Shown: positions 1-64,000 of the stretch, in pieces | How the letters are laid out: each line of letters opens with the position of its first letter | Position numbering within the stretch: the stretch's first letter is position 1 | Source: Penicillus capitatus | Taxonomy: Eukaryota > Plantae > Chlorophyta | Assembly (NCBI GenBank): GCA_965649825.1 | Contig: OZ287694.1 | Span: 1,363,197 to 1,427,196 of the forward strand | Length of the DNA: 64,000 bases | Reading direction: 5' to 3' | Made by a program: the position numbers and the translations under genes | The notes under the pieces: model-generated | The model's input: the letters and a program-made list of their open reading frames with translations, nothing else | The model's database searches: none | What the model was told of the DNA's origin: nothing

Positions 1-255
1 AGTAAGACACCATGTCACCAAATTCGACGACGCTCACGCCGATGCGTCGATAGAATTCGAGATGCCTTTTCATGCGCGGTATATCGAGCAGTGCTCCTTC
101 GAGTCGTGGCAGGGCGCGACCAAAGGTATCGCGGTACCATTGAACGACATCCGGCGGCGCTGGAAGCTGTTGAATGCATTCATCGCTGGAGACAATGCGT
201 GAGGACAGCCAACGACATCCCGCGGCCCTTCGATGAAAAACGCGCATGATCGATC

Positions 256-1398
256 ATGCGCCGCGCATTCCGGCCGGGTTTTCTGCGTCGTGCCTGCTCG
301 ACGAAAGAACTCGTTCTCGTAGATCAAACGCCGATCGCGGCGGCCCATGTCTCGGAATCGAATGCTTGGCGCTACTTAAGGGGACTCGGATTGACGGAGA
401 ACCACTGTGCGGCACTGGAGAATCGCTTTCCTCTTCTCCGACGCGTGTCTTTTCGCCAACCTCTCAGCGCAAAGATCGCCTTTCTTTCCGATAAGGGCAT
501 GAATCGACGCGGCATGCGGCGTTTCTTCGCCAACGTGCTACAGATCTACCCTGAATTTCTCGATCTCGATGTCGAAACCGACATGCAACCCGTCTTCTCT
601 TATCTCTCCACTCTGGGCCTCACAGATGAAGAAATCCTTGTCATGACGATCCAGTACCCGCATCTCATGGGCTACGGTGTCGAAGAGGTCTTCCGTAAGA
701 AGGTCGATTTTCTCAGGGAGACGCTCGTCGATGATCCACAAGACATTGCCCAGATGATCTTCTCCTTTCCACAGTACTTTGGCGTCAGTCTCGAGAACAA
801 TATCTGTCCCGTCGTGACGTACTTCATGGAAGAGATCGATCTGGATAAGGCGGCTTTGCGAAAGGTGTTTTCGAAATGCCCTCAGATCTTTGGCCTGCGT
901 CTCGATGCGACGCGTGCGAAACTGGATTTTCTGATCGAAATGGGTTTCGATCTGTTTACCATTCGGGCGCTGATCAAACGCTTTCCCGCTTTCCTCAGAG
1001 CATCGTTGAGGCATCATATCCATCCGACGCTCTGCATTCTGCTCGAATACGGAACGCGGTACATCGTCCGGAAAATTTTCTACAAGTGCCCGCAATGTCT
1101 CTGCCTGTCCTATGACGAAGAGATTCTTCCCAAGTTTCGTTTCTTCGTCGAAATGGGATACGATAATTACGATCTCAAAGTCCTGCTGGAGCAGTTTCCT
1201 GAAGTTCTGTGCTATTCGTTGGAGGACGAGATTATGCCGACGGTTGAGAAATCGTTGGACATCGGAGTGCCCTTCGTGGAAACGCGCATTACATTCGCCC
1301 GACATCCAGAGCTTTTCCGTCAGTCCATTGCGAAAGTGACAGACGACATCGATAACGAAAAAGACAAGAGATACGAACCCAAACGGCTCACTATATGA
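256..1398 (+). CDS. mTERF family protein (organellar transcription termination factor-like)
   Basis: 380-aa ORF with tandem ~35-aa repeats typical of mTERF (YPHLMGYGVE, FPQYFGVSLENNICPVVTYF, CPQIFGLRL, FPEVLCYSLEDEIMP). The true start may lie upstream. Confidence 0.85.
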   Translation: MRRAFRPGFLRRACSTKELVLVDQTPIAAAHVSESNAWRYLRGLGLTENHCAALENRFPLLRRVSFRQPLSAKIAFLSDKGMNRRGMRRFFANVLQIYPEFLDLDVETDMQPVFSYLSTLGLTDEEILVMTIQYPHLMGYGVEEVFRKKVDFLRETLVDDPQDIAQMIFSFPQYFGVSLENNICPVVTYFMEEIDLDKAALRKVFSKCPQIFGLRLDATRAKLDFLIEMGFDLFTIRALIKRFPAFLRASLRHHIHPTLCILLEYGTRYIVRKIFYKCPQCLCLSYDEEILPKFRFFVEMGYDNYDLKVLLEQFPEVLCYSLEDEIMPTVEKSLDIGVPFVETRITFARHPELFRQSIAKVTDDIDNEKDKRYEPKRLTI

Positions 1399-1565
1399 GA
1401 TAACGCCCATGACGTTGTGGACCTATTCTCTGAGAGATGGATCACTTACGACAGACCTTCCTCTTTGTTCAGAAGATTCAACTCTTCCTCCAGTGCCTTC
1501 ACCTGACGTGCATTCCTCTCACGCAACAGAATCTTCTGAACCAGATCATCTAGAGACGCACGGAT

Positions 1566-2636
1566 CTATCCGGCGCCGATGCGATCGTACGGGAGATCCA
1601 CACCTTCGGGATAGCTCGATGGATCATCGTCTTCCAGCATGATGTTGATCAGCGTCTGTCTCCGGCGCTTCACTTGTCGACTCATCTCTTTCAATTCCTC
1701 AAGCGTTCCGCTGAGCAAGAGAGATTCGAAGACGTCTTTGTCGTAAGGCGGCTTCATTTGAGACAGTTCCAAACCGACGGACACCACGGGCATCGCGCCA
1801 TGTCCTATCTATCACCATATCAGCATCCATCAAGGGATTGGGTGTGAGCGTGTGCGAACAGACTTCGTATTGAACGACTTCATCACGGCTGAGAGGATGC
1901 ATGTCGGTTCGACTTCCTGATCCCACCGAGTCCTGAGGCGTTATGCGCCCCTTTGTCTTTGTGTGACGTCGCATCGCTGGAGCCGGGCGCTTCTTCGACC
2001 GTCCCTTCGTTCGCACCAGTCGCCGATGGGGGTCTCTTCGATTGGGACGCGATGTTGACCCTTCGCTGTAGCTAACCCCAGCTGTCACATCAACGCAAAC
2101 GCCGGGAGGCACCCCTACCTGTCCTCCTCCTCCTCCCCATCGACATCGTCGTCCTTATGATAATCTTCGTCACCCTCCGTGTCCGTCTCGTTCTCTGTTT
2201 CGTACGGCGCTTTGCGCGTCGCTCCGACCATCGTGAGGGCCTCTCTCAATGATCCTCGCATTTCCGTCTCGCCTCTGCACGAACATACCCTCTTGTCACT
2301 CACTGTACGACACGAGTAGGACTGTGCTCCCCACTTCGATGACCGCACTTCTGGGTCGCTCAACACCTTCTCCAGCAGTTCCTACGTTGTTGGTGCGTCG
2401 GTCGCTCGACGAGGCGCAAGCGGCGGCGTCTTACGACGTAAGTCGACTCAGAAATATTGAGGTGTTTGCGTAGCTCTCCTAGGAGCTTTTGCTTCGACTG
2501 CACGACACATGTGACGGAGACAATAGCCTCGTGGTCTTGTGGACAGTACCCAGTCGAGTTTCACAACGGACAGCGCTTTGAGCACAGCTTCGAACGCTTC
2601 GCGTTGGTTTCGGCGGAACTCGGCATCCTTCGGCAT
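1566..2636 (-). CDS. ENT (EMSY N-terminal) domain protein
   Basis: Hand-spliced model with 4 GT-AG introns of 47-55 nt gives MPKDAEFRRNQREAFEAVLKALSVVKLDW|SKQKLLGELRKHLNISESTYV|ELLEKVLSDPEVR, which follows the ENT pattern (EAY..VL+A...W.KE.LL.ELR..L..S....ELL). It continues into an acidic stretch and ends ...LPYDRIGAG*. Confidence 0.7.
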
Positions 2637-2685
2637 CGTGTCGTATGTCCGTACGTGCGTTCGTTCGTTCGGTCGCGCGTTGACG

Positions 2686-3330
2686 ATGGACATCACACCG
2701 CCGCGACTCTTCCCCATGTGCATCGTCTGGGTGCCGATTCCTCTTATCACTTGGCTCCTGCCGTTTGTCGGCCATCTTGGCATTGGTCGCGCCGACGGAA
2801 CGATTCTCGATTTCCTGGGGCCCTATCACGTTCAGGTCGGCAACTTCGGCTTCGGTCATCCTGTGCGTTACTGGAAGTTGGATCCGAATCAGAGCGGCGC
2901 CTATCGACCCAGTGACGACAAGACTGTGGAGGAGTGGTGGGATGATGAGCTCGAGCATAGTGCGATGTTTTTTCGGACGCTGTTCTACAATTTCTGTGGC
3001 ACGAATTGTCACTCCTTTGCGGCATTCTTTCTTAACCAAATCGATTATCGCAGCTCCATGCAATGGAACTCCGTGCTGCTCGCGTGTATTCTGTTTTTCA
3101 GAGGGCGCTATGTGAGTACCGCTGCTGTTTTGAAGGCATGGGTGCCGTTTGTTGTATTGATGTCTGTGTGTCTGTACCTTGGCCGGATGTTTGTCTTTGT
3201 CTATTTGGCAATCGCTGTTTCGGTGGTGGTCTACTTTGCTTTGTACGAATATGTGTTTCGAGCACAATGGCGATTGCTCAATCGACATCGATACCTTCGA
3301 TCAGATCGATTGGATCAACCGACACTTTGA
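2686..3330 (+). CDS. TMEM222: TMEM222 / RTE1-like membrane protein
   Basis: Motifs FPMCIVWVPIPLITWLLPFVGHLGI, DFLGPY, FGHPVRYW and YNFCGTNCHSF, plus C-terminal transmembrane helices. Intronless. Confidence 0.9.
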   Translation: MDITPPRLFPMCIVWVPIPLITWLLPFVGHLGIGRADGTILDFLGPYHVQVGNFGFGHPVRYWKLDPNQSGAYRPSDDKTVEEWWDDELEHSAMFFRTLFYNFCGTNCHSFAAFFLNQIDYRSSMQWNSVLLACILFFRGRYVSTAAVLKAWVPFVVLMSVCLYLGRMFVFVYLAIAVSVVVYFALYEYVFRAQWRLLNRHRYLRSDRLDQPTL

Positions 3331-3370
3331 GAAGTGTGTGAGATGCACACATGATGCGACCCTTTGCGAA

Positions 3371-6265
3371 TTATAAAAGCAAAAAGAGTTTTCGGAATTG
3401 TTTCTTGCATTTTTCGAGACCTGCCACTCTCTTGCGAAGCTTGCCGCACTTTTCTTCGAGATCATTCACGGCGCCCGACACTGCATGACCATGCCGACAT
3501 ACCTGTCGTACAAAAGAGATATCTTACCAAAGAAGAGTTCTAAGAATTCGGTATCGGAACGCGAGAAAATATCGATGGAAGTATCGATAGTTGTGTTTTC
3601 GTGTATTGGGTCGAGAAAAGCCGAACGCAGTGTTGTCGGGACGACGCGTTCGATGAGCGTCTGACGGATGCGATGGAATATGATCTCGGCGTAGAAACAG
3701 ATCTCCTCATGCGATGCGCCATCGGCCGCGTGGCTATCAAACAACGAACTTGCGGCGTTCCCTACAGCATCATCGTCCGTCTCTGACATTTGCTCCAGTT
3801 GGTTTTACGGTTGATTGAGTAGTATCTGTTGCCCGTGTGTCGTGACGATTGTGCTGATCGCGGTAGCTTTGCCTGTAGAACACCGATAGGAATGCACGGA
3901 TGAGAATGGTCACTTCGAAAGGCGTACTTCGTCTTGGCGGCGATCGTCATCGAGAAATGTCGAAGATCGTCGATCGATCGTCGGCGATCGCGGATCGTAA
4001 TGAGGATCCGTCACAAGGACAGCAAATTCGCTCGTAGCAGCAAAAATGTGATGTCGCACAAGCGATTTCGCTTGATTCTCGAGCCGATGGACGAATTTGT
4101 GATAGGCGTTCTTCAGTGTCGCATGAAAAGTGACGTATGGCCGAATCGATTCGGCAACAGGTTCTACAATCAGCTCCGATAGACGTCGATTTTTGGAGAA
4201 AAGGGAAGACCTGTAGCGCGAATGCGTTCGACGGCAAGATCGAACAATCGACGCACAATCGATGCCAATCGCACGCAGACGGTATCGATCAAAAGACCAA
4301 GGCAATCGCGTGCCGTCGATCGTGCGATTTTTTCCGCCGTCTGACCTCCTCCGCCCAATCGCCATCGACCACGATGGGCTAATAGTACGTTATTTAGCTT
4401 TGCATGCGCCACTGAAGGGAAACTCAATGCATTGGCGGCGTTCTGAAACTCCTCCAAACAGCGTTCGAAGGCAGCGCCTCCGTAGAGACGCAGCTCCCCA
4501 TGCTGTACCCTCACTTCTTCATCAATACCGGGCCACTAAGACACCATGCACGTCCCATCGCCGTGACGCAACGTCTCCGCTACGAATCACCTGTACAAGT
4601 CCTAACTCGTCGAGCTCTTCTCCTGTCGTTTTTCCAAATTGTTCCGGATCCGGGTCGGATGCGCCATCTAACAGGAGGACAATATTCGTTGCCACACTAG
4701 CGGCATAACGCAAGGCTAAAACAGTAAAAAGAGTAATTTCTCTATCCTCTACCGCTCAGAATCATTACCGTTTTTTCTCAGTTCGCCGACGTTTTGCATG
4801 GACGCCAATTTCGACTGCGCTTCGTCGAGATCTGCGCGAGCGACGTCGCATCGTTCGTTGAGAATCGCAAGCATCGATGGCGCAGCGTCTTTGTAGCGTT
4901 GCGCGAGTTCCTCTTCGAGAAATCTACATCAACATCGCGCTGAAAGAAAATTTGCCTGTCTCTTCCGACGGACTTTTTGAGATTTCCGAATCCAATTCGA
5001 CTGCCATATCGCTGTTCATCGAATCCTCCTTCGACTTTCGTCTTAAGAAATTGCACGACGGCATCATCGACCTCTTGAATACTCTTCCTCCAGTCCGCGC
5101 TTGTCGAGATTTGTCGATCCTAGAGATGATCGGACGATATGTGAGTAGTTCGATCGCGTCACTCTTAGAATGTCACACTTTTGGCAATACAACAAAAAAC
5201 GGCCTGAGTTGCGGCGGAAGGTAGCCAGATGCACTGAGGTACTTATCGACTTCCCGTTTTTGCCGAAACTCTTTCAGACGGTTATCGAATTTGCTGCAAA
5301 CAAACGTCTACGACGTCAACAGCGTTAAGATGGCCTGCGCCAATCTCATGCGGACGATGACCGTTCTTTGTAGATCCGGATCGACCTCCCGGACCACATG
5401 CATCCAAAGAGAACTCGCCCATTCGACACTGCTCTGCTGCAGGAAGAGAATCAGCCTAATGAAAATGCGCATCCTTTGGTTAGTGGACACCGAATTCTGT
5501 GCACCTGTTTGGCGGCGTCGTGTGTTCCTTGACCATCTGCAGAATCTCCAACGGCGTTGTATCGGACTCCTCGGAATTCGCCTATCGATCGATCGCCATC
5601 GACAAGATCCGAATGGAGAACGGTTCACACTTGAAGGATGAGACCGGGTGTGTCGATGATGGTTAGATTCGGACAGAATGCGTATCTACAGGAGCGATCT
5701 TCTCGCGTACGTTTTCCATCGACGCCGTCTGGCATTACTCCGTTCGCATCACGATGGGCTTCGCCGATACCGAAACGTTTCCGATCTGACGGAGATGCTC
5801 TTCTGTGCGCTTGTGAATCGCGTATGCGATCGCCGTCTCCGGCACAATCGGCGGACCGTAGTCGTCATCGTCTTCGTTCTGCAATCGACATCTCGGCTCC
5901 GATCGCGACGGTTCGTGGATCATTTGAACGATCAAAGGGCGCCGCGTTCCGATTTCAACTTCCCGGACATTGAACCGAAACTGCACGCGGCGTTTCGATA
6001 TCACTCTGCCGACACTTGACGGATCGTGCTGTCTTACGCCGAGAAGAGCCTCCAACAAACTCGATTTTCCATCTGACTGCCCGCCGATGGCCACGATCTC
6101 GGGAATGGGCAGATCCTCACCAAACGCCACAGCCGCTGCCTGTAAACGACTAACGACAGCACCCTCTCGTCTTAGACCATGTCATCGACGACGCCCTCAC
6201 CTAAACGCTTCGTAACGCGCGCGGGATGCCGCGTTGTCGAAAAGATCGTCTTCCGCTTTCGTCAT
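3371..6265 (-). CDS. DRP5A: Dynamin-related protein 5A-like GTPase
   Basis: Spliced start MTKAEDDLFDNAASRARYEAFS|RLQAAAVAFGEDLPIPEIVAIGGQSDGKSSLLEALLG|FRFNVREVEIGTRRPLIVQMIH matches plant DRP5A. Multi-exon; the 3' end (...KQFRKLFLLL*) is approximate. Confidence 0.85.
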
Positions 6266-6456
6266 AACTTCGACGAGCATCTGACGCGTTTTCGAAACGA
6301 TACGCGTGCCTCGTCGTTCACGCCGCCGCCCTCGTACGTCATCCAAAGAACACACGATCCAAGCATCCTTGCAGCGTCAAGCATTCATGGATTGCTTTAC
6401 ATACATGTGCGTCACACGAAGTTCGCGAAAGAATAAGACTGCACTCGAGAACATGA

Positions 6457-7646
6457 TCATTTTGATGATGATGTGGCCGGGAGCTCCCAGTCGACGGCGG
6501 CGGTCGTCAGCAGCTCGTCCTTGATCGTCGGTTCGTAGCTGATGATCCCCAGACCGTCTGACCAGTGAAAGCTCAGCAGCGTCGCCGGCATCAACTGTGT
6601 TCGTTTGACTGTGCCTTTCACACCCAGCCTCTCCCTTGATGGCAGAAACACCTCGAATGGTCGACTGGCATCGCGCAGCTGATCTGCGATCCATTCGTGA
6701 ATACGGACGATGCTCTCGGCAGCATCGAACTCCCCTTGGAGCAGAACCCCTTCAGGCAAACGCACGCGCACGATGGCGTAGGTATGTTGCGCGGTTGATC
6801 CTCTGTTGAGTTGCTCTCTTTGTTCTCTCGTCATGAACGTCTGATCTTTCTCGCGTTTCCGAGCCATCGTGAAATACTCTGCCTTCAACTCTGCACTCGT
6901 GCGTTCGAAAAACCACTCGGGGAGGACGACCTCCGTCGGCTTCAGAAGCAACACCTGTGTGCGTCGCTCCCGATGCGGCACGTCATCGGATGGCGGATTG
7001 GGCAGCGCTTCGTTGGATGTCTCATTCGCAGATGGCACAGTGGGTTCCGGGAAATGAACCGCGAGGACCTGCAGTCCGTGTCGCGGCATCTCCATGTCTC
7101 GCGTTCCTTTGTATACCAGTTGGCCATCGGTCGACACGAATCCGCAAAGACACACAAATTCCATGGCGCCCGGAATGCGCACGAGGCCTTCTTGAACTTT
7201 CGCATTGGACAGATTGAGCGTCTGATACTTCTTTTCTCGTGGACTCATGATCAAATTTCGTAAGATTCGGCGAATGAGGGTCAGGGCTGGAGAACTGTCC
7301 TCCTCGTTCGATAGGAGCACCGAAACCTGCACTTCAAATTCGGCATCATCCGCCTTGGGCTTCTCCGGAATTTCTTGGCAGAACTGTAGGGGTGCGTTTT
7401 TGCGATCCGTTTCGAGTTTTTTGAGGTGCTCTGTTAACGACACCTTCGGCGGCGATGACTTTTTCGCTCTCTTGGCCTCGAGCTTGTCAATCAGTGAATT
7501 GCCGCCCGACCCATTACCCTACAGCGCAACGTTGGTCGAAGCACCGCAGCAGCGTCGCGCACCGAATCTGCTCCTTCACCGCCGCCGCCGCCGCCGCCGA
7601 GGACGTGCCCCTTTCCTGCAAACTTCTTTCTGAAAACATTCTTCAT
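6457..7646 (-). CDS. PUX2: PUB + UBX domain protein (PUX2/UBXN6-like, CDC48 adaptor)
   Basis: N-terminus KKFAGKGHVLGG, PUB domain (LRNLIMSPREKKYQTLNLSN) and UBX domain (AIVRVRLPEGVLLQGEF). One 44-nt intron after the first exon. Confidence 0.85.
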
Positions 7647-7690
7647 AATGAAACGAAATGGCGCAGCCGTGCCTCGCGAAATTTGGGTAT

Positions 7691-9262
<1,572 letters not shown>

Positions 9263-9316
9263 AAACGCCTTGCGTCGTGGTGTATCCGTTTTGTCGAAAG
9301 CGTAGAAGGGACGCCG

Positions 9317-9845
9317 TCAATCGCGCACCTCCTTGTTTTCTTGGTCGTACGGAGGACGGTCTCTTTTCATCTGTGACGCCACGGGGGGTCGCGAGAGCTC
9401 ACATGCGCCTCGGAATGGGAGATTTCCGGATGCTTTTTGCTCGTTTGGTCGCCATACGCGGTGTGTCGTGCCCCTTAAGTAGAGAGTGTGAAATGTGATC
9501 GCGTTCAATGCCGAGGGCGAACGTACAAACACTCATTGTCGTCGGGTTTCGCCATCGATGAACATCGTTCGACATGAACTCCGTGTGGTGTTTGCAAACG
9601 GCGCCAGCGTGAAAGTGGCGACGGTGGCACAGCAACGCCAGCCTTCCTTTCCTTCGCTCGTAGGACCGTATACGTTCGTACAGTCGCCACCTCTGACAAA
9701 CTTCTCCTCTCACTAGGATCCAACGCATCATCCTTACTGGACGGGAAAACGCAAATCGGTGGCAGACAAGGGCCAAGCTGCTAAGTTTTTCGCGAGATTT
9801 CGAGGCGGTGTCAAGAAGGAGGCGCCCTCTAAGGATACCGATCAT
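9317..9845 (-). CDS. Hypothetical small protein
   Basis: ATG-initiated ORF with plausible ~45-60 nt GT-AG introns filling the gap between PP4R2 and GCN5. No recognisable motif. Confidence 0.3.
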
Positions 9846-9857
9846 ACATGAACATTC

Positions 9858-10451
9858 TCACTCTTTTGTCTCTGGAATATGAGGAGAGAGTGTCTCTTGT
9901 GCGGCAATGAAATGTGTGACTAAACTTGGTGGATCTCTTGAGGTTGAGCCATTCATGGATGTTGTTTTCTTGCCTTCCAGAAATCCTCGAAACGCTCCGG
10001 ACGATACCATGCGACGCATTGCAATGCTCGGCGGATTGGCATTGACGTCGGCAAGGGAATCGAGTGTCGGAAGCGGCGGCGGATTGTCCGTTAGCGGCAG
10101 CGCCGTCGTCACTGACAGGAGTCTCTCCAAGGCCGACGTCACCTTCTCCAAACGACTGTACTGCTTCTTCGGTTCCAGAAGCACCTCCGCCAGACGCTGG
10201 ATGGTCAGGGGCGGCTCCGAGAAGGACTGAAGTTGTGCATGGAGTCGTCCATGGACAATGGGATCGTCGTTTGCGGCGTAGTTACGCAGACAATGGTCGA
10301 GTTGAGTACAGAAGAGCGGGCAGAGGAGCTTCCAGGGATAGCGGAGTACACCCGTGGTGGCGATCTCGACGAGGACGCCGCGAAGAGAATCGGACCAAGA
10401 GGCATCGGGCTGAAGATAGGCTTCGACTTCCGTCTGCGTGGCAACGTGCAT
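9858..10451 (-). CDS. PPP4R2: Protein phosphatase 4 regulatory subunit 2
   Basis: Motifs GVLRYPWKLL and PPLTIQRLAEVLLEPKKQYSRLEKVTSALERLLSV (PPP4R2 family signature PPFTIQRLCELL). Confidence 0.85.
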   Translation of the reverse strand: MHVATQTEVEAYLQPDASWSDSLRGVLVEIATTGVLRYPWKLLCPLFCTQLDHCLRNYAANDDPIVHGRLHAQLQSFSEPPLTIQRLAEVLLEPKKQYSRLEKVTSALERLLSVTTALPLTDNPPPLPTLDSLADVNANPPSIAMRRMVSSGAFRGFLEGKKTTSMNGSTSRDPPSLVTHFIAAQETLSPHIPETKE

Positions 10452-10673
10452 GGCTGTGGGTGTCGTGGTGAGATGACAGAGTGTGTGTGTTCGTGCGGTT
10501 CGCGATTGTCTCGCATCGCGGTGTCGCTTGCGCGGTGCCCTGCGCACGATGTTCTTCGTACGTTCTTTTTGTCGACGTAAGCACCATCACAACCTTCACG
10601 TCACGATCTTTTGATTTTTGGCATCCTCGAAGAAAACTCGGCTAGGACGAACGAACCAACACTTCTGAGAAGG

Positions 10674-13600
10674 ATGGATGGCTCTTCGCCTCCCCAACGC
10701 AAAAACGAAGAGAAGTTACACGTCGTCCGTCTATCAGAGGGCGTTGCTCTTTCCGTCCCTCCACTTTACGACGCCCTTTCCGAAGTGACGGAGTGGCCAC
10801 GCTTTGAGGATCTTGCCGTCGACGAAGCGCTCTTGACCGGAGCCATCACGACCGTCACGATGGCCCAGTTGCGGTTCGCTGTGGCACATCACCAACGCGG
10901 ACAGCACTGGTCCTGTTATCCCACTTCCTTTCAGGCACGACCAACGCGTTCCTTGTTGGAGTGCGTCCAGGGTCCCAACGAGACACCCCTGATGCCAGCC
11001 GTTCGCAAAAGGGCTTTCACGGCCGACGCCTCGACGCGACGCAAGAAACGCATTGCCCTAGAACCCGCCGCCGAATCGGACGACGCCTCCGAAAAATCGT
11101 CAAAACAAGGACGCTATCGATTAAATAAGGTACTGGCGGAATGGGAGACCATGGACTTTTTCAAAGCGACACCGAAACAGTGGAAAGCGATCCGGTGGGC
11201 AGCGGAGAGTCATCCAGGAATTCGAGCCAAGTTAGAAGAAGTGGCCGTAAAAAAGAACTGGGCAGTCATGATCAAAAAGGAACTCCCACGCGCCATTAAA
11301 CTGCGTCAGACCATTACCAAACGACAGCTCCAAGATGCCAAGCGCATGGCAGATCTCTGTCGACGCGAAGTGCGGAACGATGCGGCGAAGAACGAGAGAG
11401 AATCGCAGAAAGCGACTCAGGGGATCAAGAAATTGGTGAGGGAGATGCTGACGTTCTATAAACGAAAAGACAGACAGAATGCCGATCTGAAGAAACAGGC
11501 TGAGAAAGCAGCAGCCGAGCAGCAGAAACGCGAAGAGGAAGAGAGGGAAAAGAAAAGACAGACACAACGCCTGAACTTCCTCCTGAGTCAGACGGAGCTC
11601 TATTCCCACTTCATGTCCAAGAAACTGGGTCTGTCTTCTGAACCAGCTGCCCCTTCTGCCGAAGGTGAACGCGTGATGTCACTTGAATGCTATTGAATTA
11701 TGGATGAGGGGTATGTTTGTGCAGATCGAGAGATGTGGATGGAGGCGAAGTGTCGGGCAGAGACGGCGGCGCAGGCCACTCTCGACAAAGCTCAACAGTT
11801 TGATGCAATGTACACACGTTCAGAGACGATCGATGCCACCGAACTGACATCCGACAGTTTGATGCATCCCTCTTCGATGCCGATCAGCTCTTCTGTTCAG
11901 CAGCCTCGGAATTTCAAAGGGGCGCTCAAGTGCTATCAGCTGAAGGGACTCCAATGGCTGGTCAACCTCTACGAGCAAGGATTGAATGGCATCTTGGCCG
12001 ATGAGATGGGCCTTGGTAAGACGATTCAGGCGATTGCCTTCATGGGTCATCTAGCCGAAGAAAAATCCATCTGGGGACCCTATCTCATTATCGCCCCGGC
12101 CTCGACGCTGCACAACTGGGACAATGAACTCACACAGTTCTATCCAGATCTCAAGGTCTTGCCCTACTGGGGACACTGTTCCGATCGCAGAATCCTGAGA
12201 CAATGCTTCAATCCACGCAAGCTCTATTCCTACAACGCTCTCTTCCATGTCGCGGTCACCTCTTATCAAATCCTCGTCCAAGATGAAGCTTATCTAAAAC
12301 GTGTCAAGTGGCAGTACCTCATTCTGGATGAAGCACAAGTCTGTTGTTCTCATTGACTTCTCTTCACTTGATGTGACGTTCAATACTTAAGGCAATCAAG
12401 AGCAGCACCTCGGTGAGATGGAAGACGTTGCTCTCGTTTAGCTGTCGCAACAGAATTCTGTTGACCGGAACGCCGATTCAGGTGTGTCCATCCCGTTGAT
12501 GTGACAGACGATACTGATAAATGCATCATGCAGAATAATCTGGCCGAGCTGTGGGCGTTGCTGCATTTCATCATGCCGACGCTATTTGATAACATGGATC
12601 AGTTTAGCGAGTGGTTTTCCAAGGATCTCGAAAATTTTGCCGAGGGAAGTCAAGAACTCAACAAAGAGCAGCTGAAACGTCTGCATTCCATTTTATCGCC
12701 TTTCATGCTGCGCCGTGTCAAGTCCGATGTCGCCAGTCGGCCAATCGATTCGACACGCGTATGTATCATCTCACTGGATGGACTGTAGGTGAACTGGTGT
12801 CCAAGATCGAACGGGTCGTCTACTGTGACCTGTCGAGACGTCAAAAGGAACTCTACCATGCCATCCAAGAAAACCTCAATCTGTCGGATCTCTTTGATTC
12901 AGACGACAAAAAAGTGGTCAATCTCATGAACCTCGTCGTCCAGCTTCGAAAAGTGAGGGCCACATGGGGAATGTGTGAGAGGAGGGCATCGTCGCGCGTA
13001 GGTCTGCAATCACCCTGAACTGTTTGAGGAACAGAAAGAGAAATTGCCTTTTCACTCTGCCAAGATCTTGCCGTCTTCGGCCAACGGAAACGACGTGCGG
13101 TTCGTCGGGCAAATGTCCTGTCTGCATAACGAAATGCCTTCTTGCGTCTGGTCTGAACCCCTCCGCGGCACATCCTCATGTCTCTCAGGTCACTCTTTTT
13201 TCTTCTCACTGTCGATTTCGAAAAGAGTGAGATGTCAGGAGCTGAAAAGAGTGATTACTATGACAAATGGCTCAACTTACGGTTCAACATCTTTGAGCCG
13301 CTCAATGTGTGGTGGGGTCATCGTGAGAACGCGCATAGTGTTGCATCAGTCTTGCATCTGGGTCAATGCACGGCCATGGATGCCATGTCGATGCAACGTG
13401 CTTCTTTTCTTGAAAACTGGCTGGTTCTGCAAAACGAGGGGCGTTCCGTGCCTCTCTTGGTACGGGATCTTAACGCCGATAGTCTTCTTGGCGGAAGAGA
13501 TTTGATTCAAACCTGGCCAGAACGCCTCTACGGATCGATGCATCTGCTCAAATCTGTGCGCAAAGGATTTGTGCCAGCGGTCCGCGCACCGCCCTTCTGT

Positions 13601-14516
13601 CTGTACGACATCCTAGAGCCACGTTGGATGCGACATCTGCTGTTTGGCACCAATGCCAATGCAGCGACAGAGGACAAAAGACTCTCACTCTTCTGGCCAT
13701 GGTTTCGTTGTTTTGGCGCAGCTCCTCAATCGCAGATGTACGCCTTGGCCAAAAGTCTCATCGATTCTGGCAAGATGCTGAAATTGGATGAACTGCTCAA
13801 GCAGCTGAAGGCAGGCGGTCATCGCGTCCTGCTCTTTTCCCAGATGACGATGATGATGAACATTTTAGAAGATTACCTCAGTTTCCGACGATATAGGTAT
13901 CAACAACTGCATCAATGACCTGTCGATATCAACGGTGTGCAGGTATCTGCGTTTGGATGGGCAGTCAATGATCTCTGATCGCCGAGACATGGTACACCAC
14001 TTTCAGACGAATCCAGATATCTTTGTCTTTCTCCTTTCCACGCGTGCTGGAGGTCTGGGCATCAATTTAACTGCAGCCGATACCGTAATCTTCTACGAAT
14101 CCGATTGGAATCCGACAATGGATTTGCAAGCGATGGATCGAGCGCATCGTCTCGGCCAGACGAAAGATGTGACTGTCTATCGTTTCGTCTGTCGTGAGAC
14201 GATCGAAGAGAACATCATCCGTCGCGCCCGGGAGAAAGAGACCGTGCAGCAGCTGGTGATGACGGGACAGATGATGAAAGATGCCACCGATGTGTTCGCT
14301 CCGGAAGATGTCGTGTCCATTCTGTTGAGCAATAAAGATCAGCAGCAGATGACACAGCAGAGAAGGACAGGACTGTTTAAGCGATGGCCAATGGACAAGA
14401 AAAAGACCAAAATTCTGATGAAGGGCGAGAGCATCGAGATTTCGCATGACAACGATGGAGAGAAACGTAAGGCGGACGCCACGTCGCAACAGAACAAGAA
14501 AAAACGTCGGCGCTGA
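10674..14516 (+). CDS. INO80: INO80 chromatin-remodelling ATPase
   Basis: DBINO region ([19 protein letters not shown]), SNF2 motifs [19 protein letters not shown]|AIKS and LLTGTPIQ|NNLAELW, and helicase-C [30 protein letters not shown]. Confidence 0.95.
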
Positions 14517-14821
14517 GACGTGGCGTTCGTATGTTGTTCCCAAAGGGAATTGTCTTTCATTTTGTGGAACAGCTTGTAAAGACACGCGTCGTGACGCACT
14601 GAGCGGCTTCGTAGTAGCTTGATGCTGGGTGCATGCTATATCATCACGGCCATTACCGCGGATTTCTTGTAGCGATACTCACAGCACACGTGTTCACTTA
14701 CTATTTAGGCGGCATTCTATAACGAGCGTTGTCGAATAACATCCACGAACTTTGTTTGTTAGTTTATCTCGAATACTTCGTTGAAGCGTTCTCTGTTTAT
14801 TCAATCTCTGCTCCGTCGCGC

Positions 14822-17800
14822 ATGGTTTGCAAATCTCCCTCTTACGAAGAGGCGGAACAGAGAACCTCGGGACGCGACACCAGCATCCTAACAACGAGGA
14901 GTCTCGGCGCCCGTTCTCCGCCTTGTCCGTTATCTCTTGTCAGCAGACTCAGTACAAACCCTCTCAATTCCACACCATCTCACTCGAAGATTGATGCAGG
15001 CTTCAACAAAACGCATTTGGCCTCAGAGTCGACTGCGCCATTTCAGCGTTCCTTCCTACAACAACAGACCATTCGTTTCGATCTTCGTCACAAGTACGTC
15101 CGTCGTCGCGGTGCGTCGACAGCACGGAGGGACGGTTTGGACTATAGGACTGAGAACGTCATGGACCGAAGAGGAAATCTAGGTAACAATGTTGTAAGCG
15201 CCGGACCGAGCGAGCCGTCGACCTCTTCGAAGCTGCAGCTCAAGTAACGCCGATGCCGCGGCACATCATAGACTGACCCATCCTTGTGCCTTCAGACGGT
15301 CTCTTCTGGCAGCACGGGATCACAATAGCTTTGTGCGTAACGTGGATTTGACGATTCAGTATATCAACCCAGATGTCTTCGTCTCAGACGACATCATCAT
15401 CCCAGAACAAATCGCTCGGCTAACAAAGACCGTGGATGAAGATGAAAAGCGACTGCGAGAAATCGACGTGGAATACCGCGGAGAGAGTGTTTGGAAAGAT
15501 GCCTCGCAGTTTCTCAAGCTATTAGAAGATGGCCTATATCACGTCAGATCAGCCATGGGAGAACTCAGACAATACATTCCGGCCCCGGCCATGAGCGATG
15601 ATCGATATCGCAGAACGCCGAGTCTCGAGAGTCTGGAGTCGATAGTGTCTGAAAGGGAGGCCTGTGCACATCTCCTTAAGGTCGCCGTGCAACGCGGGTA
15701 TGAAGTTATCCAGGAACGATTTACCGATTGCTTACGTCTGGTGACGGACGGCCTTCATGGAGAACCGCCGATGATCGATGCGACATCAACGACCTGCATC
15801 TCTTGTGCCTCTCAGGCCATTGCCCTGCTCGAAACGATTGTTGTTTTCGAAACCGAAACGCATGGACTGGATAGAAATCAATTTGCACTTACGATTGAGC
15901 AACAGATTCTCAAAGAGCGGCAACAGTCGCTCGTCGATATGTTTCATGCACTTTGTCGTTATTTGATGTGCCTTCATGAAAGCCTCTTTTTGACGGAGCA
16001 TCTCTTCGCCAAGGGACTTCCGTCGATTCAAAAATTAAAAAGCATGGCGACGATGATGAAAAGGTGCTGGACCCATACACGGGATATCATGAAGCGGATG
16101 ACGCATACATGTCCGATGTTCAAGGAAGTGGCTCATGAGTACTTTGGTCGAGCGTTATGGCACGCCGCATCCTTGATGGCTAAAATGCAAGACGTGGACG
16201 ATGTGCAGGCATTCCTGGAGCATGCCAAAATCATCTCGTACAACGCTGAAGTCGTGAGGGATGTGGTGAAAGGACAGTTATGGCTGTTGCCTTGCCTGGA
16301 GCAGATACACAGTTTGATCTCGAGACACGTCCCCCGTCTGCAATCGCAGCTGACCGACGGCACATCCAAGCCTCAAAAAACATCCCAGCTTCTTCGCGAT
16401 CTCAAGAAAGTGATGTACGACCTCGTGATGATGACTCTCGCCCGGGCCTCGTGGTTGAGCTCTTATCCGGAAACGCCTTACCTAAGGCTGGCCAAGGACA
16501 TCAGAGATCAAGGGACCCTCGCCTTCGTGCTCGTTTCGAAATACACCCGCTCGAGAATTGCACTCAAGTGTGATCAGGAGTGCACTGTTGAGGTAAAGGC
16601 CCTCTTTTCAATCCATTGCTCATGATGTGACGTCATCATCTGCTGCAGGATGTTTCGCTGTACAGTGCGCTGGTCTGTGCCACGAATGAACTGCGAAATG
16701 CAATCTTGCCCCTTCACGATCTCGTCCAGCGGCACAGCTGCATCCACGAAGAACCGGAGTCGACACTCCTGTCGCCCCACGATTCGATCGACTCTGGATG
16801 CATTAAATTCCATGAGGTGCCTTGCATTCGTCGACTGAATACCGACATCTCGATCAAACCTTACCCGGTCACGATGGACGGTTCAATTGAGTTCGAAGCG
16901 GCACTCATAGCCGTGGAAGCGGAGGAGGCGGCTATGCTACAGCCATCATCCAGTTCACGCGACTGGATGCTGTCTCCCTGGGCAACCGATATGGATTCGG
17001 TTAGTGACGATGAGGAAGAGAAAAGAGAGTCTGCATCGAATTCGGTCGATATTATGTCCTTCCATCAAAAGTCCAAGGTGCACAGTCTCGCATCCAGTAC
17101 TGCCAGTCTCGACCTGCCGACAGATTTCGTAGACATTGACGAATCCAACTCTGGCGAAGTGGACTCAGCCTTCCAGAACGGCACGGCACCTAGGAGAGAA
17201 TCCACTCGAGATGGTGCGGCGATCGCAGCAAACAAATCGCAGTCGAGATGCGAATCTCTGTCCCCATTTGAAACGCAGCAACCGGAGAAGCTCCCTGAGG
17301 CCGCCGCCGCCGGCTGGGGTGGTGGAAATACGAATAACGATGGGACAACCGAGGCTATGTCGACGGGCATCGTGGGGGTCGTTTCGTCGGGTCTCGTTAA
17401 GGATGTCCTGGCCGTGGATTTGATTCCGGGACCCATGATCGGCAAAGGCTCCGAAGGCCACGTTCTGAAGATGTCTTATCACGAGACGCCCGTCGCTGTG
17501 AAGATCATGAATCACACCTGCCACAGAACGCGCGAGCGATTCAAGAACGAAACCAAACTCCTCAGCAAACTCACACCCCATGACAACATCGTCAACTTCG
17601 TCGGACGCTGTACCGATCTCAAAGCAGGGGAGCAAGACGCCGCGGCCGATCTCGTTATGGTCATGGAGTTTTGTGACCTTGGCAATCTGTACAAGATTAT
17701 CAGCGAGGCCAAGTACAGCAGTGCCTCTCCATACCGCATGATGTGACGTCTCTGTTTTTAGATGGATCTGTCAGTTGAACGAGATCGGAAGAGATTTGAC

Positions 17801-18395
17801 CGAGTTCCAGGATTGTTTTGGTTACCTGTTGTACAGCGATTGGAAACGACGTCTCGAAGTTGCACGGGATATCGCTGCCGGAGCGGCTCATATGCACCTT
17901 CATGACATCGTCCATCGTGATCTGACGAGTTTCAATGTGGTCTTGAAGAAAGGCGATGCAGGAGAATGGATCGCAAAGATTTGCGATTTTGAACGCTCAC
18001 GATTCGTCGCGCCAAATCAGACCATCCCACGCAGCGATAACATCGCCAACTCACCAGCCTGGTCCGCACCCGAAGTACTGCGCGAGGATCCCTACTCTGT
18101 TCAGGCAGACGTCTTTTCATTGGGCGTCATTCTCTGGGAGCTCTGGACGCTGGAAGAGCCGTGGAGACATCCAGACCAGGAGATCCGTAATCCGATGCAC
18201 ATTATCCCTACGGTTGGCAACCATGGTGCCCGTCTTAAGTGCCCACCCGTAACGGATCCGCGTTGTCCGCACCTACCTCAACTGAAAGCGCTGATCGAAG
18301 ATTGCTGGAATGAGGAGCCCTCTTCGAGACCCACGATGTCCGAAGCGCATCAAAGACTCGTCAGAATGATTGGAGACCACTTCCTCACGCAGTGA
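14822..18395 (+). CDS. TKL/Raf-like protein kinase with long N-terminal extension
   Basis: Three introns (52, 56 and 49 nt) join ORFs 14729, 15333, 16706 and 17775 in frame. Kinase motifs IGKGSEGHV, VAVK, HRDLTSFNV, DFE, WSAPE and DVFSLGVILWEL. Confidence 0.85.
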
Positions 18396-20121
18396 TTCAA
18401 GCTCAAACCACGTTTCCTACCACCGCATCAACGTTTAATGTTATGACTATGTTCGTCGTGTATCAGCTTCTCAATTCTTGTGCATTCATGAACTGGGACA
18501 TACTTGTGCGCGCCGCCTGCACTGATTAGGTTGCATTTGAGGGTTGGATTGTGAACGAGCTCCATTATCGTCGTGCAGTTTCTGTTATGTGCGTTTATGA
18601 CACGATCGCAATGTCTTAGTCTCTGTGGATCAAACCGCTTTGAGAAAAACAAACCGAATCTGCATTCATCATTTTGCCATTAGTTTCGTGATTCTACCCG
18701 TTGGCCTTGAACACACATATGGAAACGTTGAGGTGTCGGCGGTTTTGCAAAGGGTACTGTGCATTGAAAGAATCTTTAAAATGGCTGGTCGTTTTGAGCG
18801 TTTCCATGGATGACGAGATCTCGCGCATCGAATGACGACACGTGCGGTGACGGACGAGATCGCCGGGCGACTCGCCTCCCTGGTTGTCTGCAACGTTCGC
18901 GAGCAGAGGTCACAATCTTGACAAGACACTTGATGTGACGTCTGTACAACATAACATTCACCACTGCATTGTAGATGGGATCGGGCGCCATCTCGAAGAA
19001 GGCTGCGATCGATCGCAATGCGGCGGAAAAAAGCTAGAGAATCGATCGATGATGAACAGCGGCTGTGATCAGGCGTCGATCAGGAGTCGTGCATGCTAGT
19101 GTACCATTTGCCATCTATCTGTCTGGTGGAATGCATGAGCGGGTAAACGGGTGATCGCGCGAACGGGTGTTTGTGTCCTTTTGTATTGGCAATGCTCGTG
19201 AACATGCTGTCTGTTATGTAGGTCCGTTACACTGTCATCAGCTTTCTAGGACAAGAGTCCGGTAAAGGAGACGCTAAACAAAAAGATCAGCTTCATTCTG
19301 CCATCAGGCTCATGGTGACTTTCCTTCAATGCCCATGTAACGAAAGAATGTTTACCCACCACCTATAATGACCGTTTACACGGGAATTGAGGCGATGCCA
19401 TGAGGTACTGTATGTCATTGTCTTCCTGGAGCACCTGCGAAGCTTTGACAAAAAACGAGATCGGCGCTCCAAAGCTCTATAACCTCATTAACCGTGCCGA
19501 CCAAAATGCAAAAGAGAGAGCGAGAGTGTGTGTACACGTCGTCATCAGATAAGTAGTCAGGACTCAACTCAAAGTGAAAATCTAGTTGCACATCATCGCT
19601 GGAAACCTTCCACTGAAACGTCTTCCATCAACAAGGAAAATGCTGCTTCTCGATACAATAATGAATAAAGGCTCCACCTTTCATGCATTTCCAGTGATGC
19701 CAATAACAATCCAATCGTCCACCCACGGGGCCGTCACGAGGGAAAGATTTCCAGGCAGGAATAAAAGACAGGTTAGAGTGCGCACAGGAAGATAGATCGA
19801 TAAGCACACACACAATCTTTATGAGAGAGGGAAACATCGTTTCCATGATCCATCCTTGTTTTTTTGAAGTGGACGGAGTTGATTCAAATCCCAAGAGAAT
19901 ACAACGATAACATCAACATCAACAACAACACACATAACAGAGATAGCAGATGAGTCTGACTCGGATCTTGCTTTAAAAGGGAAAGGCTTCCTGCAGACTC
20001 ATCGCCAAAAAATAAACTGGTATCTTGATGCATCCATTCATCGGGTGTGAGCTATCAAAGACTTTAGGAGCACTGTCACGCACTCGCAGATGGGGTGAAA
20101 CAAGACATGAATGAAAAAGGA

Positions 20122-20186
20122 GAACAAACGAACAAACAAACATACGAACAAACAGTCGACCGACCGACCGATCGATCGATCGACCG
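20122..20186. repeat. Compound (ACAA/ACGA)n-(CGAC)n-(CGAT)n microsatellite
   Basis: Direct reading: gaacaaacgaacaaacaaacatacgaacaaacagtcgaccgaccgaccgatcgatcgatcgacc. Confidence 0.85.
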
Positions 20187-20276
20187 GACACAGATCAAAC
20201 AAGTCAAACAACTGGACATTATAAAAAACAAATGCGTGACACGCTTTTTTTTGCTCTTCTCGATACGTGGGCCTTA

Positions 20277-21504
20277 TTAGGAGATCTGGAGGACAGACAG
20301 CTCAAGGTATCTGTTCTGCAAGTATTGACGATTTTTTTCACGGACTGCGCGTCTAGCCTCGTCGGGAGACACAAAGGTAATCCAACCCTCTCCGCTTGAA
20401 CGCCCCGAGGTGTCTTTATCGATCTGTACCGATGTCGGGATGAAATTGAACGATTGAAAAAACTCTCGGATCTCATGCTCTGTCACGCGGAACGGCAGAC
20501 CACGTACCCGTACAGTACTACCATCATTCGTGAAGTGACGAATGTGTGAGAAGGGACTCGAGACAAATGGATGAGATCTGAGAGAGAGATTAGAAGGCAA
20601 TGTCATCGCAGGCATCGCCGATGGGCCCATGCTCCATGGCATGCCACTTGGCGCCAGATGAAAACCTCTACACACAGCATCACATCCACCTGTCACATCA
20701 TCAACATCGTGATCTTTCGATGCTTACGGCGCTGGAGGTGTCGTCATGGATCTGTTCAGAGTTGGGTTGAGTCCCATTTGTGGGAGATACGTTTGTGGGG
20801 CGAAGCCCGGAAGCCCGTACAGCGCAGCCGCAGGGAGCCCCATAATTGACCGCGGCTTTGGCGTCTTCGGAATCGCAGCTGTTCCGAATTTGACCTGATC
20901 CTCCATTTCCTGCTTAGGCACGTGAAGCAGCTTCACATACCTATCGCCAATATACTCCCCATTCTTTTGCATCGCCTGTAACAAGACAGCCATCGCAACG
21001 AGGCAGATGATCTTTTCTTAGAACGCTTGCTTACACGCAATGCCTCCTCCGTTGAGTCAAACTCTGCAAATGCCTAGAGAACGCACAACACGATGCGAGA
21101 TGCGTGCGATGACGGCGTTGCTATGTGGAAAATTTTACCAGTCCACTTGGCCGTCCGTCCGATTCGAGCACGAAAGCAACTTTCCGAATTTCGTATTCGC
21201 TGAAGAAGTCGTAGATTTCTTGCTCCGTTGTCGAATAAGGCAGTCCTTTGAGCTTCAGAACACAACTGTCGGACATCGGGACACTGCGCAGTTTGTTCGG
21301 CGCTGGCGCTGAGCAGAAACTGTGTGGCGCCGCTGCCAAAGGCACGCTCATGAGAGGGTGCGGTTTGTAGAGGACGTTATCCGGGGTCACGCCAGTCGGG
21401 ATGTTCAGCGAGTAGTCTGGCGGCATAAAAGTCAAGCCAGGTCCAGCTCCGGCGGCAAAGAGTCCCGTCGTATCTGAAGCGAGAAGCTCGTTCGTCGGCG
21501 CCAT
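20277..21504 (-). CDS. hnRNP F/H-like (quasi-RRM) RNA-binding protein
   Basis: Repeated qRRM motifs LKLKGLPYSTTEQEIYDFF and VRVRGLPFRVTEHEIREFF...GRSSGEGWITF...YLQNRYLELS. Start approximate. Confidence 0.8.
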
Positions 21505-21715
21505 ACGTAGATTCTCTTTCGTCGGACACAAGACAGACATACTCTGAAGTCGAATGCGGGCAGAGAAATGGAGAAAGCGCGAGTGGATGAAACTGCGTTG
21601 CACAGATGACAGGAGGTCCGCAAACAAACACGTCAGCAACAGCGATCAGTGAAACGCGCAAACGATGGCTGTCACATCATCGGCTCCTTTATTACATCGA
21701 CGCTTGCAGCTCAAT

Positions 21716-22184
21716 TCAGTACTCTGCCCAACCACCATTGCCGCCGAGTTGCTCAATCACGCAGTCAATGATATCGCCTTCCTCCATCTCCACGTCTTGA
21801 GGCGTCTGGTCTTCGCGGATGCGCTCTCCTTCGAAGAGAAAACGCACTTGGTTCACTTGGTAATGCTTCTTCTGACAAAAGGCCAACATCACCTGCATCC
21901 ATATTGAACCCATGTAGCCACCCTCACCTCAACCCGACCACCATTACCTTTTCAAACTTTGTATTTTTGCGCACTTTGAACTGAAGACCCGCTCCGGACT
22001 GGTCACGTACAACGATATTGATGGGCTCAGCCTTTTCGGTTTTTTGGCGAGATGCTTGTTCGTTCGGTGCTTCGGTCGCGGGGTCCGTTGTCAGTCTTTC
22101 GGCAGGAGCCTCTTCTGTTTGTGGCTGTTCGGACGTGGCATTGAGTTCGCTGTCGGCTTGTGGAGCCTCGCCATTGTCCGCCAT
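21716..22184 (-). CDS. SUMO: SUMO
   Basis: INIVVRDQSGAGLQFKVRKNTKFEK|VMLAFC...VRFLFEGERIREDQTPQDVEMEEGDIIDCVIEQLGG, with one intron. Confidence 0.9.
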
Positions 22185-22904
22185 ATCTGATGCACATACA
22201 CAAACAGCACGGCACAACGCAGCGGCCGCGGAGAAGCGACGTGAAAGAGCCCAAGCCGCCAAAGCTACGTTAACGTGAGGAACGAAGTCGCACGGAAACC
22301 AAAAGCGCATGAGAACGAAAACCGCGTCGACGACCGCGAACGCTCTCGTTTTGTGAGCTACCTGGACGATCCTTTACGTGCTCTGGACTCGCACAGTGAT
22401 AAACACACAGAAACGTTTGCTTTGGAAGGTTCCCACCGCTATGACGTGATGAAATGGTCGGGTAATTGTTAGACGGCGAACAAACGCACACATCTGTACG
22501 TTCGTTCGTTTACTCGATCAACGACGTGGATGCGATGCGATGCGATGGGAGCCAGGTGGAATGGAGTCAACAGCCGTTTAAACAGTTAGCCTGTCACCTC
22601 AGTAAAAAAAGAGTGCGTTTGTGACACGTGTGATCAAAATGATGAGCAACCGACCACCCACGAGATACCCAATCTCTGCCTCCCAAGGCTGAGATCAATC
22701 ACTTGAATACCCCCATCGTTCTCATGCGACGTTTATGAAAACACGTTCATGTCAATGCACCCACGACACGGATACTGCATCTATGCCCCCTCGCGTCCCA
22801 GGATCTTAAAAAAAAGTTCATCTGCTCCAAAGTCAGAGCCCGCTCTTACCGCGCATTCTGCCAGTTCCTGGATCGGGTTTGACATAGCACGTTCGATACG
22901 TGGC

Positions 22905-25315
22905 CTAGAGGAGCATCCCGCTCGTCGGAGATGGCTCGCGGAGGGGCATTACGCAGGTGGTATTGGTCTCGTTAGTGGACTGAGCTCTCTCGAGTGTTTG
23001 TTGGGAGGATGGATCACGCTCGATGGATTGGGGCACTGGAGAGAACATCAGGCAAGGATTGACATCAGGCTGTTGGAGAAACTGAACGCATCTCGATCTT
23101 CCATCGCTATAAAGCTTTTCGACATTCGCAGAATGCGCATTCACGTCGCGAACAGCATTGACATAGACGAGATGCTGCGAGGGAATGCCGACAGAAGACA
23201 TGCTCAAGTAGTTTGTTTGCTTCGTCGCCTTGTTGCAGCCATTCAGTTTCTTGCGCCGTCGCATGTTGTGGCGCTGTAATCTGGACAGACATCATTCCTC
23301 ATACAGGATTGATGTGACAGGCGATCTGTGAACTTACCGTGTTCGGCAGCTGCGTTTGTTGTTATCGAACTCACTCAGATTGTGAAATCGCCCACATTGT
23401 TGACAGAACCGCTGCTGTTGCCCGTCCTTTATGATGGAACTGACTTTGAGATGATACTGGCATATCTTATAGCGAATGTGATACTCTTTGAGTCCCTGCA
23501 GGCACGCCGTGCAGCCCTCGACCTGACAGGTGTACGGCTGACTCGGCTTACCCGAACCTTTGCGTCCACGTCCCTGTCAACATCTCCATCGTCACACAGA
23601 GCAACTGGGAAGCATGATCATCCTACGCGTTTTGCTTTCGGCTTTCGTGTGCTCGAAGTCTCGGATGAGCCGTTGTCGTCCGTCGAACGGGCTTTGACCG
23701 ATTCTTCGCCAATCGATTTTGAACGGGGTTCGTTCTGCTTAAGGTGATGGGCAAAAAGAGATCCACATAGAGCATTTGTTTGGAGAGAGGCATCAGTGGA
23801 AGCTTCTTTTTCGTCCGTTTTCAAGGAATCTTTTGAAAACATGTTCGAAGGAAGAAGATCCAATGCCGCCGGCAAGGAAAGGGGGTTCGACGATGGTTGC
23901 TTGTCCAGCGGCAACTCATCGGAACACTTCGACTCAAACGGCACGCCAGACACAGTCTGCATCCAAAAGAGCACGAGCGTGAGATACGGAGAAGGGGAAA
24001 AGAACGAGGGACACGTACTGTCGTTGTTGCTGCTGCTGACGTCCATTCCATGTCGTCCCCTTGTTCGTTCTGCATCGGGATCGGATGTCGTCCGTCTGCA
24101 GCAGTCAAGAAACGAAGCAGATGTAACTGCAGGCAGTTCAGACGTGGTGAGATGAGCAGGAAAGAGGGGGTATGGGGTGGGTTACTTCGTCGGACTGTGT
24201 AGGGGGTCTTGATTGAATGCAGATCAAGACATCCTTGAAATGCACAAATCTGGAAGGATCTCTCGTTATCCATAAGTAGGCAGCCTTGTACAAGGTCTTT
24301 TTGCTGATGGCTCCAAGTTTCGGACTTCCAAGCATCGCTGTAAGATTTTCCAAAGACAGATCATAGAAGCCGGGGGAATCGATGACATTTTTCAAATCCA
24401 GAGACGCTACGTAGAGAGATTTAATGGCGATATGCTCGACTTTGTGCCTTTGAGCTTCGGCAAAGAAGAAACAACACGTATGGGTATTCAGTTGCATGTG
24501 AATGTACAGGCTCGCGGTCGACTCCAACTCATCACAACCGTACAACACCGCCGCTGCTAGCAACTGGACTGCGTTCTGCATCTGAACGTTGCAGCGATTT
24601 GTGTAGAGGTACTGAAGCATGGCATGAAGACATGCCGGTTCAACATCGTTACAGTAGATCTCCTCAGCTGCTTCTTGCGAGAGCATGTGATTGAACTTCC
24701 GACTTCCAGCCGAGAGAACAAGACGATGAGCAGCAGTCCTTTTTCCAGCGGCATCGACGAGGGTAATATCCGAGAACTTTGCACACTTATAGAATTGTCC
24801 AAAACCCTGCGCAACGACTGTCGCGGCCGCATCCTACAGATACATTTCCGGATGTCATCGCTTTGTTATCATCGACGGCTCGCGTCGAAACAACGATCGT
24901 GCGCATTCGTTAACGACAAGGGCGTGTTCGTCGAAGAGACACGTGGGGAGAATCCGATAATGAAGAGACGGGACGGACTCCATGCGAGCGTTCGTTCGCC
25001 AACCGTGGCGCGCTGTCTGGCAGTCGGTCGGTACGTCCCGCGTCTAGTTTCGTTGCAATAAACCAACCGCAAGTCGTTATACGTGGGAGGAGCATTGTCG
25101 AACAAGAGTTTCCCTCTCCGTCGGCTCCAGTCGTCCAAGAGCGACTGTCTAGGAAAGGCCGCGGTAATGACGAATCCGTCAACGTCAAGCTGGCCACTAT
25201 TATGAAGAGCGTGCATTGAATAACGGCGTTGTGAGGGAGACGACGATCGTGTTGCGTTTCTTACTGTGTTGGGGTCATGACGCGTGCCGCTGTGATCTTT
25301 CATTCTGTCGGCCAT
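22905..25315 (-). CDS. BTB/POZ-BACK domain protein
   Basis: KFSDITLVDAAGKRTAAHRLVLSAGSRKFNHML...LHAMLQYLYT (BTB) followed by a BACK-like segment (FYDLSLENLTAML...LYKAAYLWI). Outer exons uncertain. Confidence 0.75.
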
Positions 25316-25656
25316 GTTAAACGACGACGCAAAAAAAGAAACGAGACGTCTTCGGCGGCGCCTATAAATGAGGCTGGACAGCGGGACTCGGAAAATAAAC
25401 AAACAAAAGACAGCACAAAAATCAAGAAATGCCGACGCTTTAAAAGCTCGCAGCAGTACGCTGGCAATACGCAGTGAAAGGAAAAATCGTTCTCCTGGCG
25501 AGTACTTCATTTTTTCGTTCAATAGGAATCCACAGAACGTAGTACGGTGCAGCAGTACTGCTTGCATAGATACGCAACGGTGCCTCGTTAGATTCCTTCA
25601 TCCTTGGAAAAGCATACAGACTAACCGACAGGTAACAGCTCTTAGCTGCTGCGCGT

Positions 25657-27250
25657 CTAGACGCGGGTCGGGAAATTTTTGCGGCGGTGCGAAATGTGCA
25701 CCGTACCGTCGAGAAGGGCAGAAATGTGTTTATACGGGTCGGTGGACGTCCTTCTTCCTTCTGGTTGCTTCGTTGCTGAGGAGCCCCGTCGAGAGACCAG
25801 GTCGCTTTCAGTAGTGCCGCGTCGGCGGTACCGCTCTTGCACCTCGTTGCGATATGCGAGGGTCGACTCTCCCCACGCGACCATAAAGGACTGCGCGATT
25901 TTGCGTACTTCGGTATCCACCGTATCGCCTGTGTGACATGCACGACGCTCGTGACCTTCAAAGACGATATGATCTTGCCTTGGAGACAGATGGCGCGATC
26001 GAGGTTTGTGGGTTGATCGAGAAACTGAAAATGCCCAGCGTCTCGGATGACGATTTCTATGGCAGGTCCCTGTGCAGCCTCGTAGAATTTTTGGTAATTG
26101 GCTTCAATAGGGGCACAGTCAGCACCGAGCTCACTCCCGATGGTCAACATCGGAATCGACAAAGCATTCGATTCGATGGCTGCCACGGCAGACGGATACC
26201 TACACAGCTCCCAGTTGCTGCCCGATGAGATCTCACCAGATATCTGACCCGGGACCCAACGGTGCATAGATGGTGTTATCGACGGGGTCGATAAGACACA
26301 AGGAGCGTACGCGTGGATCCTCAGCTGCGGCAAGAACCGAAAGTTTGCCGCCTCTAGAGTGTCCTAAACCGATCGATCGGGTAGGGAGGTTTGCAGTGGC
26401 GGCAGATAGGACCAATAAGGTAGACGCAGTTGGCGTCCGAGATTTTCTGCATCAGTGGATCCTGCTGTGCCCAGTCAATGATATCGCGGATGACATTGAG
26501 TGAGACGATGTCGTCGAGCGACTCCATCAAGTTTTCGACCTTATCGTACACCACTGCCACGTATCTACACTGAAGCGTCCATGCACAGATGTATACCCCT
26601 TCTGTGCAGCCTCACCCCCACGTCGCCAATCGTTCGGCATAGGACGTGTATTCTTCGCCCCTGACGAGGAAGCCGCTGCTGATGATGGCCAGTGGATAAG
26701 GAGGCTGCGCCTGATCGTCTTTTCGTTTGGGATATGTCACTTGTATCCGTACCAGACATCTGAGATCCAAAACTATGAGTGGGAAATGCGGTCACTCTTG
26801 AGATAGTGACCTGTCGCCGACACACAGGGGAAAGCATTTGGTGCATGTGTGTTCAAGGCGTGGCAGTCGTGATGGTTCATACGATCCCGGTCCTGTGAAG
26901 TCTGCCTCATTGACGGGTACAAAATCAATTGGATCTGCCTGGCCATGCAGGAAATCTCGAAGAGTGTGCAGACAGGTGTCGCGGTTACCTGAGCAGAGAG
27001 CGTTTGGACTGCTGTTGCGAAGAAAACGTGCGTTAGCGTCGCCGTGAAGGTGCGGACGGCGTGACGTCGGGAGATGGGACGCTTGGACAACTCGTCCCTT
27101 ATCGAGGCAGCGACGACACGACAAATAGTGCGTGTTGGTTGAGGGAAAGCCGACAGGCGACGATATGCCACGCGAAAACGTTCCACGTTGTAGTGCATGT
27201 TCCCACGGTGTACGACACTGCATGCAGCTTCGAGGTCGCTTAATACGCAT
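25657..27250 (-). CDS. Chlorophyllase-like alpha/beta hydrolase
   Basis: GHSRGG nucleophile motif, IDPVD, AGHFQFLD and PYPLAIISSGFLV...YAERLATWG. Multi-exon; start approximate. Confidence 0.8.
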
Positions 27251-30075
27251 CTGAACATAAACCTGCGTTGCCTACACGTGTGAAGGCGTACTTGTCGGAC
27301 TAATGAGACAGATGTCTGCTTGTTTTTGGCAGCGGCATCCAGGATGGGCAATTGACAAAACTTAAGCACGGTTACTGTTGGTTTAACATCGGGGGTATTA
27401 AAACGTCAAATCAAGCTACAGGCGAATTAGACAATCTGTCCGTCGAGTCAATTAGAAAGATAAGAGAGAGAGCTTTGCCTGATCTTCAGTTTTAAGATCT
27501 TCGTTTTCCCTGCAAAATTTTCCGCGTGATAGCAACGAGAACGCAATACTCACAATTAGGGTACTGGTGAATTTTGGACCGACGGTGTGAGGATTCCTAC
27601 CTTAAGATTTCCCAACTTCGTCCGTTTTCTTCGATTACGTTCGCTCGTTTTACGGCGCCAGTGCGATAGTACCGTTACGATGAGTCCCTGTTCAAACACA
27701 AGCAGTCCCAACTCGCCCGAAGTCCTGCCGTTTTTCTGCTGGCCTTGCGAAGTATAAAGACGGGAGTGTCAACTAAAAGCTCGTTAGACGACGATGGAGT
27801 TTCTTTGCTGTCCTGCAATTTTGGTGTCATTCCCCATCGAATGCATGAGTTAACTTCCCCGCGGGTGTCGTACTGTACCGAAGCCTACTATGAAAGGGAA
27901 CCACCGAGCACCAACGTTTATTCATATTTGACCGTTTCAACAAACCGTGATATCTGCTTTCCGCACTCGACGAACAATGGTTGCTTTTAGAGAGCATGAC
28001 TCACTCGGACGCATCAATGTCTGTGGATTGCCCATGAGCACGGTAAGTGATGGATTGATCTGACGGCCTGTCAGCAGAAAACTGAAATTGACAATAAGAA
28101 GAACATCATTAATCATTAACGGACCGTTCGTTCTTTTTTCTCTGCCTCGGAATCGTATGCGTGCCGACGGCGTCTGCCTCACCGCGCACCGCGCACGACA
28201 GTAAGCGACATAGGAAACGAGGTGCTGAGTTATCCTCCGAGCGTTCGTTGGAATAAAGTAGCATAGACAAATGCAACGGTCACGGAGAGCGAAGAACCCG
28301 AGAAGTTTTGTTGTTGTTTTGGTGGATTCTTCAGGAAAGTGAGGTTGCAATACAAGGAAAAGTACCCGAGAAAGCTGCCGTTCGCTGTCTTCTCCGGGCC
28401 ATGACGGAAGAAAGGGTGGCAGCGAGACACTAGAGCTCAACTCTAGCTTTTGTGGCGATTTTTTCTCGTTTTCCAAGTCCGGCGATAATGAATGGTCTTG
28501 TGTTTTGGCGGCCACCGTCTTGCTGAGAGGCGGGTCCCGTAGTGCAAGATGGTTGTTAAGTCCGACGCGGGCACCGAAGGACCGACACACTGAAGATAGA
28601 AAGCACTTCGCGGCTAACAAGAACCAAGGACTATGCCTAAGAGACACAAAGTCTATGCGGCAATGGTGATGACGATAGTGCAAGACGCTGACCCCGTTAT
28701 GTTCTTCTATCTCCCATGACCCAATCACGATCACACACAAAGAAGCGCTTTCCACTCCGCGATGAGACAGGCTTCCTTCGTGTATGGTTGGCCAGGTGTG
28801 ACTGAAACGATAGGTCCCTTAACCCCATCGATTTTACATCAAGCGATCTTGTACTTCTTTCTGCCCATAGTTGGCAAGATGACTTGTTGCTTGAAGAGAA
28901 ACTGCCGCCTTTCACTCCATGATGCGGCGGGTTTCGTTTGTGGATAGTTAGGCAGGTATGACTAAACTATAGGTCCGTCCCTATACCCCATTTATTTTTG
29001 CATCAAGTAATCTTATTGTTTTTCTCCACCCCCAAAGACAAAAACATCATTTATTGCCTAAAAATCACTTTCTATTCAACGTTACGGCGGGTTCCGTTCG
29101 TGATGGTTAATTGGTATGATTGAAATGTCCACTTTTCATTAACCATCAAGCGATCTCTTTCAATATGTGTTTGCACAGAACCCTCAATACAAAAATCTAT
29201 TCTTCTCAGTATCGGTGTCATAAACAGTTATCCATCTTCGTGCATCTGTCAAAGGACTACTTTTAAATTCGAGACTATTAATGTTAAAACAGTCTTCGTA
29301 AACTATCTGCCTTCGCCATCGTTTGTTTTCTGCACGTTTTTCGAGCGTCCAAACGGCAAGGCACCGACAATTCGATGTTTCATGTGCTCATTATCGGTAT
29401 GATGTCGCCTAATCTACTTCTAATAGTCTGGCAGCGCGTCGACATCCGACGTTAAACGTTTCAGTGTCTTATGCTGTTAAAATCAGTGTATCCAATTACA
29501 TAACGGTACTCACAGAAACCGACTTGAAAGAAGAGAAGTTAGACCACAGTGCCTGGAAAGCAAAGAAAAAAATAAAACTATAACGAGGAGACTGACAAAA
29601 AGAACGACACAACGCATTGCACACAAGCTTCGCGAAGAAGCTGTGCGAGTGCTCTTCGTGCCCATGAGCAAGAGTAGTAGACGCTCATACTGTAGCGATT
29701 GATGTACCTCGCTATGCGACGGCTGTCCACAAAATGACGACGTCATCTCAGAATGATCTTTATCCCTTTCTTAATCTCGGCGCTGTAGCAGCCCATCAAA
29801 AATACATCGACATAGGAACATCACCAAGTGGGATGCGCAACCTAGTCTTCGCTTTTTCCCAGACTTTGTACAAGGCCTTCGCAAAGGCGTCGAAACCATA
29901 ACAAGACGACGTGATTCGCGACAAGTCCCCGGATCAGCGTGAAACGCCGTCCACGCGGCAGCGCATCTCTCCACGCGTCGTGATCGCTGCTCGTTGCCCG
30001 TACAAAGCATCCAACGTCACATCATCGTCCGTCATTACGAACGCCCTACGTCTGGCGAGGTACATCTATGATAAT

Positions 30076-30760
30076 TTACACGATCCCGTCAATTTCAGCA
30101 TCCATCTGATGCCGTTTCCATCTTCTGAAGACGACCCAGATCACCAACACAGCCATGATCGCAATTGTGGCCACCATTGCCCACACTGCCCCCTTTTCTT
30201 TACTCCCATGCAATTCATTCGACCGAAAGACGCGGTAGACCGCATAGAAAAAACTCAGCGACGTCAGCACGATCATCACGAAATTGAAGTACTGATTCAC
30301 AGACGTGCTGGAAAAGTACCGAGCATTGGACCACCTATATCAAAGTACTTCAGAAAAACCACTGCCAAAGAGTGAGGAATGAGTGAGACCTCCAACGGAG
30401 CTTGACTCGAAATTCCTGCTTGCAGTTGGGGCAACGCATCGCCTCTGCACTAACGGAGTCTCTCTCAGATTGTCGCCGTCTCTCGATATAGGACTCCAAA
30501 CAAGTAGCATGGCACAGTGCAGCATCGCTCTTTTTGTGACACCCGCCTAGACACCACCGTCCGTTTGGTACTGACGACGCCCCTTCAGCAGGGGCAGCAA
30601 AAGCGTACAAGCTTCAACGAGGCGCGCAATTTCGTCCTTGACGCCGCAGATATGACAAGTCGCTTGCACCATAGCACAGAGATACGGACAGGTACATGCA
30701 AAACGCAAATTCTGTTCGTCGTCGGTTCATCGACAAGAATGACCACACCGACTCGACCGC
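30076..30760 (-). CDS. RING-CH (MARCH-like) E3 ligase with two transmembrane helices
   Basis: CLGGC...LCHATCLESYI...RCPNCKQEF followed by two hydrophobic helices. 5' exons unresolved. Confidence 0.6.
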
Positions 30761-30807
30761 ATCACCCATCACGTTCGTTGTTTCTTGGAGGACAGTCGAA
30801 GACGACG

Positions 30808-31293
30808 TCAGTGATCGAAGAAACGTTCGATAAGGACGGAGAAAGCGGCAAACGATGCGCATCCGATGCACATCATCTTCGGCCCGCCACCGTGAGCCAG
30901 GACGCCTCCGGTGAAGCAACCGGCGTAGACGCTGTTGTACACATCGTGTTTCGCCCGATGCTTCTCGATGACACATTCGGATCCCGAGTAGAGCACGCCC
31001 ATCGCGGCGAAGCCCTTGGCATAGGAGATGCTCTTGATGCGGGTATTGCGTACGGCTTCGAAAAAGACGTCTCTGGCGCGACGCGTTTCGAGGGCCGGGT
31101 CATGACCCATGGGTCCTGTTGCCCCTTCCATACTCGAAGCGAAGAGGCCGAAGACGAGGCCCAGTCCAGCACCTCCGACGCCAGCGAAGGCGGTTCGGAC
31201 AAAACAGTTGTTGAGCAGATCCTCCTGGGCAATCTGTTCTGGACCTGGCACCACGAGTGGCTTCTTCTGTTGGCCGCCATTTTCCGACGTCAT
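30808..31293 (-). CDS. TIM22: Mitochondrial import inner membrane translocase TIM22
   Basis: EDLLNNCFVRTAFAGVGG...SYAKGFAAMGVLYSGSECVIEKHRAKHDVYNSVYAGCFTGG. Intronless. Confidence 0.95.
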   Translation of the reverse strand: MTSENGGQQKKPLVVPGPEQIAQEDLLNNCFVRTAFAGVGGAGLGLVFGLFASSMEGATGPMGHDPALETRRARDVFFEAVRNTRIKSISYAKGFAAMGVLYSGSECVIEKHRAKHDVYNSVYAGCFTGGVLAHGGGPKMMCIGCASFAAFSVLIERFFDH

Positions 31294-31312
31294 GATCGCA
31301 GAACGCGCAATA

Positions 31313-33555
31313 ATGGCGACGAGGATTTGCGTGAAGAATGTTCCGAAGGAATGCGACGAGAAGCGACTGGCGAAGCATTTTGACAAGTTCGGTCCCTTTA
31401 CCGATGTCAAGTTGATGCGCACGCCGTTAGTGAGCTCGTCTGTCGAAAGAGGAACCAAAAATGTGATATAGGGAAGGCGTTTCACGCGGTTTTGGCTTCA
31501 TCGGCTTCGAAACGACGGAGAAGGCGATGCAGGCGATCCAGTTCTTTGACAAGACCTTCATCGGAATGCGTCGTATCGCAGTGGAGGTCAGGAACAAGCG
31601 TGAACAGTATGGGTGGAATGCACATAGCTCGATCAAGTGCAGATGGCGAGAAAAGTGGGAGACGCATCGTTGTCGAGACCGTGGAGTCGATATTCAAGAG
31701 GCAGCTCAAGTTACCAAGCCCTTCATCCAGAAGAGCATCCAGCGAAAAGGAGTGAGAAAACGAAGGGAGACAGCAAAAAGAGTGACTCGGTCGCAAGGAA
31801 AGGTCGTGTCGTGCTTTTGTGATGCTTCGAAATGTGCGAAAGGAATGCAGAAGAGGATCCGGAGCTGCAGGAGTTTCTCGATGTTATGCTGCCGGTGAAG
31901 AAGACCAAGAAGGGCAGAGATTCAGATCCCTCGCTTTCTGTTCTCGCAGCTTCGCTCTACCTTCTGGTCACTCTTTTTTGTCTGATCAGGAAAAGAAGGA
32001 CGACAAAGTGACCAAGCGCAAGAGGTTGGAAGATGTGGAACAGCGAGAATCGGCGGATCCAGACACGGCGGCGTCTGCAGTTGGCTGTCGTCTGTTTGTT
32101 CGTAACTTACCGTATACGGCGACAGATTCTGATCTGGTCGAGGCCTTCGGTAGCTATGGAGATCTGACCGAAGTGCACGTCGTCTTGAATAAAGAGACGC
32201 AGAAATCGAAGGGTATTGCATTTGTGGAGTTTGAAGACGAGGCCTGCGCGTCCGCCGCTCTGCAGGAGATGGATGGCAGTATCTTTCGAGGACGGCTGAT
32301 CCATATCCTTCCCTCTCAGGAGAAACGGCACAAAGCGCAGATCGCTCACGCAGTGGAGACGGGAGGCGATGAGGGGAGCTCATTCAAAAAAGAAAGGGCA
32401 CAGAAACTAAAAGAGGCGGCCGGAAAGAGAGCGTCCTGGAATACCTTCTACATTCGACCCGATGCCATTGCTGAGGCCGTGGCGAATGACTACGGGATGT
32501 CAAAGAGTGACCTCATGGATCGCGATGCCTCAGATTTAGGTGTGCGTTTGGCTCTGGGCGAGACACACGTTCTGGCCAGGATCAAAGAGGAACTTGAACA
32601 GGCAGGTGTGGACGTATCGAAGCTCGAAGAAGCGGCACAGGCCTCCGGACGCTCAGCGACGCAGACATCGATCCCGCGCTGTAACGATGTCCTGGCCGTG
32701 AAGAATTTGCCGTACCATTCCGATGCCAAAGAACTGTCAGAGATGTTCTGTGGCTACGGTCCGGTGACGAGATTCGTGATGCCTGGCATCCGTGTCCTCG
32801 CTTTCGTGCAGTTTCATGATGCTGCCGATGCGCAACGTGCCTTTCGCGGACTGGCATACACCAAATACAAATCGGTGCCTCTGTATCTCGAATGGGCGCC
32901 ACTGGGAGTCCTGGCGGCGCCGCCGACGGCATCGTCTGCTGCAGATGCAGACGGAAAAGCGGAGGATCGAGAGGCGACAGAGAAGTGCTCGGGTGTGAGT
33001 TTGTATGTCAAGAATCTCGCATTCTCGACAAAAGACGCCGATCTGGCGGGTCACTTCGACACAGTCGTTTCCGAGATCGGCGGTCAGTTGCGTTCGGCTC
33101 GTGTGGCCAGACGGAAACATATCAACGGAGCGATCGTCTCCGCTGGGTATGGATTTGTCGAGGTCGATTCGGAAGAGGCGGCGAAACATGTCCTGCAGAA
33201 ACTGCAGGGATCTGTGCTGGACGGCCATGCGTTGCAGCTTCGACGCAGCGCCAAGAAATCGGAGATCGTTGAGGCGGTTGCCGAGGACGCAGACGAGCGC
33301 CCGGCGACGACCAAACTCGTCGTCAAGAATTTGGCATTCGAATGCACGCGACACGATGTCGTGACGCTCTTTCGTCCTTACGGCCACGTACAGAGCTGCC
33401 GTCTGCCAAAGAAATTCGACGGCTCGCATCGCGGCTTCGCTTTCGTGCAGTTCGTGACGAAAGAGGAGGCAAAGAGTGCACGCGATCGTGTCCAGGGGGC
33501 GCATCTCTATGGCCGTCGCCTCAACATCGATTTCGCGATCGATGAGAATGTGTGA
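31313..33555 (+). CDS. RBM19: Multi-RRM ribosome biogenesis factor MRD1/RBM19
   Basis: Begins MATRICVKNVPK. RRM motifs RLFVRNLPY, LAVKNLPY...PLYLEWAP, LYVKNLAF and LVVKNLAF...FDGSHRGFAFVQF. Confidence 0.93.
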
Positions 33556-33601
33556 CACATCGACCATCGCTCGGATCTTTTTAGACATCGCCGAGTTTCG
33601 T

Positions 33602-35151
33602 TCAAATGGTAAAAGGTCCAACGCGGATTCGCGACGCGTCGATCTCCTGTAAGCTCTCCAACAGTCGCCTCTCTTCGTCGCTCAACTTCTTCGGGATCTT
33701 CACATGGACGCGCACCTATGGGCCCGGCAAAGAGTCAGGCGTTGTAGATGAAGGGAGGGGGGTCGACCTTATGATCGCCGCGTTCCTTGGGCGATCCGAG
33801 TTTCGGCACACCGCGTTTCACCATGAGCAGCGTCATCTCCGGCTGCGTCCCGCTCGGAATCTTCAGTTCCACTTCGCCGTCGACGGTCGTGACCCGCACC
33901 GACGTGCCGAGAATGGCATCGATGTACGAGATCTCGACTTCTGAGTAGATCGTCGTGCCTTCTCGGCGCATTTTGGGATGGGTCTTGACGTTGGCAACGA
34001 CGTAGAGATCTCCAGGGGGACCCCCACGCAAACCGGCATTTCCTTCCCCGCGTACCCGCAGCCGCGCACCGTTATCGATTCCAGCCGGCACCTGGACCTG
34101 AATCTTCTTTCGGTCTGGCAGACGACCGTCGCCTCCGCACCGATCGCAGGGGGCGAAGATCTCGCCCGTGCCCTGACAATGGGGACACGTCGTCACTTGC
34201 TGAAACACGCCCAGCGGAGTGTTCATCGTCGAAATCACTTGTCCCGTTCCTTGACAATGCGTACACGTCGTCGGCGACGTGCCTGCCTTGACACCACTGC
34301 CGTTGCATGTCGTGCATTCGGTTAAGTGATTGATCTCGATATCTTTCGCCGTCCCGAACACGGCTTCCAGAAACGTCAAATCGACATCGACGCGCAGATC
34401 GTCCCCCGCCACCGCTCTCGACGCCGATCGCCCTCGTCCGCCACCGAATCCCGCCCCTCCCATGCCGCCGCCAAAAAACTGTTCGAACAGATCAAACGGA
34501 TTCGTAAAATCGCCCGGGGCACCACCCGGAAATCCACCCATGCCTGCTTTCAAACCCGCTTCGCCGTACTGATCGTAAATCTGTCGTTTTTCATCATCGG
34601 ACAGCACCTCATAAGCCTCACTGATTTTTTTGAACTGCTCCTCCGCTCCGGGAGATTTGTTCACATCCTACACAGCACAGGCGTTGCGCGTCTCGGAGGG
34701 TAAGGGGGCGGATAACGGGATGGTATTTTCGGGCTTTCTGTCGGTAGGAGTTCTTGATCGTTTTTTTGTCGGCTCCTCGCGGGACACCAAGCCTGTCGTA
34801 GTAGTCCGCAGCTGCACGTACCAACAGTGTCTCTCCCCAGCGTTCTCTTAGAGATGGCTCGGATCGATGGACACGCAAGGAGCATGATGTCCCTCCTGTC
34901 AGAAACCGCACACCCTCTGCGCGCCAACGACGAGAGTTGTGCAGGAACGAGGTGTGTTTCGTCAGAGGGCGCAAAGAACGTCGTCCAGTCGAGGGTACTG
35001 CACTTTGTCGCGAGACATCCTGAACGGCAGCAGGTGCCTAGCAACACACAACCCTCACTCGGCGCTCGTCTTCTCACTCAAGTGCCGAGCCGTCGACGAT
35101 CGGTGACGTGAACGTCGGACCGTCAACGAGATCGACTGACAGACTTACCAT
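33602..35151 (-). CDS. dnaJ: Plastid-type DnaJ (type I, J domain plus zinc finger)
   Basis: Transit-peptide-like N-terminus after an ATG-only first exon (ATG|gtaagt). J domain (DYYDRLGV...KYHP|[13 protein letters not shown]) and four CxxCxGxG-type repeats. Confidence 0.93.
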
Positions 35152-35280
35152 GGTGCGTGAAGGGATGGATTGTTGGGAAGACCTTCCAGAACAAATCGTC
35201 CCGGTCGACATGGCACAGATGGATTATCATCTAGAGCGACGATGATGAACGATAGCGTCTCGCGCTGACGATTGTCGAGA

Positions 35281-35352
35281 TTCGGAGTGGCGCAGCGGAA
35301 GCGTGGTGGGCCCATAACCCACAAGTCCGAGGATCGAAACCTCGCTCCGAAA
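35281..35352 (+). tRNA. trnMi: Initiator tRNA-Met (CAT)
   Basis: Cloverleaf TTCGGAG-TG-GCGC-AGCGGAA-GCGT-G-GTGGG-CCCATAA-CCCAC-AAGTC-CGAGG-ATCGAAA-CCTCG-CTCCGAA-A. It has three G-C pairs in the anticodon stem and A54/A60, diagnostic of eukaryotic initiators. Confidence 0.95.
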
Positions 35353-35357
35353 CTTCA

Positions 35358-35361
35358 TTTT
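35358..35361 (+). terminator. Putative RNA polymerase III terminator (T4)
   Basis: TTTT run 5 nt after the tRNA discriminator base. Confidence 0.6.
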
Positions 35362-35362
35362 G

Positions 35363-35397
35363 CGATCGATCGATCGATCGATCGATTCGATTCGATG
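35363..35397. repeat. (CGAT)6 microsatellite with degenerate TCGAT units
   Basis: Direct reading: cgatcgatcgatcgatcgatcgattcgattcgat. Confidence 0.9.
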
Positions 35398-35912
35398 CGG
35401 GACAGTACAGCTCGATGTGTTAATCCACAAATACAGTATCCATGCCGTCCTCAATCATCCATACGGGTATCTTCATTCTTAGCCTCAGCTGTTGCACGCA
35501 GTTCCTGAATAATTTTGGCCAATCCCTGAAAACGGCGCCTTCTTTGTGAGAAGGCATCGTCCGTGTGATACTTCTGGATGAACGCCTTGTTGAATGAGAC
35601 CCAGTGAGATAGACAGCGTCTCTCTGCAGAAGCCCTTCTACATCACACAGCAGAGCAGACGTGTCGAAGCGCACTTGTCGAGTCCAGTATCGAGTAACTG
35701 CGAGATTTCGTGCAGGACTGCAGACAGACAGAAGATTTGGTTTTCAAACATGACATAAAGGCGATGACTTTCGAGGGCGTCTCGGGTGGACTGTGCAGCA
35801 GACCGATCCATCGAACGTGATGTCGTGTACGTGCGAAGGCAATGTTCGACGGCAGAATGACATTTGATGCATCGCGTCCGTTACGATCTCCGACGCACAG
35901 ACGTCAGCATCG

Positions 35913-36944
35913 ATGGCATTGAGGTCGGCCGGACGACGCGGATTCCGCTTGCTGACGTCGTGGACGGCATCGAGGCGCAGCGACGATAGCGATGTTCGTG
36001 TGTTCGCATGGAGGCACGTGCGTTCCGTTACCCCTGCCTTGTCGTTTCACCTCTCTCTTATGCGATGTGACAGGTCATTGTCTCGCCAGCCAACGAAGGA
36101 TACCTCCACGAATGTTTCAGACACTTGACTGCGTCCAAGGTCGTGATGCGGTATCGCGAGATCTGGAATGGTGTATGGAGTTGCGTTTTAGAAAGGACAA
36201 GGGCAGGAGAAGACGGCGGCTACACGAAGGAACGAACAAATCGATGCCCCAACCGTCCGCCTCGTCCATGCAGACGGACGCCATGAAGTCGCCCGCACGT
36301 CTACGGCAGTTCCATGTGCTGATCGACACGTGTGTAGGTCATCCCTATGGCAGCAGCATTGGCACAGGCAAGAGCCGCGCACTTGGATTTGGTTGAGGTG
36401 ATGAAGGGAACGATCATCGAAGGAGTGTGCACGATCCTGGTGGTTGCAGGTTTCGCCTGGGGCTAAACCGCCCGTCGTTCGGATGATAGATTTCGAAGAG
36501 GTGAAGCAGAAGAGCCGTGCCAAAGAGCGCGATCAGATAAAGAAAAACAGAGAACGGCAGAAAACCGATCGCGTTCGGGAGATTCGTCTGACGCACGTCA
36601 CATCACTCTTTCCCTTCTTTGTGCGATTTTTGTCTGCATAGTCCTCGCATCGGTCCGCACGATCTGGAGATGAAGATCAAAAAGATCACAGAGTTTTTGG
36701 AGAAGCGACAGAAGGTCATGGTCGTGGTCATGACCCCATCGATGGCGGACAAGCAGATGGGACAGGAGGCACTTCAGTATATACGCTCCTTGCTGGCAGA
36801 CAAAGCCAAAGTCCGTGATCCCTTTAGTTCGCCCGCTTCGATTTAACCGTCGCTCTCGTGCAGCTCTGCGACGAGTCGAAGATCCGTCGGCACGGGACGG
36901 TGTCGATGATGCTGTTGCCGCTGTCCGAGAATAAAGAAGATTAA
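35913..36944 (+). CDS. infC: Organellar translation initiation factor IF3
   Basis: Spliced [20 protein letters not shown]...[13 protein letters not shown]...VREIRLT|[21 protein letters not shown], with an N-terminal targeting-like peptide. Confidence 0.85.
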
Positions 36945-38113
36945 AAATCGCGATCGGTGTTCGACGCTTCTTTCAATAGCCGCTCCGCAACGGAGAGGTC
37001 ATCGGGCGTCGTGAGCTTGATGTTGGTATAAGAGCCTTCCGTGATTTTGACGGGCATTCCCAATGCCTCGATGATCGACACATCATCTGTCACTTCAAGA
37101 TTCTTCTCTTCCACAAACGCAAATCCTTGTTTCAGCAGCTCAGGCTTGATCACCTGAGAGACAGGCATTTTTGAGAGACATCGAGCAAGCGGGATGTGAC
37201 TTGAGGCGTCTGCACTTCCCAGAGCTTCGCCCGTTCGAGCGTCCGATGGACGAAGAGCGATGCGTCGACTTCTTTGATGGTGGGTTTGACCTTGACGCCC
37301 AAAACGGCGGCGCCTGTTTCTAAACCGTCCACGAGACAGCGGGAGACATCGTTGGAGAGAATCAAAGGACGTGCCGAATCGTGAATCGACACCAAGAGAG
37401 CGTCATTGCTGATCTGCTGGAAGCCATTGAACACACTGTCTTGTCGTTCTTTCCCAGGCATCGCCCACTTGAGCGGAACAGAAAGAGCCAACTGCGCCAC
37501 GCTCTCCTCAAACACATACCTGCACCCATCCTCACTCTAAAAGAGTGACCTCCGATCATTACTCACCTCCATGATGGATCGCAGACGATCACGATCTCAA
37601 GCGTCTCGCGCATTTTCGCAAAGGTCTCGAGACTGTACGTTGCGATGGCTCGGCCATTCAATTCGATGAACTGTTTGGGAATCGATGCCTACGATACAGA
37701 CCGCTCGATTGGCATAGGGCAGCTGAGTGTATGTGCGTGTGACCCCCATGCGTTTTCCGACACCGCCTGCTAACAGAACGACGCTCACACTTCTATCTGG
37801 AACATCACTCTTGACCTCATACATCGAGATGGGACTCATGATGCTGAAGAGGCAGAGGGGAGCTACCATAGCCGATTCTGTCGCGAATGTGATGATGTGA
37901 CGTCTCCCATGAGCACCTTCCCCTGTTCACCACACGTGTGATTCTATGATCCGAAACAGACGATCGATCACCCGCCAATCTCCGACACACAGACGTCCAC
38001 GTCGCCGATCTTCGTTGCGTCGCGCAGGTGGCGGCGCTCTGTCGATGGGTCGAGGTCAAGGTGCCGAAGATGCGTCCTGTCGAGCATCGAAATCGCGCGG
38101 CACAGGAGATCAT
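36941..38113 (-). CDS. ispD: 2-C-methyl-D-erythritol 4-phosphate cytidylyltransferase
   Basis: [13 protein letters not shown]|[25 protein letters not shown]|[13 protein letters not shown] and [10 protein letters not shown]. Start codon approximate. Confidence 0.93.
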
Positions 38114-38165
38114 GGAGTTAATGACACGCATCTGTCGCGTGGCCCCTGTCCTGTGTGTATTGGCC

Positions 38166-39152
38166 ATGCGTCTCTTCTTCGCCACGCGTCGTGCGACGTC
38201 GTTTCTGCTGTTGCTGCAGAGAGGGATCTCCGGTATTTCGGGACACCGCAATCCGCCGTTTATTAACCCAGAAACGGGCATTAACTATGGCCGCATGCTC
38301 GATAACACCCCTATGCAGCTGCAGGCGCCACTGAAAGAGATCGCTGACGTCTTTCGGCTCAAAGGCATCATCGCCCCCTTAGGCAACAGACCACATCCCG
38401 TTCGCTTCCTCGTCAATTGCCCCGACGAAGAGATCGTCAAATGGTACTCTTCACTCATCCACGGCATGCTCAATTACTACAGGTCGCACGCCAAACGTCA
38501 CATCAAAAGAGTGAGATGATGTGACGTCTCTAGGCCGTGTGACAATTTCATCAACATCAAACGCCTCTGCGAGTATCAGATCCGTTGGTCCGGCATTATG
38601 ACCATGGCGCACAAACACAAGAGCTCCAGCGCCAAAGTCATTCGTCAGTACACTCGAGATCTGATCGTCATGGATCGAGAGGGAAAAACGATCGTGGCCC
38701 GTTTGCCCGACAAATTCTACATTGGCTCACTGGGACGTCAGTTTCTCCCAGGAGTCGAGAAGGACCGAGTGGCGCGCGTTTTGCGAGGCGCTTCGCTCAT
38801 TGCCGACGGTAAACGGATCATCCGGCGATGCGCCGTCTTCGGCTGCACCAATCTCGATGTCGAATCCGATTTCGCCCAACACATCCCGCATTTCAAGCGA
38901 AATCTACTGGAGTCGACAAAGATCGGCAGTCTGGTCGCCATGCGCAATGCGATCATGCGACGGCCAATTCGTCTATGTGTGGAACACTGGAGCGAATTGC
39001 ACAAGGGTCGCGTGCGGCTTGAGCATTTGGATTATACAATGGTTATGGGCCGCCGACGCAATACCTTCTACAAAGATCCTCTGGAGACACAACGCGAGTA
39101 CAACTGGGCGCATTATCGCAGAGATCCCTTCTTGGAAACCCTTCCCAAATAA
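38166..39152 (+). CDS. Nuclear-encoded group II intron maturase-like protein (domain X plus degenerate HNH/Zn domain, no RT)
   Basis: One 51-nt intron (38483-38533) joins EEIVKWYSSLIHGMLNYYR|PCDNF...YQIRWSGIMTMAHKHKSSSAKVIRQY (domain X consensus GxxNYY...TLAxKxKxS..K+I.+Y). C-terminal CAVFGC...RRPIRLCVEHWSELHKG. N-terminus MRLFFATRRATS looks like a targeting peptide. Confidence 0.85.
38495..38527. repeat. Perfect 11-bp inverted repeat inside the maturase-gene intron
   Basis: ACGTCACATCA-aaagagtgaga-TGATGTGACGT. Confidence 0.9.
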
Positions 39153-39313
39153 CAGCCCCGTTCGACCGATGCCCTTATCGAAAGTAATAGATGATGCCTG
39201 TCGTGCTAACAAACACGAGCATCGGCAAAAAGATAGCAGCAAAGGTGGATGCGGTCACGGAAGGCACGGATCTCTCCAGTCCCTCTTCCTCATACACATC
39301 CGATGCCTTGTTT

Positions 39314-41369
39314 TTACTGTGAACAGAACAGAACACGGTTTTGGCGGCGGCTATTGTGATAGACGGACTTTGTATTGTGCTCGTCTTCGGTCGTGGACGC
39401 GAGTTGTATATAACGTGGCAGATTCGATGGCGGCGCCGCCGCTGTCAGCAACCGCCAGGAAATGACGCGGCCTTCTGTTTGATCGGCCGAAGGCGCTGGA
39501 TAGTAGAGACTCGCTACGATGACCAACCCAACAGTCAATGCAAACAGTATTGGACTGACGTAGTGAAAGTTCAGACAGAAGAAGCAGTTTGCCCAAGTCA
39601 ACGTCTACAGCATCGATGTCCAGCAGACGACGGCAGAGAGGACAGACCTGACGGTTATCAGGATGCACTTGCTGATCGCACGTGTCTTGAAAGACGAGGA
39701 AAAAGATGAGGCGAATGGCTCCGACGAGGGATCCGATGGATAGCCCGATGACGGCGCCTTCGCTGTTGACTCTTCTCAGGAAGATGCCACAGGCAAAGAC
39801 GGCAGTGATGGATGGCCCGAGATGGTTGATGATTTCGGAAGCCACGATGAACAGACTGCGATTGGAGGCGTCGATGACAGGGATCCACAGAAGGGTCAGC
39901 ACAACGAGACCCACGACGGCGATCCGGCCAACTCTTGTCACTTCTCTTGCGCTCAGTGCCTCTCCACACATCACAGCTGATGAGATTGGAGGAGATAGTG
40001 TGATAAGTGTGACTGACCCGTATGGCAGAGACACCGACCGTAAATGTCGTAGGTAAACATCGCCGATACAGAATTGAAGAGAGAGGAGAGAGACGACATC
40101 ATCGCCGCCAGAAACGACGCGATCATGAGTCCCTTGACACCATGAGGAAACTCATGCAGAACCAGCAGAGGGTAGGCTTTGTTCGCTTCGTGCGATGCAT
40201 CCAGCGACGTTGAGCACCAGGCAGGAAAGGATGCACCCGACGGATCTGCTCGACACCATTCGAACAGCAGACGCGCCACCATTCCCGGGAAAACTAGAAA
40301 GTGGATGCTGCGTGGAAGGGAGGTAGCCCAGTCGGTGTACCGATAATAAAGAGGGGCAGCAGTTTGAGCAATGCCGCTCCGGCGGTGCCCAGTCGTGCGT
40401 GGTGGAGATTCTTGGCACTCAGCACACGCTGCGCCATTTCTTGATCCAGACACCAGCACCGCATTCCGCCGATGAACAGGGCCAGCCAAGTGCCGAGCCA
40501 TGGGAAGTCTCGGTCGTCAAGAGGACGGATCAAATGCGGAAAGGACTCTAACTGAACGGCTTCCAGTTTCTCAAAGAGGCCACCGATACCGCCGACGAGA
40601 CGCAGAGAGATGAGACTGCCGACGGCGCCGCCAGTTAACAGGATGACGCTCTGAATGGCATCGGTGATCATCACTGCCTGCCAGAGGGTGTCCAGCAAAG
40701 GGCAGTGTGTGAGAGGTCACACTTTTAAGCCGCCGATGATTGTGTAAAGCGCCGTGAGGCAGACGATGAGTGGCGTCGATTGCCAGATAGTGAGTCCGGT
40801 GACCACTTCCAGCACGACCGATCCGGCATAGAGGGTCGCCGAGATGGTGGCCAAGATATGCGTCGCGATCAGAATAGCCACAAACACAAATCTGCAGAAG
40901 CATAGGACGAGGAAAGAACTTCGCAATCGTCGTGCTGCTGTACCTGCAGATTCTATTGAAACGCAGTTCCAAGTACTCGGGCGTGGTCCGAATATTGCAG
41001 TGGATATAGAGCGGGGCAAAGACCCAGCCCAGCAGGATGAGAAGATAGGGCGCCGAGAGTTCATACATCGCAACAGCGATGCCAGATTTCGCAGCCGTCC
41101 CTGCCATACCAACAAACTGTTCACTTCCTACAAAGCGCATCCCCTTATGCCTGCCCTTGTCTAGGGGGTATGTTCGCGAACGTACCAACATTTGCGGCGA
41201 AAAGTGAGGCCGCGACGATGTAGTATGGCATGCAACGCCCAGCAAGGAAATAATCATGTGTCGTCGACGACCGGCGCTCCTGTTTTCCTAGAGAGTAGTA
41301 GATACCGCAAGCGACGACCACGGCAACGGACGCTGCGACAATAACAGTGTCGATAAGATGCAACGCCAT
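39314..41369 (-). CDS. Sodium:solute symporter (SLC5/SSS family)
   Basis: DYFLAGR...ASLFAANVG|SEQFVGMAG, WCLDQEMAQRVLSAKN and AAMMSSLSSLFNS. Many short introns; C-terminal exon uncertain. Confidence 0.9.
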
Positions 41370-41437
41370 CGGTTCCGTTTTGCCTCACTCGATAGAATAA
41401 CCAACCACCCGGGCGACGCGCCGGATGATGTGACAGG

Positions 41438-44400
41438 TTACGTCAAACTGTCAACAAGCTCCTGTGCCCGATGGACGATCGAAGGCGATAGGCCTTGATC
41501 GAGAGCAACCTCCAGACCGAAGCTCTCTTCGCAGAAACCGGGAAGCAGCTTCCAAGTGGTCGTCTTGCCTCCGTTGGCGCTTCGTCCGACTTCCATACGG
41601 TAGAAGACGGCCTCCGGGAAATCTTCGGTGAAGTTGGCGATCTTGTGCAGATGTGTGGCGAAGACGCCGAAGCAATGACGATCGTAGAGTTCTTTGAAGA
41701 TCGACGCCGAGATGGCTGTCCCTCCTGTCACTTCCGTTCCTTTGCCCAACTCGTCGATGAGCACCAAAGTACGCGACGTCGCATCGTGCAGGACGTGGGA
41801 CATTTCGGTCATCTCTACGGCAAAGGCGCTGAGATTTTCGAGCGGGCTATCCGTCACCAGGGTCTTGAGATTGACGCAGTCCATGAAAGGCAGAGCAGCC
41901 GCGCTGGCCGGAACGTAGAATCCGCATACGCCCAGGCAGCAGACGGCGGCGATCGATCGCAGAACAGTCGACTTTCCTAAGAGGCACACCATCGGAGAGG
42001 AGGCAATGCGCAGGAGGAAGAGTGTACCTGCCATGTTGGGTCCCGTCAGAATTGCCATACGTTTTAGCGAGAGGCTATTCAGCGTGCTCTCTTCTCGACG
42101 CATCCAGTAGGGCCAGAAATCGATGATCTCGAGAGGACCTGGCGATCTGGTCGTCAAGCGTGAGATATCTGGCAGACACCAATGACGTGACTGCGCTTCG
42201 GTGACGTGACTGGCCAAGGCAGTGAGAATAATAGAAGAGTGAGAAGCAGCAACGAGCGTCGAGAGATTCTGCACCAGATAGACGACGAGCTGCTGCATGT
42301 GCCGCTGAAAGGCTTCTTCCCAAGCCACCCACACCGCACTGGAATAAAATCAGGAGCGAGGCACGTGGATAGACGACGTCTTACCGGTAGCGATGGATGA
42401 GAGGCGTCAGCGATTCGATTTCGTACAGATCTTTGCCAAAACGCGTTTTCGTTCCAAGGCCGTCGGAATGGTGTCGGGAAACGGCGCCGCCATTTTCGGG
42501 GAGTTGCAGAGCGATGGACATGTTCTTGATGTCGAAGTAGATGCCATCGTATGCGCCGGCTGGATCAGATGGCTCGGTTGCATCGTCGGCCACACGGGGC
42601 ACATATCTCCGGTACTCCTCCACAAAGCTGCGCTTTGCCTGTCGAATATCGTCCATCTCGTCCAAGAGAAGCTCGCAATGGACGCAGTCGTGATAGAACG
42701 ACGCCATGGACTCCAGGAACCTCTCATAAGCGTCGTCTTCTTTGCCACGCTTCGAGAAGAAGTTGCCCGTTGTGCATTGGGCTGTTGACCGATCGTCCGC
42801 CGCATAGAGATCGTCTCTCAAAACCTGCACGTGACATCGCGTTCGCATACGATCTGTTGACCGACATCCGACTGCACCTGCGAGATCGCCTTGACGATTT
42901 TCGTGCTCTTCTGCCGGAACGATATCTGCTCCACTTCAAAATGCACTTCCTTGCCCACGATGCCCAAGAGAGGCGAGATGATACGGACCGAAGCTGGATC
43001 TTCCAACAGCGCGATGATGCCGTTCAACATTTTTCGCAGCTCGTCCAGAAACTCAACACTCCATTTCCCATGCCTCAGTATCTGGCACCGCATGTCGTGC
43101 GATGCCGTCCATCGAATGCGATAGACGTACTTCCACGATTCTGTTGGGCGCCAGTCGGGCATTGAGTTGAGGGATAGAACAGGCCGTCTGCGTCAGTTCC
43201 TGACAGAGCTGATGGATTCGCCTTGCCGTTTCGGGCGACGGTGGATCCAAAATACATCGCCGCATCCAACTCATCACAAGCTTCTGGCATCGCTCTGGGA
43301 GGACGACCTCCATGAGAGGCAAGACGCCACTGTGCTCTCTGGGACAGATACCGAGTTCGCTAACCGTCGACAACGGCGGCGGCGATGTGCGTTCTTTGAC
43401 ATCGTCCGTCAAGACAACGCACCGATCGATATCGATCTGCAGATTTTTCTGCAGCATCAGTTGCCGGAAACCCGCTATGGGATCCTCTGCCTGATAGCGA
43501 TCGACCGATCCGAACACAGACTTGGCGATATCTTCTGCCCTTTTCTGCCATCCTCTGAAATCCGCATCGATTCTTGCCCCGGGCAGCGACGAGATGTGCA
43601 CGTAAAGGGGCGGCGTCATGCCAGTCGAGTTGAGCTTTGCCCAGAGTCCTTCTTCACTCAAACGCGACGTGATCCGCATGGCGTTCTCTTTCACATCGTA
43701 CTGAAGGAGTGAGAAGCCTGTCTGCGACCACCAAACCGCCGCCAGTGGATTCGATCTATCCTGCGCTTCGTCTATCTGAGCGAGATCCCCGTCTTTCAAG
43801 GCGTAGACGTAACTGGACGTTTGGGTTCCGTCGATGATCGCCGCGACATAGTGCCGTCGGTAGTTTCGGTTTTTTCCGATTCTGTTCAGTTGATCGGATT
43901 CTTCGCAGATGACGACTTCGAATCCACATTGCTGGACGATTCTGTGGAGATAGTATGGCAAGTTTTCTGGCGAGCAGCGCACACGGGCGACGCCGTCGGC
44001 GCCCACAGGAGACATGTCACCAAACTTCATCAGCATGACGGCATCGATACCCACCGCCACATAATACTCGCCCGAACGTACCAACACAATGCGTTCCGGA
44101 TTCTGAAGCTTCGTCTCTCGAAAGAAAGAAAAATACGTCACCTGGATCGCACTCCTAAGTCCATGGCGTCTTTCGACTTCTTCATACCTTCTTCTGGGCG
44201 GCGCTGTCCAGCCAGAGCGGTTTTGAAGAATCTAGGCTCTTGAGGTAGGGCAGTGTTGACGGATCTTCGATTTCTTCGACCACTTCGTGCCACGTCTTGC
44301 GTCGCAGGATCTCGGGATCCTTCGCAACGAACCATTTCCCGTTCCACATCCGCTGCATTCCGAACACATAACGACCGAAACGGCGCGTTTGGCCGAACGG

Positions 44401-44457
44401 TGGGGTGCTGCGAAACGACCAGCCGATCGCCTTCCGCAGTGCACTGCGCGGCCACAT
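41438..44457 (-). CDS. MSH1: Plant-type MSH1 (organellar MutS) homologue lacking GIY-YIG
   Basis: Collinear with plant MSH1: DPSTLPYLKSL, IVLVRSGEYYVAVGIDAVML, SYVYAL, ILDPPS, ILTGPNMAG|KSTVLRSI, VLIDELGKGTE, FATHLH and WKLLPGFCEESFGLEVA. Stop after RAQELVDSLT. Confidence 0.88.
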
Positions 44458-44523
44458 GGAATTGCACCTGTCCCATCATCCACTTCCTTTCGAATCGGCG
44501 TCTTCCTCGACAAAAAACGAAGC

Positions 44524-45568
44524 ATGGCAAGACGCGCCGTTCTCACTCTTCTCTGGCTCGTTATCGCCACGTTCTCACCCCAACGCGACGTCCTCGCCGC
44601 GTCCACGTCCGTCCTCTTTGTCCTCTCTCCGAGACCGCCATACGCTCGTGTAGTGGCCTGACTCTTCCGAAGGTTGTCTGCGAGAATACTGCGTCTGGAA
44701 AGTGAGAACACCTGGATGCCGTCATGGTGTGCTGAGTGCCATGCTGCCATGAGGTACTACTTAACAGACAGCGAAGGAAGAATGTGTGAACGGTCGTTCA
44801 TCGATACCGAGACAGCGTGCTGCACCCGTGGCACACAGTTCTCATGCGAAACCTGCGAGAACGATGCCTGCTGCGGCCGTTATGAAGACTGCGTCTCGTG
44901 CTGTCTCGCACCGAAGAATGACGCCTCCAGTCATTACCTGAAAGAATACCGGTCACACTTTTCTCACACACTCCATCGCTAACGTCATTGCGCGAAGTGT
45001 CAGGGTTCGTGGACGGGAGGATACGGGAAAGTGGCCCAACGTCTTCCAGTACTGTCAGGGAATCTGTCGAACGTGGAGGCACAGCACCACACATGAGAAT
45101 GCCTTCATCGACACCCGGCGATACTGTTACTCGGCATACGGCCGTCCCACGGTATTGCACTCCTCCGACCTCAGCGTTCAACGCATATCGCCTTCTTAGA
45201 TACCAGAGGCTGTCCCACTACCGACGCTGTCGGAAGACACCGTCGTCGTTGCCGGCGAAGCGGGAGAGAGTTGCGATGTCGTCTGCTCTCGTAGCTCCAG
45301 TCTTTGCTCAGTCGACGATTTCCCTGCCATCCAGAGCTGCAATATTCTTCGCACATTCTTCATCTGCGAGGCTGGATGCGGTGAACTGCACGAAGAGAAG
45401 GACGAGAGACATGAGCCCTATTACATCGTCGAGAACACCGAGAAGCGCAATCGTCCAGCCTATTGCGTCATCCATGCAACGAACGGTGAATCACCAGCCA
45501 ACGCTTGTCAGTGGAATAAGTCCATCATCCGGCGCATCTGTCCCTGTCGGAAAATAAAGGAGACGTAA
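44524..45568 (+). CDS. SPRING1: SPRING1/C12orf49-like Cys-rich protein with C-terminal MGAT5-like Cys-rich module
   Basis: Signal anchor, then TDSEGRMCER...CC...CETC...CCGRYEDCVSCCLAP...YCQGICRT...HENAF...YCY. A spliced last exon gives GESCDVVC...ACQWNKSIIRRICPC. Confidence 0.75.
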
Positions 45569-45673
45569 TGAACAGACATTGAGCATCTGATCTGTCTGTC
45601 GTACATTAACATCGCGCATCTTTCCGACGAGATCTTCGAATCTCTTACGCGTTTTCTCCGTCTTTTCTGCGCG

Positions 45674-47530
45674 ATGCAAACGGAACGCGTCTGTTGGTCG
45701 ACGCTACCCTCTCCGTTATGCGTCGCGCGTTTGTCGCCGAGCCAATGGTGTCCAAGAGGGTCCGTCGCCCGACGAAGTTCCTGGGGTGCGATCGACGCGA
45801 TTACCGTTCCCCAGAGTGGACCAGCACAGAACGCCATTGAGGAAGATATGCGCCATCTGTTCGAAGATTTCGCCAAAGGATTTCAATCCGTCTCATCTGA
45901 GGCCGAGACGAGCGGATGGATAACGGACGTGGAGGGGGAGATACCGAAGGAACTCACGGGGACGCTCTTGCGTAACGGCCCGGCGTTGTTCGAGCGCAAC
46001 GGCGTGCGCAAGGAGTTCCTCGACGGCGATGGAATGATCACATCTGTCGCCATTCGCGACGGCAAAGCTTTCTTTCGCAATAAGTTCATTCGAACGGATT
46101 CGTTTAAACGCGAAGAGAAGGAAGGCGATTTTCTCGACCTGTCGATTTTTACGGCCGAGGATCCACGCGTTGCCAAAACGGGCCGTCCCATCTGGCAGAT
46201 TCGCCTCTTCGATGATATCTTCAATGGCCCACCGTCGCCGAAAAACAACGGCGCCTTCAATGCATGGCACTGGGGCAACACTCTCGTCGCCGTCGATTTC
46301 GGTCGACCGTTTCAGCTGGACAAACAAACACTGGATACGACAGAGCGCATGGACGACTTTGCCAAGCACGATTTTACGGCGCATTCCCGGCTGATGACAG
46401 AGAGTGATGGATCCCAGCGCCTTGTCTGTTTCTTGCCTTTCGTCGACTGGGCCAAACAGGAGGCTGAAATCACCTTCTTTGAATTCGATGAGCAAGGAGC
46501 CTGTCTCTTGCAGAAGAAATTCAAATTTGCACCGGCTTACTTTCATGACCTCATTGTTACCGACAAATGGTACCCTCTGCATGGTCACTCTTTTTTGGAA
46601 TCTCACACAAGTGTGGCGCGCGCAGGTATATTCTGTTCGACTGTCCGATCAAGATGGACTATTTCCGGACGTTTGTGAAGTATCCTTTGGGACAGGTGGG
46701 GTTGGGCGATACCGTATCGGAAGATCGCGATCGTCCGCCGATTTTTCGTCTCTTCCCTCGTCGATCAGACGGCGACATGATCGAGATTCCGGTCATCGAT
46801 AAGCATTGCTATGCTTACCATCACGTGAACGGTTTCGATCTGAATGACGAAGGGACGAGAGTGGTCTTCGACACATGCACGTGGGACAACTTTACGCTCT
46901 ACTTCAAAGACATTGTCGAGCCCGACGGAGAGAGATTTTTTCCCAGAACACAGGTGACGAGGTTTACGCTGGATCTGGAGAAAGGCCATGCGACATCTGA
47001 AATGGTCAATTCACGACCGTGCGAGTATCCAACGGTCGCGCCCTTAGCGACAGGGACCAAGTATGGTTGATTCTCAAATGTTGATCTCGGCGAGGGCCTT
47101 TGCCAGGTACAAACACATGTACATGTCGAGCAGCGCTGTCCGATTTGACGAGATCAATGGCCCACTGCAGTCGTTGACGAAAGTGTCCCATGACACGGAT
47201 ACAAAAGAGACGAAGGAAATGAACTGGTATCCCGGAAAGAGGAGATTTGTGGGTGAACCGCTTTTCGTTGCTCGCGAGGGGTCAACGAGCGAAGATGATG
47301 GATGGATTGTTGTTCTGGTACACGATGGCGGCGAGGTGGCGAATTATAAGGAATGCTCGTGAAGAAGGTGGTGATGGAATTCTGTGTAGAGGTGTGGAAC
47401 GGGACTGGCGATTTTGGATGCGCAGGACATTGAAGCAGGACCTGTGGCGATGATGCGACTTCCAACCTATGTTCCCATGGGCGTTCATGGTTCCTGGACA
47501 TCTGACTACATACTGGGACCCGGCGTGTGA
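45674..47530 (+). CDS. Carotenoid cleavage oxygenase (RPE65/ACO family)
   Basis: EGEIPKELTGTLLRNGPA, FLDGDGMI, DFTAHSR, YFHDLIVT, YHHVNGF, RPCEYPTV, GEPLFV...EDDGWIV and PMGVHGSW. Confidence 0.93.
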
Positions 47531-47839
47531 AGACTCGAGACGCTCTGAGTGACAGGCGTCGCTCTTTTTTGGCAAACGGAAGAGAAGAAACTCATTCTTC
47601 ATTTTTACCTTGAACACTTTTGCTTTCGGGAAAAGTAAAAAATAATGGACGATTGATTTGTCATTGAACAATTCTGAGAGAAACGCAAAAAAGACACTCA
47701 GATAAAGATTAGGTCGCTTACTCCCTCTCTAGCGACCACGTACATGTCTTTTCATATCAACTGGGATGTTATACGCCGAACCCTCGACAGGAGGGATTTT
47801 CTAATGACTTTTGCTCTGCTGCTGATTGAACAGATCGTG

Positions 47840-48690
47840 CTACAGAATGTGTTCTTCGTCACGGATGTAGTCCCCGACGTCTGCTTGGTGCAGTGCCACG
47901 GTCGCCGTGGGATCGATGTCTCTGCACTGCGCTGTTGTGCGCACGGACACGGCGAAGCCCAGTGGGATGTCCGACATGCTGTAGACCACCACGCCGGCAT
48001 TCACTGGCATGTTCTCCGTTATCCTCCCCACTCCCGACTTCAGGATGTGGTGGCTGTACAGGAACTGCTGCTCGGCAGACGGCTTGACCCAGATCTGCAG
48101 CAGCACACGAAGATCTCAGAAGCAGGAGGAGCTTAAATCAGGCGGATGCAGTCATCACGAAGACCGATGGTCATCATCAGGGATCCGAGCTCCTCGGCGG
48201 AAAGCTGAAAAATGGCAGGAATCATGCCGCGCACGGCGGATCATCCGCGAGCCGCTGTTCTCTTCACGGGAGCCCTTCGCCCGAGTTCGCGCCTCACTTT
48301 GCAGACGGCGTTGTCGGCGAGCAGATCGAGGGCGCCGATCGTCAGGTGGAACTTCTTGCTGTGCGTGAACTTGCCGATGCACGTTCCGAGGCCGACCAGA
48401 TCTGCCCGGGGTATCTACAAAGAAGCCCAACTAGGCGCTGGACGCGGGACGTCGAGACGCAGGCGGACGTTCACGGCGCTCCGGACGAGGCTCTCCCTGG
48501 CGTAGAAGACCTTGTCCCTGTGCAGCCGGAAGCAGTGGCTCTCGCCGCCTCGCTCCGTCAGCTTGGAAAGGTTGGCGCCGACGTACTTGAGAAGCTTCTC
48601 GAAGACGAGCTTCGCCTCCTGAAGGGATTGGGTGTCTCGCGAAAGCGAGTCCAGACGCTTTGAGTCTACCTCTTCGGTCAGCGGTCGCAT
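47840..48690 (-). CDS. NIP7: 60S ribosome biogenesis protein NIP7, copy 1
   Basis: MRPLTEE|[14 protein letters not shown]...[10 protein letters not shown]...|[27 protein letters not shown]|[13 protein letters not shown]...[12 protein letters not shown]. Three introns. Confidence 0.95.
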
Positions 48691-48892
48691 CTTCCGTCTG
48701 ACAGCCCGCGGACGGTGGAAACGGGATCCGCAGTGTCCCTCGGCGCGAACGAGCGACTGAGAGGACAGCTGCTGATGGAATGTCGTATATAATGAGCTGA
48801 CGTGAGCCGCTGTTTGTAATTGCTACATTTTCTGGAGCTTTCAACCTCGACGCAGCACACTCCGTCTTCTTTGCCGTGAGAGTCTACCTACG

Positions 48893-49337
48893 ATGCGTAG
48901 AGGGCGACCGAAAAAAGTGACGTGGGAAAACATGAAAGAGGGACTGACGAAGGCCGAAATAAGTGTAAGCATCCTCGAAAGTGCCAGGCTTCGTTTCCAC
49001 GCGAGTTATCCCTCTCCAGGCGGATTTGAGCAGAATTTTAGACAAGAAAGTCGACCCGAAGGAAACGGGTCGGGTCGCGCAGCGTAAACCGTCCCGGAAG
49101 AACCCCCCTCGTTCGTTGGGGATCGAAGATGACGAGTTGTACGAAGTGGATTTCATTCTAAAAGAGCGGACGACCCCCGATGGGAAGAGAGAATTACTAA
49201 TCCGATGGAAGGGGTACGGCAAGTCCGAAGACTCGTGGATACCAGAAAACAATCTCTCCTTGCCGATGTCGGCCTATCCGTTTCCTGGAAAAAACAAGTC
49301 AAAGGGAAAAAATAATGTAGTGTCAAGAAATTCGTAA
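48893..49337 (+). CDS. Small AT-hook plus chromodomain protein, copy 1 (~129 aa)
   Basis: Exon 1 MRRGRPKKVTWENMKEGLTKAEIS, a GTAAGC...CCAG intron, then exon 2 with LYEVDFILKER...LLIRWKGYGKSEDSWIPENNL. TGTAA at 49369. Confidence 0.75.
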
Positions 49338-52300
49338 CTAACTAACAGCGACAGTAAACTGGAAGGCATGTAATCCCAACTAGAGAGAGAGAAAACCATT
49401 TCGTGTTAATTTTTCTCGTCAAGTTTTCTCGTTCTACGCGCTTCGAGCGGGCCGAAAGCTTACACAAGTAGTTAAGCAGGTATGAGTGTTGGAAGAATCT
49501 CGACGAATGCCGCGTTCCACTCACAAATCTACTCATCTGGTACTATGGTTGGTACCGTAACAACTTCATTTCTGATCATGAAACCGTAAAAATACTGTCC
49601 CGCCTCACTTGCAAATACGATACTAACTCTTAACCGAATGAGTTTCAGACGTTGTACAATTCATTGAGTTGGTATGTGCATAAACTCGATCAATGCACAG
49701 ATCCGATGACGAAAGCAATTAATTTATGTGTTCATAAGTTTTTTCTTTTGTGCACGATTTTTATTGAACCTAACGTATAACAACAGCCTTGCAGAGCTCT
49801 TTTTGTGGAAAGGTTACAAAACAGATTTATCGTCCGGTTGCTTATCATGTCTATGAAACTGTCAGAAGGATTGAAACGTCACATCGAGACTGCCTAGATT
49901 TCCAAGGGTTCTGCCTCCGAAGGGGCGCTCATAAGGGGTTCACTGTTACTTGTCCGGCCACATCCTGGGTATAAATCCGTGAATGTGGACATGTAGGAAC
50001 CTTTGCTCTGTAACTGTGAAAGCTTTCCTTTGACAGAATCTTCTGTGTCTGATGAGCATTAGACGACCTTGCGGTTTGTGTGGGTGTTGGAAATGCGGCG
50101 GTTAACCACCTATTGTAGCCCATCAAGGACGGTTGGGTTTGTGCGTAATTACCTTGGCGTTCTGGCCATCGGTCGCGACGGGTGTTAACCTCCGACTAAA
50201 ATTTCTACTAACCGTACTGCGATGGTTATGGAAAAAAATACTAAAGTTCGCTACCGTTAGCCCTGAAGGTCAGGGAATCCTCAACCATCCTGGATATTTA
50301 AAGGCAGCAGTTTCAAGTAGGATAACCCGTGTTCTCTGTATTAACATTCGTGTGCGTTTTCGTCGAAGTCGTTTACCTGTGTCTTCACTCAACTCATCTC
50401 GAATTCGTTCACACACTCCCAACAGTAGGATTCTTAGAAGTCTTCAGTAACTCAGGCAGTTAGATTGCGAAGAAATCTTGTTGAGTAGCCAGAGTGCCAG
50501 GCGGTGTGGATGAAAGGAATGATATGGACGACTGCCATTTCCAGTTGTTCTTTGCGCGACGTTTTTCTTCGAACTGAATAAGTGTGACGACCTTGTTTGT
50601 GAGGTGATTCATGCATCCGTAGGTAAGTCGTTCTGAGTCAATGAAAAAGTAACTGTTGGAAACACTCAATTGAGCTTGTTAGCCGCTTACTTGGCTTTAA
50701 GCACCTCTCTTATACTGTCTCTTGTAGCTAGTAAGGATTTAGGATAACTGATAAAAGCACGGACTCTTCCAGGGCGAACGAAAGACGTGACAACGACAAT
50801 GAACAGTTATTGACCCGTTACTTTAAATGCATCGAGCGTTGATATGCTTGGGTTGTTTTGGACACGCGTTTCGAACGACATGTTTAGTGAAATGAAGAAT
50901 AGGTATTTCATTGTTTTTGGAGAAGCGGTGGGTTTTGCAAGCGTTTTTATTCTACAAAAAACGCATCGATGCTTGTACTGTTAGATCGCTCAAAATGCGT
51001 TGCTTGAGTAGTGATGGCCATGTGAAGACTCGATTGGTTTTTGTACATTGCGGAAGAAGATGTCTGTGTGAATGTAGCATTGTGTTGTATACATGAAAAG
51101 ATCGCGACGGGGAGGCAATGCATGATGGTGATGTCTTGACAAGCGGCATGACATCATGTGGTATTTTGAGTTCCCGAACGAGATAATCTTATATTCGCTT
51201 CCAGCCAAGAACTACTATTGCAGTGCTTTTTTCCACGCGATTTGCGCCTAACGGAGGTTATCGGCTGAGAGTTCTTTAAAGGCCGTTGCTTGGTATCGTT
51301 GTAGGGAGTGTTATGGTCGAATGTTCTGAAAGTTGTGAGTCGTAGAAACAATGCGAATGGTTTCGTCCTTGCCTTGGTTCGAAGTTCCGGGTATGTAGGT
51401 GATGACGTAAAACCGCTTCAGTTCATCATGGCGAAATTAGAGATCTTTCGAGATCACACGAGCTGCTGATCCATGCAATATAATGATTAATGTCTTCGTG
51501 ACTTTAATGCTCCTCTACAGACATCTCGAAACTTCATAGACCGTCTGCGTTTCGTTTCTACTGGTACATCTCTATGAACTTTCCTTCTTATCCTCTTGAT
51601 CTTTTTGTTTTGGAAGGTCTTCAAACTTTAAGCATTAGAAGGTAAAGCCTGTTTCCAAAGAGCTCACCGTTAGGAGTCTTCTTCACATGCAATTCGCCTT
51701 AAACTACATTGCAATGGTATTTTTAGCTGATGTACGCGTATAGCAGGTAGTCCGCACGAATAACCGAAGTTTCCATGATCATGCTTCTGCTCATCATCTC
51801 CTTTTCCACTAGATTATGCTGTATTCGAGGCATGCGTTTTTTCTCGATGGCCCTATCCAGTTAACACTATCTATCATTCTTGCTAATGAGGTAATTCCAA
51901 CAGCTGTCCAAAAAACAATCTATCTAAGAATGCTACATGACTTGTGTAGTTGGGAATAGCTGGTCATACAAACCCAGGTCGCTGTCGCCGGCCTCGCAGG
52001 GAAAACGAGATCACTGCGGAAGTTTCACAAGCTTTCGGAGCAAGGTAACACTAGGTCCAGATAGTCCCTTAAATACTTGCGTGATGACGCTACTTCAGAG
52101 TCAGATGAATCAGCCCCACTGTCAGCACCACAGAACAGCGTCCCTAAACGCACTTGGACCTTGTCTGACAAGACAGTGAAGGAAGGCCCCCTAAGCAGAT
52201 GCCCCCTTGCATAACAAGACAGTCACATCGACAAGGAAATCTTGGCGACAGTCGCATGATTTTTCAGAAAATGCATCGCCACTTCAAGGCGTCGTTATGG

Positions 52301-52584
52301 GCGATGGATGATCAATTCCTACCAATACTGTAATGAAACAAACGGATGAGTAGACAAAGTGGAATTCATAGATAGTGTGAAAAAGTTGTGACGCGGCATT
52401 CCGATCACATAAAAAGCCTTCCTACTTATCCGAATTTTTTGCTCATAAATGATTTCCCATTCAAGAAGCAATCTGCACCACGTCATAAACCTTCGCCATG
52501 AAGTTTACGAACATTTGCAGCAAGATGAAAACGACGTATCCCGAACCGGTGTACTCACCCACTGGTGACGCATTTCTCGACCCG

Positions 52585-53731
52585 ATGACTCTTGTCCAAC
52601 GAACTTTCCCGCTAAACACGGATTGCGTCGAATTCTGTCGTGTTCGCGGATTTGAAAACCTTCTCGCCGTCGGTTGTTACGAACTCGACCTCCAGACCAA
52701 CGACCGACAAGGACAGATTCACATTCTTTGTTTGAAGCACGAGGATCATCACACTTCATTGCAGACAAACTGCAGCAACACTTGTTTGCCTGGCGTCCTT
52801 GACCTCAAGTGGTGTCCAGTATCACTGCAGCGCTGTGAGCTTAGTGCCGCCACTGCAGACGGTCAACTATACCTTTTCAATGTACCCTACACGTATCACA
52901 CCTCCAAATCCTTCAAGTCACGCAGGTTTCGGAAGGCGATTTGCGCATGGCGGACAGTGTCTCCCTCTCAAGCGCTCTGATACTATCCGTCGACTGGACG
53001 GCACCGACGCGGCTGGTGGCAAGTGCGTCGGATGGACAGCTCGCATGCGTTGCCGCGGCTGAATCATCCTTCGTTACAGACCGCACTTGGAAGGCGCATG
53101 AACTCGAAGTTTGGTGTAGTGCAACCAATCAGCATAACGTAAGACGCCCCATCCTCGGCAACGGACTCTCTTGAACCATCATCGCAGACGGATGTTGTGT
53201 ACTCTGGCAGCGACGACTGTTGCTTGAAAGGATGGGATACGCGAACAGGCTCGACGCCTGTTTTCACGGACCGTACGTCCCACACTGCTGGCGTCTGTAC
53301 GATTGTTTCGGATGTGCATAATGCGCATCGTCTTAGCACGGGCAGCTATGATGAGTTTCTACGACAATGGGACACACGTGAAATGTCGAAACCTGTCCTT
53401 ACCCAGAAAGTGCGGCTCTGATCACGTCCCGAGCGCTTTCGAGATGCGATTGGGACAGGTCCATTGCGGAGGCGGCGTTTGGCGTTTGAAGTGTCATCCA
53501 ATGAAGCAGGACTGTCTGGCAGCAGCTTGTATGCATGATGGTTTCAAAACGCTTTGTTCTATGAATGAACAATGGTCGATCGTACAAGAGTACAGAGCAC
53601 ACAGCAGTTTAGCCTATGGTATTGACTGGTGCTATGACCCGTCCAAAAATATCATCGCGAGTTGTTCGTTTTATGACAATCTCGTGCATCTCTGGGAAGC
53701 AAGCGGCGTCGCATCTCAACAAGAGAGATAA
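52585..53731 (+). CDS. DPH7: Diphthine methyltransferase DPH7/WDR85 (WD40)
   Basis: TDCVEFC...LLAVGCYEL, GVLDLKW, AHELEVWCS, |VVYSGSDDCCLKGWD, TGSYDEFLRQWD, GGGVWRLKCHP and SCSFYDNLVHLW. Confidence 0.9.
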
Positions 53732-53850
53732 ATTTCAAACAGTTTTTAAAGCACGCTTGCTTCTAGTGGCACATCAAATCAGGTCCTATAGTTGAGCGAC
53801 CGAATTCTACAGAGATGACAGAGTTATTTTGTTTTGTTATGTGGAGCTGC

Positions 53851-54872
53851 TCATTCAGCATAGTCCGGCGTCCATCCGTTTGGATTAGCATCTTTTCCGA
53901 GTCCGTACAGGATTCCTGCATGCTGCAGAGCACCTTCCACACCGTAAAAAAACGTCTTCACTAGTTTAATAAACGTCAAAGATGTCAACAGACTATCCGA
54001 TCCCGCCTAGAAAAGGATCCCAGTCTTATGTCTCCCCAGCAGCGGCATCATGTTGTGTCCCACCTGATGCTGTGGTCCGATGCGTTGAACTTGCAAAGCG
54101 TCTGCCACTCTGTTCAACCCTCCACGCAAGTTATCGCAAAACTTCATCAAATATTTTATGTCATACACCGTTGGAAAGTACAACTATGCGTACCACAAGC
54201 AAAATGAGGATGATGGCGAGAATGCACGATAGGGTGTTACCTTTAGAAGTTCGAAGAATTCAGATTCATCCCGTGGTAATGGTTGACAAGTGACGACTTT
54301 GAGCAAATACCCAAAGTCATAGCCGCTGTGGAACGTCACCCATTGCACTTTATCATTCAGCACAATCCCTGACGTCATTAGCAGCTCCCCAAATCGTTGT
54401 ACATCGATACCACGCTCTTGATTCTGCGCGAAGTCGATTCCAGACTGCTGAAGCAGATCTATACTGTCTTGGGCATAAATATCATCGCCCAGCTGAAACT
54501 CCCTGCATAACAGCTGAACATCCGAACAGGTCGATAGAAAGACAGTAACCTGAAATTGAACTGCCATACACAGAGCTCTCCCTCAATGATGGGCAGTCCA
54601 CCGTCAGCATCGGTAAAGCTCAGTCCAAGTTGTATTAGCTTCAGCAGGTCGACATTGAACTTGACCGTGAGATATTGATACTCTGGCGAATTTTTATATC
54701 CCCCAACAGGACGTACAACGACGCCTGGGAACTCCGTGTCCATTGCGACGTATGGGAACTCGTCCACGACGCCTTGCAGGAGCTCCATCTCTTCTTCTAG
54801 GTTGTCATCCCAGACTTCACGCACACGGAGGTATTCGCCAGCGGCTGTTCGAGTTGTGAGACCGCGCGCCAT
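53851..54872 (-). CDS. CAF1: CCR4-associated factor 1 deadenylase (CAF1/CNOT7), copy 1
   Basis: [32 protein letters not shown]|AGSDSLLT and GILYGLG. Three short introns; reading frame intact. Confidence 0.95.
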
Positions 54873-57800
54873 TCCGTAATGCTCCGACTCACAGTCGCCA
54901 CGAATCGCTTGAGAAACGGTGTCTTCGACGGAAACGAGGGTGAATTGCGCGAAATGGAGAGAACGAAAAATGAAAGCGTTAAGAGGGACAGGTTCTTGAT
55001 GGACATGTTCGCGACGCTTCGACGGTACCTTCTCCTCTCGTTTTGAACATGACGTGGCCCTGACCCAAATCTGTGGTTTCCACAAAGGGCGAGTCAACGC
55101 AAACAGTAGCGGATCGGAGAGGGCGAGTGAAATCTGTGGCACTAAAATAAGGAGGACGCGTCGTTTCAGCTGCTCCGACCCGTCGTGTACGGCAGTGCAG
55201 TAGTGAGTGGTGGTCCTCTGGGTCAAGGCTAACCTCGGACACAGAAGACGTAGGCATGCTACGGTTTGTACCTTCAGCTTTGTAGTTCAGTCACAATTTG
55301 GACATCGCGCCTGGCATCAGATGCATTCTGAGGGAATAATGGCAAACAGTCAGTCTCGTCGTAGTCCAGTCTCACACCTTTCTTTTCCACAATGGCGAAA
55401 AAGAAGCTGCTCGGAAAAGCCAAACAGTAAAGAGCGCGATGGCTGTTTCGTTAGTCCTCCTAGAGAAGCGACATAGCAATGTTATGTAAAGTGGACACAG
55501 GAGTGAGATAAGGTTCGGACAAACCAAAGTGCATCCAAGGCGTCATCAGTCTGGCAGACGTCGCGATTATTCCATCTCTCTTCAAATGACGCATTAGTCA
55601 GTTTCTTTCTATTCGATAGCTATAATGGATAAAGTGAGAGAAAGTGAGTGAGGCGTGGAGCGAAATGAATACTAAGAATGGTCAGGATGCTTAACGGCAA
55701 TGAACAAAGCAATCGGCAAAGCAAACGCTTACGTCCGTCCATGTTGTCGATGAGGCTATCAGAACAGGGTCTCACACTTCGAGGCCGCGTTCGTTTCCGA
55801 GGCGATAGTACCAGATAAATGCTACTTACTATCATTCAGGAAGAGCAATGCATCATCACTGGTTGGAGACGTCAGATCGAAAATGGGTGGGATGAGTGCA
55901 CAGTGCTTGACAAGTGGTAGCCGTCGTTCTTGTTCTTCAGATCAGTCCTTGGCAATGCACGACTTTGGATGTCTTATGAAACATTGATATTCGAAACGGG
56001 TCTCTGTTTTACAAAAAGTCGCCTGAACACTTGTACCTTCGAAAGATAGGTCTCGGTTTCTGCGACACGAGGCTATCAAATCTGTCAAATCGCCTAGAAA
56101 CGAAGGCTTTCTACGCATTTAGGCGTCCGGTATCGAGTGTCTTGAGTGTCCGCCCGACAGGACAATGTGATAACCATATTTGACAGGGCTCTGTTCGGCA
56201 CAGCATAAAACGTTGATGTGTTTTCTCCACGAAGTTCCGAGCGACAGACTTTCGAGAGAGGCAAGGACACTGAGCCGCCTTGACGCCGTTCGGTGAACAG
56301 CACTCTAAGATGACACGGATTCTTCGCGCAATAGAGTGCTTTCGGTTTCGCCCTCGACGTTGTCGCCGGCAGCTCTCGATATCCGAATAAAGGCAGTGTC
56401 ATTTCTGTAGGATAGATGACCTAATAACACGTTTTATTCCGCCAGTAATTCATGTCTCAGAACTCTGTACGACGATGCGGAATAATCGTCTTGAATGGCG
56501 TTACGATTGAAAAGGAATACAAACAGTAGGATGAAAGATTGTGTGTTTGTTCGTCTCAGAATGGTATCGTCCAAAACGCGCTCCATACAGTATTCAAAAG
56601 GCATGAGTTCGATTTGGCCCTTCTGGACGCCACGCAGGTTTTTGGGGTTCCAGAAGAGAACTATGGCGTTCGACATTTTGATCTGGTTATCTCATTATGA
56701 GTTTTGCAATCACACAAAAGAAGATCAGACGCCCATTTGCTGCGATCAGAGGCGTCTGCTATTCGTCTTGAAGTTCAGATTCTGGAACCGTCTGGAACCG
56801 TCGGTGGATGGAAAATGTGTTTCGCCGATGCTTGAGTAGAATCTGTCGTTCTGAAGATGTTGCGCTTCTGCAGCAAATAGATCGAAGTGTCTGCTCGCGT
56901 AAATAAAAAACGGCCATGAAAAGACGATGACAAGGTCCGTGTTTCAACACATCCTCGAAGAGGCTTTTCTATGAAGACGTTACTTGTATAAACAGCGTTT
57001 TACTGTCTGTGACGCAACTGTACATACGCTGATGTATGCGGGTCACCTGATGTGACTAGTCAAGCATGCTGATCGCACGCATCATCCAGATACCTGTAAC
57101 ACTACGGAAACAGAGGACAAGAATCTACTGAAGATAGCAATAGAACTTCCATGAAGGTAACCAACTATAGTACCTGAAGTTGGACAGAACTGCAGTTTCA
57201 AAAAAGAAGAAAAAAACACAGATCATACTTACAGGGTTGAACAACGAATATCTTTATAAGATTAGAGAAACGATATGATTATGAGTGCGATGACAGAAAT
57301 GTCAATTACCGACGTAGGCTTTAATCCTGTCGACTTAGATGTGGTGACATGGTATCGAAATCGTCTGGTACATGAAACAAATGGTTTGAATCTTTTTTGG
57401 CGTTTTCTGTGGGGTTCGTTGAAAGCTTTTTATCCAGCTATTTTTTTAACCCTCCTACTACCACAGCATCACTCTTACTCCGGGCATTCATTATAGCGCT
57501 GGCTGCGTCATCGTCAACGGTGGTGGCGTTTGAATCGACAGAATGCGGCGTAAGATTCTTTAGTTCAGTCACATCAGCTTAATTTTTGTATTCCCCGGCT
57601 TTGTTTCTGTGCCGTGAATCTCATCTCCTACTTCCTTGCCTGTTTCTGTCGTTTATGATGCTTCGGGAATGGTGTTCTGAGCATTTCTGGGCAGTTCTAT
57701 ACTAACTTAAGTTGGATTTGTCGTGCCTTTTGTCTCATCGATCGTTAAGCTTTCGCGAAGGGAAAGTATCATTTTCTTCTATGTTTGTTGTCTCCCGAGA

Positions 57801-60017
57801 AGTGTCTTGGGTGATATCACACTGTTTGTCTTCTACGTGTGTAATGTGAAAGTACTCAGTCTCATCTGATTTAAAGAGTCTTTTAAAACTGTTTAAGTAC
57901 TTTCGAAATCAGGTCGTTGAACTTGGCACAAGTTGAGAATCGCTTGACGAGTCCATGTCGTTGTTGCGCAGACGCGCAACAACGGACGGAAGAACGGACG
58001 AGAGGCAACGCAGAGGCTACAGATGAGATGACACGGTCAGTTATATACCCGAGGCAATCCACGGACGGACGTCACGTGGGAAGCTGCGACGTGTCCGGTC
58101 GTTGGTGCGGAAATCGCTGCGACCCTCCTTCGTCGATGGTCTTATTGTGTCTTTATTAGATGACCGGGATGAGGCGTTAACGTTTTTCTTGGCTTTTTAC
58201 ATCGTAAGTAGCCTTGATTATATTGCTTAGACTCAAGTTTGTTAGAATCGAGCGCTATGTTTATGATAGGTCTTATGAGTCATACGCCGCACCCGTCCAA
58301 ATGGAAATTTTTGCGAACGTAGATCGATGTAATGAAACGATAAGAGACGTCTAGTGTTCGATTGTTGATAGCTTGATCATTTGTCGGCGCTCTCTAAAAT
58401 TACGCGTCTGCGCGTTTAAAAACGGATTAACAACAAGGGCACAAACCCTTAGAAAAATCTAGAAAGTTCGAGGTTCAACAAAACGACGGTCGAATTCGTC
58501 TCTTCAACTCATCAACTTCATTTTTATTAATGATTTCGAAGGTTCTGGATGTTTCCGGCCCTATCGATCCCATCTGTCCCATCTTGAGCCGCTCACATCA
58601 TTTATCCAGTGCAAAAGTATATGAGGCTTGGCTTGTTTATTCGACTTGAGTTTCGAGAATACTTTGCTACCCTGCCCATTATTTGCCCTTTAAGCAAGAT
58701 ACAAACCTCGACATAATCGGAGAAATGGTATCATTTGCAACAATGTCTAGTGGATGGAGAAAAGTTCGGTGGTCTTGGTAATTCTTCGATTAGATTATAG
58801 ACTCGATGCCATGGTTAGAACATAGATTTTGACGTGTGGAAATTACCATGATTATGGAATATCCGAGGATTAAAGACACGAAAAGAACTTTAGAACGGTT
58901 ATACAGAAACTTCTTTGTTCAAGCTATCAAGAGACGGTGCAAGATATGCAAAGCACAGCTGTTTCAGTTTTACGTTAAATGATGGGCAGAATGAACGCAG
59001 GATTGGCACATCGGTAAAGAAAACAAAGAACTGTCACCTGGTAAAGAAAGCGGCGAACCGAACAATAATTGCAATGGCGAACGATCGACGTCGCTGCGAG
59101 CGATATCGTCGTGATGGCATTGACGATGACAGAGGATTCATATCAATCCAAGTCTGAAGAAGAAACATTAAGGCAAGAAGCCAAAAAAGATAAAGCTCAA
59201 GGAACAAAGTTTAATTAATAGCCAACGGTTACCTTCGAACATTTTCTTTATCCTAGTTGCATTAGATTTTGTTTTGAATAATATATCCAACTTAACAGGT
59301 TTTACTATTTTTGCTCTAGCTGCTCTAGTTACACCCTTCGAGCTTTAATACATGCCGTGCACACGGTTTCCAAACCTCGGTGTGAAAGTGTTGTACTCGA
59401 TCATGTATCGCATCGTTACTATTTATTGGCTTAAAACATCACGTCCATCGTCTAACGACTACAATAAGCAGGAATTGATAGCAGACATAAGCTAACCAAT
59501 ATGGATCGTTGCTTATACCTAGTAACTTTACCCCGAAGGTTAATCGAGGAACTCGGCTGCATTTATCATGCAGATAGATTAGATAAAGCGAAGGATAATA
59601 AAATGGCATCGCATCTCAATTGACTGGCACACTTTGTAACTTGCGAAGGGATGTTGTCTCCAACAGAAATGATTCCCATAAACCGTTATCATATCGTTAA
59701 GCTGCATTCAACAAACTACAACGTGTACTTCAAAGAGATCTGTGTAAATGCCACGCATGCATATGCAGATAGATTCTCGAGATATGATTAAGAAATTCGA
59801 ACAGCCATCAAACACTCGACATCACATTTCCACAGTGTAGGTCAATTCAGGAAAATCTACGGACTTGTAATGCCTCTGATTGGCCAGGGAGATAAATAGA
59901 AGGTTCTCCAAATACGTTAGAAGTAGTGTGACACGGATGCTTGACTATTTAAGCGGGTTATCCATGACAGCTAGAATCCAGACCAACTCGGAATCGCATC
60001 CTATGCGATAAAGCCTA

Positions 60018-60135
60018 ATGGGACAAAGTTGACGATTTTAGATACGCAGGATATTGAAGCAAGATACGTGACCATCATGCGACTTCAAGCCTATGTGCCA
60101 ATGGGCAGTGTTCATGGCTCCTGAACATCTACTTA
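60018..60135 (+). pseudogene. Decayed duplicate of the carotenoid oxygenase last exon
   Basis: gatacgcaggatattgaagca...atgcgacttcaagcctatgtgccaatgggcagtgttcatggctcctgaacatct versus gatgcgcaggacattgaagca...atgcgacttccaacctatgttcccatgggcgttcatggttcctggacatct. TGG has become TGA. Confidence 0.75.
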
Positions 60136-60477
60136 TACTTAGAACCACCCATCGGATGAGGCCTCGAAACCCATTGAGCTGAAGGTATCACAACTCCGCT
60201 TCTTGGCTGACCAAAGAATGAAATCCATTCTTTGTTTACTTAAAGCTATTAGCCGCTTCTGCTTTCGGAAGAGGCAAAGAAAATGGACAGTCTAGTCGTC
60301 AAGGAACGAGGCCAAGGAAATAAAGAAAGGACATTCGACCTAGATAAGAGTTTAGTCGCTCCCTCCTTCACGACTAAGTACAAGTCTCTTAATATAAACA
60401 GTAGATATTGACGAAGGCCTCCGTATAGAATGGATTTTCCAAACGTTTCTACTCTGCTGCTGATCGAACAGATCGTG

Positions 60478-61330
60478 CTACAGAATGTGTTCTTCGTCAC
60501 GGATGTAGTCCCCGACGTCTGCTTGGTGCAGTGCCACGGTCGCCGTGGGATCGATGTCTCTGCACTGCGCTGTTGTGCGCACGGACACGGCGAAGCCCAG
60601 TGGGATGTCCGACATGCTGTAGACCACCACGCCGGCATTCACTGGCATGTTCTCCGTTATCCTCCCCACTCCCGACTTCAGGATGTGGTGGCTGTACAGG
60701 AACTGCTGCTCGGCAGACGGCTTGACCCAGATCTGCAGCAGCACACGAAGATCTCAGAAGCAGGAGGAGCTTAAATCAGGCGGATGCAGTCATCATGAAG
60801 ACCGATGGTCATCATCAGGGATCCGAGCTCCTCGGCGGAAAGCTGAAAAATGGCAGGAATCATGCCGCGCACGGGCGGATCATCCGCGAGCCGCTGTTCT
60901 CTTCACGGGAGCCCTTCACCCGAGTTCCGCGCCTCACTTTGCAGACGGCGTTGTCGGCGAGCAGATCGAGGGCGCCGATCGTCAGGTGGAACTTCTTGCT
61001 GTGCGTGAACTTGCCGATGCACGTTCCGAGGCCGACCAGATCTGCCCGGGGTATCTACAAAGAAGCCCAACTAGGCGCTGGACGCGGGACGTCGAGACGC
61101 AGGCGGACGTTCACGGCGCTCCGGACGAGGCTCTCCCTGGCGTAGAAGACCTTGTCCCTGTGCAGCCGGAAGCAGTGGCTCTCGCCGCCTCGATCCGTCA
61201 GCTTGGAAAGGTTGGCGCCGACGTACTTGAGAAGCTTCTCGAAGACGAGCTTCGCCTCCTGAAGGGATTGGGTGTCTCGCGAAAGCGAGTCCAGACGCTT
61301 TGAGTCTACCTCTTCGGTCAGCGGTCGCAT
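60478..61330 (-). CDS. NIP7: NIP7, copy 2
   Basis: Same exon structure as copy 1; the only protein difference seen is E to D (LTERGG versus LTDRGG). Confidence 0.95.
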
Positions 61331-61536
61331 CTTCCGTCTGACAGCCCGCGGACGGTGGAAACGGGATCCGTAGTGTCCCTCGGCGTGAACGAGCGACTGA
61401 GAGGACAGCTGCTGATGGAATGTCGTATATAATGAGCTGACGTGAGCCGCTGTTTGTAATTGCTACATTTTCTGGAGCTTTCAACCTCGACGCAGCACAC
61501 ACCGTTCGTTGTCTCTGCCGTGAGAATCCGCTTAGA

Positions 61537-61960
61537 ATGCCTGGAGGGCGACCGAAAAAAGTGACATGGGAAAACATGAAAGAGGGACTGACGAAGGCCG
61601 AAATAAGTGTAAGTGACGTGTAGAGCGCCAGGCTTCGTTTCTACATAAGCTGTCCCTCTCCAGGCGGATTTGAGCAGAATTTTGGGCAAGAAACTCGACC
61701 TGAAGGAATTGGGTCGGTTTGCCCTTCGTAAACCGTCCCGAAAGAGTCCTCCTCGTTCGTTAGGGATCGAAGATGACGAGTTGTACGAAGTAGACTTCAT
61801 CTTGAAAGAACGGACGACCCCCGAAGGAAAGAGAGAACTACTAATCCGATGGAAGGGATACGGCAAGTCCGAAGACTCGTGGATACCAGAAAACAATCTC
61901 TCCTTGCCGATGTCGGCTTATCCTTTTCCCGGAAAGAACAAGTCAAAGGGAAAAAAATAA
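61537..61960 (+). CDS. Small AT-hook-like plus chromodomain protein, copy 2 (~122 aa)
   Basis: Starts MPGGRPKKVTWENMK, same intron position, chromodomain intact, TGTAA at 62011. Confidence 0.75.
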
Positions 61961-63917
61961 TGTGGTGTCAAGAGAACTATTATTAAACAGCCACAATGAA
62001 TTGGAAGGCCTGTAATCTCAATCTCTGATCAAAGCAATTCATCGTGTCTGCGCGTCCTCGATCGGCCATCTCATCACTCCTCGAACAAGTTTAAATCTTG
62101 TATAAAGATCCAAACATGATTTTTGGAAGAATCTTGACGAAAATGGCGTTTTGTTTACAAAGCCACTCGATCTGGCACGCAAATGTCTCTGTGTATCCAA
62201 CCGGACGGCTGTTTGGCGGTATCGGTGCAATCGATGGAATGATTGGCTAAAAACATGGCTTCATAGACGTGCAACGATCTTCAAAGCGTCGATACAAATC
62301 GACTTGCAACGTGTCATGTTATACACAACATGCATTTTTTAAAAACAATCTCTTCATCTCAAAGAATTCATTGAATGATTCTTCTTGTCCCGAGAAAAAA
62401 CGATGAATCTCCAAAGGCACACTCCCAAGACTTATGGTACAATGTTGGTTTTCGTTTTTTATTGTTTGTGAAGTTAGCTCTTTGACTTTCCTCGATTTTA
62501 AGCGCGGAAAATTTCTAGGAAAGATAAACGCACAAACAAATTCTCCCGATCCTCTAATGCACACGCCACTATCGAGAGAACCTCAAAGTTCTTAGTACAT
62601 TGTCATTCAATCGAGTCATTTATTCAATTCAACGACGCATCAAACGTTGTTGCCTCTTTTCCTCCAACACCTTCGTTGTGCATTTCCATGAGTTAACGCC
62701 ACTCACACAACAAACAATGCATCCAAGGATTGTTGGTTGCCTTTATGTGCTTGATCCACTATGCACATAGATCGATAAACCGTTAGACGGTTAGCGATAC
62801 TGAACTTCATCGTTATCGTTGCACCACGACTCTCTTCTTAGTGATAAATCTATTCGAAGGTATTTTGATCTGAACAGAGTCACAATTCCAGAAGCCATGT
62901 CTTCAGCGAAAGAGATCTACTGCCACGAGTCATGTCTAGATTCGCTGCAGCACAGGGAATTCTGCAATGTCGTCGAAGACGATCTGATCACTCGTTCGAT
63001 GCAACGTTGCTTTACGACTCGAATATCGTCATCCTTTTAGCTATCAGAGGACGCGTTAAACATGAGCGGCAATGATTGAAGGGACGCGCAGACATTGTCC
63101 GTTGATAGGGTCGAGTCGTTACGGCCGCCGCCGAAGTCGAGGGGTCCATAGCTTGCTTTAGCTTAGCTCCCTTGACTCTTTATTCATTGCGAACTGTGTC
63201 CATCGAGCTCTCGAACTCGACGTCGGACCAACGCGACCTGCTGATATAACGTAAGTCACGACGCGTAGGAACGGAACTCCTGAACGGCCGCATACGGCCG
63301 TTGTCTACTTTGGAAGCCGAAACAGCCGGTCCCTGAAAGACAGGACAGTCGAGCACAGACAAAGCTGTCAACAGAGACAACCAGCCGTAGTAGGTATCGA
63401 CGGTTATCTCGTCTCTACTTAAAGGACCGCGATGACGACCCCTTCTGAGACGATCCGTCCTGCAACCGACTGTGTTCGCAGACGTGTGTCAGCATCCGTC
63501 ACAATCGACAGAGTACGACGCGCGCCGAGGAATATCTGTCGCTTTGATGTGATGGCGACGGGCCCGTCAAGAAGACCGCGATTGACATTTTAACGCAACA
63601 GAAAAGCGACAGATAAAGCAGAACCTGCCGACGACCGCCTCTGCGGACGCATAACCTCCGGCGATTCTGTTTCTACAGAAGAATAGCAGGTGGAGGAGCA
63701 ATTGAGGACAGCTCGACCTGTCACATCAGTTAACGCTCCGAATCCGAAGACACTGCCATCGCCGATCGCCGTTTTTTCACGCCGTAGGCAAACGTGATTT
63801 ATTGTCAACCGTTTGAAAACACGTTTGTTTTCCAGGGCAATTCAAATTCGATTCTACTCTTGAATGATCTGCGACTATCGGAACTGTTACAGTTATTCTG
63901 TTTTGTATGCTGAAGGC

Positions 63918-64000
63918 TCATTCAGTATAGTCCGGCATCTGTCCACTTGGACTGGCATCTTTTCCGAGTCCATACAGAACTCCTGCATGCTGCAGTGCGC
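63918..64000 (-). CDS. CAF1: CAF1 paralogue, C-terminal end (runs off the window)
   Basis: Reverse strand reads [26 protein letters not shown] versus copy 1 [26 protein letters not shown]. The 3' flank 63800-63917 resembles 53730-53850. Confidence 0.8.
   Translation of the reverse strand, partial: ALQHAGVLYGLGKDASPSGQMPDYTE

Follow-up and report, generated by a model that had tools for sequence, protein, structure and literature searches.

The 64-kb window analysed here (the whole stretch of DNA, from Penicillus capitatus) raises the question of why one short word recurs on both strands, in and around very small introns. The motif, M1, was defined as the exact word TGATGTGAC counted on either strand, with GATGTGAC as its 8-mer form. 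M1 occurs 18 times in the window, nine times on each strand, compared with 0.98 copies expected and a maximum of four in 100 dinucleotide shuffles of the window, and the 8-mer occurs 23 times against 3.2 expected. A preliminary description of this DNA had listed about 21 positions; all are real, and all 18 exact 9-mers lie where it had placed them, confirming the excess, though the 8-mers at 14166 and 49878 had been missed. The sample is small, comprising one 64-kb window and about 20 kb of independent sequence from relatives.

Copies are all-or-none: an exact 9–11-mer is either present or absent, with no graded similarity in the remaining introns. Among about 24 independent copies, the right flank is GT in 13 and AG (mostly AGGT) in nine, the two classes being separated by a 2-nt insertion (GAC/GT versus GACAG/GT), and the extended forms that had been claimed are thus real. 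They include TGATGTGACGT and TGATGTGACAGGT, which contain bZIP and TALE cores as strings, and the discrete right-flank subtypes …GACGTCTC and …GACAGGTG, with three copies each.

Distribution of M1 in the window

The copies are listed below, together with the number of motif bases kept in the close relatives A, B1 and B2, which are metagenome contigs of 85–99% DNA identity to the window (B approximately 86%).

2084–2092, minus strand: M1, an 'ENT intron' copy in the preliminary description; outside the relatives' coverage, as no relative's sequence covers window positions 1–4808
12369–12377, plus strand: sense M1 in INO80 intron 12339–12391 (53 nt), spanned by the DEAQ/AIKS junction; 14 nt from the 3′ AG; 9/9 kept in B, flanks variable
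12497–12505, plus strand: sense M1 in INO80 intron 12482–12533 (52 nt; d5 = 15, d3 = 28), the sole sense copy in the 5′ half of its intron; 8/9 kept in B
14166–14173, plus strand: 8-mer only, within the INO80 helicase-C coding exon (codons K-D-V-T), probably a chance occurrence
16623–16631, plus strand: sense M1 in kinase-gene intron 16593–16648 (56 nt; d3 = 17); 9/9 kept in B
17739–17747, plus strand: sense M1 in kinase-gene intron 17713–17761 (49 nt), with the A of GTGAC at −16
18931–18939, plus strand: M1 downstream of the kinase gene, where 1.9 kb lack conserved coding sequence; 9/9 kept in B; a partial inverted partner, GTCACAATC, lies 22 nt upstream
20692–20700, minus strand: sense M1 in qRRM-gene intron 20668–20727 (60 nt; d3 = 24), placed by frame logic and comparison; 9/9 kept
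21671–21679, minus strand: sense M1 in a 172-nt gap between qRRM exons, probably intronic; 8/9 kept in B
23310–23318, plus strand: antisense M1 in intron 23281–23337 of the minus-strand BTB gene (57 nt, GTAAGT donor), 19 nt from the donor, with a degenerate sense copy, TGATGTCTG, close to the 3′ end; 8/9 kept
30016–30024, minus strand: sense M1 about 52 nt past the stop of a minus-strand gene (last exon 30079–30336); it adjoins a synteny break with B2, whose copy is at L003:7991
36064–36071, plus strand: sense 8-mer (full 9-mer in B2) followed by AG/GT, in the upstream part of the IF3 gene
36597–36605, minus strand: antisense M1 in IF3 intron 36593–36641 (49 nt, GC-AG), 4 nt from the donor and overlapping the word AAAGAGTGA; 7/9 kept in B
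37193–37200, plus strand: antisense 8-mer (9-mer in B2) in ispD intron 37154–37200 (47 nt), forming the donor GTCACATC
37893–37901, plus strand: M1 between the 5′ parts of ispD (minus strand) and the maturase gene (plus strand); 9/9 kept in B
38497–38505, minus strand: M1, antisense arm of an inverted pair in maturase intron 38483–38533 (51 nt)
38517–38525, plus strand: M1 forming the sense arm of this inverted pair; distance to the 3′ AG, 8 nt
41426–41434, plus strand: antisense M1 3 nt past the MutS stop (TAA CCT GTCACATCA), within the spacer that precedes the SSF transporter gene; 9/9 kept
49878–49885, minus strand: 8-mer only
52222–52229, minus strand: 8-mer only
57048–57056, plus strand: M1, not kept in B1
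57568–57576, minus strand: M1, 8/9 kept in B1 in a region of approximately 70% identity
63720–63728, minus strand: M1 followed by AGGTCGAGCTGT, perfect in B1 despite indel-rich flanks, possibly abutting a 3′ splice site

No M1 9-mer lies inside coding sequence called from synonymous and non-synonymous patterns; the earlier claim that no copy falls in a confident exon holds for 9-mers but not for the 8-mer at 14166. Exact M1 is present in eight of the 28 confident introns, where about none would be expected, giving a share of about 25% to a third, and intron-like gaps, which account for 17% of the non-coding DNA, contain seven of the 12 non-coding sites (p = 0.0017). After curation, 9–10 of 13 sites were intronic. 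The typical host introns are spliceosomal and approximately 53 nt long, within a class of about 50 nt, and the introns here have a GC content of 0.50 and very weak ordinary donor, branch and acceptor signals. Among about 13 copies assigned to tiny introns in the preliminary description, this placement stands for those at 12369, 12497, 16623, 17739, 20692, 23310, 36597, 37193, 38497 and 38517 and is probable for that at 21671, and one of the two ispD copies said to form the GT donor, that at 37193, does so.

Sense M1 lies in the 3′ half of the intron in six of seven cases and antisense M1 in the 5′ half in all four (Fisher p = 0.015), bearing out, on the small number of 11 intronic copies, the mirror geometry described earlier. 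The sense to antisense ratio in strict introns, 7:4, does not differ significantly from 1:1, and in three of the four introns with antisense M1, a sense copy, full or partial, follows 10–15 nt downstream. Whatever the direction of transcription, the GAC end of M1 points toward the nearer exon boundary in 10 of the 11 intronic copies, and at 41426 it is directed to the MutS exon 6 nt away. M1 lies anywhere between 0 and 28 nt from the exon edge. Folding of motif-bearing introns gave a mean z of −0.5, against 0.0 in the other introns; the perfect inverted pair of the maturase intron (11-nt arms, 11-nt spacer; 38495–38527) gave z = −2.5.

Conservation and origin of M1

The density of M1 in relatives A and B is the same as in the window. 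In relative B, 112 of 117 motif bases (95.7%) are identical, compared with 406 of 519 flanking non-coding bases (78.2%; p = 1.3e-6), sense copies being more strongly conserved (70/72) than antisense ones (33/36), and the motif ranked top in an unbiased conservation screen of 8-mers. Judged by these substitution patterns, M1 is under purifying selection rather than decaying. Over 35 kb of the window compared with A and B, there was no indel of at least 20 nt, no intron presence or absence differences were seen among the close relatives, and all window/A/B differences within the motif are substitutions.

In the distant syntenic relatives C and D, M1 is absent from the 16.5 kb and 13.3 kb searched, and the position-matched introns for maturase, ispD, IF3, kinase intron 2 and qRRM all lack it. 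The maturase intron of relative C (44 nt) and the kinase intron 2 (41 nt) and qRRM intron (44 nt) of relative D occupy identical positions; in kinase intron 2, the A of relative D's CTAAG lies at −16, as does the A of M1's GTGAC. The EIRLT/PRIG junction of IF3 is common to relative C, whose intron is 37 nt, and at the matching ispD junction (…QTPQ/VIKPELL…) relative C has GTAAGAAAT, the GTAAG donor being replaced by M1. Intron positions and motif alignments show M1 to have arisen by sequence turnover within pre-existing introns, after the split of this alga, A, B1 and B2 from C and D, and to have been nearly invariant since that origin.

Possible roles of M1

M1 looks like a new intron signal, a clade-specific, selection-maintained cis-element of tiny spliceosomal introns and not the debris of a mobile element, because selection keeps it and it originated inside existing introns. 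As to its mode of action, we tentatively prefer an intron-definition element that works at the RNA level from the branch-site zone and whose complementary copy lies close to the donor, though this falls short of being probable. M1 would act on the pre-mRNA: the sense copy in the branch-site/3′ zone, with its A 10–30 nt from AG, could supply a UGAC branch site, and the complementary copy would be placed at or near the 5′ splice site. From this arrangement, M1 may assist the definition of introns of about 50 nt that have very weak signals at donor, branch and acceptor. In favour of this reading are the opposite halves occupied by sense and antisense copies, the −16 match in kinase intron 2, the replaced ispD donor, the sense copies found downstream of antisense ones and the closer conservation of sense copies. 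Where both copies are present, the two intron ends might be paired, whereas in the single-copy majority a single sequence-specific partner, either protein or guide-like RNA, might recognize M1; since most motif introns are single-copy and fold in no unusual way, end pairing cannot be the general mechanism. Against this reading, splicing function and branch use are inferred from sequence, an exact reverse complement on RNA requires pairing or two different readers, one relative's copy lies too near the AG for its A to act as branch point, the 7:4 orientation ratio is compatible with 1:1, and copies occur outside coding introns (at 41426 after a stop codon, at 30016 in a 3′ UTR and in spacers).

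The main rival, which we consider unlikely though a serious contender, is that M1 is a site for a sequence-specific double-stranded-DNA protein, such as a three-finger zinc-finger, Myb or homeodomain-type factor or a domesticated transposase, with orientation set by the nearest exon or nucleosome edge. Such a reader accounts at once for both orientations, each of which is conserved, and the intronic location would follow from a compact genome in which non-coding DNA is limited to introns and tiny spacers. The all-or-none exact 9–11-mer is typical of a high-specificity DNA reader, and the pointing of the GAC end toward the nearer exon boundary, the MutS-adjacent copy included, the copies outside coding introns and the strings TGACGT and TGACAGGT within the extended forms fit as well. 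However, the density in introns is several-fold above that in other non-coding DNA, promoters included, the exon-edge distance is not fixed, the 2-nt insertion between flank classes would be awkward for a rigid protein–DNA interface, and antisense copies are less conserved than sense copies. The bZIP site is TGACGT, and TALE-homeodomain sites are TGACAG[G/C]T and TGAT-TGAC. The resemblance to these noted earlier is real at the level of strings, but the concentration of M1 in introns rather than promoters speaks against its being an ordinary promoter site of the bZIP or TALE type, and the common invariant part, TGATGTGAC, is neither core; in string comparison, the TGAT-TGAC half-site spacing in M1 is one base off the animal PBX-MEIS site.

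It is improbable that M1 copies represent the termini of a very small palindromic or MITE-like element (GTCACATCA, 10–15 nt, TGATGTGAC) that either created introns as an Introner or inserted secondarily into old introns and then partially eroded. The perfect maturase pair, three or four introns in which an antisense copy accompanies a degenerate sense copy 10–15 nt away, the mirror geometry expected of paired terminal repeats, the clade restriction of the motif and the flank subtypes, which hint at copying, agree with this idea. However, the introns pre-date the motif, intron pairs share only 11–17 nt, with no pair at E ≤ 1e-5, no target-site duplications were found at motif-bearing introns, and window, A and B show neither intron presence/absence variation nor insertion-type differences. 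These results, together with the purifying selection, which would not be expected of neutral relics, run counter to the terminal-inverted-repeat relic put forward in the preliminary description, and the alignment, duplication and presence/absence comparisons that it had proposed as an Introner test were all negative. In addition, copies do not sit at intron termini, window introns are not longer than their orthologues by an element's length, and a metagenome scan for the extended pair returned unrelated palindromes only.

We also regard it as quite improbable that M1 is no more than the branch-point sequence used by this organism's introns. The UGAC within M1 matches yUnAy, the A of sense copies lies 10–30 nt from the 3′ AG and one intron matches relative D's CTAAG in position. 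On the other hand, exact copies occur in only about 25–30% of introns, all-or-none, four of the 11 intronic copies are antisense and conserved, and spacers and UTRs also hold copies; M1 abuts the AG in at least one intron of a relative (d3 = 2), which leaves its A too near to serve as the branch point. Only three M1 bases would be able to pair with the conserved U2 GUAGUA box, also counting against this role. The earlier statement that a motif with both orientations and mirror geometry cannot simply be a branch point is thus supported. A stop-codon trap, in which TGAtgTGA closes frames and sends retained introns to nonsense-mediated decay, is highly improbable: TGA occurs in two frames, or three with a preceding GTGAGA, and the composite GTGAGATGATGTGAC (38509–38525 and L005:9522) closes all three, but any stop codon would suffice, leaving an exact conserved 9–11-mer unexplained, and the antisense copy, without any stop codon, is yet enriched and conserved.

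Comparison with known intron systems

Introner elements and MITE-type introners are clade-restricted repeated sequences in algal introns (Gozashti et al., 2022, PMC9860276; Verhelst et al., 2013, PMC3879977). M1 is likewise a clade-restricted repeat in an alga's introns with inverted-repeat geometry, but its introns lack end-to-end or both-ends similarity, target-site duplications and presence/absence variation, are older than the motif and carry it under selection. BOC1 introns of Mamiellophyceae are shorter than 75 nt, numerous per gene and AT-rich (GC <0.43), with no discernible donor or branch signals and reportedly without any conserved motif (PMC3879977). The introns here are similarly short, numerous per gene and without discernible conserved donor or branch signals; unlike BOC1 introns, they have a GC content of 0.50 and contain M1, and the alga is not a mamiellophyte, its best named protein matches being to Trebouxiophyceae and Ulvophyceae at about 50%.

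In yeast introns, complementary 'zipper' stems join the 5′ splice-site region with the branch-site region. Complementary segments near the intron ends could similarly join reactive sites here, as in the perfect 11-bp stem of the maturase intron, whereas in yeast the stems differ from gene to gene and lie in long introns, and M1 is one common word across many 50-nt introns, mostly with one arm. Among intron signals of high information content that are restricted to one lineage or one intron class are yeast TACTAAC, the U12-type branch site TCCTTAAC and the fused branch/acceptor motif of Trichomonas and Giardia. In contrast to these, M1 is carried by only about one intron in three. It is also found in exact reverse-complement form close to the 5′ end, as well as in some spacers and UTRs, and it has little complementarity to the U2 branch-recognition box. 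Like them, it is short, near-invariant, lineage-specific, kept by selection and, in the sense orientation, situated in the branch-site/3′ zone.

Relatives, gene models and intron models

The window is green-algal nuclear DNA in which Pfam recognized mTERF, INO80, protein kinase, MRD1, DnaJ, IspD, type II intron maturase, MutS, carotenoid oxygenase and CAF1. The best named protein homologues, about 50% identical, belong to Coccomyxa, Bryopsis, Elliptochloris and Chlorella, and Mamiellales were not found among the top protein matches. Close relatives are known solely as metagenome contigs, all syntenic with portions of the window: relative A (L002; DNA identity 99%), relatives B1 and B2 (L001, L003, L005 and L006; 85-88% identical to the window), relative C (L004; exon identity 65-73%) and relative D (L007; exon identity about 70%). 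B1 and B2 are parallel contigs from one sample (ERZ26696514); ctg303793 (L001/L005) and ctg303802 (L003/L006) are megabase contigs of similar coverage (149x and 154x) that match in gene content and gene order at about 96% identity, and they may represent two haplotypes or subgenomes of the relative, or strains of it that occur together. The sequence read comprised the 64-kb window and about 110 kb of the relatives' loci, with about 20 kb of independent relative sequence beside the one window, and the geometry statistics presented here thus rest on 11 introns.

A segmental direct duplication (47407-49379 and 59222-63995, also 53849-53931 versus 63916-63998; 84-100% identical, spacing about 12.64 kb) is single-copy in relative B, in which the gene order around CAF1 is rearranged compared to the window. 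A tRNA-Met gene at 35281-35353 (+), between DnaJ-side genes and IF3, scores identically in B2 (L003:13299) and C (L004:8222), and its position is therefore conserved. This tRNA-Met was the only Rfam match in the window and the relatives, with no snRNA genes there.

Gene finding by codon usage scored antisense ORFs equal to sense ORFs. Because codon usage failed to separate the two, the window was instead compared with relative B in all six frames for synonymous versus non-synonymous changes, and exons could be called cleanly across 4.8-26.5 kb and 30-43.5 kb. Permissive enumeration of GT..AG pairs was unusable, with hundreds of candidates per site; introns were called as frame-consistent GT/GC..AG joins of neighbouring conserved coding segments with manual checks. 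The resulting 28 confident introns have a mean length of 52.8 nt and a GC content of 0.50 (not AT-rich), a donor consensus of GT with a weak G at +5, a YAG acceptor and 3' ends that are frequently TGTG-rich, and no general branch consensus is visible in them. The intron at 8379-8428 (-) has the U12-type donor consensus, GTATCCTT, at its start, and TTCCTTTCTCAC lies 13 nt away from its AG; the donor is kept in relative B1, the branch-like TTCCTT is not, and the intron may point to a minor spliceosome in this alga.

Abundance and sequence of the motif

The motif M1, the 9-mer TGATGTGAC or its reverse complement (oligonucleotide forms UGAUGUGAC and GUCACAUCA), is strongly enriched in the window, with 18 copies per 64 kb, nine per strand, against an expectation of 0.98 and a maximum of four in 100 dinucleotide-preserving shuffles. 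All 18 lie where the preliminary description had listed them. The 8-mer core GATGTGAC occurs 23 times compared to 3.2 expected, and M1 is the commonest 9-mer of the window once simple (ATCG)n- and (GCC)n-type words are set aside. Alignment of the copies extended the consensus to [A/T]TGATGTGAC with either GT (often GTC) or AG (mostly AGGT) after it. A literature search with the M1 string returned incidental primers only, and no description of M1 was found. A regular chromosomal spacing, as in a Chi- or uptake-sequence-like role, was rejected on inspection, since neighbouring copies are anywhere from 20 nt to 15.6 kb apart and are clustered by gene.

Other words are also over-represented. The top-frequency 8-9-mer is ATCGATCG, or (ATCG)n, which occurs at 5584, 19008, 20171, 35365-35384 and other positions and forms short microsatellite-like runs, mostly in non-coding DNA; CGATCGATC is non-coding in 17 of 21 occurrences. 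Another non-coding word that is conserved, AAAAGAGTGA with GA or CC after it, has 12-19 copies (for example at 5159, 9858, 13223, 13247, 13685, 30368, 31778, 36603, 37541 and 38507). In sense it resembles an exon end plus a GTGAGA donor, and in its antisense reading, TCTCACTCTTTT, a branch site plus a pyrimidine tract; it sometimes adjoins or overlaps M1 (36597-36610, 38506-38525, and GTGAGATGATGTGAC at L005:9522).

Location and orientation of the copies

No M1 9-mer lies within called coding sequence, and the one 8-mer inside an INO80 exon (14166) is probably a chance occurrence. The copies placed relative to gene models, with orientation given relative to the host transcript, are as follows.

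Copies of M1 in the window
12369 and 12497: sense, in introns of INO80
16623 and 17739: sense, in introns of the kinase gene
20692 and probably 21671: sense, in introns of the qRRM gene (minus strand)
38517: sense, in an intron of the maturase gene
23310: antisense, in an intron of the BTB gene with a GTAAGT donor
36597: antisense, in the 49-nt IF3 intron 36593-36641 (+), apparently GC-AG
37193: antisense 8-mer serving as the ispD donor, GTCACATC in the window and GTCACATCA in B2
38497: antisense, in an intron of the maturase gene
41426: antisense, 3 nt past the MutS stop codon
30016: sense, about 52 nt past a stop codon
18931 and 37893: in non-coding DNA of unassigned context

The IF3 intron is taken as GC-AG because only that boundary keeps the conserved junction of EIRLT with PRIG in frame. 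Five further copies fall in regions without gene models. The M1 copies at 30016 and at L003 7991 each lie within about 40-60 nt of a break in synteny between the window (and A) and B2 at 30061 / L003 8054. The copy at 18931 lies, together with (ATCG)n runs, in the 1.9 kb between the convergent kinase and qRRM genes (18400-20280), which align with relative B throughout without conserved coding signal or Rfam match and might hold a rapidly evolving gene or specify a non-coding transcript.

M1 is concentrated in introns. By automated partition, 7 of the 12 non-coding copies lie in intron-like gaps, which make up 17% of the aligned non-coding DNA (p = 0.0017), and in the curated models 9-10 of the 13 copies comparable with B are intronic. 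Exact copies occur in eight of the 28 confident introns versus about none from shuffles (six sense and two antisense; one intron has both, and one 8-mer is the donor). When the 28 introns were classed by their best sense match, six were at distance 0, one at distance 1 and three at distance 2, the other 18 being background, and near-matches with one or two mismatches showed only a mild excess in introns. This all-or-none distribution over a subset of introns indicates that M1 is not a graded consensus.

The orientation of M1 is associated with its position. The ratio of sense to antisense copies in strict introns (7:4) does not differ from 1:1, and it leans to sense when UTR and relative-specific copies, whose assignments are softer, are added. 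Six of the seven sense copies fall within the 3' half of their intron and all four antisense copies within the 5' half (Fisher p = 0.015), so that the mirror-symmetric placement noted in the preliminary description holds. In three of the four antisense-bearing introns, a sense copy, complete or partial, follows 10-15 nt downstream, and the maturase intron has a perfect 11-nt inverted pair with an 11-nt loop (fold z = -2.5); a general hairpin propensity of M1 introns was not significant. Separately, the introns starting at 5120, 33550 and 40678 have A(A/T) before the boundary and GTGTGAC after it, that is, a sense TGTGAC at the donor, which suggests that the quasi-palindromic core GTSAC can serve either intron end.

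Conservation and origin

M1 is under purifying selection. Since the M1 sites were picked from the window only, relative B gives an unbiased view of their conservation. In B, 112/117 motif bases (95.7%) were identical, compared to 406/519 (78.2%) of the non-coding bases up to 25 nt away (Fisher p = 1.3e-6), and 9 of the 13 copies were perfectly conserved. When conservation was combined with frequency, GATGTGAC ranked first among all non-coding 8-mers, 9 of 12 occurrences being perfectly conserved versus a background of 0.35 (p = 0.006). Within the 55-64 kb region, in which identity is 70-75%, the copy at 63720 is perfect beside indel-rich flanks, 57568 keeps 8/9 bases and 57048 is lost. Conserved bases numbered 70/72 in sense copies and 33/36 in antisense copies (antisense versus flank, p = 0.06).

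M1 was gained in old introns. It was not found in the sequence of relative C (16.5 kb) or relative D (13.3 kb), the latter syntenic with a window stretch bearing seven copies. Translated searches across splice junctions placed introns without M1 at the window positions in C for maturase (44 nt, GTAAGG…TTTTAG), ispD (305 nt, GTAAGA…) and IF3 (37 nt), and in D for kinase intron 2 (41 nt) and the qRRM intron (44 nt). No indel of at least 20 nt separates the window from A or B over 35 kb, and therefore no intron was gained or lost between them; every difference in M1 state was a substitution. Because introns of C and D occupy the same positions without M1 and the differences among the window, A and B are all substitutions, comparison of the loci indicates that, in the ancestor of the window organism, A and B, sequence turnover created M1 within introns already in place. 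In ispD, M1 took the place of a canonical GTAAG donor. The comparison gave no basis for an erosion of canonical splice signals in step with the gain, as the orthologous C introns look canonical but those of D are as weak as the window's. A C-specific substitute motif was rejected: the enriched words TTCCAGAWA belong to a 111-nt (37-aa) coding tandem repeat in a HEAT-like protein (…FPEKA.DAF.LFSTMC…) at L004 600-2400.

Discussion

Considering these results, we tentatively propose the following scenario. M1 may be an RNA-level intron-definition element, in which a sense copy would lie in the branch zone and an antisense copy at or near the donor as complementary arms, sometimes together in one intron. 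Reading at the RNA level is favoured because M1 is several-fold denser in introns than in other non-coding DNA, because the sense copy lies in the branch zone and is the better conserved while the antisense copy lies at or near the donor, and because the arms are complementary and sometimes co-occur. To our knowledge, neither C/D-box snoRNA or K-turn sequences nor complementarity to U1, U2 or U6 provides a convincing match to M1. A bolder form of the proposal, which we consider unlikely, is that one self-complementary word constitutes, in this uncultured green-algal clade, a new layer of intron definition, a de novo 'address code' within pre-existing introns. The forward copy would mark the 3' zone and the reverse copy the 5' end of introns of about 50 nt that nearly lack splice-site consensus, and the word would be read by pairing, mutual or with a guide-like RNA, or by one factor sensing intron DNA relative to the exon.

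The main rival is a reader of double-stranded DNA, with the orientation of its site set by the adjacent exon, which would account at once for the two orientations and the mirrored placement. We nevertheless regard it as rather doubtful, as it is less easily reconciled with the bias to introns over spacers, with a distance to the exon edge that varies and with a right flank that differs in length by 2 nt between copies. A promoter-type transcription-factor site was considered by comparison with the bZIP core TGACGT and the TALE core TGACAGGT. Among about 24 copies, TGACGT is found in 13 and TGACAG(G) in 9, neither being universal, and the invariant part is TGATGTGAC. An enrichment in promoters was not found, the copies being concentrated in intron-like gaps, with at most one (37893) in a divergent promoter region.

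Secondary insertion of a short palindromic element into existing introns would fit the paired inverted copies, the mirrored placement and the distinct classes of right flank, but its probability is low. It leaves unexplained both the conservation of the motif and why no insertion-type differences were seen. When JGI metagenome contigs were scanned for the extended inverted pair, only seven palindromes, all unrelated, came up, and no relatives. The related suggestion of the preliminary description, that M1 represents relic terminal inverted repeats of an Introner, failed in intron alignment, target-site duplication and presence/absence alike. Introner families consist of introns alike at both ends or end to end, with all-vs-all BLAST E <= 1e-5 (PMC9860276). 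Among the 28 introns with 20-nt flanks, no pair reached this value, and the longest blocks common to intron pairs (11-17 nt) were M1 plus a few bases. Target-site duplications were not found, the upstream exon end matching the intron end in 1/28 introns at k=3 and in 0/28 at k=4 and k=5, and M1-bearing introns were no different. The inverted repeats, which lie 0-28 nt inside the intron, comprise one perfect 11-nt pair (38495-38527) and 3-4 degenerate ones; most introns have a single arm, and M1 copies generally lie off the intron termini. Five M1-bearing introns occur at the same positions in C or D and are thus no recent gains. Because the similarity tests failed, the introns are old and the motif is selected, the Introner reading is unsupported.

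Read in sense, M1 includes a UGAC whose A is 10-30 nt away from the AG (-10, -16, -16, -19, -26 and -30), within the branch-point distance of about 10-40 nt, except in an inferred intron of relative B in which M1 adjoins the AG. In kinase intron 2, the A of M1 at -16 takes the position of the A of CTAAG in relative D. A plain branch site is, however, ruled out by the all-or-none distribution, the conserved antisense copies, the spacer and UTR copies and the relative-B copy adjoining the AG, and M1 is not a graded branch consensus common to most introns. The preliminary description was therefore right that the motif is not simply a branch point, 4 of the 11 intronic copies being antisense (23310, 36597, 37193 and 38497). 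BOC1 introns belong to Mamiellophyceae, where they occupy the low-GC region of the big outlier chromosome. They are short (<75 nt) and AT-rich (<43% GC) (PMC3879977). The mean length here fits but the GC content of the introns does not, the window itself has a GC content of 0.51, and the host is not a mamiellophyte by protein taxonomy. A stop-codon trap is dismissed, as the antisense copy is without any stop codon.

Several compact eukaryotic genomes pose the question of how very short introns with scant splice-site consensus are recognized. At the present loci, graded relatives (99%, about 86% and about 70% identity, and more distant) offer matching introns that either carry or lack an extra high-information word, and a word installed in old introns and then kept by selection provides a natural experiment on how an intron signal arises. 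M1 is also a clear counter-example to calling every repeated inverted intronic motif an Introner scar. Action by pairing or through a dedicated reader would make M1 a new way of defining introns; were M1 a DNA site instead, regulatory or chromatin information would be housed in the intron 'linkers' of a compact genome. High-information intron signals include yeast TACTAAC, the U12 branch site and the 3' motif of Trichomonas and Giardia, and M1 is nearest to these lineage- or class-specific signals. Unlike them, it is present in only a subset of introns, its exact complement also occurs near the 5' end, its gain is recent enough to be traced, and it belongs to an unsampled green-algal lineage.

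Follow-up and report, generated by a model that had tools for sequence, protein, structure and literature searches.

A spliced nuclear gene for a maturase-type protein without a reverse transcriptase domain in the green alga Penicillus capitatus

How far can a group II intron-encoded protein be reduced after its gene has reached the nucleus, and could the remaining part still assist splicing? This question is raised by a small gene located on a 64-kb stretch of DNA from Penicillus capitatus (64,000 nucleotides, hereafter the window), whose product combines the maturase domain X with the remains of a zinc/HNH module and lacks a reverse transcriptase (RT) domain. An earlier note, made from the letters alone, had proposed a domesticated splicing factor for organellar introns. 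Here, we examine the gene model and its surroundings, the domains of the protein, its relatives, and the functions that could be attributed to it.

A free-standing nuclear gene

Two open-frame segments lie in the same frame on the forward strand between 38166 and 39152, and are joined by excising 38483-38533. The intron must be removed because it contains an in-frame TGA. The spliced CDS of 936 nt (311 codons) encodes a 311-aa protein, close to the ~310 aa first estimated. The gene and its upstream neighbor are arranged as follows:

36941-38108, reverse strand: ispD, divergently transcribed, its exons spanning ~37869-36941, with a putative transit-peptide exon extending as far as 38108
38166-38482, forward strand: exon 1, codons 1-105 and 2 nt of codon 106, encoding the conserved ISGISG..PPFINPETGINYG motif between a presequence-like N-terminus and the first half of domain X
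38483-38533, forward strand: spliceosomal intron of 51 nt, GT..AG, phase 2
38534-39152, forward strand: exon 2, from the third nt of codon 106 to the stop codon, encoding what remains of domain X, followed by the D region, the Zn/HNH domain in its degenerate state, and the family-specific C-terminal tail

At the protein level, the splice junction reads …MLNYYR/PCDNFINIKRL… and falls in the core of the group II maturase domain X. The intron itself contains an 11-bp hairpin (MFE -15.1 kcal/mol, z -2.3) and the motif GATGTGACGTC, which is enriched among the introns of the window. Alternative starts are possible at in-frame ATGs located upstream, at 38070, 38112, and 38121. The occurrence of GATGTGACGTC at 37894 had suggested that the maturase might have a further coding exon upstream; this was rejected, as frame 0 has a stop between 37914 and 38166 and the window contains no RT sequence. 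Regarding ispD, a candidate model of its first exon, with a 73-nt intron and an upstream exon ending in …VVNRG, is predicted to restore the frame; with a first intron of 39 or 54 nt, the frame runs into a stop. The distance of ~50 bp to ispD given by the earlier note would hold under this candidate model.

The absence of RT sequence was consistent across the searches. Pfam RVT_1 does not match the 311-aa protein, and when eight RT-bearing intron proteins were compared to the window by tblastn, only their last ~240 residues (X-D-En) aligned, at 38301-39062 (E-values from 7e-32 to 8e-18), with no RT-domain match in the whole 64 kb, even at E<=10. The same type of search was negative for RT sequence at the syntenic locus L008 (20 kb) and at the other orthologous loci described below. 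At the Rfam gathering threshold, the sole match in the window was a tRNA, and no group II intron RNA was detected; there was none either over 35500-41500 at E<=1 or in the orthologous loci L001, L002, and L008; the Intron_gpII model scored 52.6 and 48.2 bits in two positive controls, L006 and L007, respectively. In addition, ispD occupies the upstream side on the reverse strand, leaving no space for an upstream RT exon. Therefore, given the lack of RT and of group II RNA and the position of ispD directly upstream on the other strand, the gene is free-standing and RT-less, and the statements of the earlier note that it has no RT domain or YADD motif and no flanking group II RNA hold in these searches.

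The gene is also nuclear-encoded, as the note had claimed. It carries a spliceosomal intron, whose position is shared with other genomes, and it is surrounded by ordinary nuclear genes (mTERF, PUB/UBX, INO80, a kinase, PABP, DnaJ, ispD, MutS, and a carotenoid oxygenase), part of whose order is found again in L008. Its GC3 of 0.65 falls in the range of these neighbors (0.59-0.66), in a window with a GC content of ~52%, close to the 52.4% of Ostreobium quekettii and higher than in Bryopsis (45.9%) or Caulerpa (40.4%) (bioRxiv 10.1101/2020.07.21.211367; 10.1101/2023.11.22.568388).

Domains of the protein and their degeneration

The protein can be divided into five regions:

38166-38225, forward strand: residues 1-20 (MRLFFATRRATSFLLLLQRG), variable basic N-terminus with 4 Arg and no acidic residues, putative organelle-targeting presequence
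38313-38657, forward strand: residues 50-147, domain X or thumb, split by the intron (Pfam PF01348, LtrA thumb match, AF2, Foldseek)
38658-38813, forward strand: residues 148-199, D (DNA-binding-type) region, including ARLPDKFYIGSLGRQFLPG (alignment with RT-bearing intron proteins)
38814-39041, forward strand: residues 200-275, zinc-knuckle/HNH-derived domain (MAFFT alignment with relatives)
39042-39149, forward strand: residues 276-311, family-specific C-terminal extension (alignment)

The N-terminus looks targeting-like by its composition alone. In the orthologous loci whose 5' end is present, the protein starts ~20 codons ahead of the conserved ISGISGxRxPPFxNPxTGxxYG motif, and the 18-24 residues preceding ISGISG form basic, non-conserved stretches with 3-5 Lys/Arg and 0-1 acidic residues. 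The constraint on the first ~30 codons is much weaker than on the rest of the CDS, with a pN/pS of ~0.45-0.5 in the N-terminus against ~0.17-0.2 elsewhere in the protein.

The clear domain X announced by the earlier note was recovered by an HMM search, in which Pfam Intron_maturas2 (PF01348) matches residues 50-147 with 50.8 bits (gathering score 20.8; E=2.2e-13). The GIIM model gives a weak, sub-threshold match, and the NCBIfam search of the 311-aa protein gave none. In a phmmer search against the PDB, the only match was the LtrA thumb, aligned to residues 78-145. Structure prediction with AlphaFold, using an alignment of 25 sequences that includes RT-bearing relatives, reached a mean pLDDT of 67.7, with values of 76-95 over residues 50-175; a first run with 17 sequences had given a pLDDT of 49.8, too poor for use. 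When the AF2 model was compared to the PDB with Foldseek, LtrA in its intron complex (8h2h_D) was the sole significant fold match (E=2e-4 over 248 columns), at 21% identity and with a poor global superposition (TM 0.31). The D region following domain X aligns with that of RT-bearing intron proteins and with the organellar-type ORFs L006 and L011, and is invariant across the orthologues.

The zinc-knuckle/HNH-derived domain was assessed in a MAFFT alignment with P0005 and P0007-P0015, among which P0007, P0009, P0010, P0012, P0014, and P0015 bear an RT. The zinc-ligand pairs C205-x4-C210 and C254-x2-H257 are kept, matching the CxxxxC…CxxH of the relatives, and are invariant in all orthologues, so that metal binding is predicted. 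The catalytic positions have been replaced, as the earlier note had read from the VESDF string: the V/I-E-x-H-H of the relatives is VESDF in this protein, with D218-F219 in place of HH, the HNH Asn of NRKQIPLC is Met247, and CxxHH has become CVEHW, where W258 substitutes for the second His while H257 and H262 are kept. A loop of this domain is also ~8 aa shorter than in the relatives. The same degenerate state is found in all orthologues, and the pN/pS over this domain is ~0.16-0.25. The HNH module is, judging from this alignment, catalytically dead. The Pfam HNH models do not match the protein at E<=10, and they also miss the intact relatives. Finally, the family shares a conserved C-terminal extension of 36 residues (…QREYNWxHY..DP.L..LPK), which the intron-encoded relatives lack.

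Orthologues, selection, and probable organellar origin

Caulerpa lentillifera has an orthologue, and at least five further Bryopsidales-like assemblies, from metagenomes or the SRA, contain one as well; their GC contents range from 25% to 52%. The assignment of the family to the order Bryopsidales, which comprises siphonous green algae, was inferred from the only named orthologue, EP00210 g9242.t1 of Caulerpa lentillifera (79% identity). Introns of roughly 50 nt had also brought red algae, diatoms, apicomplexans, and Galdieria-like organisms into consideration, but the Caulerpa orthologue and published GC values argue against them. The main orthologous loci are:

L001: GC 25%
L002: GC 52%
L003/L004: GC 41-44%, from a Botany Bay macroalgal-surface metagenome
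L008: GC 45%, on a 50-kb contig
P0050: exon-1 ORF only

Exon 1 ends identically (…YYR) in L001, L002, L003/L004, L008, P0050, and P0051. The acquisition of a spliceosomal intron proposed by the earlier note is thus borne out: its position (phase 2, after YYR) recurs at five other loci, where introns of 74, 50, 48, and 44 nt are unrelated in sequence, and the annotated Caulerpa protein continues uninterrupted over the junction. In the ENA metagenome assembly ERZ25074695, the same gene was called as two prokaryote-style ORFs. The synteny is also conserved, as L008 presents the order PABP-DnaJ(-)-ispD(-)-gene(+)-SSF symporter(-)…RPE65 seen in the window, including Pfam matches to IspD, and the downstream symporter is present at L002 and L003 as well.

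In six taxa, the reading frame is uninterrupted, in agreement with the gene not being frameshifted. Nei-Gojobori comparisons gave a pS of 0.71-1.02, which is saturated, against a pN of 0.12-0.24 and a dN of 0.13-0.29, and for the pair in which dS could still be computed, the window and L002, dN/dS was 0.07. These values, with saturated synonymous sites and low dN, indicate strong purifying selection on the gene, with domain X and the C-terminal half under equal constraint.

Regarding the origin of the family, we scanned 1.84 billion representative proteins exhaustively with an HMM covering the C-terminal 184 columns only, since the first alignment was gappy at its N-terminus. With this C-terminal profile, 12 proteins were retrieved at E<=1e-3, corresponding to one cluster of this gene family and eleven others; by this search, the gene is not shared across chlorophytes at large, contrary to a possibility raised by the earlier note. 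Among the eleven, the long matches are RT+X proteins: an ORF from an organelle of Coleochaete scutata (YP_009710072), ORFs joined to exons of ATP-synthase alpha, and, from a TARA sample, a cox1-intron ORF located on a mitochondrial contig of 153 kb; the matches examined are organellar-type or metagenomic ORFs. A second, word-indexed profile search, which offset the missing coverage of domain X only in part, added land-plant MatR fragments with 40-44% identity in domain X.

In a neighbor-joining tree (175 columns, 200 bootstraps, nMATs absent), the nuclear proteins form a clade with 100% support, to which the L006 ORF is sister (91%), MatR branching next with weak support (63%). The L006 ORF is followed, 190 nt downstream, by a bona fide group II domain V/VI (the Intron_gpII match used as a positive control above, E=4e-8). 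A second ORF, L011, 76% identical to L006, has RT blocks upstream, with YADH for YADD and several in-frame stops. Both L006 and L011 are degenerate (YADH, in-frame stops, no En domain). For L006, we considered a mitochondrial code with TGA as Trp, and discarded it given that L011 has TGG at that Trp and other in-frame stops, making a degenerate ORF the simpler reading. The nearest relatives of the nuclear clade are therefore intron-borne, degenerating organellar ORFs with a GC content of ~50-55%; Bryopsidales mitochondria have been described as markedly more GC-rich than the plastids (PMC6944098). Because of these relatives, an organelle-to-nucleus transfer in the Bryopsidales stem, apart from the land-plant nMATs, appears supported, and the independence from nMATs suggested by the earlier note is favored by the 91% sister position of L006 in this tree built without them. 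The gene is best explained as a descendant of the 3' portion of a group II intron-encoded protein of mitochondrial type, with neither RT fingers nor palm left.

Proposed splicing role, alternatives, and known systems

We consider it probable that the protein is a nuclear, RT-less maturase acting in trans on organellar group II introns and derived from a mitochondrial-type intron protein. The short basic N-terminus would direct import into an organelle, most likely the mitochondrion. This target is favored because the relatives are mitochondrial and because many group II introns of Bryopsidales mitochondria lack ORFs, as exemplified by the mtDNA of Ostreobium quekettii, where 28 group II introns are accompanied by just four ORFs that contain an RVT domain (PMC6944098); in Bryopsis, introns make up 54% of the mtDNA (bioRxiv 10.1101/2023.11.22.568388). 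The presequence is short and would be equally compatible with the mitochondrion or the plastid, which counts against the splicing proposal. Inside the organelle, the thumb together with the D/Zn module would bind the folded core of ORF-less group II introns and stabilize their active structure, so that the protein could act in trans as a general maturase, analogous to nMATs and MatK, without an RT remnant, while the dead HNH/Zn domain might provide an additional nucleic-acid or protein contact, with no nuclease activity. The mitochondria of Bryopsidales rank with the most intron-inflated of green algae, and an ORF is missing from the majority of their group II introns; this gene is thus an obvious candidate for the trans-acting factor that such introns would need.

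The stronger form of this proposal, in which the thumb, D, and dead HNH zinc module alone suffice as a general nuclear maturase for the many mitochondrial group II introns of siphonous green algae that lack ORFs, is put forward with reserve, as conceivable rather than probable. Domestication would then have happened a second time, independently of the nMATs and more radically. In the intron proteins studied, the RT contributes to binding of the intron RNA together with domain X (PMC4424553), and therefore a maturase with a thumb only is unprecedented and might be insufficient alone.

The main rival to the splicing reading is another nucleic-acid-binding role exerted through the D/zinc-knuckle region, such as organellar DNA or RNA binding in recombination/repair, genome maintenance, control of intron mobility, or RNA stabilization, with domain X as a scaffold. 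We regard it as rather unlikely, yet worth keeping in mind. The D/Zn half is constrained as strongly as domain X, which would also suit a DNA-directed role and counts against the splicing reading, and the family has gained a conserved C-terminal extension of its own. Bryopsidales mitochondrial genomes are unusually inflated, with recombination-related factors being discussed (PMC6944098), and Caulerpa retains the gene despite a predominance of group I introns in its mtDNA (PMC6944098), which again speaks against splicing. On the other side, domain X is tied to maturase function, having been kept by MatK while RT motifs were lost (PMC4424553). Moreover, the catalytic HNH residues of the Penicillus protein are gone. 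A degenerate En domain is also retained by the type II nMATs (nMAT3/4), which still act in splicing.

A further option, which we find improbable, is that of a half-maturase: the protein would be a partner of organelle-encoded RT-only or X-deficient ORFs, or of a nuclear factor, completing the RT and thumb pair in trans. Indeed, the Intron_maturas2 domain is missing from some mitochondrial RT ORFs of Bryopsis (bioRxiv 10.1101/2023.11.22.568388). Degeneration of the kind described above is also seen in L006 and L011, the closest relatives in organelles. Nevertheless, this scenario is purely speculative, and we know of no split RT/thumb maturase of such kind. Lastly, a decaying nuclear fragment of organellar DNA (a NUMT-like pseudogene) or an assembly error involving organellar sequence, suggested by the descent from an organellar intron ORF and by the gene calls breaking it into two ORFs in a metagenome assembly, is excluded for practical purposes by the frame intact in six taxa, the saturated dS and a dN/dS far below 1, the conserved spliceosomal intron and nuclear synteny, and the nuclear-like GC3. 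The trans-acting maturase stays as the preferred reading.

To our knowledge, the nuclear take-over of organellar maturases has so far been documented for land plants (nMAT1-4, mat-nuc1, and the Pelargonium matR transfer), always with the RT kept. The present gene shows the same take-over, probably as a separate event, in a chlorophyte order, and in a further reduced form with no RT remnant. In the literature on nuclear maturases in algae, RT-less maturases, and Bryopsidales genomes, we found no nuclear RT-less green-algal maturase described, and the word "maturase" is absent from the Ostreobium genome preprint. As for annotation, the gene is unnamed in Caulerpa and broken into two prokaryote-style ORFs in the metagenome assembly. 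If the thumb plus D/Zn alone supports splicing, the minimal maturase would be much smaller than thought, and this protein would be the smallest natural maturase known. It would then represent a natural experiment on the protein surfaces needed by a group II ribozyme, bearing on how the dependence of ribozymes on proteins evolved en route to the spliceosome. The parallel with Prp8 drawn by the earlier note was overstated and holds as an analogy only, since Prp8 keeps an RT-like fold and the protein described here has none.

The closest known counterparts are the nMATs, imported splicing factors derived from intron-encoded proteins (PMC4424553, PMC10012718). Like the Penicillus gene, nMAT1-4 and the Physcomitrium mat-nuc1 are nuclear and free-standing, derive from mitochondrial-lineage intron proteins, and have no intron RNA around them; an N-terminal presequence presumably takes both kinds of protein to organelles, and the En domain of the type II nMATs is kept in a degenerate state, as here. 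However, nMATs retain the RT domain (PMC4424553, citing Mohr & Lambowitz 2003), in agreement with the earlier note, whereas the Bryopsidales protein has no RT at all. The nMATs are found in land plants and the present gene is restricted to Bryopsidales green algae, its nearest relatives being algal organellar ORFs and MatR-type domain X rather than nMATs, which were outside our tree.

MatK offers a second likeness, as a member of the maturase lineage that has shed RT sequence (motifs 0-4), retained domain X, and is thought to serve several introns (PMC4424553). In contrast to the nuclear-encoded Penicillus protein, in which RT sequence is lacking and D is retained along with a remnant of Zn/HNH, MatK is plastid-encoded inside a group II intron (trnK), can still be aligned to RT motifs 5-7, and lacks D/En (PMC4424553). 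The mitochondrial-lineage intron proteins (Coleochaete scutata YP_009710072, the cox1/atp1 intron ORFs, and MatR) show 28-35% identity over X-D-En and the same CAVxGC…LCxxH zinc-knuckle spacing, but they include an RT domain, are encoded within domain IV of organellar group II introns, and mostly retain HH…N…H. The sole significant match among solved structures, from the thumb through the C-terminal region, is LtrA of the Lactococcus lactis Ll.LtrB intron (PDB 5g2x, 8h2h), which differs in being a complete RT-X-D-En retroelement protein. The Penicillus gene would be best viewed as a separate, RT-less counterpart to the nMATs of land plants.

Relatives of the nuclear maturase family

The closest relatives of the nuclear maturase family are two ORFs from group II introns of organellar type:

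L006 1-1026, organellar-type group II intron ORF, 50-55% GC
L011 1-3784, organellar-type group II intron ORF, 50-55% GC

Domain V/VI is present in L006 (Rfam 52.6 bits), whose ORF carries a TGA at a conserved Trp position, and L011 contains RT blocks with YADH together with several in-frame stops. The HNH-type endonuclease (En) domain is missing from both ORFs, which may descend from the organellar progenitor and now be in decay.

In addition, we found a second RT-less ORF composed of domain X, the D region and En (X-D-En), in which the catalytic His pair (HH motif) is intact:

L005 1503-2336, P0005, RT-less X-D-En ORF of 277 aa on a 3.7-kb JGI metagenome contig

No RT sequence was detected in the 1.5 kb upstream of P0005 on L005, and searches of this contig against Rfam gave no group II match. 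P0005 may represent a further free-standing derivative, from a different organism; alternatively, it may be one exon of a gene that is split.

The contig matching the window (L009; ENA ERZ25074695 ctg340529) belongs to a metagenome assembly annotated with prokaryote-style gene calls, in which the maturase is split into two ORFs of 149 aa and 160 aa. Given this split, the eukaryotic genes of the 1.84-Mb ctg340529 are effectively unannotated.

A repeated, possible intron motif

The 11-mer GATGTGACGTC occurs 15 times in the window at ≤1 mismatch (2.25 copies expected), a number reached by 0 of 100 shuffles:

16624, 17740, 18932, 37894 and 38518 (+), copies of GATGTGACGTC
12370 (+); 30013, 36594, 49875 and 55868 (-), examples of copies with 1 mismatch

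Because most of the inspected copies lie in sense orientation within short introns (~50-70 nt), 5-40 nt 5' of an apparent 3' splice site, the sequence points to an extended branch-site or intron motif particular to this alga. No copy of it was found in the related locus L008, the syntenic orthologue. The maturase intron also contains a predicted hairpin:

38494-38528 (+), 11-bp hairpin, arms ACGUCACAUCA / UGAUGUGACGU

Folding of this 51-nt intron gives an MFE of -15.1 kcal/mol (z = -2.3 relative to shuffles), and the hairpin draws both intron ends together.

The interval between ispD and the maturase

Two features concern the interval upstream of the maturase start:

37824-38108 (-), candidate 5' part of ispD
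37880-37913 (+), perfect 16-nt copy of the maturase intron 3' motif, GATGATGTGACGTCTC, between ispD and the maturase start

A conserved MYE is located ~10 residues ahead of the start of the ispD catalytic core. Farther upstream lies a Ser/Thr/Arg-rich ORF (MISCAARF…VVNRG), and removal of a candidate 73-nt intron that carries a strong pyrimidine tract would link the two in frame; under this model, the ispD and maturase start codons would lie head to head, ~57 bp apart. The GATGATGTGACGTCTC copy is preceded by a donor-like GTCGCG, and 37880-37913 (+) could correspond to a very small intron in the maturase 5' UTR, or may just be antisense sequence within the candidate 73-nt first ispD intron. Additional maturase coding sequence from this segment is ruled out, since a frame 0 stop precedes 38166.

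Other neighbouring genes

Three further features were observed in the window:

256-1398 (+), mTERF-family gene
35281-35353 (+), tRNA-Met gene
41438-44141 (-), ORFs with MutS domain I and domain V

A tRNA also occupies the syntenic position in L008. The mTERF family is another class of organellar nucleic-acid-binding factor. The MutS ORFs could represent an MSH1-type organellar mismatch-repair homologue, as discussed for Ostreobium (PMC6944098).

Follow-up and report, generated by a model that had tools for sequence, protein, structure and literature searches.

The window, that is, the whole 64-kb stretch of DNA analysed here, carries on its minus strand a gene for a 924-aa MutS protein that is very probably a paralogue of plant-type MSH1 without the GIY-YIG nuclease and without the Phe-X-Glu mismatch-recognition wedge. 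Plant-type MSH1 is thought to hold organelle mutation low through MutS recognition, a GIY-YIG cut and recombinational repair, and its coupling of recognition to cleavage has been difficult to dissect biochemically. Judging from sequence comparisons, the paralogue appears to go back to a duplication inside the siphonous green algae (Bryopsidales) or at their base, and at least one GIY-YIG-bearing MSH1 is found in every examined genome that has it.

The gene runs from 44457 to 41438 in six exons, a stop-to-start span that coincides exactly with the coordinates given in the first-pass annotation. Its five introns are short (46, 49, 53, 46 and 51 nt) and have GT..AG ends. The features are as follows.

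44188..44457, minus strand: exon 1 (aa 1-90), with the start codon, a presequence-like N-terminus and a conserved segment preceding domain I
43131..44141, minus strand: exon 2 (aa 91-427), with MutS domain I, the connector and the beginning of the core
44132-43824, minus strand: MutS domain I (aa 94-196), within exon 2 (Pfam MutS_I, E = 7.8e-6)
42878..43081, minus strand: exon 3 (aa 428-495), core/lever helices
42385..42824, minus strand: exon 4 (aa 496-642), the fast-evolving lever/clamp region
42028..42338, minus strand: exon 5 (aa 643-746), a lever helix, the start of the ATPase domain and the first part of Walker A (GPNMAG)
41977..42027, minus strand: intron 5, 51 nt and in frame, with GT..AG ends, splitting Walker A
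41438..41976, minus strand: exon 6 (aa 747-924 and the TAA stop), the rest of ATPase domain V and the C-terminal helix-turn-helix, with no sixth domain
41370..41437, minus strand: 68-nt spacer between the MutS stop and the ATG (41369) of a same-strand sodium:solute symporter gene downstream

Two related loci serve for comparison: the orthologue L001, carried by assembly ERZ26696514, and the same-species contig L006 of the ENA assembly ERZ25074695, with 99.55% identity to the window locus. The ATG of exon 1 has an in-frame stop just upstream, and the N-terminus that it opens is alignable with the Caulerpa protein P0001. The acceptor of exon 3 was picked by homology to Caulerpa (ILRHGKWSVEFLDEL vs IFKSKKLTLEFLDEL), and after this alignment a 79-nt version of intron 2 was dropped for the 49-nt one. 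The donor of exon 3, GTGCAG, is the sole site that keeps the frame both in the window (53-nt intron) and in L001 (57-nt intron); a 26-nt intron 3 with the donor GTATGC was ruled out, as it breaks the frame in the L001 orthologue. Intron 5 is 65% identical to L001, against about 90% for its flanking exons, and has four differences in 51 nt from L006; ORF callers read through it, giving an apparent 17-aa insertion. Over the whole gene, identity to L001 is 77-90% in exons and 61-72% in introns (exon 2 stands at 90% nucleotide identity and its flanking introns at 72%), while the spacer before the symporter is 83% identical to its counterpart in L001, which is 64 nt long. The symporter assignment comes from SSF Pfam matches on the orthologous ORFs, and the gene order RPE65-SPRING1-MutS-SSF-IspD is kept across lineages.

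The loss of the wedge is read directly from the sequence. The minus-strand translation around the motif is ...VLVRSGEYYVAVGIDAVM..., and its codons lie as follows.

44069-44067, minus strand: E115
44066-44064, minus strand: Y116
44063-44061, minus strand: Y117
44060-44058, minus strand: V118
44058..44066, minus strand: codons TAT TAT GTG, that is, Y116-Y117-V118, occupying the Phe-X-Glu positions and identical in the L001 orthologue

When 98 MSH1-family proteins are aligned with bacterial MutS, the Y-Y-V columns fall opposite bacterial GDFYE, which bears out the earlier claim that the protein lacks Phe-X-Glu through changes of F to Y and E to V (YYV for the family's FYE). Among the 89 family members that have the motif region, F is present in 84 and E in 85. 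In place of F, Y stands in the window protein and in its orthologue, C in Caulerpa P0001, G in Bryopsis P0017 and N in P0136; in place of E, V stands in the window protein, its orthologue and P0001, and N in P0160. Across the paralogue clade the Phe position holds Y, C, G or V and the adjoining residues are conserved; the wedge Phe is lost throughout the clade, and Glu has become Val in two of its branches.

The ATPase motifs, described as intact in the first-pass annotation, are indeed complete: Walker A (GPNMAGKST), Walker B (LVLIDELGKGT), SAFAVEMTEM and FATHLH are all present, as are the SxFxxEM signature and a catalytic His, and Pfam MutS_V matches with E = 1e-44. Directly after the helix-turn-helix the protein ends, ...IVHRAQELVDSLT, at a TAA stop (41440-41438), and the distance of 68 nt from there to the symporter ATG is as had been noted. 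The end lies 184 residues past the start of Walker A, in comparison with at least 320 in GIY-YIG-bearing members. No GIY-YIG domain was matched by Pfam in the 924-aa protein, and a six-frame scan of the whole 64-kb window with a family HMM (built from 70 MSH1-type domains, and recognising 106 of 167 family proteins) returned nothing, the best E-value being 0.27. GIY-YIG coding potential is likewise absent from L001 and from L002 and L003, Logan contigs representing the paralogue from two further lineages, and a stand-alone GIY-YIG gene turned up in neither the window nor the retrieved loci.

It could be supposed that all this is an artefact, with the GIY-YIG exon distant, trans-spliced or in an assembly gap, or that the gene is a partial copy in decay; plants often have partial MSH1 duplicates (PMC10487979), and in the window as in L001 the stop codon overlaps a GT dinucleotide. 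We regard this as very unlikely, and as already largely refuted. When the splices from that GT were enumerated, nearby acceptors added no more than 11-43 unrelated residues, much as the first-pass annotation had anticipated for a possible intron at the stop, and the alternative was a chimera reading into the symporter; on this ground and on the six-frame scans a hidden GIY-YIG exon was rejected. In L001 the stop is aligned with that of the window and uses another codon (TGA vs TAA in the window), and L002 and P0023 also terminate within about 10 residues of the helix-turn-helix. Decay is excluded because dN/dS is 0.14 over the gene, indicative of purifying selection, and the ORFs are unbroken in the window, L001 and L006.

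Selection is uneven along the protein. Domain I has no nonsynonymous change in 103 codons (dN = 0, dS = 0.39), in comparison with dN/dS of 0.32 for aa 1-45 and 0.35 for aa 471-650; within the species, 19 codon differences are synonymous and seven nonsynonymous. The clamp region evolves fastest and the ATPase/helix-turn-helix dimer module slowest. Between the window's lineage and Caulerpa, paralogue and canonical MSH1 have diverged equally in domain I (43% and 45%, respectively) and in the ATPase domain (61% each); in the exon 4 region the paralogue is only 10% identical to its Caulerpa counterpart, and the canonical pair 29%.

An exhaustive profile search identified GIY-YIG-bearing MSH1 proteins as the closest full-length relatives of the window protein; a word-indexed search, queried with the full protein, Bryopsis P0017 and the N-terminal 655 aa, returned only Caulerpa P0001 and bacterial MutS. 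The MSH1 family, with the window protein inside it, splits from bacterial MutS1 with 100% bootstrap in a neighbour-joining tree (103 sequences), a placement apart from yeast-type MSH1 as well. All Bryopsidales MSH1 homologues form one clade (98% bootstrap), and within it a paralogue clade and a canonical clade receive 100% each. Membership of the paralogue clade, which includes Caulerpa lentillifera g5142 and sequences from several assemblies, is confined to the Bryopsidales. An assignment to MutS2 or Smr-type MutS was rejected: domain I is present, the Smr domain is absent, and MutS2 proteins are distant (E = 1e-5 to 1e-9).

A search for other MSH1 copies, called for in the first-pass annotation, recovered the canonical form with FYE and GIY-YIG alongside the paralogue. 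Caulerpa lentillifera holds both (g5142, the paralogue, and g3858, canonical). The metagenome assembly ERZ25074695 contains, besides L006, a canonical MSH1 (L004) with GDFYE, Walker A and a GIY-YIG ORF (E = 2e-28), the two lying on separate contigs of similar coverage (34x and 41x); ERZ26696514 carries L001 together with a canonical copy (L005) in whose ORF Pfam recognises GIY-YIG above cutoff. Of the interpretations offered earlier, a lineage with relaxed organellar repair is unsupported, because canonical MSH1 is present, apparently intact and under purifying selection (dN/dS 0.10-0.13). A nuclease supplied in trans is possible, the obvious donor being the canonical MSH1 of the same species rather than a stand-alone GIY-YIG gene. 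The proposal of a neofunctionalised clamp-only paralogue is supported by the clade with 100% bootstrap, the purifying selection and the predicted completeness of the five-domain MutS.

That prediction comes from an AlphaFold2 model (mean pLDDT 80, pTM 0.74), which aligns with full-length E. coli and Taq MutS over about 900 columns (TM 0.63-0.77) and in Foldseek matches MSH2 chains at TM of about 0.62; all five MutS domains are present, and the paralogue has the catalytic ATPase motifs and a helix-turn-helix dimerisation element. Residues 1-49 are predicted to be disordered (pLDDT below 50), and the first 46 contain 10 basic and no acidic residues. The N-terminus of the canonical copy is also basic and acid-free. 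The paralogue is probably targeted to organelles.

In Bryopsis sp. KO-2023 the two features are distributed differently. One protein, P0015 (BSKO_09273), keeps FYE and has no GIY-YIG, and an HMM scan found none within 10 kb downstream; the other, P0017 (BSKO_12287), has GYE and GIY-YIG. The pair is complementary: P0015 carries the wedge and P0017 the nuclease. Their pairing in the neighbour-joining tree has 66% bootstrap, a weak placement, but both fall within the Bryopsidales MSH1 clade, and motif signatures, including EAVG(I/F)DA after the wedge, which both share with the window protein, tie them to the paralogue clade. P0015 resembles the window protein in its missing nuclease and P0017 in its missing Phe; unlike the window protein, the former retains FYE and the latter GIY-YIG.

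As to function, we tentatively favour, with rather less than even confidence, a MutS clamp that is driven by ATP, has neither wedge nor nuclease and would act in a heterodimer with canonical MSH1 as the non-recognising subunit. The paralogue would be imported into mitochondria and/or plastids, where it would serve as an ATP-driven DNA clamp with no Phe-wedge sensing of mismatches and no DNA cutting of its own; the canonical partner would bring the single wedge and the nuclease, in parallel to MSH2 with MSH6. In the E. coli and Taq MutS structures only one subunit of the dimer inserts its wedge, and this, with the complementarity of P0015 and P0017, argues for a partner role. So do the variability of the wedge position amid conserved neighbouring residues, and the contrast between the fast-evolving clamp and the slowly evolving dimer module; co-occurrence with canonical MSH1 is indirect support for a role like that of MSH2. 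Two observations point away from a heterodimer: paralogue and canonical proteins are only 39-42% identical in the ATPase/helix-turn-helix module, and the complete conservation of domain I between close species (dN = 0) exceeds what a passive subunit might need. The latter could reflect a DNA-binding specificity of the paralogue's own. Knockout of the nuclease-less MSH1A of Physcomitrella gave no detectable phenotype and did not enhance the MSH1B knockout (PMC7076466), and so lends no support to an obligate partner role in moss. The wider proposal, that an asymmetric organellar MSH1 heterodimer resembling MSH2-MSH6 evolved independently in siphonous green algae, with wedge and nuclease needed only once per dimer, is more doubtful. 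Under it, the wedge and GIY-YIG would have been divided between the paralogues after duplication: in the window's lineage and Caulerpa one copy keeps both features and the other neither, and in Bryopsis each copy keeps a single one of the two.

The tight constraint on domain I despite the loss of the wedge would also fit an altered but retained DNA-binding role, and the paralogue may instead be a stand-alone homodimeric clamp sensing D-loops, Holliday junctions or recombination heteroduplex rather than simple mismatches, and suppressing or channelling organellar recombination without cutting, perhaps through recruited factors. We consider this possible but well short of probable. The complete predicted fold agrees with it, as do the unimpaired ATPase motifs and the helix-turn-helix dimerisation element; Arabidopsis MSH1 is reported to act on recombination intermediates (PMC12292046) and, in a result cited there (Penafiel-Ayala 2024), surprisingly showed no mismatch preference in vitro; and moss MSH1A is found at organelle nucleoids (PMC7076466). 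A new specificity, however, should fix a new residue, and the wedge position varies freely; conservation is lowest in the clamp, the region that touches DNA in the MutS structures known, and the company of a GIY-YIG-bearing MSH1 in every genome examined also speaks against independence. Less probable again is a split between organelles, with one copy serving the plastid and one the mitochondria and the nuclease-less copy in a reduced, cleavage-independent role. The dual targeting of Arabidopsis MSH1 (PMC12292046) is something that a duplication could divide, and the basic, acid-free N-termini of both copies, the fast evolution of the presequence, and the inflated mitochondrial and compact plastid genomes of Bryopsidales (PMC6944098) are in keeping with such a division; but both moss paralogues reach both organelles (PMC7076466), and division between organelles alone does not explain the loss of the wedge.

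The window protein belongs to the same MutS subfamily as plant-type MSH1 (Arabidopsis CHM/MSH1, AT3G24320, and its algal, protist, bacterial and giant-virus relatives), with which it shares the five-domain MutS core, the ATPase motifs and a presequence-like N-terminus, and from which it differs in lacking GIY-YIG, in having YYV for FYE and in being a second copy beside a canonical one. Bacterial MutS1 (E. coli MutS residues 1-800 and Thermus aquaticus MutS) provides the best structural matches, with an ATPase sequence match of E = 6e-36, and like the window protein ends at the helix-turn-helix; unlike it, bacterial MutS1 has GDFYE, and E. coli MutS an extra C-terminal tetramerisation domain, and the window protein groups with MSH1. 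MSH2, in MutS-alpha (MSH2-MSH6) and MutS-beta (MSH2-MSH3), is similarly a full MutS that has kept domain I and lost a functional Phe-X-Glu, and it functions only alongside a wedge-bearing partner; it differs in being nuclear and of another MutS clade, and a heterodimer of the paralogue is hypothetical.

GIY-YIG domain VI is treated as a hallmark of the MSH1 family (10.1101/2020.02.13.947598, PMC12292046), in agreement with the first-pass statement that MSH1 is defined by the fusion of MutS to GIY-YIG; as a definition this is too strong, for Physcomitrella patens and other mosses have long kept a nuclease-less MSH1A/MSH1L beside full-length MSH1 (PMC10487979, PMC7076466). Nuclease-less MSH1 paralogues being already known from mosses, the Bryopsidales case is not a new system. 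It is analogous rather than orthologous to theirs and of independent origin, because the Bryopsidales clade excludes P0033, P0060 and P0066, which are taken as streptophyte from motifs only, and the moss duplication is reported to be moss-specific (PMC10487979). Loss of Phe-X-Glu is shown for the Bryopsidales paralogue.

The Bryopsidales paralogue and the Bryopsis pair constitute natural separation-of-function alleles, from which it could be learnt whether MSH1 is an asymmetric dimer, whether one nuclease per dimer suffices, and what organellar role there may be for a MutS clamp that can neither sense mismatches nor cut. If the asymmetric dimer is real, these algae are a natural series in which the coupling of lesion recognition to cleavage by MSH1 can be examined. 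For Bryopsis, methods of transformation and RNAi have been reported (10.1101/2023.11.22.568388, PMC12961179). The organellar repair toolkit of the Bryopsidales is of direct interest because their mitochondrial genomes are inflated and intron-rich (PMC6944098). For annotation, a match to MSH1 in Bryopsidales does not signify a working MutS with GIY-YIG unless the copy is identified; conversely, the lack of GIY-YIG in one copy does not signify its absence from the lineage. The source may be an Ostreobium-like alga of the Bryopsidales, to judge from the closest named relatives, Caulerpa and Bryopsis, and from the window's GC content of about 0.51; values of 52.4% and 40.4% are given for Ostreobium quekettii and Caulerpa, respectively (10.1101/2020.07.21.211367). 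The window also contains an mTERF ORF (256-1398).

The window DNA is eukaryotic nuclear, with a GC content of ~0.51, in keeping with the value published for Ostreobium quekettii (52.4%) but not with that of Caulerpa (40.4%; 10.1101/2020.07.21.211367). Its MSH1-like gene at 41438-44457 is scattered across several frames in a six-frame translation and was modelled with GT..AG introns, placed by frame continuity and later by homologues: the acceptor of intron 2 was chosen from the alignment with the Caulerpa homologue, and the donor of intron 3 because only the 53-nt version stays in frame in the orthologous locus L001 (57 nt there). The product has 924 aa.

Exons and introns of the MSH1-like gene (window positions)
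Exon 1: 44457-44188, minus strand
Intron 1: 46 nt, GT..AG
Exon 2: 44141-43131, minus strand
Intron 2: 49 nt, GT..AG
Exon 3: 43081-42878, minus strand
Intron 3: 53 nt, GT..AG
Exon 4: 42824-42385, minus strand
Intron 4: 46 nt, GT..AG
Exon 5: 42338-42028, minus strand
Intron 5: 51 nt, GT..AG
Exon 6: 41976-41438, minus strand

Intron 5 (41977-42027) is in frame and interrupts Walker A (between GPNMAG and GKST); prokaryote-style ORF callers read through it and so predict a MutS fragment whose P-loop carries a spurious 17-aa insertion, as in the database protein P0167.

The window protein is a MutS that is intact and under selection, with an ATPase and a dimerisation module that look competent; it has neither a nuclease domain nor a conserved mismatch-recognition wedge (Phe-X-Glu). 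The only Pfam domains in it are MutS_I (aa 94-196) and MutS_V (E = 1e-44), and the Walker A, Walker B, SxFxxEM and FATH motifs are all intact. At the motif the window reads VLVRSGEYYVAVGIDA, with Y116, Y117 and V118 in the Phe-X-Glu columns (F to Y, E to V), columns that hold F in 84 of 89 members of the family alignment and E in 85 of 89; bacterial MutS aligns there as GDFYE. The C-terminus, ...ELVDSLT, is followed by TAA at 41440-41438, right after the ATPase HTH and 68 nt before the ATG (41369) of a symporter gene. An HMM of the MSH1 GIY-YIG domain, made from 70 proteins, which detects 106 of 167 family proteins, found no GIY-YIG at maximum sensitivity in any stop-to-stop segment of the window or L001 (best E = 0.27, noise). 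The expectation that a possible intron at the stop would supply none was also upheld, as the splices enumerated from the GT overlapping the stop all lead either to peptides of unrelated sequence or to a chimera with the symporter. What the first-pass annotation had observed is thus borne out in all its details.

The 68-nt spacer (41370-41437) ahead of the same-strand sodium:solute symporter gene is 83% conserved with L001. Unless they are extremely short, the 3' end of the MutS transcript and the symporter promoter and 5' UTR must overlap. In the lineage of L002, a more distant locus, the two genes are separated by an opposite-strand ORF carrying a Mito_carr domain.

A word-indexed search returned a single close relative (P0001; 41% identity, full length, no GIY-YIG). 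Hundreds of plant-type MSH1 proteins came from an exhaustive profile search, the majority with GxFYE and a C-terminal GIY-YIG (...CVYVxRxxDGxFYxGET...), together with a small set of closer fragments. Names and sources below were taken from cluster look-ups, and they place the source of the window within the Bryopsidales.

Database relatives: wedge and nuclease
P0001, Caulerpa lentillifera g5142: wedge CYV, GIY-YIG absent
P0021, Caulerpa lentillifera g3858: wedge FYE, GIY-YIG present
P0015, Bryopsis sp. KO-2023 BSKO_09273: wedge FYE, GIY-YIG absent
P0017, Bryopsis sp. KO-2023 BSKO_12287: wedge GYE, GIY-YIG present

L001, a 1.18-Mb contig of ENA ERZ26696514, is collinear with the window across 18.5 kb at 85% identity (exons 77-90%, introns 61-72%), and encodes a 929-aa orthologue with SGEYYVAVGIDA as in the window, shared intron positions, and TGA rather than TAA at the aligned stop. 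L006 (ENA ERZ25074695) is 99.55% identical across 12.9 kb and is therefore of the same species; the gene differs there by 19 synonymous and 7 nonsynonymous codons, and its introns diverge most. Two Logan assemblies supply more distant members, L002 (RNGYEAVGIDA at the motif, C-terminus ...ELIASIEH*) and L003 (HGEVYEAIGIDA), the former keeping the gene order RPE65-SPRING1-MutS-SSF-IspD. Across the paralogue clade, Y, C, G or V stands in place of the Phe; the Glu is retained in L002 and L003 and is Val in the window lineage and Caulerpa, whose placement in different sub-branches implies that E-to-V arose in parallel.

A canonical MSH1 is found in the same assemblies: L005 shares that of L001 (coverage 180x and 149x, respectively) and L004 that of L006 (41x and 34x). 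Each carries LIQVGDFYETMGHDA and GPNMAGKST, and a separate GIY-YIG ORF, which the MSH1 GIY-YIG HMM scores at E = 2e-27 to 2e-28 and which also exceeds the Pfam cutoff for GIY-YIG; Repetti et al. (PMC6944098) had already described an MSH1 of O. quekettii in which a GIY-YIG domain is predicted. With a canonical copy alongside it, the window gene is a paralogue, one of the readings first proposed, and the lineage keeps a standard MSH1 rather than having lost it. In neighbour-joining trees with bootstrap (distance methods only, with deep relationships only ~30% identical), support was 100% for the MSH1 family against bacterial MutS, 98% for one group of all Bryopsidales copies, and 100% each for the paralogue clade (window, L001, L002, L003, Caulerpa g5142) and the canonical clade (Caulerpa g3858, P0113, L004, L005); P0015 and P0017 pair weakly (66%) beside the paralogue clade. 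On this topology the gene was duplicated within Bryopsidales, separately from the moss MSH1A/MSH1L event (PMC10487979). No GIY-YIG coding potential was found within 10 kb downstream of P0015 (L007, BSYQ01000008.1), nor any canonical-clade member in the Bryopsis sp. KO-2023 protein set searched; Bryopsis appears to have a complementary split, with the wedge on one protein (P0015) and the nuclease on the other (P0017).

Between the window and L001, dN/dS (Nei-Gojobori) is 0.14 (dS 0.45), and domain I has dN = 0 across 103 codons with dS = 0.39; the ratio is 0.09 in the ATPase domain, 0.32 in the presequence and 0.35 in the lever/clamp. These values rule out a decaying duplicate and indicate that the gene is functional; artefact or decay is a highly improbable explanation. 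Constraint is similar in the canonical gene (0.10-0.13). Between the window lineage and Caulerpa, paralogue and canonical copies are alike in identity in domain I (43% and 45%) and the ATPase domain (61% each), whereas in the clamp region the paralogue is far more diverged (10% versus 29%).

An AlphaFold2 model from a 33-sequence alignment (mean pLDDT 80, pTM 0.74; N-terminal 49 residues disordered) aligns in Foldseek with the full length of E. coli and Taq MutS over ~900 columns (TM 0.63-0.77), and also matches MSH2, MSH3 and MSH6; as modelled, the protein has every one of the five MutS domains and lacks, of the MSH1 domains, only the sixth. The basic, acid-free N-terminus suggests import into an organelle, where the protein may act as an ATP-driven clamp. 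E. coli and Taq structures have established that a MutS dimer uses a single wedge, and full MSH1 co-exists with the paralogue. We tentatively prefer, at somewhat less than an even chance, a heterodimer with canonical MSH1 in which the paralogue would take a role analogous to that of MSH2, the non-recognising subunit, because only one wedge is used per dimer, because wedge and clamp are the relaxed parts of the paralogue, because a GIY-YIG-bearing copy is present in every genome with the paralogue, and because the Bryopsis split is complementary. That the paralogue is instead an autonomous homodimer working on branched DNA is possible, if doubtful, and a split in which each copy serves one of the two organelles seems unlikely. 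An essential role should not be assumed, since the moss MSH1A knockout has no phenotype (PMC7076466). Nuclease-less MSH1 paralogues are already known from that separate moss duplication; in the searchable literature we came across no account of the Bryopsidales clade, its Phe-X-Glu loss, or the complementary Bryopsis pair.

Several features of the surrounding DNA were also observed. Of 54 mismatches between L006 and the window, 36 fall within the 3.1-kb MSH1-like gene (41370-44457; 1.17% versus 0.18% in the flanks), a local excess of diversity. The window, L001, L002 and L006 share the gene order at 31480-49724 (carotenoid oxygenase of the RPE65 family, SPRING1-domain ORF, MSH1-like, SSF symporter, IspD), which in the window and L001 extends to DnaJ and a multi-RRM protein. 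A single-exon 380-aa ORF at 256-1398 (mTERF family, Pfam E = 8e-40; basic N-terminus) is likely a further organelle gene-expression factor; looking up its exact sequence in the public collection returned nothing. Collinearity with L001 ends near 49.7 kb, and a 1.7-kb direct repeat (47693-49379 and 60337-62021, 92.8% identical), whose matching stretch in L001 contains a Chromo-domain ORF, flanks ~11 kb of lower-GC DNA (0.41-0.49); this may reflect an LTR retroelement, or else a local duplication or insertion.

Follow-up and report, generated by a model that had tools for sequence, protein, structure and literature searches.

Probable long-term concerted evolution of NIP7 by DNA-templated interlocus gene conversion in an old tandem duplication of a green alga

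The window (the whole 64-kb stretch of Penicillus capitatus DNA analysed) contains two copies of the gene for NIP7, a 60S ribosome-biogenesis factor. They lie in an old tandem duplication, and sequence comparison argues strongly that DNA-templated interlocus gene conversion has kept them evolving in concert over a long time. The copies are almost identical over exons, introns and most of the promoter, the tree topology switches at the homogenised tract, homogenisation took place independently in two lineages, and the donor was genomic DNA.

The following course of events is proposed. An ancient tandem segmental duplication would have produced two units, most of the duplicated DNA having since diverged to or beyond recognition. 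Non-crossover, DNA-templated interlocus gene conversion would repeatedly have replaced NIP7 with the sequence of the other unit, and the two copies of the gene would therefore evolve in concert. The replaced stretch would take in 170 bp of a shared promoter, all exons, the three introns and 26 bp of the 3' UTR. The sister lineage has followed the same process independently, with a tract of about 1.5 kb that still includes the adjacent chromodomain gene. In the window lineage this gene probably left the conversion tract roughly at the lineage split; the tract would since have shrunk to 1.05 kb, its last full-length homogenisation apparently being very recent (about 0.3% divergence per copy).

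The NIP7 genes and the homogenised tract

Both window copies of NIP7 are intact, four-exon genes on the minus strand. Copy 1 (47840..48690, 180 aa; exons 48690-48670, 48618-48469, 48414-48298 and 48094-47840) has introns of 51, 54 and 203 nt. Copy 2 (60478..61330, 180 aa; exons 61330-61310, 61258-61109, 61054-60938 and 60732-60478) differs from it by a single amino acid, D29, which is derived by comparison with the sister lineage. The 180-aa model matches Pfam pre-PUA_NIP7 (PF17833; 3e-23, 82 bits, cut-off 23) and UPF0113 PUA (PF03657; 1.4e-19, 70 bits, cut-off 24), that is, the family's order of an N-terminal pre-PUA followed by a C-terminal PUA (UPF0113) domain in about 180 aa. The full-length search returned 823 homologues, all named ones being NIP7 (best match 59%), and both genes are assigned to NIP7 on these predicted features. 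Bryopsis NIP7, a single-copy gene with other neighbours than in the window, has introns at the same three positions; no conserved NIP7 synteny with Bryopsis was found. In a scan of JGI metagenomes the NIP7 genes recovered were all distant (45-47% identical), and the closest further relative beyond the sister lineage was P0243 (83%); the Logan contigs for P0001 and P0005 proved to be transcripts unrelated to the locus. A snoRNA or another structured RNA in the introns was considered as a cause of the conservation, but Rfam matches were absent at 44-64 kb up to E = 1.

Self-BLAST of the window returned one repeat block, 47406-49379 versus 60030-62021 (88.4% identity), and a second match, 53822-53931 versus 63891-63998. 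In the aligned block a two-rate maximum-likelihood scan delimited a low-divergence segment (2*dLL = 371), 47814..48860 in copy 1 and 60452..61500 in copy 2, with 8 differences in 1049 columns inside it versus 269 in 982 columns outside. The initial annotation's count of about 8 sites in about 1.05 kb, introns and promoter included, is exact, except that the promoter is covered for the most part: the first 170 bp of the 202-bp divergent promoter of NIP7 and the chromodomain gene (48691..48892, between the ATGs at 48690 (-) and 48893 (+)) fall within the tract.

The differences between the two tracts are six substitutions and two one-base indels. They comprise 47827 T/C in the 3' UTR of NIP7, 48158 C/T and 48279 G/A in intron 3, the homopolymer indels at 48234 and 48287 in the same intron, 48553 C/A (E29D, the sole coding change), and C/T at both 48731 and 48746 upstream of the NIP7 ATG. 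Non-coding identity of the window copies within the tract is 98.4% and NIP7 dS is 0.000; the NIP7 introns differ at 4 of 310 columns versus 14 of 55 in the chromodomain intron (Fisher p = 1e-9).

On the right-hand side identity falls from about 99% to 69% at 48860/48861, adjoining a 4-bp indel. The flanking DNA had been described as two-thirds identical, which is valid for the left flank only, because identity is 58-69% there (69% for 47378-47530, 58% for 47531-47813) and 69-96% on the right (69% for 48861-48892, then 96% in exon 1, 75% in the intron and 89% in exon 2 of the chromodomain gene). Homology between the units is lost on this side by about 49380-49540. The discrete boundaries of the tract and its homogenised neutral sites are both marks of interlocus gene conversion.

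Duplication units and the sister lineage

Each unit has the order CCD 3' end, NIP7 (-), chromodomain gene (+), CAF1 (-). The units lie in direct orientation at a distance of about 12.6 kb, and between the NIP7 copies there are 11.6 kb of diverged DNA with other genes. The left end of unit 1 is the last exon (47378..47530, +) of an intact carotenoid-cleavage-dioxygenase gene (CCD, RPE65 family), with Pfam RPE65 matches on ORFs 45674 to 47362 and the stop TGA at 47528-47530. At the left end of unit 2 its counterpart (59997..60159, +) consists of the last ~45 codons, and tblastn detected no CCD homology upstream of it. This second CCD copy had been called dead; it is a pseudogene with an in-frame stop, but one truncated by the duplication breakpoint and not the decayed remains of a whole gene.

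Chromodomain gene copy 1 (48893..49337, +; 129 aa; 55-nt intron 48965-49019; Pfam Chromo 6e-11) has an AT-hook-like N-terminus, and copy 2 (61537..61960, +; 122 aa; Pfam Chromo 1.6e-10) is intact. The pair differs at many silent sites, as was initially noted, since its dN is 0.042 and its dS 0.33. CAF1, the CCR4-NOT deadenylase subunit, lies at the far end of unit 1 (53851..54872, -; 286 aa, 3 introns, Pfam CAF1; homologues 77-91% identical). The 3' end of its second copy is found at 63918..64000 (-), where the gene leaves the window; it has 84% identity to 53822-53931, and its tail peptide is identical to that of the sister lineage's CAF1-2. CAF1 paralog dS is 1.27-1.36 versus an ortholog dS of 0.12 (0.39-0.49 for orthologs of neighbouring genes), and at a paralog dS of ~1.3 the tandem segmental duplication appears old. 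A WD40 gene copy was sought in unit 2 and none was found; 10 ORFs of the AT-rich spacers gave no Pfam match that would represent transposon relics.

The sister lineage (ENA ERZ26696514, contigs ctg303802 and ctg303793) surfaced through a search with the NIP7 last exon alone, not through the full-length search. Its contigs are colinear with the window, both units are present, and all four of its NIP7 copies are intact. Tract identity is 99.1% between the window copies (W1-W2) and 97.2-98.0% between the sister copies (R1-R2), versus 87.4-88.3% between lineages for any pairing of copies. NIP7 dS is correspondingly 0.00 and 0.03-0.06 within the two pairs, and 0.25-0.29 between lineages. Quartet informative sites, counted as orthology : concerted : alternative, are 19:1:0 in the CCD tail, 19:8:7 in the left intergenic DNA, 0:106:0 in the NIP7 tract, 1:30:0 in the chromodomain gene and 25:12:7 downstream. 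All 106 informative sites of the tract thus pair W1 with W2, and paralogs are closer than orthologs there; the flanks group by orthology, and the duplication is older than the split. Because the sister copies are 97-98% identical mutually and about 88% to the window, between orthologous flanks, each lineage must have undergone at least one independent homogenisation since the split.

The homogenised tract of the sister lineage extends further than that of the window, over about 1.5 kb, and spans the chromodomain gene, whose copies are 98% identical (dS 0.04-0.07). The window chromodomain pair was also homogenised earlier, since its dS of 0.33 is far below the ~1.3 of CAF1. The two haplotype-like sister contigs have 43 variable sites, of which 4 are common to both paralogs and 3 of these 4 are tightly linked; the shared sites are one haplotype-shared site and three linked 'cross' sites, beside 13 paralog-fixed sites. 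Recurrent conversion of NIP7 in an old duplication, as initially proposed, is supported by the independent homogenisation. Its confinement to NIP7 holds for the window genome at present, but not for the sister tract.

A single recent event, either one secondary duplication or conversion or a copy-paste from a third locus into both units, would suffice for the window alone if placed about 0.3% divergence ago, and this genome is seen at DNA level through the 64-kb window. Such an account is nevertheless very improbable. Homogenisation was separate in both lineages after the split, and several events of differing extent are needed because the chromodomain pairs of the window and the sister lineage are far younger than the CAF1 paralogs. 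The initial annotation's alternative, insertion of a GC-rich NIP7 from elsewhere, also conflicts with the position of NIP7, which is the same in both units of both lineages, and with its between-lineage dS of 0.27, of the order of the neighbouring genes' values. The search for further copies that it suggested yielded a 90% last-exon protein cluster consisting of these loci and one short contig. A mobile or transposon-like carrier was rejected: at 47814/48860 and 60452/61500 there are no terminal inverted or direct repeats, and target-site duplications are absent from the tract ends.

An assembly, polishing or haplotype mis-join artefact, with one real NIP7 or two diverged ones behind the near-identical pair, is less credible still. 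A 1-kb repeat of 99% identity is a typical place for an assembler phase switch, and both indels are in short homopolymers. An independent same-species contig (L015) confirms unit 1 and the spacer, the exact-product look-up of the NIP7 last exon returned one place in it, and a block of differences between it and the window ends 6 bp from the tract edge; exact-product look-ups with the single-exon ORF, both NIP7 exon-1/2 ORFs and the unit-2 antisense ORF gave no match. Against an artefact, two sister contigs have the same two-unit layout with 13 paralog-specific fixed differences, and the tract edges differ between the lineages. The unit flanks are 31-43% diverged, far above allelic divergence, and the units are therefore not haplotigs; polishing would be unable to erase an intron divergence of roughly 25%.

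Conversion templated by cDNA could be considered for a housekeeping ribosome-biogenesis gene, with fungal ribosomal-protein pairs as a precedent (PMC6993855), but homogenisation of all three introns and of 170 bp upstream of the ATG makes a spliced donor impossible and genomic DNA the template, so this route has almost no probability. Extreme purifying selection on every NIP7 site, which the conserved protein might suggest (between-lineage dN 0.012-0.017), can be dismissed with similar assurance, since silent and non-coding sites are free to change between lineages (dS 0.25-0.29, non-coding identity only 81-83%).

Interlocus gene conversion is thus the preferred reading, and its mechanism is presumably double-strand-break repair from the paralog, with flank divergence now probably limiting the tract ends. 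Conversion may be continuing in the window lineage, to judge from one very recent event and the sister pattern. It is conceivable, though rather unlikely, that the promoter between NIP7 and the chromodomain gene is a recombination-initiation hotspot, with the paralogous unit serving as template for the repair of its breaks, perhaps in mitotic nuclei of a multinucleate, siphonous alga. Such a hotspot could have driven perpetual homogenisation and a 'runaway' of GC-biased gene conversion (gBGC) to a GC3 of about 0.85 over a dS of more than ~1.3.

Base composition of the tract

The elevated GC content initially reported for NIP7 is upheld. GC is 59.5% in the tract (65% in the peak 300-nt window) and 61% in the NIP7 CDS, versus 53% in CCD, 48% in the CAF1 gene and 43-46% in the spacers; a tract raised over its neighbouring DNA is the pattern expected of gBGC. 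NIP7 GC3 is 0.845 versus a mean of 0.615 (sd 0.035, maximum 0.66) for 13 control ORFs (z = 6.6). Among relatives it is likewise high in the sister lineage (0.85-0.87) and ordinary in the single-copy Bryopsis gene (0.655; neighbour 0.62). Chromodomain GC3 is 0.66-0.67 where the gene is still converted versus 0.54-0.60 where it has escaped, control genes being equal in both lineages.

Fixed differences between the window and sister lineages, counted as sister-strong : window-strong, are 52:30 in the NIP7 tract and 20:8 in the chromodomain gene (sum 72:38), versus 1275:1230 over the 17.6-kb control alignment. These counts are unpolarised and the bias is unproven, because the comparison is of two lineages only; the 20:8 asymmetry could equally represent strong-to-weak (S>W) change in the window lineage, if homogenisation of the chromodomain copies of the window came later than the split. 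The excess in the converted block is far greater at third codon positions than in introns. Variants within lineages are mainly S>W (26 versus 12), opposite to the standing composition. The GC bias of conversion claimed at the outset is therefore consistent with several observations but only suggested by them, and it is with moderate confidence that GC-biased conversion could be regarded as contributing to the very high NIP7 GC3.

Codon-usage selection, or another gene-specific composition effect, could instead be the main cause of this GC3; the possibility is a serious one, although it is somewhat doubtful. NIP7 intron and promoter GC is 0.55-0.65, and GC3 exceeds it by ~0.25 compared with roughly 0.1 in other genes, which suggests some codon-level selection. 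At third positions T is more strongly depleted than A, and the high GC3 is already present in both lineages and is therefore old. This explanation is opposed by the single-copy Bryopsis NIP7, without GC3 enrichment over its neighbour, by tract non-coding DNA 10-15 points GC-richer than the surrounding spacers, and by a chromodomain GC3 that is higher precisely where conversion persists. The strong/weak asymmetry is specific to the converted block, and the NIP7 protein is poor in FYMINK residues, of which only two of 112 homologues have fewer.

Related systems and significance

Ribosomal DNA forms a many-copy head-to-tail array that is homogenised largely by unequal crossing-over. NIP7 resembles it in the concerted evolution of a ribosome-related locus, and to this extent the initial term 'rDNA-like' applies loosely; it does not extend to array homogenisation, the present case being apparently a two-copy, non-crossover conversion. 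An array was rejected for the window, where the 64 kb contain two copies only, no tandem repeats, and diverged or non-homologous intervening DNA. With copies 11.6 kb apart, a crossover would delete or duplicate the intervening genes.

Ribosomal-protein duplicates of fungi (PMC6993855) and plants (PMC4679983) are likewise copies of translation-machinery genes that are near-identical long after duplication, in parallel in separate lineages, which is credited to repeated interlocus gene conversion. Unlike these, NIP7 is an assembly factor, with its copies in tandem instead of being dispersed or ohnologous. Homogenisation in the fungal pairs is restricted to the coding sequence, the introns and flanks having diverged, from which a cDNA donor was inferred (PMC6993855); in NIP7, by contrast, introns and promoter are homogenised from genomic DNA. 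Paralogs group by species, as here, in yeast histone duplicates (PMC4700949) and in the theory of duplicated-gene conversion (PMC3924837), where tract ends are set by the loss of flanking homology and 'escape' is followed by divergence, as in the chromodomain gene. Unlike the yeast histones (PMC4700949), the present case is in a genome of siphonous-green-alga type, and the escape of one member of a divergently transcribed pair is directly visible across two lineages. Sex-chromosome palindrome arms (PMC8981503) and human duplicates (10.1101/135152) also combine more than 99% identity with raised GC, and variants newly arising in them are skewed towards S>W although the standing composition is rich in GC. 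Those systems are outgroup-polarised with large samples, unlike NIP7, where the bias is only suggested by about 110 fixed differences.

The process itself is well known and no new mechanism is involved; the pair is a new and clean example, of unusual clarity because the sister lineage did the same independently. An age of the paralogs based on NIP7 identity only would err by orders of magnitude, and NIP7 gene trees would mislead orthology calls. The 1-kb repeat of 99% identity is a likely assembler phase-switch site and a likely site of rearrangement between the units. If the hotspot reading is true, the haplotype-difference block ending 6 bp from the tract edge marks a recombination event, and the locus becomes a natural two-lineage system in which to measure how conversion tracts shrink and how strong gBGC is in green algae. 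One 2-kb core contains three states: converted now (NIP7, in both lineages), converted in the sister lineage and escaped here (the chromodomain gene), and never or long ago converted (CAF1, the CCD fragment and the spacers). It allows estimates, in an under-studied algal group, of the persistence of concerted evolution, of tract shrinkage as flanks diverge, and of GC bias.

The duplicated units and the edges of the NIP7 tract

The window contains a sole duplicated block, 47406-49379 and 60030-62021 (88.4% identity), detected by a repeat scan and self-BLAST together with a short second match (53822-53931 and 63891-63998). Sliding identity on the global alignment forms a 98-100% plateau with far lower shoulders on both sides. 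A two-rate likelihood scan places this plateau at 47814-48860 and 60452-61500, exactly the near-identical NIP7 tract of the initial annotation. The approximately eight differing sites claimed there were counted as 8 in 1049 columns (6 substitutions and 2 length changes of one base each, the latter in short homopolymers), and the remainder of the block contains 269 differences in 982 columns. Both edges are abrupt: on the left a few bases suffice for identity to fall to ~55%, and on the right it drops to 69% beside a 4-bp indel. The tract takes in NIP7 together with 26 bp beyond its stop codon and 170 bp ahead of its ATG.

NIP7 is normally a single-copy gene. Here each tract carries one intact minus-strand copy, whose four exons encode 180 aa and are separated by introns of 51, 54 and 203-205 nt. 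Both Pfam NIP7 domains are present, the homologues are hundreds of NIP7 proteins, and all three intron positions coincide with those of Bryopsis NIP7. The lengths of introns 1 (48619-48669) and 2 (48415-48468) are each divisible by three; retention of intron 1, which is free of stop codons, would add 17 residues, and a naive ORF reading gives 197 aa.

The chromodomain gene is on the opposite strand, with its start 202 bp away from the ATG of NIP7, and encodes 122-129 aa, with one 55-nt intron; this head-to-head arrangement of NIP7 and a very small chromodomain protein is found in both lineages compared below. The N-termini of the window proteins, MRRGRPKK (48893-48925) and MPGGRPKK (61537-61569), place an AT-hook-like GRP core before the chromodomain.

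The carotenoid-cleavage-dioxygenase gene (CCD, RPE65 family) is intact to the left of unit 1. Its second copy, described earlier as dead, does have a stop inside, and what is left in unit 2 is the final ~45 codons with nothing of CCD upstream, which puts the breakpoint of the duplication at the final CCD intron/exon. A minus-strand gene for the CAF1 deadenylase follows further right in both units, copy 2 extending past the window end (best matches: 91% to a metatranscriptome or Logan sequence, 82% to a EukProt protein, 77% to Bryopsis). The CAF1 matches and the 51% GC of the window suggest a siphonous green alga of the Bryopsidales, and Ostreobium (52.4% GC, diploid; 10.1101/2020.07.21.211367) would fit. 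A WD40-repeat gene (52498-53731) separates the chromodomain gene from CAF1 in unit 1; no trace of it was found in unit 2, where the interval is 1.9 kb vs 4.5 kb. Searches of the NIP7 locus for terminal repeats, target-site duplications, structured RNAs and tandem arrays found none. The AT-rich stretches 49400-52400 and 55300-60000 (43% GC) are without notable ORFs, Pfam matches, tandem repeats or Rfam matches; the first 46 kb of the window is gene-dense with 50-58% GC.

Homogenisation in two lineages

A sister lineage came to light when only the last NIP7 exon served as the protein query; its 88-aa product is 98% identical to that of the window. The 90% cluster of this product has four members, two of them on long contigs of the ENA assembly ERZ26696514 (ctg303802, 154x, and ctg303793, 149x; Ra and Rb). 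The contigs share 98.3-99.1% identity and are either haplotypes or strains; each carries the product twice, ~13.4 kb apart. Both units and the intervening unique DNA are colinear between these contigs and the window (75-84% nucleotide identity), and therefore the duplication is older than the lineage split.

In an alignment of the two window and four sister copies, the NIP7 tract is 99.1% identical between the window copies, 97.2-98.0% between those of the sister and 87.4-88.3% between window and sister in any pairing (dS 0.25-0.29; control genes 0.39-0.49). Quartet sites supporting orthology, concerted evolution and the alternative number 19, 1 and 0 in the CCD tail, 19, 8 and 7 in the left intergenic DNA, 0, 106 and 0 in the NIP7 tract, 1, 30 and 0 in the chromodomain gene, and 25, 12 and 7 downstream of it. 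This switch of topology along the locus is the signature of concerted evolution, and each lineage must have undergone homogenisation on its own. The homogenised segment of the sister is longer (~1.5 kb), begins ~35 bp further left and ends at the chromodomain stop codon; its chromodomain paralogs have dS 0.04-0.07.

The sister contigs show 13 paralog-fixed differences, 1 haplotype-shared site and 3 tightly linked sites in swapped state, and the shared and swapped sites are what exchange on a population time-scale would give. The swapped trio lies in NIP7 intron 2, equivalent to window 48420-48443 (copy 1 of Ra equals copy 2 of Rb, and vice versa), and would represent either a short shared polymorphism or reciprocal exchange.

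CAF1 paralogs have dS 1.27-1.36, dN 0.11 and introns at chance identity, vs dS 0.12 for the orthologs; the duplication is several times older than the split. The chromodomain pair of the window, both intact, differs at many silent sites, as had been noted (dS 0.33, dN 0.042, intron identity 75%). This dS is far below that of the CAF1 paralogs and slightly below the between-lineage values (0.40-0.51), which implies homogenisation for most of its history and escape roughly when the lineages separated. The unequal ages and extents across NIP7, the chromodomain gene and CAF1 require several events, and the earlier description of gene conversion as "recurrent" is justified. Polarised by the sister, the six NIP7 substitutions are derived three per copy; this corresponds to about 0.3% per copy since the last full-length homogenisation, and the process appears to be continuing.

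In the 32 bp from the tract edge to the chromodomain ATG (48861-48892), the sister resembles window copy 2 (84%) and not copy 1 (69%). Inside the chromodomain gene the likeness is reversed (87% for copy 1, 83% for copy 2), and these opposite patterns suggest a mosaic of older conversion events. CAF1 copy 1 (53851-54872, Ra 16193-17213) has dS 0.118 and dN 0.009 between lineages with introns just 75% identical. This dS is unusually low vs the 0.39-0.49 of the neighbouring genes, and CAF1 synonymous sites look constrained.

GC content of NIP7

The GC elevation attributed to NIP7 is real and is mostly a third-position effect: GC3 is 0.845 vs 0.615±0.035 in 13 control ORFs (z = 6.6), with both C and G raised at fourfold sites. 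NIP7 introns and promoter have 55-65% GC, spacers 43-46%, CAF1 introns 45-53% and the window 51%. High NIP7 GC3 is common to both lineages, and control genes have equal GC3 between them.

GC-biased gene conversion (gBGC) probably contributes to this elevation. Single-copy Bryopsis NIP7 is not GC3-enriched (0.655 vs 0.62 in a neighbour), chromodomain GC3 is 0.66-0.67 where conversion persists and 0.54-0.60 where the gene has escaped, and the NIP7 protein is low in FYMINK residues. New variants are mainly S>W (26:12), contrary to the standing composition. The fixed-difference asymmetry, unpolarised, totals 72:38 in the converted block, vs 1275:1230 in 17.6 kb of controls. Several observations fit the GC bias proposed for the conversion. 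Codon-level selection is suggested too, since the third-position excess of NIP7 far exceeds its non-coding excess.

Alternative explanations, mechanism and related systems

An assembly artefact could make the copies alike by haplotype mis-join or polishing. In an independent same-species contig (ENA ERZ25074695, ctg340529_34x_l), exact-product look-up gives the 88-aa last-exon ORF at one place, and the window has two identical ORFs (the second at 60478-60744); the comparison with this contig covered unit 1 and the spacer (window 37844-58105), where identity is 99.71%, with no difference inside the unit-1 tract. The unit flanks, 31-43% diverged, exclude a mis-join, polishing is unable to remove ~25% intron divergence, and the same architecture occurs on the two independent sister contigs. 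Of the 58 differences of the same-species contig in 20.3 kb, 55 fall in one 6.1-kb block (41705-47808), which stops 6 bp short of the left tract edge; the next 10.3 kb has 3. The block end could mark a boundary at the repeat, either of a haplotype block or of loss of heterozygosity, or could reflect a phase switch by the assembler.

Selection on NIP7 cannot account for the identity of the window copies: dS is 0.000 with one amino-acid change, and introns and upstream DNA are 98.4% identical, whereas the intact chromodomain neighbour has diverged (introns, Fisher p = 1e-9). Unequal crossing-over is ruled out by the genes between the units, which are direct repeats, and by the diverged intervening DNA; the same features indicate non-crossover conversion.

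On the sequence comparisons, the NIP7 duplicates are best described as undergoing interlocus gene conversion with long-term concerted evolution. Conversion of introns and promoter establishes a genomic DNA donor, unlike fungal ribosomal-protein paralogs, where the coding sequence alone is homogenised and a cDNA donor was inferred (PMC6993855). The tract ends coincide with the collapse of flanking identity. Conversion requires flanking homology, and diverging flanks lead to shorter tracts (PMC3924837); loss of flanking homology may have set the tract ends here, with shrinkage as the flanks diverged.

Such conversion is well known in yeast ribosomal-protein and histone paralogs, plant duplicates and sex-chromosome palindromes (PMC6993855, PMC4700949, PMC3924838, PMC8981503). 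New here are the gene, the organism group and a clean comparison of two lineages, in one of which the tract has shrunk. The NIP7 locus is useful as a model, and it calls for caution in dating and in orthology inference.
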